32,941 nt of DNA from a virus (Duplodnaviria > Caudoviricetes): positions 1 through 32,941 of IMG/VR virus record IMGVR_UViG_3300036985_002114; one strand, given 5' to 3'. Made by a program: the position numbers and the translations under genes. Of this stretch, positions 1-32,941 are shown one piece after another (positions within the stretch are counted from its first letter, which is position 1; each line of letters starts with the position of its first letter). Under the pieces are notes generated by a model. It ran no database searches and was not told the DNA's origin. It saw only the letters and a list, made by a program, of their open reading frames with translations.

Positions 1-354
1 AAAAATTTATTGACGGACCCGGCGACAAATGGCGAATTGGACATCATGATGGCCGGCGGCGTTGGTCATGACGTCCGGATTGAAATGACGGTGACAAAAC
101 CGTTTTCCGCCATTCAGTCCAATGACATTTTGAATTTGGACCGCGTCAAAGCGAAGTTGCATCAATTAGGCGCGCGCCTGGTTGCCATCAACGACGACGT
201 CAACATGGAATTTTGGCAATTTGAAAACCGGATGTTCATTTTGCAAACCACCGGACGCGAATTCCAATTGTTTTGTTCAATGGAATTTCCAACCATGGAT
301 TCGGCCATTCGTCAAATCGAAAATATTTGTCGCACCCAAAAATTCATGGCATGA
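1..354 (+). CDS. 3' part of the hypothetical protein whose full copy is at 32392-32889
   Basis: Translation identical to the C-terminal part of 32392-32889; truncated by the window edge. Confidence 0.85.
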   Translation, partial: KNLLTDPATNGELDIMMAGGVGHDVRIEMTVTKPFSAIQSNDILNLDRVKAKLHQLGARLVAINDDVNMEFWQFENRMFILQTTGREFQLFCSMEFPTMDSAIRQIENICRTQKFMA

Positions 355-406
355 ACAACCAGGCAGAAAAAAACCGGGGCGACATGGCCCCGGTTCCAAA
401 CATTGT
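1..406. repeat. Left copy of a 406-bp terminal overlap (circular or permuted genome)
   Basis: Matches 32536-32941 except at 5 positions (78, 186, 201, 222, 279). Confidence 0.97.
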
Positions 407-683
407 TCACAACGAACAACAACAACAACGGGCCGAAAATACAACCGATTTGGTTTTGTTCGGCGCTTACTTTGATGTTTTAACGGAATTGGAATTGAAT
501 TTTTTGGTTTACCATTACAACCAATCATTGCCAATGGGTCGTTCAATATCCATTTTGGACATCAAACATTTTCCAATTAAGGAAATCACATCATTCATCA
601 AATCAATCAATGTCGGAATAATTGGCCAATCCGTTATTGATTGCATAACCGCAAAAATGGCCTACAAAAACTTTTTATCATGA
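351..683 (+). CDS. Hypothetical protein
   Basis: ATGA overlaps at both ends (351-354, 680-683); codon usage typical of this genome. Confidence 0.7.
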   Translation: MNNQAEKNRGDMAPVPNIVHNEQQQQRAENTTDLVLFGAYFDVLTELELNFLVYHYNQSLPMGRSISILDIKHFPIKEITSFIKSINVGIIGQSVIDCITAKMAYKNFLS

Positions 684-1183
684 ACACAATTCACGAAACC
701 AACACAAACAATTTTTTGTCGGAAATCAACGCCGAAGAAAATTTGAGCAAAACAAAGGTGGGAGAATTCGCCGCCAAATTAATCCAACTAAATACCGACG
801 GACACGTTGACACGTTGACCGCGTTGGCACGGTTGGAATTCCTTTCGCAAATCATTGACCAGGTCAAAAGCAACTACCGGACAACCGCCGTTGATGAATT
901 GGATTTGTACGGCCTGGAGGCCCGAACCGGTGTGGTTCGTTTTGGCGTGACGTTTAAACACAAAGAAACCGCCGTGAAATACGATTTCAGCCAAACGCCA
1001 ATGTGGTTGGGAATGGAGGCCGAAATTGAATCCATCAAAACCGCCCAAAAGGCATTGGAAACCCAATTGAAAGGATTGACCAAACCAATGTCCATTTTGG
1101 ATGAATCAACCGGTGAAATTAGTCAAATGAATCCGGCCATCAAAAGTTCAAAAACAACCGTGGAAATAACATTGCCAAAGTAA
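680..1183 (+). CDS. Phage protein of unknown function next to the recombinase gene
   Basis: ATG at 680 coupled to the previous stop; coiled-coil segment; KYDFS and LDESTGE motifs. Confidence 0.8.
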   Translation: MNTIHETNTNNFLSEINAEENLSKTKVGEFAAKLIQLNTDGHVDTLTALARLEFLSQIIDQVKSNYRTTAVDELDLYGLEARTGVVRFGVTFKHKETAVKYDFSQTPMWLGMEAEIESIKTAQKALETQLKGLTKPMSILDESTGEISQMNPAIKSSKTTVEITLPK

Positions 1184-1200
1184 CTTTTGCAATATATTTG
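1172..1200 (+). promoter_or_regulatory. Bacteroidota-type housekeeping promoter
   Basis: TTG at 1172-1174 and TATATTTG at 1193-1200 (TAnnTTTG -7 box), upstream of bet. Confidence 0.6.
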
Positions 1201-1226
1201 CGGAAATCAATAAACACAACAACATC

Positions 1227-2141
1227 ATGAATGCAGAAATCAACCGTTCAACCGGTCCACAATTTGTGGACGTTGACAAAATTAAGAAGTATTTGGAAAC
1301 CATGGGAATGGCCAACAATTTGACACGTTCCGAAGTTGAACAATTCGTTGAAATTGCCCAAGGGTTTGGACTTAATCCGTTCAAACGCGAAATCTACGCC
1401 AACAAATACGGCGACAAATTTTCGGTTATTGTCGGCTATGAAACGTATATCAAACGGGCGGAACGTTCGGGACTTTTGGCCGGATGGTCCGTTCAAACAA
1501 CCGGTTCCATCAATTACGAAAAACCCAAACAATCAACGTTGATGGCGACAATCACAATCCACCGAAAGGATTTTCAATTTCCATTTGTCCATGAAGTTTA
1601 TTTTTCGGAGTATTTCGGAACCAGGCGCGACGGAACATTGACCGATTTTTGGAAAAACAAGCCGGTGACGATGACAAAAAAAGTGGCCATTGCCCAAGGG
1701 TTCCGACTTTGTTTTTCGGATGAATTGGGGGGCATGCCATACACATCCGAAGAATTGGCGGACATTGAAAACACAACGCCAACAACAAAGCAACCGACGC
1801 CATCATTGCCCGTCATTAACATGGACGTATTGATTGCCCAAATTGAGGCCGCGAAATCGAAATCCGATTTGATTAGTATTTGGACCGCAAATGTGGAACA
1901 TCATGGAAATCCATTGTTCAAACATTCCATGACATCCCGAAAACAAATATTGGAGGCGCTCACAACGAGCGCCCCAATTTCGTCCACCGAATCATTGATT
2001 GACGAAATCATGTCCGCAGAATCCACCGACGAAGTTTTGGAATTGACCGTGGACCAAACGGACCCCGAAATCATGGACGCCGCCATGACCAGGTTGGAAC
2101 AAATCAACGGCGCCGTTCAACAAGATTTATTTGAAAAATGA
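1227..2141 (+). CDS. bet: Single-strand annealing recombinase, Bet/RecT family
   Basis: GLNPFKREIY, GYETYIKRAER and MTKKVAIAQGFRLCFSDELGGMPYTSEE match Red-beta family motifs. Confidence 0.88.
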   Translation: MNAEINRSTGPQFVDVDKIKKYLETMGMANNLTRSEVEQFVEIAQGFGLNPFKREIYANKYGDKFSVIVGYETYIKRAERSGLLAGWSVQTTGSINYEKPKQSTLMATITIHRKDFQFPFVHEVYFSEYFGTRRDGTLTDFWKNKPVTMTKKVAIAQGFRLCFSDELGGMPYTSEELADIENTTPTTKQPTPSLPVINMDVLIAQIEAAKSKSDLISIWTANVEHHGNPLFKHSMTSRKQILEALTTSAPISSTESLIDEIMSAESTDEVLELTVDQTDPEIMDAAMTRLEQINGAVQQDLFEK

Positions 2142-2227
2142 TGACATTCGCAATTGTAATGGTCATAATTGGATTAATTGGGACCATTGACGCCATTCGT
2201 CAACGATTTAAAAACAAAACAAAATGA
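2138..2227 (+). CDS. 29-aa single-pass membrane peptide (not in ORF track)
   Basis: MMTFAIVMVIIGLIGTIDAIRQRFKNKTK; ATGA overlaps with both neighbours and fills the gap exactly. Confidence 0.65.
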   Translation: MMTFAIVMVIIGLIGTIDAIRQRFKNKTK

Positions 2228-2634
2228 AAACAAAAAAAACAACAACCGGTTTGATTGACCCAATCGACATTCAAAACGGAATCAAACGAAAATTTGGAAC
2301 GATTAGAAATTTTTGCGAATCGTCCGGGGTGAAATACCATGTAATAACAAACGCCATGACCGGGCGTTTGCCGGGACAACGTTCACAAAGGGTTTTGGAG
2401 TTGGCCAAACAACAAATTGCCGAATTTGAATTGTTGCCATGTGTTTGGTGTATTGACCAGGACCAACGCGAATTTGTGAAAAAAGGTGTGAAAAACAAGT
2501 TTGGAACATTGCAAAACTTTTGCAAAAAACACCCGGAATTCACGTTGACTTTTGTCCACAACGTCATTGTCGGCAAACGCAAACGTGTTGATGACCGCGT
2601 GTTGGCATTAATTGACGCAATAAACACAAACTAA
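2224..2634 (+). CDS. Putative DNA-binding protein with two tandem HTH-like repeats
   Basis: Internal repeat IKRKFGTIRNFC...NAMTGR / VKNKFGTLQNFC...NVIVGKRKR; basic; lies just before the replication initiator. Confidence 0.6.
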   Translation: MKTKKTTTGLIDPIDIQNGIKRKFGTIRNFCESSGVKYHVITNAMTGRLPGQRSQRVLELAKQQIAEFELLPCVWCIDQDQREFVKKGVKNKFGTLQNFCKKHPEFTLTFVHNVIVGKRKRVDDRVLALIDAINTN

Positions 2635-2636
2635 TC

Positions 2637-3422
2637 ATGAAGAAATCAAACGGACGTGAACGCGCGCCATCGTTCCAATTTTACCCTGGGGATTGGTTGA
2701 CCGACCCCAAGTTGAATTTGTGTTCAACGGTCACAAAAGGCGTTTGGATTGATTTGATTTGTCACATGTTTTTGAGTGACGAACCCGGTGTTTTGATTTT
2801 TGGCGACATCATTTTGGACGCAAAAGGAATCCAAAAATTGTCCAAAATCAATCCAAAAGTGTTCCAAAAAACGTTCCATGAACTAACTACTTTTGGAATC
2901 ATTTCGAAGGACGAAAATGGGCGTTATTTTTCCAAACGAATGGTCAACGATGAACGCGCCCGTCAACAATGGCGCGACATTGGGAAATTGGGAGGGAATC
3001 CGAAATTGAATAAAAAGGTTAACCCAACCGTTAACCCAACCGTTAACCCCGAGGTTAACCCATTTCCAACCCCTTCATCTTCATCTTCATCTTCATCTTC
3101 AAATAAACACATTAACATGTGTTTGTGTAGTCACCCTTTGAACATCGAAATTCAAAAAAATTTTCCATCCGTCGCCAAAATGAAATCCCCGTTGACTGAT
3201 GACCAGGCGGAAAAACTTTTGGCGGAACATCCGGTGGCGGAAATCAACACAATTTTGGAGGCCATGGAAAACGTTCCGACATTGGCCACCAAATACAAAT
3301 CAACTTTTTTAACAATCAAAAATTGGATTAAACATCGAAAATCAAATGACAACAACAAAAATTCAAACAACAACACCCGAAATTCGAAACCCAATTTCGA
3401 CGATGCAATTTCGAAGTTTTAA
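2637..3422 (+). CDS. Phage replication initiator / replisome organiser (functional analogue of lambda O)
   Basis: N-terminal PSFQFYPGDWLTD motif; central low-complexity linker carrying DNA repeats; C-terminal helical domain ending TIKNWIK. Confidence 0.75.
   Translation: MKKSNGRERAPSFQFYPGDWLTDPKLNLCSTVTKGVWIDLICHMFLSDEPGVLIFGDIILDAKGIQKLSKINPKVFQKTFHELTTFGIISKDENGRYFSKRMVNDERARQQWRDIGKLGGNPKLNKKVNPTVNPTVNPEVNPFPTPSSSSSSSSSNKHINMCLCSHPLNIEIQKNFPSVAKMKSPLTDDQAEKLLAEHPVAEINTILEAMENVPTLATKYKSTFLTIKNWIKHRKSNDNNKNSNNNTRNSKPNFDDAISKF
3018..3101. repeat. Iteron-like repeats inside the initiator gene (putative origin)
   Basis: GTTAACCC four times at exact 12-bp spacing (3018, 3030, 3042, 3054), then about 5 copies of CTTCAT at 3073-3101. 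Confidence 0.75.
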
Positions 3423-4233
3423 CGGACGCGAGATTGTCGAAGCCTCAAGAGATACCCAAATTCGCAATTTAACGGACCATGAATCGATTAAAATGTCTTT
3501 AAGGTACATTTTCACGTTGGTTGGTCTTAAAAGCGAAAATTTGCCCTCTGAATTGCAAAAAATGGTTTTGATTGAATTCATCGAATCGGAATTCAATTGG
3601 ATGACCCCGGATGAAATGAAATTGGCCTTTCGAATGGCAGTCGCCGGGAAATTGGATGTCGAAATCAATCATTTTCAAAATTTTTCACCCGTTTATTTTT
3701 CAACCATAGTGAACGCATTCAAAGAAAAAAGAGGCGCCGCGTTAACCGAATACAATTCAAAAATGTTGGACATGACAACCAAACCAAACCCATCCGATGA
3801 CGACAAAAAAATGATGTTTTGGGGATTCGTGGATGAATGCGTTTTGAAACGTTGGGACCAATTCAACGCCGGAAAACCAATCAATTGGCAATCCGTCGCC
3901 GGAATCGAACATGTTTTTCGCACAATGGAACAATTGGGTTTCGTCCTGGAATCAAACGACAAAACAAAAATTGTTGAATTGGCCAAAAAACAAATTGCCA
4001 CCGAAATTGAAAACGAAAAACCCGAAACCCGTGAACGCGCCAAAGCCGTCCGGACATTGCGCGAAGCATTGGAGGCCGGGGAATTGGCATTCAAACAAAA
4101 CCAAAGTTTGGCAGACATGACCCGTCGTCGTTGCTACGAATTGACAATTGAACATTTTTTCCAAACATTCCGCAGTCAAAACACGGATTTTCGCGCCATC
4201 ATTGAACAAATTAAACAAACCCAATACGAATGA
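3346..4233 (+). CDS. Replication accessory protein (helicase-loader position); start may be 3403
   Basis: Overlaps the 3' end of the initiator as in O/P-type pairs; helical protein with no Walker A motif. Function inferred from position only. Confidence 0.55.
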   Translation: MTTTKIQTTTPEIRNPISTMQFRSFNGREIVEASRDTQIRNLTDHESIKMSLRYIFTLVGLKSENLPSELQKMVLIEFIESEFNWMTPDEMKLAFRMAVAGKLDVEINHFQNFSPVYFSTIVNAFKEKRGAALTEYNSKMLDMTTKPNPSDDDKKMMFWGFVDECVLKRWDQFNAGKPINWQSVAGIEHVFRTMEQLGFVLESNDKTKIVELAKKQIATEIENEKPETRERAKAVRTLREALEAGELAFKQNQSLADMTRRRCYELTIEHFFQTFRSQNTDFRAIIEQIKQTQYE

Positions 4234-4448
4234 CAAAACCCATCAACCCCGGAAACGCCATTTTGTTTTTGCTTAAACGCGAATACATCCGCGAATGTCA
4301 AATTGAATCCATGGCCAATGACCAGGGCGAAACAATCGAACGGGCCGTCCATCCAAATGGTTGGTCATTCGAACAATGGTTGACCGAAAACAAAATGATT
4401 GTTCAACCAAACATAATTCAAACCCCAAAAATCGAAATAATCAAATGA
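4230..4448 (+). CDS. Hypothetical protein
   Basis: ATGA-coupled on both sides. Confidence 0.7.
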   Translation: MTKPINPGNAILFLLKREYIRECQIESMANDQGETIERAVHPNGWSFEQWLTENKMIVQPNIIQTPKIEIIK

Positions 4449-4843
4449 ACAAAATTTTTCTAATTGGCCATGTTGGCCAGGAACCAAAGCGAACCACAAC
4501 CGGAACCGGAGTGAATTATTCGTTGGCAGTAAAAGAGCGAACAAAAACAAACGGCGAATGGACCGACAAAACCATGTGGACCGACATTGTCCATTGGGGA
4601 TTGAACGCGGATTTTGCCGAAAAATGGATTCACAAAGGAACCAAAATCATGATTGAAGGGCGTTTGAACATAACGGAAAAAACCGACAATGAAGGACGCA
4701 AAAAACAATTTGTCAATGTAGTGGCCGAGCATGTGGAATTGTTGTCAAAATCGGACGCCGCAGAATCAAAACAAGCCACAAACCAATCAACCAATCCAAT
4801 AAACGCCGCCGTCAACGAGGGCGCCGACGATTTGCCGTTTTAA
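4445..4843 (+). CDS. ssb: Single-stranded DNA-binding protein
   Basis: MNKIFLIGHVGQEP start, KGTKIMIEGRL, acidic tail DDLPF. Confidence 0.95.
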   Translation: MNKIFLIGHVGQEPKRTTTGTGVNYSLAVKERTKTNGEWTDKTMWTDIVHWGLNADFAEKWIHKGTKIMIEGRLNITEKTDNEGRKKQFVNVVAEHVELLSKSDAAESKQATNQSTNPINAAVNEGADDLPF

Positions 4844-4924
4844 AAACTAAATGTTGAAAACAATCCAAAAAACCCAACGTCCATTCCGGGACGTTGGTTC
4901 ATATTTGCTCAAAACAACAACACA

Positions 4925-5395
4925 ATGAACAACGAAAAAAAACACCAATGGCGAATCGAAATCGAACAACATTTGCCATCCTTTAGGATTGACGAACGTT
5001 TCGAAAATCGGATTGTCGCAGAAAACCACCAACCCCGTTTTGTTTCAATGACGTTGGAATTGACCGCCGCAGAATTGGAACAATTGATGGCGACATTTGT
5101 GACCGGATACGATTTCCGATTGATTTCAGTCACAAACATTTCCGAAATTTTGGTGTTAATCCAAAAAATAGGCAATGACGTTTTGAAATTGCAACTTTTG
5201 GATGGCAGTCGCCGCGAATTGTGGACTACCATGGAATCATTTGGAGCCGTATTGAAATCCGACAACGACGTTCGCCGGATGGCGGCAAACTTTGAACGCG
5301 GCGAAACATTCCGGGCATGGATTGACCAATCCGATTGGAATGAACTTTTGGCCCATGAGGCAAATGACCGTTTGAAATATACATTTGCGGAATGA
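4925..5395 (+). CDS. Hypothetical protein
   Basis: 156-aa ORF with A/C-rich leader; ATGA-coupled to the next gene. Confidence 0.75.
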   Translation: MNNEKKHQWRIEIEQHLPSFRIDERFENRIVAENHQPRFVSMTLELTAAELEQLMATFVTGYDFRLISVTNISEILVLIQKIGNDVLKLQLLDGSRRELWTTMESFGAVLKSDNDVRRMAANFERGETFRAWIDQSDWNELLAHEANDRLKYTFAE

Positions 5396-5601
5396 CCGAA
5401 GAAAACCGACGACCCGTCAAAACCATTTTTGAACGATTCCAATTCCACAACGATTTCCCCAAATGGATGGCAGAAAACAAAACCCGATTAATTGAATCCG
5501 AAGAAAAAATGTTGGCAGAATTTGCCAAATTTGTGACCGATTCCGATATGAACATCGACAAAACCGTGAAAACATTTTTGAACCATTATGAAAACCATTG
5601 A
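5392..5601 (+). CDS. Hypothetical protein
   Basis: Coupled small ORF with typical codon usage. Confidence 0.7.
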   Translation: MTEENRRPVKTIFERFQFHNDFPKWMAENKTRLIESEEKMLAEFAKFVTDSDMNIDKTVKTFLNHYENH

Positions 5602-5836
5602 AAAAATAGCCATGTTATGGACCGCGCCAATTTTCTTCGCGTTGACCATTGCCATTGGCGCCATTGCGTCCGTCTTTTTTTTGATTCGAATTGTTTTGGT
5701 GTATTCCGGAACCGCCGGAGCCGCGTTCGTTTTAATTTCCGGAGTGAAAAAACAATTCAACTTGAAAAAATGGGAATCCCTACAAAAAAGGGACGCCATG
5801 ATGGCCGCCATTGACCGACGTGTGAAAATGAACTAA
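5588..5836 (+). CDS. Small membrane protein
   Basis: About 40-aa hydrophobic stretch followed by a basic tail. Confidence 0.65.
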   Translation: MKTIEKIAMLWTAPIFFALTIAIGAIASVFFLIRIVLVYSGTAGAAFVLISGVKKQFNLKKWESLQKRDAMMAAIDRRVKMN

Positions 5837-5855
5837 TCAAACAAAAAACAACAAC

Positions 5856-6245
5856 ATGATAAAAAACTTTGAAGAATTCACAATTGAATTGACCCCAACC
5901 GAACACCGGTTGATTCCAATGATGGTAGACCGGTTCAAAACCAAACGCGGAATCAAAACCGTCGTCACCGCCGAAACCATGATTGGCAAAATACACGAAT
6001 CGTTTGGTGTTAAACTAAAAGACACCCGTGTTCGAAAAATCATTCAATACATCCGGGTGAACAATTTGGTTCCTGGATTGATTGCAACGTCAAAGGGTTA
6101 CTACACCGCAGAAACAACCGCCGAAATCAATGATTGGATTGAATCATTGAAGGCCCGCGAATCCGCCATCCGTCAAATCCGCGAAGTGGCCGAAAATCAT
6201 GTTCATTTGATGGAAAATAAAAATCAACAACAAATGTTTGTTTGA
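5856..6245 (+). CDS. Putative winged-helix DNA-binding protein
   Basis: DTRVRKIIQYIR...IATSKGYYTA pattern of small phage wHTH proteins. Confidence 0.6.
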   Translation: MIKNFEEFTIELTPTEHRLIPMMVDRFKTKRGIKTVVTAETMIGKIHESFGVKLKDTRVRKIIQYIRVNNLVPGLIATSKGYYTAETTAEINDWIESLKARESAIRQIREVAENHVHLMENKNQQQMFV

Positions 6246-6248
6246 TTT

Positions 6249-6479
6249 ATGCGATATTTAATTTTGAGCAGTGGACGAATAATCAAACACATGGAACACA
6301 TCGACATTCAAACATTTTGGAAATTAAAACCAGGTGACAGGGTTGTCACATATATTGGCGCGGCCACCGTGTTAACCGGGCCGACGATTGGAAACAACAT
6401 CGTCCAATTGATTCATGACAAAAAAGACGACCCAAACGCGTTGTTTTACAATTACGAAATCAAATCCGTCATCAAATGA
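6249..6479 (+). CDS. Hypothetical protein (alternative start 6291)
   Basis: ORF within a run of small coupled genes. Confidence 0.6.
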   Translation: MRYLILSSGRIIKHMEHIDIQTFWKLKPGDRVVTYIGAATVLTGPTIGNNIVQLIHDKKDDPNALFYNYEIKSVIK

Positions 6480-6607
6480 ACATCGAACAATTAAAACAAC
6501 ACATTCAAACCGGCCCACAACATTATTTCCACCGTGACCAGGTCATCGAATTATTGGACAAATTGGAGCCGCCGAAAAAACAACAAAACGTTTTGACCCT
6601 ATTTTGA
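6476..6607 (+). CDS. 43-aa hypothetical protein (not in ORF track)
   Basis: MNIEQLKQHIQTGPQHYFHRDQVIELLDKLEPPKKQQNVLTLF; ATGA overlap upstream; stops 3 bp before the next ATG. Confidence 0.65.
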   Translation: MNIEQLKQHIQTGPQHYFHRDQVIELLDKLEPPKKQQNVLTLF

Positions 6608-6610
6608 AGC

Positions 6611-6808
6611 ATGACAAAACACGAACGAATTGAACAAATTGAAGACATTCACCGCCGCGCAATTGACGCGTTGGTGGATGACGCCGGAACCGACATTGAC
6701 ATTTTTATTCTACGCGTTGACGCCCTGGATGAATTAAAAAAGGGAGCTAACGCAATGATTGAAATGATGTATTGGTTCGACAATGACCAAAAAAAGGACT
6801 ATTTTTGA
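6611..6808 (+). CDS. Hypothetical protein
   Basis: Acidic helical 65-aa ORF in the operon. Confidence 0.65.
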   Translation: MTKHERIEQIEDIHRRAIDALVDDAGTDIDIFILRVDALDELKKGANAMIEMMYWFDNDQKKDYF

Positions 6809-6810
6809 AA

Positions 6811-7071
6811 ATGAACCGACAATTTCGCCGCGCCGCCGGACGTGAACAATCCAAAATACAAAAGGAATTTTGGACCGTCGTCAATAAATTCAACCAATAC
6901 GTTGACACTATTCCCGATGGCGCCGAAAATGAATCGTATTTGATTAAACGGTTCAACAATATATGGTTTCAATTTTGTGACCATTGGGAAAAAACCCCAC
7001 ACGTCATGAAGCCGGACCGCCAGGCGTTCACAAAATATGTAACCGGACAAATGGAAATTGCCGTGGATTAA
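6811..7071 (+). CDS. Hypothetical protein
   Basis: MNRQFRR start 2 bp after the previous stop. Confidence 0.65.
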   Translation: MNRQFRRAAGREQSKIQKEFWTVVNKFNQYVDTIPDGAENESYLIKRFNNIWFQFCDHWEKTPHVMKPDRQAFTKYVTGQMEIAVD

Positions 7072-7130
7072 ACATCAAACGTCGCCAACAACAACAATTG
7101 GGGTGAACCAACACCCAAAAATTGGCGAAC

Positions 7131-7685
7131 ATGAAGAAAACAAAAAGTGGTTCGCCATCGTACCAAAAACCGATGGCAAAGAAAACACCGACACCGCGCA
7201 AACCGAGCGCCGCAGAAAGGACAATTGAAGAACGTCGCCAATTGGTTGATGTCATTTGTTCTTTGTACGAATCCGACAACGTGACAATCGAATCATGTTG
7301 TTTGGACAATGGCATAACCGACCGCACATTCAAAAATTGGGTGGACAATGATGCGGAAATTGCGGCCCGTTACAAAAACGCCAAACAAAAACATTCCAAA
7401 AACCGAAAGGAGGGAATCAAAACAAAAGCCGTTGACGCGTTGGAACGGTTGGTTGTCGGATATTGGGTTGAAGAAACCGAAACGACCGAATTGTTTGGAA
7501 AAAACAACGACATGGCCGGTCGCCAAATCAAAACGAAAAAACGCTACATTGGACCCAATCCGACCGCCGTCATTTTTACTTTGAAAAACGCCGACCCCGA
7601 AAATTGGAACGAAAACATTCAAGTGGAAATGACCGGTGAACCGCAGACATTCAAAATTGGAAATCAAACAATTGCGTTTTCATGA
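7131..7685 (+). CDS. terS: Terminase small subunit (putative)
   Basis: HTH-like GITDRTFKNWV; ALERLVVGY..EE and PNPTAVIFTLKN..PENW motifs; upstream of terL. Confidence 0.7.
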   Translation: MKKTKSGSPSYQKPMAKKTPTPRKPSAAERTIEERRQLVDVICSLYESDNVTIESCCLDNGITDRTFKNWVDNDAEIAARYKNAKQKHSKNRKEGIKTKAVDALERLVVGYWVEETETTELFGKNNDMAGRQIKTKKRYIGPNPTAVIFTLKNADPENWNENIQVEMTGEPQTFKIGNQTIAFS

Positions 7686-7963
7686 GCGAAAAAACACCAA
7701 TCAAACCATTCGCAATTCAATTGAGTGAACCGGAAATCCAAATGGTCATTCAAAACATCATTGACGATTTGGGCGACGTCCCATCCGCCGCCCGTTGGGT
7801 TCGTCACAAATTGCATTGGGTGAATTCCGAAATTTTGATAAACGGTTGGACGGTGGAAATGGTCCAAAGCCGTGACGAATGGGCCATAATTGACCGATAT
7901 TTCGAACGCCATTTGCAAACCATAATCCGGGCGCAAATGACACCAAACAAATTCAACCCATGA
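7682..7963 (+). CDS. Hypothetical protein
   Basis: ATGA-coupled on both sides, between terS and terL. Confidence 0.65.
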   Translation: MSEKTPIKPFAIQLSEPEIQMVIQNIIDDLGDVPSAARWVRHKLHWVNSEILINGWTVEMVQSRDEWAIIDRYFERHLQTIIRAQMTPNKFNP

Positions 7964-8217
7964 TTCGATTCGTTTCTCCATTCGTTTTTTCCAATGGATT
8001 TTTCCAAATCAACGACCCTATTGATTATGAATCCATAGGAATTGAACGCCCAACCGAATCCGGAATTCCGGTCCGATTCCGAATTGACGCCGTCATGGGT
8101 TGGAATGAAGATGAACCAGGAACAACGTATGTTCGATTAATGACCGGGCAAAATTTCCATTTGGACATTGCCATTGACGTCTTTGATGAATTCATGGTCG
8201 CCAATGGTTGTATTTGA
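7960..8217 (+). CDS. Hypothetical protein
   Basis: Coupled ORF overlapping the terL start. Confidence 0.65.
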   Translation: MIRFVSPFVFSNGFFQINDPIDYESIGIERPTESGIPVRFRIDAVMGWNEDEPGTTYVRLMTGQNFHLDIAIDVFDEFMVANGCI

Positions 8218-9472
8218 ACCACACCAAAAACAACATGAATTCATGGAGGCCGTTTTTTCGGGCCAATATGAATGTCTTTTGTACGGCGGCGCCGCCGGGG
8301 GTGGAAAATCCTATGTATCATTGGCCACATTGATATTGTTGGCAAAGATTTTTCCCGGTTCCAAATCACACGTCATCCGGGAATCATTGCCGTCGTTAAA
8401 GCGGACGACCATTCCAACGTTTTTTAAACTTTGCCCCAAACCATTTGTCCGTTCATACCATCAAACCGACCATATTGTGACGTTCACCAATGGTTCGACA
8501 TTGGAATTTTTTCCCGAAAATTATGTCATGGATAAAAATTTGACCCGGTTCGATGGATTGGAAACCAATTTTTTCTTATTGGAAGAGGCCCAAGAATTAC
8601 AAAAGAAAACTTTTGAAAAATGCAAATTGCGCGTTGGCCGCCATATCATTCCTAACCAACCGCCGCGTCTTATTTTGTCGACATGCAACCCGTCGCAGAC
8701 ATGGACCAAAACAACATTTCATGAACCGTCATTCAACGGAACTTTGCCGCCCGGATATTTTTACAAACGGGCGTTAATGGTTGACAATCCATCGTTGCCG
8801 CCCGAATATTTGGCCGCCATGGATACATTGGACGAATTGACGAGGGCCGTATTTGTGAACGGGGATTGGGACGTGTTTGACGTGGAACGCCCGTTTGCCT
8901 ACGCATTCAACAAATTCAAAACGGTGAAAACCAATGTGGCCATCCATCCAACCGAACCCATCATTTTGTCATTCGATTTCAACGTGGACCCAATCACATG
9001 TATTGCCGGCCAATCATTCAACGACAAAATCCGAATCATTCGGGAATTCCGATTAAAGAATTCGGACATATACCGGTTATGTGAAACAATCCGGATTGAA
9101 TTGGGCGACCGGTTGTTCATCGTTACCGGTGACGCGTCCGGCGCCAACCGTTCGGCCATGACCAGGGGCGCCGTCAATTATTTTACAATTATTCGCGATG
9201 AATTGGATTTGCCTAAATCCGCGTTCAAGGTCCCGACCGTCAACCCATCAATCAAAAATTCGCGCGTCCTTTTGAATTCCTTGTTGGAAAAACACAAAGA
9301 CATCCAAATCGACGCGTCATGTCAATGGTTGATTCATGATTTGCAGAACGTCGAAACCACCGCCAACGGGGACATTGAAAAAACAAAGGATTCCAATTTG
9401 TCCCACCTTTTGGATTGTTTCCGATATTATTTGTGGACGTTTCACAACGACTTTGTGAAATACCGGAATTGA
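8204..9472 (+). CDS. terL: Terminase large subunit
   Basis: Walker A YGGAAGGGKS, Walker B FFLLEEAQE, motif III TCNP, nuclease motifs SFDFNVDP and HLLDCFRY. Confidence 0.95.
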   Translation: MVVFEPHQKQHEFMEAVFSGQYECLLYGGAAGGGKSYVSLATLILLAKIFPGSKSHVIRESLPSLKRTTIPTFFKLCPKPFVRSYHQTDHIVTFTNGSTLEFFPENYVMDKNLTRFDGLETNFFLLEEAQELQKKTFEKCKLRVGRHIIPNQPPRLILSTCNPSQTWTKTTFHEPSFNGTLPPGYFYKRALMVDNPSLPPEYLAAMDTLDELTRAVFVNGDWDVFDVERPFAYAFNKFKTVKTNVAIHPTEPIILSFDFNVDPITCIAGQSFNDKIRIIREFRLKNSDIYRLCETIRIELGDRLFIVTGDASGANRSAMTRGAVNYFTIIRDELDLPKSAFKVPTVNPSIKNSRVLLNSLLEKHKDIQIDASCQWLIHDLQNVETTANGDIEKTKDSNLSHLLDCFRYYLWTFHNDFVKYRN

Positions 9473-9481
9473 TTTTTGCGC

Positions 9482-9489
9482 TACATTTG
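9482..9489 (+). promoter_or_regulatory. TAnnTTTG -7 box upstream of the tail module
   Basis: TACATTTG in the 43-bp gap between terL and the chaperone gene; no well-spaced -33 element. Confidence 0.45.
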
Positions 9490-9515
9490 AGCGAATCAAA
9501 AATCAAAACACAAAA

Positions 9516-10151
9516 ATGAGTTGGTTTAAAAGAAAACGCCAAACCATTCCGTTTGTCGCGGAATCGAAACATGTGACCGGGCAAACAATACCGTTGACCC
9601 AAATATTCACCGATTCGGACGGGGTGAAATGGTTTGAATATACCAATCCACTCATGATGCCATCCAAACGGGCCATTGCCGCAGAGGTGGCCACCCGTTA
9701 CGCGGAAATGAACATGACCAAAGACCAATTGAAAACAATGGTTGACGCAATGAAGAAATCCGCCAACAATGGAAACATCGTTGAAATGTTTCATTTGTTG
9801 TCCGAAATCGAATGGCGTTTGGAATTCATTGGGGAAGAAAACACGTTAATTGAATTGGCCGCGTGTTATTACGTGCTGGATGGCGAAAACGAAACGGAAT
9901 TCAACGACGTGTTCAAAGCGACTAAAATTCAAAAGTTAAACAAAAACACCGCCGTTCGCGATTTTTTTGTCCAAAGGGCGTTGGAATCCACAATGAAATT
10001 TTCGGAACTATCGTCCAACGATATCCGCGAATTTTTGAAGGTCAGCGCCCAGGAAAACGCAAGGTTCAACCAAATTTTGCAAGCGCTCAAATCGGGAAAT
10101 ACATTGACGACATCAATTTCACCAACCAAATCATTTGTGAAAACAAAGTGA
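9516..10151 (+). CDS. Tail assembly chaperone (gpG-like), short form
   Basis: Directly upstream of the tape measure gene; has in-phase slippery heptamers and an open -1 frame. Confidence 0.65.
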   Translation: MSWFKRKRQTIPFVAESKHVTGQTIPLTQIFTDSDGVKWFEYTNPLMMPSKRAIAAEVATRYAEMNMTKDQLKTMVDAMKKSANNGNIVEMFHLLSEIEWRLEFIGEENTLIELAACYYVLDGENETEFNDVFKATKIQKLNKNTAVRDFFVQRALESTMKFSELSSNDIREFLKVSAQENARFNQILQALKSGNTLTTSISPTKSFVKTK

Positions 10152-10261
10152 CCGAAATGAAAGCGTTGGAATCGTTGTCCGTGGATGAATATTACCAAAC
10201 CATTTCGACGTTTTTCCGGATATCGGATGAACGCAATGAACAACATGAAAAAATGAAATAA
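9926..10261 (+). CDS. -1 frame extension of the tail chaperone (gpGT-like)
   Basis: The -1 frame has no stop from 9926 to TAA at 10259-10261, 2 bp before the tape measure ATG. Slippery sites T TTT TTT (9962-9968) and G GGA AAT (10094-10100). Confidence 0.7.
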   Translation, partial: NSKVKQKHRRSRFFCPKGVGIHNEIFGTIVQRYPRIFEGQRPGKRKVQPNFASAQIGKYIDDINFTNQIICENKVTEMKALESLSVDEYYQTISTFFRISDERNEQHEKMK

Positions 10262-10263
10262 GC

Positions 10264-13200
10264 ATGGCCACCGAAGTAAACAATATATTGTTCAAATTGC
10301 AAGCGGACACCGCCCAATTGCGAAGTGAATTCGCCAAATTGAACACGGGAATTCAAAGCATTCAAACCAACACCAAAGCGACCGAAACCGGTTTCAAAAG
10401 TTTGAAAAACACAATTGCCGGGGCCGCCGCCGCATTTGGTGGAATATCCGTCGCCACCGCGTCCGTTGATTTTGCCCGTGGCGCCATCAAAGCCGTGGCG
10501 GATTATGAAGCCGTCCAAATATCATTGGAAACGTTTTTGGGTTCGGCCACCGCCGCCAAAGAATTGTTTGGCGAATTGGAACAATTCAGCATAAAAACAC
10601 CGTTCACCCCGGAACAAGTTAATGACGCCGCCAAATCATTGTTGGCATTTGGTGAACCGGTTGAAGGTTTACAAACCACATTGGGACGCATTGGGGACGT
10701 CGCGTCCGCCACCGGCAAAGATTTCAATGAATTGTCCGTCATATATGGCAAAGCGCGCGTTCAAGGAACGTTGTTCGCCGAAGACATCAACCAATTGACC
10801 GAAGCCGGTGTTCCGGTCATTCAATTGTTTGCGGAACAATTAGGTGTTTCCGCCGGCGAAGTGAAAAAATTAGGTTCGGAGGGGAAAATTTCGTTTTCCA
10901 ATTTGGAAGCCGCGTTCACAACTTTGACGTCGGAGGGCGGACGGTTTTTTGGATTGACGGACAAATTGAGCCAATCAACCGCCGGACGATTGTCCACCCT
11001 GGAGGGTAATTTCACCGAATTGAAACGAAGCGTTGGGGAAGGTTTGTTGCCCGTGTTTGAATTTTTAACCGATGCGGCGTTCAAGTTGATTGCCGGATTG
11101 CAAGCCATTCCGACCATTGTCGAAGAAAACCGCCGCGCGTTTATTCTTTTAGCCGGTTCGATTGGTGTTTTGTTGACCGTTCAAAACGCCGCGTTGTTGT
11201 CCCAATTGCGTTATGAATTAGGATTCAAAAAACTTATTATTCAAGAAAATTTGTCCATTGCCATCAAAAAATTGCAAGCGTTTTGGACCGGTGCGACAAC
11301 CGTCGCCACCAATTTGTTGACCGGCGCGACAACCGCGTCATCCATTGCAACCAGGGCCGCCGCATTGGCCACAACCGCATTCAACGCCGCATTGAAAGCC
11401 AACCCGGTTGGATTAATCATTGGCGGATTGACCGCGTTGGTGTTGTTGTTTTCGGATTATTTGTTTGCGGCGGATGAAGCCGTTGAAGCCACCAACGAAT
11501 TAAGCGCCTCCCAAATTGCAGTCGCCGAAGTAAACGCAAAAGCCAACGAGCAAATCGCAAAGGAATCCGGGGAATTGACGTCGTTGTTTGCCGCGCTCAA
11601 AAAAACCAATGAAGGGAGCGCCGAAAGGAGCCGACTAATTAATGAAATTAATGGCAAATACGGAACAACTTTAAAAAACATCAAAGATGAAAAGGAATTC
11701 ATTGAACAATTGGATTTGGCCTACCAAAGTTTGATTCAACAAATCAAAACCAAAGCGCAAACCGAAGCCAAACAACAAGTGTTAACGGATTTGTATTCCA
11801 AACAAGCCAGGGCGCAACAATTGGCCGCAAATTCATATTTGGAACTATCGTCGGCCATTGCCGCCGGAAACAAAACGGCGAATGAAGTATATAAAACGTT
11901 GGTTCCGTCGCAGAAAAAAATTGTTGACGACTTAATTGCAAACAACGAGGCCGTTCGGAATCAATTGGGCGAGGCGCCATTGGCATTGTCACAAACAGCG
12001 TTGGACATTGCCGGGAATTTTGCCAACGCCGGGGCGTTAATTGACCCACTAATCGCAAACAATCCATTCGCCAAATTAAGCGAAGCGGAACAAAAATCAT
12101 TGGATGAATTAAACGCCAACCAGGAAAGCGCGTTGACCGGTTTTGATTTTTTCCTAAATCAATACGGTGAAACCCAGGAACAAATTGACGCCATAAACAA
12201 AGAATTTGTGATTGACCCGTTTGTCAACACAAAAACGAATTTGACAAAGAATCAACAAAAGGCGGCGGACGGTTTGGTCAAATCAATCAACGATTTGTCC
12301 AACACATTGGCCCGTGAAATTGCCAAACAACAATTCGAATTGAAATTCCAACCGCAATTGGCGGACGACCCGAAAACATTCGCGGAACGGATTCGTCGAA
12401 TTGAAATTGAAAGCCAAAAACAATTGGAGGCGTTCAACCTGGAGATTGATGAACGCGAGAAAGTAGCAAAGGCGGAGGGGACATTCGCCGCCAACGCCGC
12501 CAAATTTGCCCAAATAAGGGCCAACGGCGAATTGTTGATTCGCGCCGAAACCCAAAAGGCAATCACAAAGTTGACCATTGACGGCGAAAACGAACGAAAC
12601 GATTTCATCAACGAAACACAAACCGCCAACGCGGAATTGTCATTGGCCCGTCAACTTGAAGCCATCAAAGTATTGGAAAAAGAACGGTCAAAGTTGATTG
12701 ACCAATTGTCAAAAACCCGAAACGCGGACGAACGAAACGCCGTCCGGGTTCAATTGAATTCCAATTTGCAAGCAATCAAAGATTCGACAAAAAAAGCGGA
12801 AAAACTTGAATTGGACGCCATCGAAACAAAACGTGTGGCCGGTGTAAAGGGGGCCGGGGAATTCACCGAACAAGTTGACGCCATAAACGCCCAAAGCGCC
12901 GTTGACCGATACAATATTGAAAAAAAGTATGCGGACCAACGGATTGATTTGGAAAACGAGGTGACGGATGCAACGGTGGCCGCGTCGGATAAACGACAAA
13001 AGGAAATTCAAGACGCGTTGAACGAATTGGTGGACGCGACCGTGGCCGCCACCAAACAATTCATCGACGCCCAAATAACACAAACCGACGCGTTGATTGA
13101 CGCCCAACAAAAAAGGGTTGACGCCGCCCGTGACATTGCGGAAAACGGAAACGCCGAATTGTTACAATTGGAACAAAAACGTTTGGACGATTTGACCAAA

Positions 13201-13725
13201 CAACGCCAAAAATATGTCGAGGCCCAACAAGCGTTGACATTGATTGAAATTGCGGCCAATTCAGCGTTGGCAATTGCAAAGGCCGCCGCCGCCGGGAATG
13301 GAATTGCGACCGCGTTGACCGTGGCCGCCGCCGTTGTGGCATTGGCCGCCGGATTTGCCGCCGCCAGGGCGCAAGCACAAGCCGCCGCGAGTTTTGCAAC
13401 GGGTGGATATACCGGGGACGGTGGCAAATACCAACCGGCCGGAATTGTTCACAAAGGCGAATTTGTAGTGACAAAAGAAAAAACCCAAAAGTTTCGTCCG
13501 ATATTGGAGGCCATACACGCCGGACGCAATCCAATGATGACCAAAGGAATTTCCGATGGCGTTATGGCCTACCAAACCAAAACAATGGAATCCAAATTGG
13601 ACCGCATTGAACGCGCCATCAAAGGCCAACGCGGAATCGAATTGTCCATTGATGAACGTGGAATCAACGGAATCGTTTCGCGATTGCAGTACAAAGAAAA
13701 CCGAATCAAAAACGCCGCAAGATGA
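10264..13725 (+). CDS. Tail tape measure protein
   Basis: 1153 aa, Ala-rich and helical; tape-measure domain KTPF...YGKARVQG...EDINQLTEAGVP; ANPVGLIIGG hydrophobic segment; C-terminal FATGGYTGDGGKYQPAGIVHKGEFV motif. Confidence 0.93.
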   Translation: MATEVNNILFKLQADTAQLRSEFAKLNTGIQSIQTNTKATETGFKSLKNTIAGAAAAFGGISVATASVDFARGAIKAVADYEAVQISLETFLGSATAAKELFGELEQFSIKTPFTPEQVNDAAKSLLAFGEPVEGLQTTLGRIGDVASATGKDFNELSVIYGKARVQGTLFAEDINQLTEAGVPVIQLFAEQLGVSAGEVKKLGSEGKISFSNLEAAFTTLTSEGGRFFGLTDKLSQSTAGRLSTLEGNFTELKRSVGEGLLPVFEFLTDAAFKLIAGLQAIPTIVEENRRAFILLAGSIGVLLTVQNAALLSQLRYELGFKKLIIQENLSIAIKKLQAFWTGATTVATNLLTGATTASSIATRAAALATTAFNAALKANPVGLIIGGLTALVLLFSDYLFAADEAVEATNELSASQIAVAEVNAKANEQIAKESGELTSLFAALKKTNEGSAERSRLINEINGKYGTTLKNIKDEKEFIEQLDLAYQSLIQQIKTKAQTEAKQQVLTDLYSKQARAQQLAANSYLELSSAIAAGNKTANEVYKTLVPSQKKIVDDLIANNEAVRNQLGEAPLALSQTALDIAGNFANAGALIDPLIANNPFAKLSEAEQKSLDELNANQESALTGFDFFLNQYGETQEQIDAINKEFVIDPFVNTKTNLTKNQQKAADGLVKSINDLSNTLAREIAKQQFELKFQPQLADDPKTFAERIRRIEIESQKQLEAFNLEIDEREKVAKAEGTFAANAAKFAQIRANGELLIRAETQKAITKLTIDGENERNDFINETQTANAELSLARQLEAIKVLEKERSKLIDQLSKTRNADERNAVRVQLNSNLQAIKDSTKKAEKLELDAIETKRVAGVKGAGEFTEQVDAINAQSAVDRYNIEKKYADQRIDLENEVTDATVAASDKRQKEIQDALNELVDATVAATKQFIDAQITQTDALIDAQQKRVDAARDIAENGNAELLQLEQKRLDDLTKQRQKYVEAQQALTLIEIAANSALAIAKAAAAGNGIATALTVAAAVVALAAGFAAARAQAQAAASFATGGYTGDGGKYQPAGIVHKGEFVVTKEKTQKFRPILEAIHAGRNPMMTKGISDGVMAYQTKTMESKLDRIERAIKGQRGIELSIDERGINGIVSRLQYKENRIKNAAR

Positions 13726-15518
13726 AATCCCCAATCGTCATTCATTTAAACGGAACCGTCATCAATGGCCGCATTGATGGCGTTGAATCTTTTGAAATTA
13801 CGCAAAGGGAAAACGACGACGACGGCGGATTGGTGAAATCCTATTCGTCCGAATTGAAATTTTACGATGACGGATATTCGTTGATTCGCCCAATATTGGT
13901 GGACAATCCAAACGGGTTTTCCAATTCCATTGACGTTCAAATTTTTGATGAATGTTGTGGCCGGTTGGTTTTTGATGGATTAATAACGGGGGACAAAATC
14001 GATTGGTGTGAACCCGAATGTTGGATTTCGGCCAATGTAGTTGAAAAAAAACCGGGGTTGAATTGTGTTAAATCAAAACTTTTGTATGACAACCAAAACG
14101 GCTTTTTATACAACCAACAAAAAAAAATTAGGTATTGCGTGGACGTTCGGCCAAATTTTATTTTGTCCGTTCTTTTGCTGATTTACGCCATTTTGAATTT
14201 GCTGATTTACGCCGTTATTTTGCCGTTGTCATTGGTTGTCGTTGTCATTCAATCAATTGCGTTTGTCATTTGTCAAATCGTTTGCGTCATACCAGGGACG
14301 CCGTGCAATTCGGCCACATGTACCGGTGGAACATGGACCAATCCGCAAAATTCATTTTCCGAAATAACCGGTTGGTTAACTGACATGCAAAATCGTTTGA
14401 TTCAATGTCAATGGTATCATCCAACCGCGTTGGTTCGCGATTACGTCAAAAACGTTTGTGACATTTGCGGATTGGAATTTCAATCGTCAATATTGAACGA
14501 CCCGTCGTCGCCGTATTTCAATTTATTATTGTTTTCGGCGCCAATTCGCAAAGGTTACAAGCCAAGCGAAACCAACGGTTTGTTGATTTCGGAAAATTTG
14601 CCCATTGAAACATTGGACACGTTAATGACCAAATATTTGAAACCAATGTTCAACGCCAAATATTGGATTGTTGGCAACAAATTGATATTTGAACGAAAGG
14701 ATTATTTTGTTGGTTCATCCACCTGGATTGACGCCGAACAAATGTTGAACGATGGCCGAATCATTGAAAATCAAATTTGTTTTTCGTATATCGACCGCGA
14801 ACGGCCATCGTTTGGAGAATACAACTATTCGTTGGACGGAATGGATTTGACCGGCAATGAAGCGTTTGAACGTTATGATGAAATCGTTGAATGGAATCCA
14901 TTCCCAATTTCACCAACACAATCCGGTTCCATCAATTTGGTGTTGTTGTCGTCCATGGCCCGTTTTCGCGATGACGCCGCCGGTGTTGATACATTAGGCG
15001 GATTTGAATCCGGTGTTTACAACACCTTATTTGGTGGCGCCATTGCCAATTCGCGCGACCTTTTGTTGATGAACCAACACAACGCGTTCAATTACAAATT
15101 CATGATTTGGAACGCATCGTCCGGGTTGGAAAACGCCAGGGTGGAACGTAGTTATTCCAACGCGTTCACCGGCGGACCGGTTGTTGGGAATTATTTTGAA
15201 CCGGCGTTGGGTGGGGAATTAGTCATTGAAGACGTTCCGTTGAATGAAAACAAGTTATTCAACTATCCGATGTTCTTTAATGAAAACAACACGAACAATT
15301 TGTATTCGTTATTTCATTACATCGACAATCCGCGTTTGCCAGGAACAAAGATTTTCAACTTTGATTTTTCGTTTTCTTTTGATTGCGGCGAATTGGACGC
15401 CATTGATTTTTCAAAGACAATCCGAATTCGCGTTGGAAATACAATTAAATTTGGGGAAATCAAAGAATTGAAAATTGATTTCGTGAAACGGACCATTGGC
15501 GTTTCGGGAATCGTTTAA
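13722..15518 (+). CDS. Tail-tip/baseplate structural protein with an internal hydrophobic segment
   Basis: ATGA-coupled to the tape measure gene; beta-rich; about 45-aa hydrophobic run at 14157-14292. Confidence 0.65.
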   Translation: MKSPIVIHLNGTVINGRIDGVESFEITQRENDDDGGLVKSYSSELKFYDDGYSLIRPILVDNPNGFSNSIDVQIFDECCGRLVFDGLITGDKIDWCEPECWISANVVEKKPGLNCVKSKLLYDNQNGFLYNQQKKIRYCVDVRPNFILSVLLLIYAILNLLIYAVILPLSLVVVVIQSIAFVICQIVCVIPGTPCNSATCTGGTWTNPQNSFSEITGWLTDMQNRLIQCQWYHPTALVRDYVKNVCDICGLEFQSSILNDPSSPYFNLLLFSAPIRKGYKPSETNGLLISENLPIETLDTLMTKYLKPMFNAKYWIVGNKLIFERKDYFVGSSTWIDAEQMLNDGRIIENQICFSYIDRERPSFGEYNYSLDGMDLTGNEAFERYDEIVEWNPFPISPTQSGSINLVLLSSMARFRDDAAGVDTLGGFESGVYNTLFGGAIANSRDLLLMNQHNAFNYKFMIWNASSGLENARVERSYSNAFTGGPVVGNYFEPALGGELVIEDVPLNENKLFNYPMFFNENNTNNLYSLFHYIDNPRLPGTKIFNFDFSFSFDCGELDAIDFSKTIRIRVGNTIKFGEIKELKIDFVKRTIGVSGIV

Positions 15519-15528
15519 AAATACGAAC

Positions 15529-18500
15529 ATGGCCATTCATCGAATTGACATATTAAGCGGAATACAACCGGACGGACCAACAAATTTATTTGATTGTTGT
15601 GGCGTTTGCCAAACCGCTACCGTCACATTTGACAATATACATGGAACATCTTTGACCGTCACCGATTTTGTAATAACGGACGCCGGAAGTGGATTGACCG
15701 TTGTTGTGACCGCCATCAATGGAGGGGCGCCAACGTTTCCGGTCGTTGTCGCGTCGGGGGGTACTTTTACCCTGGATATTCAATTGTGTTGGGATGAATT
15801 GACGTCGCCGTTGGGAAGTTGGTCCGGATACTTTGTGACAACCCAACACGGGAATGAATTGGATTGGACGTTTGAAATGGAATGTGTTGATTGGACCGCA
15901 GTTTGGGGACCGCTTGTTGATTTTGATTTCGCTGACACCCCGGTTGGTTCAACGAATTCGCAATCCGTAACGTTGTCCAATCCAACTATTGGTCCCGTGA
16001 CCATTCATTGGGATTTTTCGGGGTGTGGAACACCGGACCCAATTCAATCACCGGACCCGGCAATTTTACCGGCGACCGGAACCGGAATTGTCACCGCCGT
16101 TTGGACACCAACCGATATTTCGGATTATATTGCATGTAGTGAGTTGGAATTTTGTGGTGTAGGAATTAGGTTATCCGGAAACGCCATGGCCGTTCCATGT
16201 GATTGTCTTTGTTGCCTCGATATCGAATTTCAAACCGACGGTGGATTTTTGACGCCGTCAAATGGTTTTTGCAGTAGTGAAACGGCGTTTGACCAATCTT
16301 CATTTTTGGACAAAAAAACAATTGTCTACAAAATGAAAACCGAAAACCCAATATATTCGGGTTGGCGTTTACAATTCAATCCATCGTTGTTTGACGATGA
16401 ATGTACCATTCCATTTGATTCCGGACCATTGCCGGTTGGATATTCAATCACATACGCGTCGTCTTTGATGGTGGACGGAACCGCGCACCAAATGACATTG
16501 TTCGGGGCGTTGTCAAACGCGCTCAATCAAAAGAATTGGGAGGTGTTTTTTCGTCCGGTCAACGCCGCCACCGGTGAATTCAATGTTGAATTGACCATGT
16601 ACATGATTCAAGATTACGAACAATTCGTGGATTCGTTGACGTTTGACAATTCAACAAAACTGAAAAGAAACACCCTTTCAAATCCAAACGACTACACCAA
16701 CGCGTTTCCATGCGTTTACAACACAATGAAAACGGCAAAAGGCGCGTTTTGGGTTATTGACCCGGCCGTCCTGGTTGGCGATTCCCCGTTCACATGTGGA
16801 ACCGTTGCATGTCCCAACATGACGTCGCGTTTTTACAACTTAGGTTTGTACAATGGCCCGTCCGAATTCACCAATCCCGTGTTCACTTTGTCGCGAACGA
16901 TTGGCAATGTGACGGATTTTTCAACACTTGAAAACACCCGTGTTCAATTCAAAATAACGGTTCCGGCCATTTACGGGGCCACAACGCCCGTCATCGTTTT
17001 CCATTTGTTTGATGAAACAATATTTGACAACACAACGGATTTTTTGACGTCGTCGGATTCCTCAAGATACCGCGTTTTGGGTTACGCCGGAACGGGCGTT
17101 TTGGACAACCATTTGGTCCGACCCGGAACGATTGCCAACATTGGTGGGGATTGGGTTGGTTCTTTGTACGTTGACAACACGGTGACGCCGTCGTCCAAAT
17201 ACCGGGTGGCCGCCATCGTTTATGGTTCAAATGGAACCATGGTCAACACGTTTTTGTCGGATGAAATCAAAGTTAAACGAACACCGGACTTGAATTGTGA
17301 TTGTACAATTGACGTGGATTCGGGGTGGAATCAATATTTCCAAACGACATTGGCGGATTGTTTTCAGCCGGTCGGCAAAGAAAGGATTGGACATCGTTTG
17401 AACGTCACCGGTGGCGACTTTGAAGCGTGTTTGACCGGTTGGGGGTTTGATTTCACCGAATGGTCGGAATCATTGGTTGGGGTTCGTTTGAACATATACA
17501 AACGCCGCGAAGATTTTCCGGTGGTTGGCCGAACAACGTTTTTTCAATACGAAACCCATTTTTCAATTCGGAACAACGCGTTTCCTGGAGGGTTTCAAAA
17601 CTTGAATGATTTGACCGTTGTGGATGGGTTGAATGTTATATTGACGTCCATCAACGACCGCCGTGTTCGTTACGACAACACATTGTTTTCGGGCGGATTG
17701 GTTCAAACGGCGTTGACGTCCGAATATATGAATCGGACAAACGCCGGGCCATTGGGTTCAACGTATGTTTCCGCGTTGGGAATTACGGATTCATGGATAA
17801 ACAATGAAGTATTTTTCGAATATATTTTCACGTTCAATTTCACGGGTTATTTGGGAACACCGTTTTTTTGGAACATTGTCAAAGCGTACAAGGTGAACGC
17901 CATTGATGTTGAACCCGGCAATGGTGGTTTTGATTCGCGTTTGTTGGATGTGATTATTGAAGGCATGGACCCCGTGACCGGTTTGTTTGTACCGGTGGAC
18001 GCGCCAATATGTTTTAGTGATTATTTGGCCATCAAATTGACGTATGAAGCCGACCGCGAAGGGAATTTCTTATTTTTCATTGAACCCGAACCGTTTGGTT
18101 CGACGGTTCTTTTGGAGAATGACGAAATCCCGTCGCCCAACCAAATGACACAATTGAATTCAAGTTTGGTTTTGAGCCAAGACACATTTTTCGACCCAAT
18201 CACATTTCGTGCGTCCGTTATATTGGACGCGCCCAATTTGGCAAATGGCAAATATCAATTTTGCGGATATATCAGTTCGCCCGAAGTTCCGGCCATTTGC
18301 GAATATTTTTTGTTTCACACCAAAAACGCCGGTTCAACTTTGATTGTTATGTCAACGCCTCAAGTGGGCGACACAATCAACGGAACGTTCAACAACGTGA
18401 CCGCCGGTCGAACATTGACCGTTCGTTCATCAAATGGTTCAACCGTTTATCCGATACCAGGGGCGACATACTATTTTGAATACATATTCAGCGTTCCAAC

Positions 18501-18702
18501 AACGCGTCCGTTGGATTTCCGATTTGGAACATTGGCCACAAGCGGACCAATTGACCAAACGGTTCCAATTGGTTCAACGACGGGTTCGTTCAACATGGTG
18601 TGGGGTAGTTCGACCGCTAATTTTTGGACGATGTTCACCGGAGCCGGAACGAACATGACCGGAACATTTGCGTTCAAAATAGGAAATCAATTATGTCCTT
18701 AA
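15529..18702 (+). CDS. Large tail/adhesion protein with N-terminal Ig-like beta-sandwich domains
   Basis: About 1057 aa, Thr/Gly/Phe/Cys-rich; DFADTPVGSTNSQSVTLSNPT resembles ASH (ASPM-SPD-2-Hydin)-type Ig folds. Confidence 0.6.
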   Translation: MAIHRIDILSGIQPDGPTNLFDCCGVCQTATVTFDNIHGTSLTVTDFVITDAGSGLTVVVTAINGGAPTFPVVVASGGTFTLDIQLCWDELTSPLGSWSGYFVTTQHGNELDWTFEMECVDWTAVWGPLVDFDFADTPVGSTNSQSVTLSNPTIGPVTIHWDFSGCGTPDPIQSPDPAILPATGTGIVTAVWTPTDISDYIACSELEFCGVGIRLSGNAMAVPCDCLCCLDIEFQTDGGFLTPSNGFCSSETAFDQSSFLDKKTIVYKMKTENPIYSGWRLQFNPSLFDDECTIPFDSGPLPVGYSITYASSLMVDGTAHQMTLFGALSNALNQKNWEVFFRPVNAATGEFNVELTMYMIQDYEQFVDSLTFDNSTKLKRNTLSNPNDYTNAFPCVYNTMKTAKGAFWVIDPAVLVGDSPFTCGTVACPNMTSRFYNLGLYNGPSEFTNPVFTLSRTIGNVTDFSTLENTRVQFKITVPAIYGATTPVIVFHLFDETIFDNTTDFLTSSDSSRYRVLGYAGTGVLDNHLVRPGTIANIGGDWVGSLYVDNTVTPSSKYRVAAIVYGSNGTMVNTFLSDEIKVKRTPDLNCDCTIDVDSGWNQYFQTTLADCFQPVGKERIGHRLNVTGGDFEACLTGWGFDFTEWSESLVGVRLNIYKRREDFPVVGRTTFFQYETHFSIRNNAFPGGFQNLNDLTVVDGLNVILTSINDRRVRYDNTLFSGGLVQTALTSEYMNRTNAGPLGSTYVSALGITDSWINNEVFFEYIFTFNFTGYLGTPFFWNIVKAYKVNAIDVEPGNGGFDSRLLDVIIEGMDPVTGLFVPVDAPICFSDYLAIKLTYEADREGNFLFFIEPEPFGSTVLLENDEIPSPNQMTQLNSSLVLSQDTFFDPITFRASVILDAPNLANGKYQFCGYISSPEVPAICEYFLFHTKNAGSTLIVMSTPQVGDTINGTFNNVTAGRTLTVRSSNGSTVYPIPGATYYFEYIFSVPTTRPLDFRFGTLATSGPIDQTVPIGSTTGSFNMVWGSSTANFWTMFTGAGTNMTGTFAFKIGNQLCP

Positions 18703-18707
18703 TATCA

Positions 18708-18715
18708 TAACTTTG
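18708..18715 (+). promoter_or_regulatory. TAnnTTTG -7 box only 5 bp before an ATG
   Basis: TAACTTTG followed by ACAAA and the ATG at 18721. Confidence 0.45.
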
Positions 18716-18720
18716 ACAAA

Positions 18721-19785
18721 ATGGAATTGTTCGATAGTTACCAATTTTCAAATTTGGTTTGGTGTGACCAAACCGGACTTTGTGAATACACCGACCCCAA
18801 CGCCCGAATATTATGTTTGGAGTTGAACAACACATGTGGCAAAGATTGCACCCGGTTAATTCTTGAAAACGGGTTGATTCTTTGTGATTGTGGGGATTCA
18901 TGGAATTGTAATTTGTGCGCCAATGACGTTCCATTTTGGATTCCATTTGAAGTTGGCGACACCTTTGATTTCCAATTTCAACAACCGGATGAATTGCCGG
19001 TTGGATGCGAACATGGTTGGTTGCCAACCGATTTGTTGGCGCCATTGAATACATCATTCGCGACATTTGAAATTCGCGGATGTTGTGACGATTTGCCGTT
19101 GGAAATCACAAACGAAATGTTTGGAGTAATTGCGCCCAACCATTATGTTGGGGCGTACACGTCAACGGATTATTTGGGGAATGTATCCAACAACCCAATT
19201 CAAATGATTCGTTTCAATTTGGCCGCAATTGAAACATACATGATTGGCGCCGGTTTGGACCCGTGTTTTTATTTTCTGTTTAATTTTACCGGAACCCGTG
19301 AATGTTTACCAGGCGCGGAAACGCAATCCGAATTTTGTTCGGAGCCGTTCAAAATGATTCCATGTTCACCCGGTCAAAAAACTCACATGGTCGAATCCAT
19401 TTATCCGAAAAACGATTGTTTTGGGACGTACTACGGAACCAATTTCACCGTGGCCAATGGGACGCCATTTCAGTATTCAAACAAAATTCGCATTCCGTCA
19501 TCTTTTGAACGGACCAATTTCAACATAACAAAAGAAACAATTGGAGCCACATTGAAAACAACGTCGGCCCAATATTGTGAAACGTGGTTGATGCGGACGG
19601 CAAATGTTCCGGAAACATACACGCGTTATTTGGTGAATTTGTTCACCGGGCGCGACGTCTTTGTGGATGGGACCGAATATCAAATTCAAGGCGACATAGC
19701 CAAAAATAATGAAACGGGTTCACAATGGTTTTTGGAAATCAATTTCGAACGTTGTGAATGCGACAAATCTTTGACATGTGAATGA
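18721..19785 (+). CDS. Cys-rich virion structural protein
   Basis: 354 aa with about 21 Cys; between tail-tip genes and portal; ATGA-coupled to portal. Confidence 0.6.
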   Translation: MELFDSYQFSNLVWCDQTGLCEYTDPNARILCLELNNTCGKDCTRLILENGLILCDCGDSWNCNLCANDVPFWIPFEVGDTFDFQFQQPDELPVGCEHGWLPTDLLAPLNTSFATFEIRGCCDDLPLEITNEMFGVIAPNHYVGAYTSTDYLGNVSNNPIQMIRFNLAAIETYMIGAGLDPCFYFLFNFTGTRECLPGAETQSEFCSEPFKMIPCSPGQKTHMVESIYPKNDCFGTYYGTNFTVANGTPFQYSNKIRIPSSFERTNFNITKETIGATLKTTSAQYCETWLMRTANVPETYTRYLVNLFTGRDVFVDGTEYQIQGDIAKNNETGSQWFLEINFERCECDKSLTCE

Positions 19786-21467
19786 TTACAATTGAAAACA
19801 TATCGACGGCGTTGTCCGGAGACAATTATCGTCCAAAAAATTGGGAACATTGGAACCGGGTTCGGAATACCATGTTCATCCACACCAGGGGAAAAAACCC
19901 CGGCGAAATATTGACGTCACGTCGTCCCAATGAAGACCCGGACGTTCAAAAATATCGTTTGTCCATTTACGAACCAATCACAAAAGGTTCCATGAATAGG
20001 GCCATCGACAAATTGTTTCGAATATTCCAAAACGCCAATTTTTCCATTTCGGTTTCGGACGAATTGGACACCTATTTAAGCGAACAAAAATTCGATGGCC
20101 AATATTTTTATTCGTACATCCAAAAATTCGTTGTCCGCCGCATGATTGAAGACCCGAACGGTTGGTTGGTGTGGATTCCCATTGGCGAAGGTTTGACCAA
20201 TCCGGCCATCAAAGTGGACGCCGAACCGGTGTTGTTGATGTCCGACCAAATAAAGGTTTTGGAGAAAGGATTATTGACGTGGCAATCAATGGATGAACAT
20301 TCATCCGTCATGGCAAACGGCAAATCACAAATGACCGGTTTGGTTTTTTATTCGTTGACAAATAACGAGTATTTGAAACACACCCAATTTGGCCAGGCCA
20401 TTGACAAAAAATTTGAAACGGTTGTTGTTTACCAACATGACATGGGAACCATTCCCGGAATCATTTTAGGGGGCGACTTAACCGACGACAATTTTTTCGA
20501 TTCTTATTTTTCATCGTTCGTTCCTTTTGCCAACGAGGCAATTCGCCAATATTCCGATTGGACCGCCGTCATGACGACGTCCGCGTTTCCGTACCGCGAG
20601 GAAATCGCAGAAACATGCAACGCAAAAGGTTGTCGCGATGGCGTTGTTTTCAACCATGACAACGAGGAACATGAAACATGTGGCAATTGCAAGGGAACCG
20701 GACGAATCATTTCACGTTCGCCGTTTGGCGTTTTTCTTCGCGAAAAATCCAATCCGGCGTTGGGTGTTGATGGCGACGTCAACGGGCCAATGATTCGTTT
20801 CATTTCACCGGACGTTTCCATCATTGAATATTCGGGCCAGGCATGGCAAACACTTTTGAAGAAAGCCGAAGAGGCCTTACATTTAAACGTCATTGACGAA
20901 AGCCAATCCGGGGTGGCCAAAATGATTGACCGCGAAGATTCATTCAGTCAGTTGACCAAAATATCCAACAACATATTTGACGAAATCATTTTCAAAAGTT
21001 TGTTGTTTATTGAAAAATACCGAAGCGTTGTCCAACCAATGGCGCCGGTCATTACAAAGCCAATTTCGTTTTCGATGAAAACCGAAGAGGATTTGATTGA
21101 TGAATTGAATAAACTATCGGACAAAAATGCGCCCATTGCGTTTTTGGTTGAATCCACAAAAGATTTGGCGCGGAAACGTTTTTCGGGAAACAAATCCATT
21201 TCGCGAATGGTCGAAGTATTGGTTTCATACGACCCAATATTTCATCTAAGCACAAAGGACAAACAAATGTTGTTGGCCGCCGGTTCTATTAAAAAAGACG
21301 ACATGATTCGTTCGTTGTTTGCCTACAAAACGTTGGTGGCCATAACCGCAGAAAACGGAACGGAATTTTTGGAAAAACCATTGGGTGAAATATTCGCCGA
21401 ATTGGACCGCAGAATCCAACCAACCATCGATTCATACGTCACAACCCAATTGATTCAAACCACATGA
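19782..21467 (+). CDS. Portal protein (putative) with an inserted zinc-finger-like motif
   Basis: 561 aa; precedes MuF, scaffold and capsid; ESQSGVAKMID resembles the portal SGxA motif; CNAKGCRDG...CGNCKGTG insert. Confidence 0.75.
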   Translation: MITIENISTALSGDNYRPKNWEHWNRVRNTMFIHTRGKNPGEILTSRRPNEDPDVQKYRLSIYEPITKGSMNRAIDKLFRIFQNANFSISVSDELDTYLSEQKFDGQYFYSYIQKFVVRRMIEDPNGWLVWIPIGEGLTNPAIKVDAEPVLLMSDQIKVLEKGLLTWQSMDEHSSVMANGKSQMTGLVFYSLTNNEYLKHTQFGQAIDKKFETVVVYQHDMGTIPGIILGGDLTDDNFFDSYFSSFVPFANEAIRQYSDWTAVMTTSAFPYREEIAETCNAKGCRDGVVFNHDNEEHETCGNCKGTGRIISRSPFGVFLREKSNPALGVDGDVNGPMIRFISPDVSIIEYSGQAWQTLLKKAEEALHLNVIDESQSGVAKMIDREDSFSQLTKISNNIFDEIIFKSLLFIEKYRSVVQPMAPVITKPISFSMKTEEDLIDELNKLSDKNAPIAFLVESTKDLARKRFSGNKSISRMVEVLVSYDPIFHLSTKDKQMLLAAGSIKKDDMIRSLFAYKTLVAITAENGTEFLEKPLGEIFAELDRRIQPTIDSYVTTQLIQTT

Positions 21468-23239
21468 TTGAATTTGATGACAACGTCATTGAAATCATTC
21501 GTAAACAAGACCGGACAATTTCGGCGGCCAATCAATCATTCTTTGATTCTTTGCCGGCCACCGAACAAAGGATTTTCGCCGCAGTATCAAAACACGTTCA
21601 AAAATTTTCATCCGACGGGGAAAATTTCGTGTTTGATGACGGGAACACATTATTGACCAACCAGGTTGAACGAATCATTTTGGACGCGTTGCAGTCGTCC
21701 AAATATCCATCGGACGTGAACGGGTTTTTGCGGAATTTTGAAAACATCAAACAATTCAATTTTGATGTTCACGGGAACGTCAACGATTTGACGCCGGAAC
21801 AATTGGGTGAATTGATTAATCCAATCCAACGGGCGACGGTTGAACAAACGTTGCAAGGTTTGACGGGTTCGGGCGTTTCCACCAATTTCATTGAACCATT
21901 GCGGACCGGAATATTTCAAAACGTTGTGGCCGGTGCGACCAAATCCGATTTGGAGGCGTATTTGCGCCGTTTCATTTTGGGGAATCCGGAGGTGGATGGA
22001 CTTTTGTCCCGTTACGTCAAACAAGTAAGCCGTGACGCATTGAACCAATTCGATGGCCAGGTCAACGCGAAGATTGCGAATGAATTTGGATTGGACGCAT
22101 ACCGTTATGTTGGTTCGTTGATTGAAGATTCGCGGCCCCAATGTCGTCGATGGGTGGCCATGCAAGTAATCCAAAAAAAGGATTTACCGTCGGAAATTGC
22201 CTGGATGAACGCCAATGGAACGGGAGCCATTCCGGGGACGTCGCCCGAAACGTTTTCCATTTACCGTGGCGGATACAATTGTCGCCATTCGGCCATTCCA
22301 TTCAAGTTGACCAAATCACAACGGGAACAATTGAATTTGGAACCTTTGCCGGCGGACATTGCACCGGCAAAGATTGAACAACAAATAAAAGAGGTTGAAA
22401 AGGAAATTGCCAAAACGGAACAACAAACCGCAAAGGCGACCAAACAAAAGGAAATCAAACCCGAATTGTTTTTATCTACGCAAAACAAATCAACGAATGA
22501 CCAATTCAATGAAATTGCCGCCAATGCAAATGGCATAATTGAAACAATTAATTCAAAAGGAACATTTGTGACATTACGAAAACCGTCGGAATGTACCGGA
22601 CCAGGAACCAATAAATTTGCCCAAGCAACCGGGAAAAAATTGACTTTGCCGACATATCAAATTGGAACGGTTTCCACCAATTCGGGCGGCAATTGCGCCA
22701 CAAACAATTCATATTTGAACATAAAAATTGGCAAAGGGGACAAAATTGAATTTAAGAAATACGACATTGAATCCACCGAAGATTGGATGAATCAACACGC
22801 GGAAAAACATGGATACAAAATCCGGACATCCGGTGAAAAAAAACTAATGACAAAGGATGTTTCACGCGGATATGTTATTGCCGGAGAATTGGAAAATGGC
22901 AAATTTAAGCCATGGACCATTTCAACGATTGCAAGGGATATCGACCAAAACATTGCACCAACTATCACACATGAAATGGCGCATGCAATACAAAACGCAA
23001 ATGACCCCGGTCGCGCGTCCATAATTGGGCCTTTGTTGCGTGAAAAGGGTTTGAAATTAGGTGACGCGCCAACCTTATATGGCCAAACAAACAACCAGGA
23101 GTTTTGGACCGAATCGTTTTCATCGTATGTATATGCCAACGATTGGTTGAAGATGTCACACCCGAAGGTTTTTGAATTTGTTGAAGATTATTTAAAAGCC
23201 ATGAAAATTGATATTAACACCGTAAAAATTGCCAAATGA
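21464..23239 (+). CDS. Minor head protein (MuF/SPP1 gp7-like) fused to a C-terminal zincin metallopeptidase domain
   Basis: DSRPQC...GGYNCRH (22268-22288) head-morphogenesis motif, a coiled linker, then HEMAH (22970-22984) and YGQTNNQEFWTESF. Confidence 0.8.
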   Translation: MIEFDDNVIEIIRKQDRTISAANQSFFDSLPATEQRIFAAVSKHVQKFSSDGENFVFDDGNTLLTNQVERIILDALQSSKYPSDVNGFLRNFENIKQFNFDVHGNVNDLTPEQLGELINPIQRATVEQTLQGLTGSGVSTNFIEPLRTGIFQNVVAGATKSDLEAYLRRFILGNPEVDGLLSRYVKQVSRDALNQFDGQVNAKIANEFGLDAYRYVGSLIEDSRPQCRRWVAMQVIQKKDLPSEIAWMNANGTGAIPGTSPETFSIYRGGYNCRHSAIPFKLTKSQREQLNLEPLPADIAPAKIEQQIKEVEKEIAKTEQQTAKATKQKEIKPELFLSTQNKSTNDQFNEIAANANGIIETINSKGTFVTLRKPSECTGPGTNKFAQATGKKLTLPTYQIGTVSTNSGGNCATNNSYLNIKIGKGDKIEFKKYDIESTEDWMNQHAEKHGYKIRTSGEKKLMTKDVSRGYVIAGELENGKFKPWTISTIARDIDQNIAPTITHEMAHAIQNANDPGRASIIGPLLREKGLKLGDAPTLYGQTNNQEFWTESFSSYVYANDWLKMSHPKVFEFVEDYLKAMKIDINTVKIAK

Positions 23240-23427
23240 CCATTGAACAAATGCAAAAATTGTCGGAATTGACAACGGCGGCGGCCGAAAAAAACGACAT
23301 TGCCACATTAAAGAAAATCAAAACAATCATTGACCAGGATATCGAAGAAAATGGAATTGAAACCACATTTGGAATCGAATGGTTTGAATCTTCATTGACC
23401 GGCCAACAATTGGCCGAAATTCAATGA
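23236..23427 (+). CDS. Small acidic protein coupled to the MuF-peptidase gene
   Basis: 63 aa; ATGA overlap; followed by a new promoter box. Confidence 0.7.
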   Translation: MTIEQMQKLSELTTAAAEKNDIATLKKIKTIIDQDIEENGIETTFGIEWFESSLTGQQLAEIQ

Positions 23428-23440
23428 TTTTGTATATTTG
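23410..23440 (+). promoter_or_regulatory. Bacteroidota-type promoter for the scaffold/capsid operon
   Basis: TTG at 23410-23412, 20-bp spacer, TATATTTG at 23433-23440. Confidence 0.65.
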
Positions 23441-23456
23441 ACGAAACAAATCAAAA

Positions 23457-23750
23457 ATGACAAATAAAATCAGAATTCAAAACGTCAAAACGGGCAAAAT
23501 TTCCGAGGTGACACAATTCGCGTGGAACACGTTGAAGAACGGCGGCAAATCTAAAATTTACGAAATTTTGAACAAACCAACCGAAGCCGTAAAATTCAAC
23601 GCGCCAAAAATTGTGGAATCAAAACCGGTGGCAATCGTTGAAGAGGTTTCCGATATCGAATTGGAATCCGAAACGGATTCAATGGACGAAATCCAATCCA
23701 ACGGAACCGAATCCAAACCCATGAAAAAAGGCCGCAAACCAAAAAACTAA
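23457..23750 (+). CDS. Hypothetical head-module protein with acidic linker and basic tail
   Basis: Ends KKGRKPKN; A-rich leader. Confidence 0.7.
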   Translation: MTNKIRIQNVKTGKISEVTQFAWNTLKNGGKSKIYEILNKPTEAVKFNAPKIVESKPVAIVEEVSDIELESETDSMDEIQSNGTESKPMKKGRKPKN

Positions 23751-23754
23751 TTAC

Positions 23755-24591
23755 ATGACCAACATTGAAAAATTCCTAAAGAAAATTGGCGTTCCATCGG
23801 ATGCCATTAATAAGTTGAACACCGAAGCCGAGGACGTCAATATTGAGGACATTGCCGCAGAATATCAAATCATTCAACGCGACGTTTTGAAAAACAACCC
23901 GGATTTCATTGGAACCATTCGCGACGAAATCAAAGGAACCGAATTGTCCAAAATCGAACACAAAATCAAAAAAACATTTGGTTTGTCGTCCGATGACGTC
24001 AAAGACAAAAAATTTGATGAAATCATTGGGGTGGCGTTTGAAAAAACAACCAGGAGCGCCGGAGCCGGAGCCGAAGAACTACAAAACCGTTTGATTGACT
24101 TGACAAACGAAAACAAACGGTTGGTGGATGAAATCATTCCGGCAAAGGAAAACGAGGCGAAACAAGCCATCAAAACGTTCAAACGTGAATCGTTCATTCA
24201 AAGTGCAATTACAAAACGTTCGTTGATTGTTTCCGCCGCAGTCGTCAACCCGGCAGTTCGTTCGTACCTGGATGCAAATTTCAACATGGACGTCGATGAC
24301 AATGGCGAAATCATTGTGAAAACGAAAAACAATTTGAATCCGTTGAATAATGATGGAACGAAAATCGTTACATTTGATGAAATATTGGATGGACATTTGA
24401 ACGAATTGGGTGTTGTGAAACAATCAAACGGAAATGCACCCACCCCACAACAAAAGCCAAATGGAATTCAAACATCCACCCAAACGACGGGCGCGGATGT
24501 TCCGAAATACCAATTGGCCGGAATGGCAAAGGCCCAAGCCAATGCTGTTTCTTTGCAGAGTATGAAGGTATTCGGAAACGAATCCAAATAA
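23755..24591 (+). CDS. Capsid scaffolding protein (putative)
   Basis: Charged coiled-coil with a flexible C-terminal tail, immediately before the major capsid gene. Confidence 0.65.
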   Translation: MTNIEKFLKKIGVPSDAINKLNTEAEDVNIEDIAAEYQIIQRDVLKNNPDFIGTIRDEIKGTELSKIEHKIKKTFGLSSDDVKDKKFDEIIGVAFEKTTRSAGAGAEELQNRLIDLTNENKRLVDEIIPAKENEAKQAIKTFKRESFIQSAITKRSLIVSAAVVNPAVRSYLDANFNMDVDDNGEIIVKTKNNLNPLNNDGTKIVTFDEILDGHLNELGVVKQSNGNAPTPQQKPNGIQTSTQTTGADVPKYQLAGMAKAQANAVSLQSMKVFGNESK

Positions 24592-24595
24592 AAAA

Positions 24596-24721
24596 GGGCC
24601 GTCGGGCCGTAAACGAACCACCGGGTTTTGGCCAACCGTAAAGGCCGACCGGGGAACCGACCCAAATTCGGAATGATTGCCATGATGGCGACCATTGCGC
24701 GTTTGGGTTTTTCCGTTTCCC
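24596..24721 (+). ncRNA. Candidate structured RNA leader of the major capsid gene
   Basis: GC-rich intergenic segment with nested stems: 24651-57/24715-21, 24659-66/24702-09, 24672-82/24686-96 and 24601-05/24645-49. Confidence 0.45.
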
Positions 24722-24763
24722 AAAAAAAAACACACAAAAATTTAATTTAAAAAAATTACAAAA

Positions 24764-25789
24764 ATGGCATTTACTCAAGGACTTTGTCAAAAATTACAAG
24801 CGGATTTGAATTCCGTGGCCGGCATAAACGCACCGGCATTGAAGCGCGACCGCGTCGGATATTTGGACGCGTTGATGAGTGACGAAAACCGAAGCGGATT
24901 CGAAGCAATTCCAATTCCATCAAACGGCAAAAATCGTTCGGTTCAAGTGAACTACATTCAGCGCGGAACCGCGTCGTCCGTTAACCTAACATGTACGGCG
25001 TCATGCGACACCGACCAAGAGATTTCACCGTTGGAAACAATTGTGACAATTACGGATTGCATTGAAACAAAAGGAATGTTATTCAGCGAAGACCAAATGA
25101 GGAAACTTTGCGAAGCAGATTCGGTTTATGTTTCAAACGTCATCATGGCGCAAATGAACGCCATCAACACGGCGTTGAACAACCAATTGTTGGCCGACCA
25201 GGCGACCAATTTCGGCAAATTTGCGGATGGCACAACCCAAAAGGACATCCAATTGTTTGACGCGACATCAAACGCGCCGCGCGGAATTGCGGCGGCCCAA
25301 ATCCGTCATGAATACGATTTGGTGGGAGCGTCCGGAGCGCCAATGATTATTGGCGGCGGAAACTTTGATTTGTACGCAAAGACCCAACAAATTGCGTGTT
25401 GCAATTCATCAACCGGAATTGATTTGAGCCGTTGGACCGACTATCGTTATTACAACGACCGTTTTGTTGACACCGTAATTGGCGCCAACGAATTCATTGT
25501 TTTGGCCCCTGGAGCCGTTCAACTTTTGACGTGGAACAAATACGTTGGTGACTACGCAAAGCGAAACGACGTGTTTGAACATGGAACCATAACCGACCCG
25601 TTTACCGGTTTGACATACGATTTGAAGGTTCATTATGACGATTGCGCGGACCAATGGTCAATCAAATTGCAATTGAATTGGGGATTGTTCTTCATTCCGG
25701 CCAACGCGTTTGGTGCAACCGACATCAACACCGGCGTGAATTACACATTCCATTTTGCAGATTGTTCAACAATAATCGGATGTGAATAA
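24764..25789 (+). CDS. Major capsid protein (putative)
   Basis: 341 aa; follows the scaffold; strong A-rich initiation region; size and position fit an HK97-fold capsid protein. Confidence 0.75.
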   Translation: MAFTQGLCQKLQADLNSVAGINAPALKRDRVGYLDALMSDENRSGFEAIPIPSNGKNRSVQVNYIQRGTASSVNLTCTASCDTDQEISPLETIVTITDCIETKGMLFSEDQMRKLCEADSVYVSNVIMAQMNAINTALNNQLLADQATNFGKFADGTTQKDIQLFDATSNAPRGIAAAQIRHEYDLVGASGAPMIIGGGNFDLYAKTQQIACCNSSTGIDLSRWTDYRYYNDRFVDTVIGANEFIVLAPGAVQLLTWNKYVGDYAKRNDVFEHGTITDPFTGLTYDLKVHYDDCADQWSIKLQLNWGLFFIPANAFGATDINTGVNYTFHFADCSTIIGCE

Positions 25790-25823
25790 TCATAAAAGTT
25801 TAATTTAAAAAAAAAGCAAAAAA

Positions 25824-26366
25824 ATGGCATTATGTACAACATCGTGCGCGCCGGATTTACCGGCCGCACCGTCCGCCGGATGTGGCGTGACAACCCGAAA
25901 TGGAGGCATTTCAAAATTGGCATTCATCAAATGTGACTACACGTTCACGGATGTAAGCAACCGAACCGAATGGATTGCGGCCATTGCCGCCGGTGACGTT
26001 GTTTTGACCGGTTTGTTGTTAGGTCAAAAGGCGAAAGGCTCGTTTACCAAAAAACGGGTTTCATCATGTTCGCCGGAATCCATCGTTGGTGGCGAAAAAT
26101 CGGTGACCTTTCAAGATTACAACGCTGACCCCGACGATTGTACGGACGTCACGTTTTACAACACAATCCAATTGAACGCGCCGTTGTATCAATTCGGATA
26201 CTACACATGTGACGGGTATTTTTACGGGCCAATCGAATCATTCACAATGGAGGTTGACCAGGTCATCGAAGACAACAACACGGGTTCAATTTATTTTGAT
26301 GGAACCGTGAGTTGGAATTCAACGACCATTCCATGTGGCGTTGAAGTGAATTTGGATGGTATTTAA
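25824..26366 (+). CDS. Major tail (tube) protein (putative)
   Basis: 180 aa, beta-rich, GGISKLAF near the N-terminus; same leader as the capsid gene; followed by a strong terminator. Confidence 0.55.
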   Translation: MALCTTSCAPDLPAAPSAGCGVTTRNGGISKLAFIKCDYTFTDVSNRTEWIAAIAAGDVVLTGLLLGQKAKGSFTKKRVSSCSPESIVGGEKSVTFQDYNADPDDCTDVTFYNTIQLNAPLYQFGYYTCDGYFYGPIESFTMEVDQVIEDNNTGSIYFDGTVSWNSTTIPCGVEVNLDGI

Positions 26367-26389
26367 TACCGTTTCAATGTTGATGTAAT

Positions 26390-26427
26390 AAAAACCCGAC
26401 CAACGATTGTTGGTCGGGTTTTTTATT
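26390..26427. terminator. Rho-independent terminator, probably bidirectional
   Basis: AAAAACCCGACCAAC-GATT-GTTGGTCGGGTTTTT perfect inverted repeat with A and T tails. Confidence 0.92.
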
Positions 26428-26453
26428 CTAACTTTATAAAAAATTCAAATGAC

Positions 26454-27299
26454 ATGGCGTTAACGATTAGTGATTGTTTAGTTCCACAAGGTTCCGGACC
26501 TAATTTCATATATGGCAGATGTTGTGGCCAAATTTCTTGCATCGTAACAAACACGGAACCATTTCCAGTTTTGATTCAAGACGTTTTGGGGAATTTTTTG
26601 GATGAAATATTTTTGTTTCAAAACTTAATTTTTACATACCAGGGTTCATTCGTATCGACCCCATTTCTCGTTTTGCCAAATACATCATTTACGATTAATT
26701 TTGATGTTTGCGCCGGCAACATTGGCGATTTGGATGAATTAGTCATTCAATTCGTGAATGATGCAACCGGAGTTGAAACATTCAACTTTGATTTTGAGGC
26801 CATTGATATGTCAACCACCGTTGACACATCGTCAATTGATTTTGGGACGGTTAATTTGAACACAATCAACCCGGTGAACATTACAATTACGAATCCAACC
26901 GTTTTTTGTTACAATTTTCCAATAACAACGGATTGTCCGGATTTTATTATTTCTCCGGAAGAAACAATGAATTTGTGTTTGGATGAATTCCAAACCATTC
27001 AAATCACATGGCAACCATCGACCATTGGTCCAATATCTTGCAATGTTTCCGTTGATTCGGATTGTCAGCAATTTGTTATTCCAATAACGGGGACCGCCGT
27101 AGAGGGACCAACGCCGCCATCCGGGGGAAACGATGTTTCCGGCAAAAAAACCGCCGTTGATTGTCCAACCGGAAATTGTGGTTTGTTTAATCCACAACCG
27201 GCGTTTGCCCAAACAACAAAAAATTCAATTCAACAAATTTCACGCGCTACATTGCCAAAAGGCGGACCGGGCCGTGGAACAAATTTTGGACGAAAATGA
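26454..27299 (+). CDS. Ig-like virion accessory protein, paralog of the N-terminus of 15529-18702
   Basis: Shared GP...CCG, P..V....FT....C and DF.........T..NPT pattern. Confidence 0.6.
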   Translation: MALTISDCLVPQGSGPNFIYGRCCGQISCIVTNTEPFPVLIQDVLGNFLDEIFLFQNLIFTYQGSFVSTPFLVLPNTSFTINFDVCAGNIGDLDELVIQFVNDATGVETFNFDFEAIDMSTTVDTSSIDFGTVNLNTINPVNITITNPTVFCYNFPITTDCPDFIISPEETMNLCLDEFQTIQITWQPSTIGPISCNVSVDSDCQQFVIPITGTAVEGPTPPSGGNDVSGKKTAVDCPTGNCGLFNPQPAFAQTTKNSIQQISRATLPKGGPGRGTNFGRK

Positions 27300-27715
27300 T
27301 TTACCACCGCGACAAATTAGAAATGACGCCGGATTTGCTTGAATCCGCCGTGTTGACTTTACACAAAGCAATTTGGCCACATGACGTGTTCGTTGTGGCG
27401 ACCAATGAAAAGCATATTGAACGTATGGAAAGTATGGAATCCGTTGCAAAATGCAAATTTTCCAAACCGTCATGGATTAAAAATATTAATAAAAACGAGG
27501 CCGTTATTTTCACAATAACGTCCGGAATGTTTCGCAGAAAAAACGACCGCGCCATCATTGCCGCCCTGGATTACACAAAGGGCGAAAATGAAGGTTTGAC
27601 AATTGATGTGATTGATGGACCCAAATTTTCAATTTTTTATTTTGCCATCAAAAACAAAAAATCAAAGGAAAACGACGAACCCGAAACATTAGAAACAACC
27701 GATGAAAAAAAATGA
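27296..27715 (+). CDS. Hypothetical protein
   Basis: ATGA-coupled on both sides. Confidence 0.7.
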   Translation: MIYHRDKLEMTPDLLESAVLTLHKAIWPHDVFVVATNEKHIERMESMESVAKCKFSKPSWIKNINKNEAVIFTITSGMFRRKNDRAIIAALDYTKGENEGLTIDVIDGPKFSIFYFAIKNKKSKENDEPETLETTDEKK

Positions 27716-28221
27716 AACAAGAATTCAAATATTTGGTCATCCATTGCACCGCAACGAGGGAGGGCCAAAATATAACGACCGACGACATTATTCGTTGGCA
27801 TACCACACCGCCACCAAATGGTAGGGGTTGGAAACGCGTTGGATATTCCGATTTGATTATGTTGGATGGAACGCGAAAAACTTTTGTCAAACACAATGGC
27901 GACAAATGGATTGATGACGCGGAAATCACAAATGGAGTGAAAGGAATCAACGCCGTTTCGCGTCATGTCGTTTACGCCGGGGGATTGAATAAAGATGGAA
28001 GCCGGGTGAAAAACACATTGAACAATTCCCAATCCCAAACGTTGGCCGCCATAATTGATGAAGTTTTAAGATATCAACCGGACGTTTTGATTGCCGGTCA
28101 CAACCAATTTGACAACAAAGGTTGTCCATCATTTTGGGTTCCATCTTATTTGGAATCTTTGTGGATACCGGACAAAAATATTTACAAAAAAGACCCTTTC
28201 GGATATGGCTTCATGCTTTGA
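27712..28221 (+). CDS. Endolysin, N-acetylmuramoyl-L-alanine amidase (T7 lysozyme/Amidase_2-like)
   Basis: LVIHCTAT, GRGWKRVGY and GHNQFDNKGCPSF supply the His/His/Cys zinc ligands and catalytic Tyr. Confidence 0.92.
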   Translation: MKQEFKYLVIHCTATREGQNITTDDIIRWHTTPPPNGRGWKRVGYSDLIMLDGTRKTFVKHNGDKWIDDAEITNGVKGINAVSRHVVYAGGLNKDGSRVKNTLNNSQSQTLAAIIDEVLRYQPDVLIAGHNQFDNKGCPSFWVPSYLESLWIPDKNIYKKDPFGYGFML

Positions 28222-29146
28222 CAATTTTATCGGAATCCGTTGTGTTTCCCAAACAACCCCAAAATCGGGTTTGTACATTGACGACCTGGAAGGAATCAAC
28301 ATCCGACGCGCCGCAGACATGGCGGATTCGGGTTTTTCATCCGGCGTTCAATTACTTGAATCAAAAATCAACTTTGCCACCCAATTGATTTTGGATGACA
28401 TGGCGCGTTATGCCATGCCACATTTCCGAATGAATTCGTTGGTTGATGAATTGAAGGTTGGCGAATGGGAAAACGCATGGAACACACCGGCGCCATTTGA
28501 CCGGGGGGTTCGTATTCAAACAAGGGATTCGCGGATGTTACGCGTCCGCGTTCAATCCGTCAAAATCAAAATTCAACAAACTTTATATTCGGGAAACGTT
28601 GACATTTTTGATGGATTGTCAATCACATCGTTCATGTTTACAACGGACCAATTAGGTGACGCCGAAATTTTCCCCAATTATTTGTCGCAGACCAACGAAA
28701 TATTTGTGACCATGGACAACACGGTCATCGACACCAACAAAACCAAGGTGAAAGGGGGTTGCAATTGTTCAACGAAAAAAAGCGAATTTTTGATTGGAAA
28801 CGGATGGACCGGAACAACAACCGCCCAAACATCGTTTGGGTTGATTGTTGGGGCCGCCGCCGAATGTAGCGTGGATGAAATCGGTTGTGTGATTGCTCAA
28901 AAATTACGTTTTCCGATTTTGTACCGGGCCGGAATGGAAATTGCAAAAGAGGCATTGACGACCGACCGGTTGAATTCAATCACATTGCTCGATTCCGACA
29001 CATGGAATTTTTGCCTGGAGAATTGGACCAAAGAATTTGACATGCAAATGAAAACGGCCATTCAGCAATTGCCCGAATTGTTTTCAAGGATGGACGACAT
29101 TTGTGTGATTTGCAACCAATCCCGTTATGTCCAAGGCGCCCCATAA
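28205..29146 (+). CDS. Virion structural protein (possibly head-tail connector)
   Basis: MASCFDNFIGIRC start; Cys-rich like the other structural genes. Function inferred from context. Confidence 0.5.
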   Translation: MASCFDNFIGIRCVSQTTPKSGLYIDDLEGINIRRAADMADSGFSSGVQLLESKINFATQLILDDMARYAMPHFRMNSLVDELKVGEWENAWNTPAPFDRGVRIQTRDSRMLRVRVQSVKIKIQQTLYSGNVDIFDGLSITSFMFTTDQLGDAEIFPNYLSQTNEIFVTMDNTVIDTNKTKVKGGCNCSTKKSEFLIGNGWTGTTTAQTSFGLIVGAAAECSVDEIGCVIAQKLRFPILYRAGMEIAKEALTTDRLNSITLLDSDTWNFCLENWTKEFDMQMKTAIQQLPELFSRMDDICVICNQSRYVQGAP

Positions 29147-29158
29147 AAATGTAAAAAA

Positions 29159-29239
29159 ATGAAATGTAATTGTTCAAAACCTTCGCGCCCGTCGCGCCCG
29201 TCGCGTCCGGTGACGTCGCGTCCGCGTCCAAAATATTAG
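29159..29239 (+). CDS. 26-aa Pro/Arg-rich peptide (not in ORF track)
   Basis: MKCNCSKPSRPSRPSRPVTSRPRPKY; A-rich leader TAAAAAAATG; 9-bp repeats in frame. Confidence 0.55.
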   Translation: MKCNCSKPSRPSRPSRPVTSRPRPKY

Positions 29240-29286
29240 TGTAACAAAAGGACCATTGGCCGCGTATATGAACCACCACCCGGAAC

Positions 29287-29733
29287 ATGTACACATCAAA
29301 AAAAAAATCGCCAATGGTTTTTTCTATCGTTTTCGCCGGCCTAATTGCCGGGACCATGTCCGCGTTTGTCAACGATTGGATATTTGACCCGTCAATTTCA
29401 TATTTCACCCTCGTTGGATTAATTGCCGCCGACCATTTGTCGGGTTCATATTTGGCGTTTAAACACAACCGATTCGACACCCGTGTGGCGCTTCGCATTT
29501 TTTGGACGTTGTTGTCACATACGGCGTTGTTGATGTTTTCCACCAATTTGAGCAAAGGGGCCGACGTTCTTTTTTGGTTGAATGAAGCCGTGTTCGTTCC
29601 AATTGTAATTGTGAATTTGATGTCGTTGGTCAAAAATTTGGCATTGTTGGGTTGGATAAAAAAAGGATTTGCCCGAATGATTACGGACAAAATTGACAAT
29701 TACAAAAACGAATATTTGGAGGTAAAAAAATGA
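29287..29733 (+). CDS. Holin (phage holin family 4-like)
   Basis: Several transmembrane segments, LIAADHLSG motif, charged C-terminus; coupled to the spanin candidate. Confidence 0.7.
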   Translation: MYTSKKKSPMVFSIVFAGLIAGTMSAFVNDWIFDPSISYFTLVGLIAADHLSGSYLAFKHNRFDTRVALRIFWTLLSHTALLMFSTNLSKGADVLFWLNEAVFVPIVIVNLMSLVKNLALLGWIKKGFARMITDKIDNYKNEYLEVKK

Positions 29734-30146
29734 AAAAAATCATGTTGTTTTTTGCAGTCATTGCGTTGACGGTTTCGTCATGCCAACGACACATGTCAAA
29801 ATATCCATGTTATATTGAAAAGGAATGGACGACGACAATGGTCAAAGACACCGTTATTCACATCAATGGCGCCCGGATGGACACCGTTGTGGCGTTTGAT
29901 GGCCGCGACACCGTTTTCATCTTTGACCATGACACCCGGATTGAAACAATGATTCGTTGGTTGCCTGGGGATTCAATATTTGTGGAAACCAAATGTCCAT
30001 CCGATACCGTTCGGGTGGAAAATTACCACACCGAAACGGTCCGGACCATTGTTGTCAATGAAGAAACAAAACGTTGGTTGTGGTTGATTCCGTCCATTAT
30101 TGTGCTTATCTTAGCAATGTTCACAATCCACAAAATGTTCAAATGA
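29730..30146 (+). CDS. Lipoprotein with C-terminal transmembrane helix; unimolecular spanin candidate
   Basis: Signal peptide and lipobox MKKIMLFFAVIALTVSS-C; beta-rich middle; WLWLIPSIIVLILAMFTI near the C-terminus. Confidence 0.7.
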   Translation: MKKIMLFFAVIALTVSSCQRHMSKYPCYIEKEWTTTMVKDTVIHINGARMDTVVAFDGRDTVFIFDHDTRIETMIRWLPGDSIFVETKCPSDTVRVENYHTETVRTIVVNEETKRWLWLIPSIIVLILAMFTIHKMFK

Positions 30147-30583
30147 CGTCGCAAGAGTTCGCCAAAAAAATCCAAACAACCGTCACCAACATTGAACGCG
30201 ACATTCCCAACCTTTTGTTGTTGGGGGGAAAACTTTTGGAAGGTGAAATGAAACAACGCATTTTTAACAATGGGGGGGACGCCGAAGGTGGCAAAATTGG
30301 AAAATACAAATCCAAAGCATGGATAAAAAAACGGAGCGACACGGGCCGCCAAACGGGCGAAGTTGATTTGGAATTCACCGGTTCTTTGAGGGATTCAATT
30401 CAAGTTGTCAAAAGTGGCCGCGAGGTATTTTTGGCCGTTACCAATTCGACCGATTATGTCAAAGCGAAAGGCCAGGAGGCCAGGCGCAAAAAACAAATAT
30501 TTGTTCCAAGTGACGCCGAAAGGCGAAGCGTTGAAAATTATTTGAATGATTTGATATCGGACCAGGTATTGAAGTATTTTTGA
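30143..30583 (+). CDS. Neck / tail-completion morphogenesis protein
   Basis: VDLEFTGSLRDSI motif of Mu gpG / HK97 gp10-like proteins. Confidence 0.65.
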   Translation: MTSQEFAKKIQTTVTNIERDIPNLLLLGGKLLEGEMKQRIFNNGGDAEGGKIGKYKSKAWIKKRSDTGRQTGEVDLEFTGSLRDSIQVVKSGREVFLAVTNSTDYVKAKGQEARRKKQIFVPSDAERRSVENYLNDLISDQVLKYF

Positions 30584-30586
30584 GTT

Positions 30587-31153
30587 ATGGAACATTTGAT
30601 TTGTTTGATTGCCGAATCCATTCATTCGGTTATTCCCGTTTTGACCAAATCCGTTTTTTTGGCAAAGTTGGACGATGACGGGCGTGTTTTGGTTCGTGAC
30701 GTGAATTCAAACGAATATCATTTCGCCGGAATCCATGACCAGGATTCCGCATATTTTTATATTCGGTTCCGAAACAATGGGCGGATTGAATATCAAACGC
30801 CATCGACAAACAAAAAATTCACGGGAATTCAATCGTTTTTCCAAATCCGATACCAATTGCGCGTTGTGGCATGTCTTAGGGCGGCCAATCCATGGACGTT
30901 GGAGGAACAATTAAGGGCCGCCGTAATGAACGCAAATTTGCCGTCAACGGCGACGTTTGCCAATGTTTCAATTGTTCCGGTGGAATCCATCATTGACCCC
31001 GTGACGGTTGTCATTGAAGAGTCGCCGCAGAAAAAAGGCCGGGCGTTTGATAAAAATTTGACGTTTGTGGCGTTTGACTTTGATTTGATTGGCGACCGCG
31101 ACATGGCGTTGGAAAATTATTGTGCGAACCCATGCGATGGTCCGGCGTGTTGA
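30587..31153 (+). CDS. Structural protein, possibly tail terminator
   Basis: Follows the neck gene; Cys-rich C-terminus. Confidence 0.45.
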   Translation: MEHLICLIAESIHSVIPVLTKSVFLAKLDDDGRVLVRDVNSNEYHFAGIHDQDSAYFYIRFRNNGRIEYQTPSTNKKFTGIQSFFQIRYQLRVVACLRAANPWTLEEQLRAAVMNANLPSTATFANVSIVPVESIIDPVTVVIEESPQKKGRAFDKNLTFVAFDFDLIGDRDMALENYCANPCDGPAC

Positions 31154-31154
31154 T

Positions 31155-31162
31155 TATCTTTG
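31155..31162 (+). promoter_or_regulatory. TAnnTTTG -7 box
   Basis: TATCTTTG in a 27-bp intergenic gap. Confidence 0.45.
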
Positions 31163-31180
31163 AAATAAATTCGAAACGAT

Positions 31181-31489
31181 ATGAATTGCGGATGTTCCAA
31201 ACACATTGGTTGTTTTGCACCAAACCAAACGATTGATTTCGGCGTTGTCGCGCCGTGCGAAGATACCTACACTTTTGAAATTTGGGGGCCAACGGGAACG
31301 TTTGCAACCATTGAAGTGGAATTCGAATTGGGCGACAATTTGGTTTTGCCCATGACGTTCAACGAAAACGCCACAACCACAATCAAAATTCGGGTTCCGG
31401 ATTGCGCCGTTGTTCCTGGATGGCATTATTTCACAACATCGGATGGCGCGTGTTCATGGAGTGTTGACGGAATTTCACCGGTTTGTTGA
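31181..31489 (+). CDS. Small Cys-rich beta protein
   Basis: MNCGCSKHIGC...SPVC; 102 aa. Confidence 0.7.
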   Translation: MNCGCSKHIGCFAPNQTIDFGVVAPCEDTYTFEIWGPTGTFATIEVEFELGDNLVLPMTFNENATTTIKIRVPDCAVVPGWHYFTTSDGACSWSVDGISPVC

Positions 31490-31908
31490 TGGAAAAAATT
31501 CGCAAAATATTGAATGAGTTCACCGGTTATGGTTTGGGAATCATGACCGGTTTGGGGTTGGCCATTTTCACCGAACACGGGGAAATGTTTCAATCCGTTA
31601 TGTTGGCCGGATTGGTTGGCATTGTGGCCGGGGCGTTGACGATATACATTGACTTTATTATTCAACCAGGCCAAATATTTGGTTTTTATACAAAGTTTTT
31701 GGAACGCGTCGTCAAACATCCAAAAAACCCGTTTGCGTTTTTATATAAACCAATGGGCGGATGTCTTTATTGCATGAACACATGGGTGGCCTTTGGCGTG
31801 TATTGTTTGGTTTCGTACAACATCGGATTGACGATGTGGTTGATTGTGCCATGTGCGGCCATTTCCCATGTAACGGTTTCCATATTGGAACCAATTGTAA
31901 ACGGATAG
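31489..31908 (+). CDS. Multi-pass membrane protein with CxxCxxxW motif
   Basis: About four hydrophobic segments; KPMGGCLYCMNTW, reminiscent of DUF1360-type proteins. Confidence 0.65.
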   Translation: MEKIRKILNEFTGYGLGIMTGLGLAIFTEHGEMFQSVMLAGLVGIVAGALTIYIDFIIQPGQIFGFYTKFLERVVKHPKNPFAFLYKPMGGCLYCMNTWVAFGVYCLVSYNIGLTMWLIVPCAAISHVTVSILEPIVNG

Positions 31909-31950
31909 AATCGTGATTGATAGTTATTGATTAGTTATGTTTAATTGAAG

Positions 31951-31977
31951 AGGCCCGAAAACGTTCGGGCCTTTTTT
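31951..31977 (+). terminator. Rho-independent terminator ending the late operon
   Basis: AGGCCCGAA-AACG-TTCGGGCCT followed by a T run. Confidence 0.9.
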
Positions 31978-32020
31978 ATGCCCAACATGCCCGTGTTAAA
32001 AACTTTTTTTTTAAAAATAG

Positions 32021-32050
32021 TTGCGGAAACAAAAAAGACGTGTATATTTG
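32021..32050 (+). promoter_or_regulatory. Early promoter, Bacteroidota consensus
   Basis: TTG at 32021-32023, 19-bp spacer, TATATTTG at 32043-32050; AT-rich upstream region; follows the terminator. Confidence 0.75.
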
Positions 32051-32090
32051 TCAAACAATTACAAACAACAACAATTTAAAACACAAAGCA

Positions 32091-32321
32091 ATGAGCGCAT
32101 TTTTTTCAAACACTAAGACAATCAACGTTTATGATGGTTCTTATCAAGTTAGTAGCGAAACGACAATCGAAGCCGTAAGCCACGGACAAATTTTTGAACT
32201 TTTAGAGCGTAATGAAAAATATCGCCCGTCTAATTATTGGGCGGAAGTTATTTTTAACAATACACATACGCGATTCACATTGAATAACGGCGAATTATCA
32301 GTAAGATATTTTACCCTTTAA
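32091..32321 (+). CDS. First early gene, 76-aa hypothetical protein
   Basis: ATG after an A/C-rich leader downstream of the early promoter; atypical dinucleotide composition. Confidence 0.7.
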   Translation: MSAFFSNTKTINVYDGSYQVSSETTIEAVSHGQIFELLERNEKYRPSNYWAEVIFNNTHTRFTLNNGELSVRYFTL

Positions 32322-32391
32322 AAAAACCAACGAGGGGCGCGGCTCAACAACGCGCACAAACAACAAAATCAACATCAAAAATCAAAATCAA

Positions 32392-32889
32392 ATGTACACA
32401 ATCACAATTTCAAACATGTTCAATTCGGATTCACGTTCATTCGAATTCAACGACGCCAAAACGGCCATGTCGCGTTTCCGCGAACACATGGACGCCAACA
32501 ACATCAATGATTGTCATTTTTACGATGACGCATACAAAAATTTATTGACGGACCCGGCGACAAATGGCGAATTGGACATCATGATGGCCGGCGGCGTTGG
32601 TCATGACGTCCGTATTGAAATGACGGTGACAAAACCGTTTTCCGCCATTCAGTCCAATGACATTTTGAATTTGGACCGCGTCAAAGCGAAGTTGCATCAA
32701 TTAGGCGCGCGCCTGGTTGCAATCAACGACGACGTGAACATGGAATTTTGGCAATTCGAAAACCGGATGTTCATTTTGCAAACCACCGGACGCGAATTCC
32801 AATTGTTTTGTTCGATGGAATTTCCAACCATGGATTCGGCCATTCGTCAAATCGAAAATATTTGTCGCACCCAAAAATTCATGGCATGA
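32392..32889 (+). CDS. Early hypothetical protein (165 aa)
   Basis: All five differences between its two partial copies are synonymous in this frame. Confidence 0.88.
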   Translation: MYTITISNMFNSDSRSFEFNDAKTAMSRFREHMDANNINDCHFYDDAYKNLLTDPATNGELDIMMAGGVGHDVRIEMTVTKPFSAIQSNDILNLDRVKAKLHQLGARLVAINDDVNMEFWQFENRMFILQTTGREFQLFCSMEFPTMDSAIRQIENICRTQKFMA

Positions 32890-32941
32890 ACAACCAGGCA
32901 GAAAAAAACCGGGGCGACATGGCCCCGGTTCCAAACATTGT
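32536..32941. repeat. Right copy of the 406-bp terminal overlap
   Basis: Direct repeat of 1-406. Confidence 0.97.

Follow-up and report, generated by a model that had tools for sequence, protein, structure and literature searches.

This phage genome has lost about three quarters of its AG/CT pairs and two thirds of its TA pairs. Rather than the mark of one enzyme, this loss is probably the accumulated trace of evading a very large set of adenine-methylating restriction systems spread over the host population. The purge contains a bipartite layer, formed by the A of AG or TA together with a T 7–10 nt downstream and equal between the strands; a one-strand layer, in which GCAG, GGAG and GAAG are retained on the coding strand and purged from the template strand; and a contiguous layer purged from both strands, which includes GNNNAG, ATAG, ACAG, CTAG and AGCT as well as the non-AG words GATC, CCGCGG and CCCGC. 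Furthermore, purifying selection acts on synonymous changes.

Genome and depth of the depletion

The window, that is, the whole stretch of 32,941 nt analysed, holds a complete, circularly permuted, siphovirus-like phage genome of 32.5 kb with about 43 genes, all on the plus strand (Table 1). Relatives were gathered via the terminase large subunit, and the tree was built on the likely major capsid protein. As the earlier note had claimed for methyltransferases and base modification, no methyltransferase, modification gene or tRNA was recognised within the window; the recombination/replication block has neither an integrase nor a methyltransferase, nor any gene annotated as anti-restriction. The host is likely a member of Bacteroidota. 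Of the 42 endolysin records at E<=1e-18, 35 are phages of Bacteroides, Porphyromonas, Croceibacter or Winogradskyella. TAnnTTTG, a Bacteroidota promoter motif, shows no overall enrichment (30 versus 24.7), and six of the 30 copies sit in the 4% of DNA that is intergenic. Among GTDB genomes, the single match is a distant (41%) phage contig of normal composition in a bin labelled Rickettsiales. The phage occurs in sediment/lake samples. None of 65 metagenome loci, on contigs of up to 46.6 kb, is a host junction, and neither these loci nor the GTDB genomes gave a host contig or prophage; among cultured phages the capsid has no match and the terminase matches reach just 23–28%.

Table 1. Features of the window (positions in nt)
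Feature	Position	Strand	Remark
phage genome	1..32535	.	AG/CT and TA depletion along full length
second copy of bases 1-406 (406 nt; mismatches at 5 sites)	32536..32941	.	assembly overlap closing the circle
recombination/replication block: RecT-like, replisome organiser, SSB	1227..4843	+	
terminase large subunit	8204..9472	+	PHROG 979/2
likely major capsid protein	24764..25789	+	judged from its place behind the portal, minor head and scaffold-like genes; without family match
amidase endolysin	27712..28221	+	best matches among cultured phages infect Bacteroidota
76-aa gene, likely recent arrival	32091..32321	+	absent from 30/30 relatives; partial purge

AG occurs 666 times in the window (odds 0.29) and CT 272 times (0.15), giving strand-symmetric odds of 0.23, and GA/TC stands at 0.96. 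The depletion along the genome that the earlier note described is real, all 33 one-kb bins being low (AG at most 0.51, CT at most 0.29), and its hand counts are exact, with 5 AG+CT at positions 1–360, none at 7741–7860, 2 at 10441–10560 and 7 GA+TC at 1–60. Per-gene AG+CT odds lie at 0.08–0.43 in 42 of 43 genes; the 76-aa gene has AG+CT 0.65 and TA 0.87. At codon positions 1, 2 and 3, AG odds are 0.30, 0.28 and 0.33 and CT odds 0.22, 0.14 and 0.12, and the 1,330 nt of intergenic DNA give 0.24 and 0.20, so that the check proposed earlier returns low values throughout (AG 0.24–0.33, CT 0.12–0.22). The reported gap across codon junctions is also confirmed, with A|G at 298 versus 715±15 and C|T at 79 versus 625±16 in 200 synonymous shuffles, and the described codon choice is borne out by TTG (588/787 Leu), CAA (390/427 Gln), GAA (601/669 Glu) and GCT (8/716 Ala). 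The attribution to a constraint on double-stranded DNA, not to tRNA supply, stands as well.

AA/TT is in excess (1.55). Two losses had not been described earlier, namely that of TA (odds 0.33; 233 codon junctions versus 660) and that of GATC (0 versus 178 expected in the window).

Three layers of avoided words

At distances 7–11 after the A of AG, T stands at 0.85, 0.68, 0.49, 0.68 and 0.88, and after TA at 0.80, 0.64, 0.67, 0.84 and 0.99; after five other A contexts it stays at 0.87–1.09. The T..A control orientation gives an O/E of 1.05–1.09, and the deficit is thus specific to A first and T second. AG odds are 0.40 with no T at +7..+11 and 0.21, 0.15 and 0.13 with one, two and three T, and they are flat (0.22–0.24) over the control positions +13..+17. 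Under amino-acid control, avoidable AG with the partner T survives in 91/868 coding and 97/960 template cases in the window, and without it in 169/524 and 95/449, that is, a survival of 0.10 on each strand with T 7–10 nt downstream of A and of 0.21–0.32 otherwise; in the normal sister clade, the value for avoidable AG is 0.98–1.13. TAG loss is independent of the partner T.

Absent 3+4 motifs number 177, 212 and 173 at distances 8, 9 and 10, where chance gives 26, 28 and 28, and 24 and 13 at the control distances 13 and 14, where chance gives 28 each. Motifs whose halves lack AG and TA are missing too (51 versus 9 at distance 8), and control geometries show some surplus of absent motifs (A..A 73–83 versus 30 at 9–11; C..G 108 versus 38 at 9). 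Pairs of xAG with a partner are patchy, with values spread from 0 to 2.5: 97 of 268 fall below 0.3 and 67 reach at least 0.75, as a many-motif model predicts, against 4 of 271 controls below 0.3, all on counts too small to single out individual motifs with confidence and pooled over a clade whose members are non-independent (52–71% identity at four-fold sites). An m4C partner (downstream G) was considered and gave no signal separable from that of T.

Type I targets have this geometry: two half-sites whose target adenines lie on opposite strands, with A..T 7–10 apart. By this geometry the layer would correspond to HsdS-read sites. Type IIB enzymes have one fixed spacer length each; the deficit covers distances 7–11, so a single such enzyme was rejected, and several acting together are possible. 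In two of the ten parts of the S4 Table of Blow 2016, tallied by hand, the published bipartite motifs number 51, and 50 of these are spaced at 7–10.

In the one-strand layer, amino-acid control gives 27/41 coding versus 0/23 template for GCAG, 23/45 versus 0/19 for GGAG and 10/15 versus 2/26 for GAAG. The direction is identical in 6/6 close relatives, and the purge is not present in the control clade (G001, G003, G004). An asymmetric word that is low on one strand points to Type III/ISP/MANTIS-like enzymes, which require inverted site pairs.

Around the contiguous words, AG falls to 0.17 with G at -4, and GGCGAG, GCCGAG, GTCAAG, GAACAG and CAATAG are close to zero on both strands. Asymmetric words of five to six bases, with A next to last and gone from both strands, suggest Type IIG/BREX-like sites; in a hand tally of part of the Blow 2016 S4 Table, 14 of 30 published m6A IIG motifs have Ag. 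In addition, GATC, CTAG, CCGCGG and CCCGGG are absent from this genome, and CCGG, GGCC and CATG are missing from other lineages of the family; absent palindromes whose set changes between lineages are consistent with Type IIP sites. The earlier note describes neither the bipartite arrangement typical of Type I sites nor the one-strand purge, and the TA loss that runs in parallel is not in it either.

Selection in the relatives and competing explanations

Among the 31 family genomes, 15 have AG loss, five are normal and the others have lost GAG, CG or CA, nearly completely in sister lineages (GAG 0.01–0.03, CAG 0.01–0.02, CG 0.03–0.05, CA 0.17). The purged words change between close lineages, and a clade with 68–70% capsid identity (G001–G004) has normal composition and carries extra early genes on the opposite strand. 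Dinucleotide loss correlates with the T deficit across these related, non-independent genomes (Spearman 0.89 for AG, 0.83 for TA, 0.80 for CA). On the terminal branches of seven relatives, neutral synonymous transitions occur at 0.111 per opportunity, changes making AG at 0.016 with and 0.034 without the partner T, and changes making the partner T alone at 0.063. Synonymous creation of AG, or of the partner T alone, is hence suppressed, which indicates selection.

In the preferred account, a few AG- or TA-reading recognition domains are probably joined to many partner domains and spacer lengths, and a small lytic genome that encodes no methyltransferase would discard the cores common to many sites. 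Removal of these cores would be cheap under the genetic code, and the AA/TT and CG excess would be by-products. When a toy model combined bipartite motifs from a skewed pool with contiguous ..AG words, it returned AG 0.28–0.32, TA 0.35–0.43 and CG 1.5, near the window; for this it needed a 95% AG/TA-skewed pool of 500–2,000 motifs with 100–150 five-base words. If the pool has no bias, even 1,500 Type I-like motifs leave AG at 0.83–0.97 and bring about no AG/TA-specific loss. In hand tallies of the available part of the Blow table, AG or TA stands at the target A in 25 of 51 published bipartite motifs, in 10 of 16 from Bacteroidota and in 7 of 8 from Gillisia. Since the unbiased pool fails and the published motifs reach only 25/51, the pool skew and the large motif number are unexplained; the excess absence in control geometries and the TAG loss unlinked to a partner T also count against this account. 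As the sole cause of the AG/TA choice, code-level removability was insufficient in the toy model. The ratio of minimum to uniform count under the code is 0 for CG, 0.09 for AG/CT, 0.16 for TA, 0.28 for CA/TG and 0.35–0.48 for the others, and removability may explain which strand and words are lost first.

The bipartite layer might instead come from a single Type I-like enzyme of the host, or a few, with unusually loose specificity (a two-base half AG or TA, a degenerate partner, a variable spacer), not from hundreds of ordinary specificities. Such an origin, which we consider unlikely, would fit the lowering of almost all partner classes after AG at distance 9 (0.12–0.84), the scarcity of 2+2 motifs such as AG-N6-GT (9 versus 51) and the insufficient skew of ordinary published pools; however, four spacings are hit, the pairs are patchy, motifs without AG/TA are missing too, the other two layers require other enzymes regardless, and a toy model with two-base halves still required 300–500 motifs. 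A host factor reading bare AG/CT on double-stranded DNA, with restriction avoidance as a second, smaller layer, is improbable. The low survival of AG even without partner T, the near loss of two- to three-base words in sister lineages, and the toy-model result that a flat AG penalty by itself leads to AG 0.35 and CG 1.56 speak for it, but that penalty yields neither the T deficit nor the TA loss. Moreover, the loss depends on flanks and distant sequence: of 173 six-base contexts, 17 hold AG at 0.75 or more and 72 fall below 0.15, and ACAAAG, CAAAAG, ATTCAG and TTCGAG are retained on both strands. The escape from host defence proposed in the earlier note is supported in its version of many AG-containing restriction motifs and not supported in that of a bare, very short AG motif, AAAG being near expectation on both strands (27/47 coding, 36/49 template) and the loss depending on a T 7–10 nt away.

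A mutational bias, such as C-to-T at methylated CT, or one taken over from the host is very improbable, and the mutational part is largely refuted. CpT/ApG depletion in insect viruses is put down partly to host methylation in the accessible part of PMC4219779, and the AA/TT excess and AG>AA as the commonest loss (28/54) agree with such a route. Nevertheless, AG is lost by six different routes, both bases are altered (GCT, ACT, CCT, C|T, A|G, GAG and CTN all fall), AG creation is suppressed 3–7-fold with changes 7–10 nt away filtered as well, the related clade with 68–70% capsid identity is normal in composition, and genes that are rare and probably recent show a weaker purge. Hardly credible, finally, is a phage-encoded nuclease or modifier that attacks these words in host DNA and obliges the phage to avoid self-damage. 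About half of the small genes lack a family match and could hide one, yet no gene family is limited to AG-poor genomes and no methyltransferase or tRNA is common to the 31 genomes; methyltransferases are sporadic (PF01555 in 6/32 records, C5-type in 4/31), and closely related lineages differ in which words they have lost. In a subset of accessory proteins, 88 from 6 relatives, neither an integrase nor an anti-restriction gene could be recognised. Also discarded were RNA-level nucleases, tRNA supply, primase sites and UV photoproducts, the last because TT, TC and CC are not low.

Beyond the preferred account of a large restriction repertoire, a bolder proposal is doubtful, though conceivable: the host lineage may carry a new bipartite restriction in which one half reads two bases (AG/TA) and partner domains and spacers are shuffled, with hundreds to thousands of targets population-wide. 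Phages would then delete whole dinucleotides, sister lineages likewise GAG, CA and CG, and each genome would be a readable negative of the host pan-methylome.

Significance and comparison with known systems

The avoidance described here runs counter to the general rule in the literature that Type I/IIG sites are not avoided by phages, the available part of the survey by Rusinov et al. 2018 (PMC6286503) reporting no Type I or IIG site avoidance and little for Type III. Per-motif surveys would miss avoidance that is spread over many motifs and absorbed in the dinucleotide background used for normalising. The A..T(7–10) deficit is a simple statistic, usable on any phage to gauge Type I pressure. 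Croceibacter phage P2559Y, whose host is in culture, shows the pattern in a mild form. From the list of missing words the methylome of the uncultured host can be predicted, which opens host assignment, and the extent of restriction repertoires in nature, to testing. In the openly accessible literature, no report was found of phage AG/TA loss via Type I sites.

As in the restriction-site avoidance of dsDNA phages in that survey, this is a non-temperate phage without GATC, CTAG, CCGCGG and CCCGGG; unlike there, as far as the excerpt goes, the bipartite and ..AG layers prevail here, and their depth shifts dinucleotide and codon usage. Selection against bipartite Type I targets is shared with staphylococcal plasmids and phages, which lose single Type I sites (Roberts et al. 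2013, PMC3753647), and with Murciaviruses, which lose Type I sites in the early region (PMC12455610). In the sections available, the loss there is confined to between one and three named motifs or to a single region, whereas here the entire genome, whole half-site classes and four spacings are affected. Large invertebrate DNA viruses have the identical dinucleotide pair low and CG high (CpT(ApG) depletion with CpG excess, PMC4219779), but their hosts are eukaryotic, the account given is methylation-driven mutation, and bipartite dependence does not appear in the abstract. Finally, the one-strand loss of T7/EcoP15I Type III and MANTIS sites (bioRxiv 10.64898/2026.09.23.753747, in its accessible part) resembles the retention of asymmetric words on one strand and their purge from the other; here, the words are the four-base cores GCAG, GGAG and GAAG, suggesting several putative enzymes.

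Selection behind the loss of AG/CT and TA

As an earlier note had claimed from the sequence alone, the depletion of AG/CT is genome-wide: its strand-symmetric odds ratio is 0.23, each 1-kb bin is low, and the deficit is present at each of the three codon positions, across codon junctions (A before G 298 vs 715 expected, C before T 79 vs 625, from 200 amino-acid-preserving shuffles), and in the 1,330 bases of intergenic DNA (AG 0.24, CT 0.20). The reversed pair GA/TC is normal (0.96), and the note's hand counts of both pairs were exact on recount. Furthermore, TA, which had not been listed, stands at 0.33, and GATC has zero occurrences in the window.

The depletion results from selection, not mutation. 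Among seven relatives (52–71% identity at four-fold sites), synonymous transitions creating AG are suppressed to 0.016 per opportunity with a partner T (7–10 nt downstream of the A in AG or TA, the Type I site geometry) and 0.034 without it, compared with 0.111 for neutral transitions; those creating the distant T alone occur at 0.063. AG losses are accelerated and involve changes at both bases, bearing out the proposed selection on the DNA sequence. Purging is weaker in several of the sporadic methyltransferase genes and in a gene that only the window has, the singleton of the table, which is likely a recent acquisition.

The window holds one complete, circularly permuted phage genome (~32,535 bp), and its two ends overlap by 406 nt. 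Terminase, portal, tape measure, amidase, RecT-like protein, and SSB genes were recognised in it, and no integrase, methyltransferase, modification gene, or tRNA. The amidase matches point to a Bacteroidota host, 35 of the 42 strong cultured matches being phages of Bacteroidota; no host was found among the GTDB genomes or metagenome loci searched. Sequencing runs in which related DNA occurs carry the labels sediment, freshwater sediment, aquatic, or lake water.

Features located in the window and in a relative
Feature	Position	Strand	Remarks
Singleton gene	window 32091–32321	+	AG+CT 0.65, TA 0.87; behind TATATTTG motif at 32043
Minor-head-like protein	window 21464–23239		C-terminal metallopeptidase-like stretch (THEMAH); Pfam ATLF match weak, below cut-off
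GC-rich intergenic DNA	window 29147–29286		short tandem/inverted repeats, (almost) without AG/CT
GC-rich intergenic DNA	window 24592–24763		as preceding row; directly precedes capsid gene
Glucosyltransferase-like gene (PHROG 842)	G031, record L186:1708–2613

Three layers of avoided words

In the bipartite layer, T is deficient 7–11 nt downstream of the A in AG (minimum 0.49 at 9) and downstream of the A in TA (0.64 at 8); the window has no such deficit after other A contexts, nor in the reversed T..A geometry. The AG odds are 0.40 without T at +7 to +11 and 0.13–0.21 with one to three T, and are flat across T counts in a control distance range. With amino acids fixed and code-forced AG excluded, the avoidable AG that has a partner T stands at 0.10 on both strands. 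Absent bipartite words number 6–8 times chance at distances 8–10 and are at chance level at 13–14; halves without AG/TA also show an excess, though smaller, and the A..A and C..G control geometries have somewhat more absent words than chance.

In the one-strand layer, GCAG, GGAG, and GAAG, lacking a partner T, are present on the coding strand and purged from the template strand. In the layer of contiguous words, GNNNAG (0.17), ATAG, ACAG, and CTAG are low on both strands, and AAAG contexts are tolerated on both. Since AG loss varies with the distant T and the flanking context, bare AG as the target, one reading in the earlier note, does not hold.

Divergent signatures among relatives

Thirty near-complete records, gathered via terminase and capsid, form with the window a set of 31 genomes, of which 15 have AG ≤0.30 (minimum 0.11) and five an ordinary composition. 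In G022–G026, G018, and G021, mainly GAG/CTC is nearly eliminated (0.01–0.08), AAG is in excess, and CCC is often low (0.05–0.18). G005 and G029, separate lineages, have CG at 0.03–0.05 and CA/TG at 1.5–1.6, with no A..T-type partner signal behind CG. G031 has CA/TG at 0.17 and GC at 0.44, with AG and TA normal, while G016, G017, and G020 have nearly lost three-base words (CAG 0.01–0.02, GAC 0.04–0.12). The G001–G004 clade (~40 kb) lacks CTAG despite normal composition and carries 10–12 kb of mostly unknown genes on the opposite strand, which are candidate anti-restriction genes.

In the family as a whole, the more a genome has lost of AG, TA, or CA, the deeper its T deficit behind the same dinucleotide, the genomes not being independent. 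The missing palindromes (GATC, CCGG, GGCC, CATG) differ between close lineages, methyltransferases occur sporadically, and no gene family is specific to the AG-poor genomes among the 31. On a quick-method capsid tree, the AG-poor rows are scattered over several places, two being sister to normal rows; recombination may contribute. The cultured Croceibacter phage P2559Y (KC688701.1) has a mild signature (AG 0.77; T at 7–10 0.77 after AG and 0.83 after CA), which was not seen in Peternella_1. One contig of the family (G032, L093), whole and phage-like, lies inside a Rickettsiales-labelled bin and is probably mis-binned.

Proposed mechanism and known restriction avoidance

A lytic phage that encodes no methyltransferase would encounter a host population rich in Type I, III, IIG-like, and IIP specificities, and purifying selection would strip the recognition sites from its genome; a core common to many sites and removable by synonymous change would itself vanish. 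Among A-containing steps, synonymous change can remove AG/CT and TA most readily. Avoidance of many specificities is the likely cause of the core loss. In a toy model of simulated motif-pool avoidance on random peptides, the whole fingerprint appeared only with an AG/TA-skewed bipartite pool plus contiguous ..AG words (500–2,000 and 100–150 motifs, respectively, both model-dependent); an unbiased pool did not reproduce it. Counted by hand in parts 1 and 4 of the ten-part Blow 2016 S4 Table (PMC4752239), 50 of 51 published bipartite motifs are spaced 7–10, and only about half have AG/TA at the target A (25/51; Bacteroidota 10/16), so that the model would require a putative host-specific skew or looser enzymes. 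Such a skew could arise from fixed AG/TA-reading domains combined with shuffled partners.

The depletion works like restriction-site avoidance, and its patterns agree, at the sequence level, with Type I, one-strand Type III-like, and IIG-like targets, which sustains the many AG-containing restriction motifs suggested earlier as a putative cause. It is real, strong, and explained in outline. Rusinov 2018 (PMC6286503) reports no avoidance of Type I or IIG sites among phages, as restated in 2025–26 papers (PMC12455610; bioRxiv 10.64898/2026.09.23.753747), and no description of Type I-type avoidance at such scale was found in the literature searched. The strand asymmetry of the one-strand layer is the pattern of T7/EcoP15I and MANTIS sites, whose one-strand loss is described in the latter preprint. 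The Type I cases in PMC3753647 and PMC12455610 concern single motifs, whereas avoidance in the window operates at a genome-wide scale.
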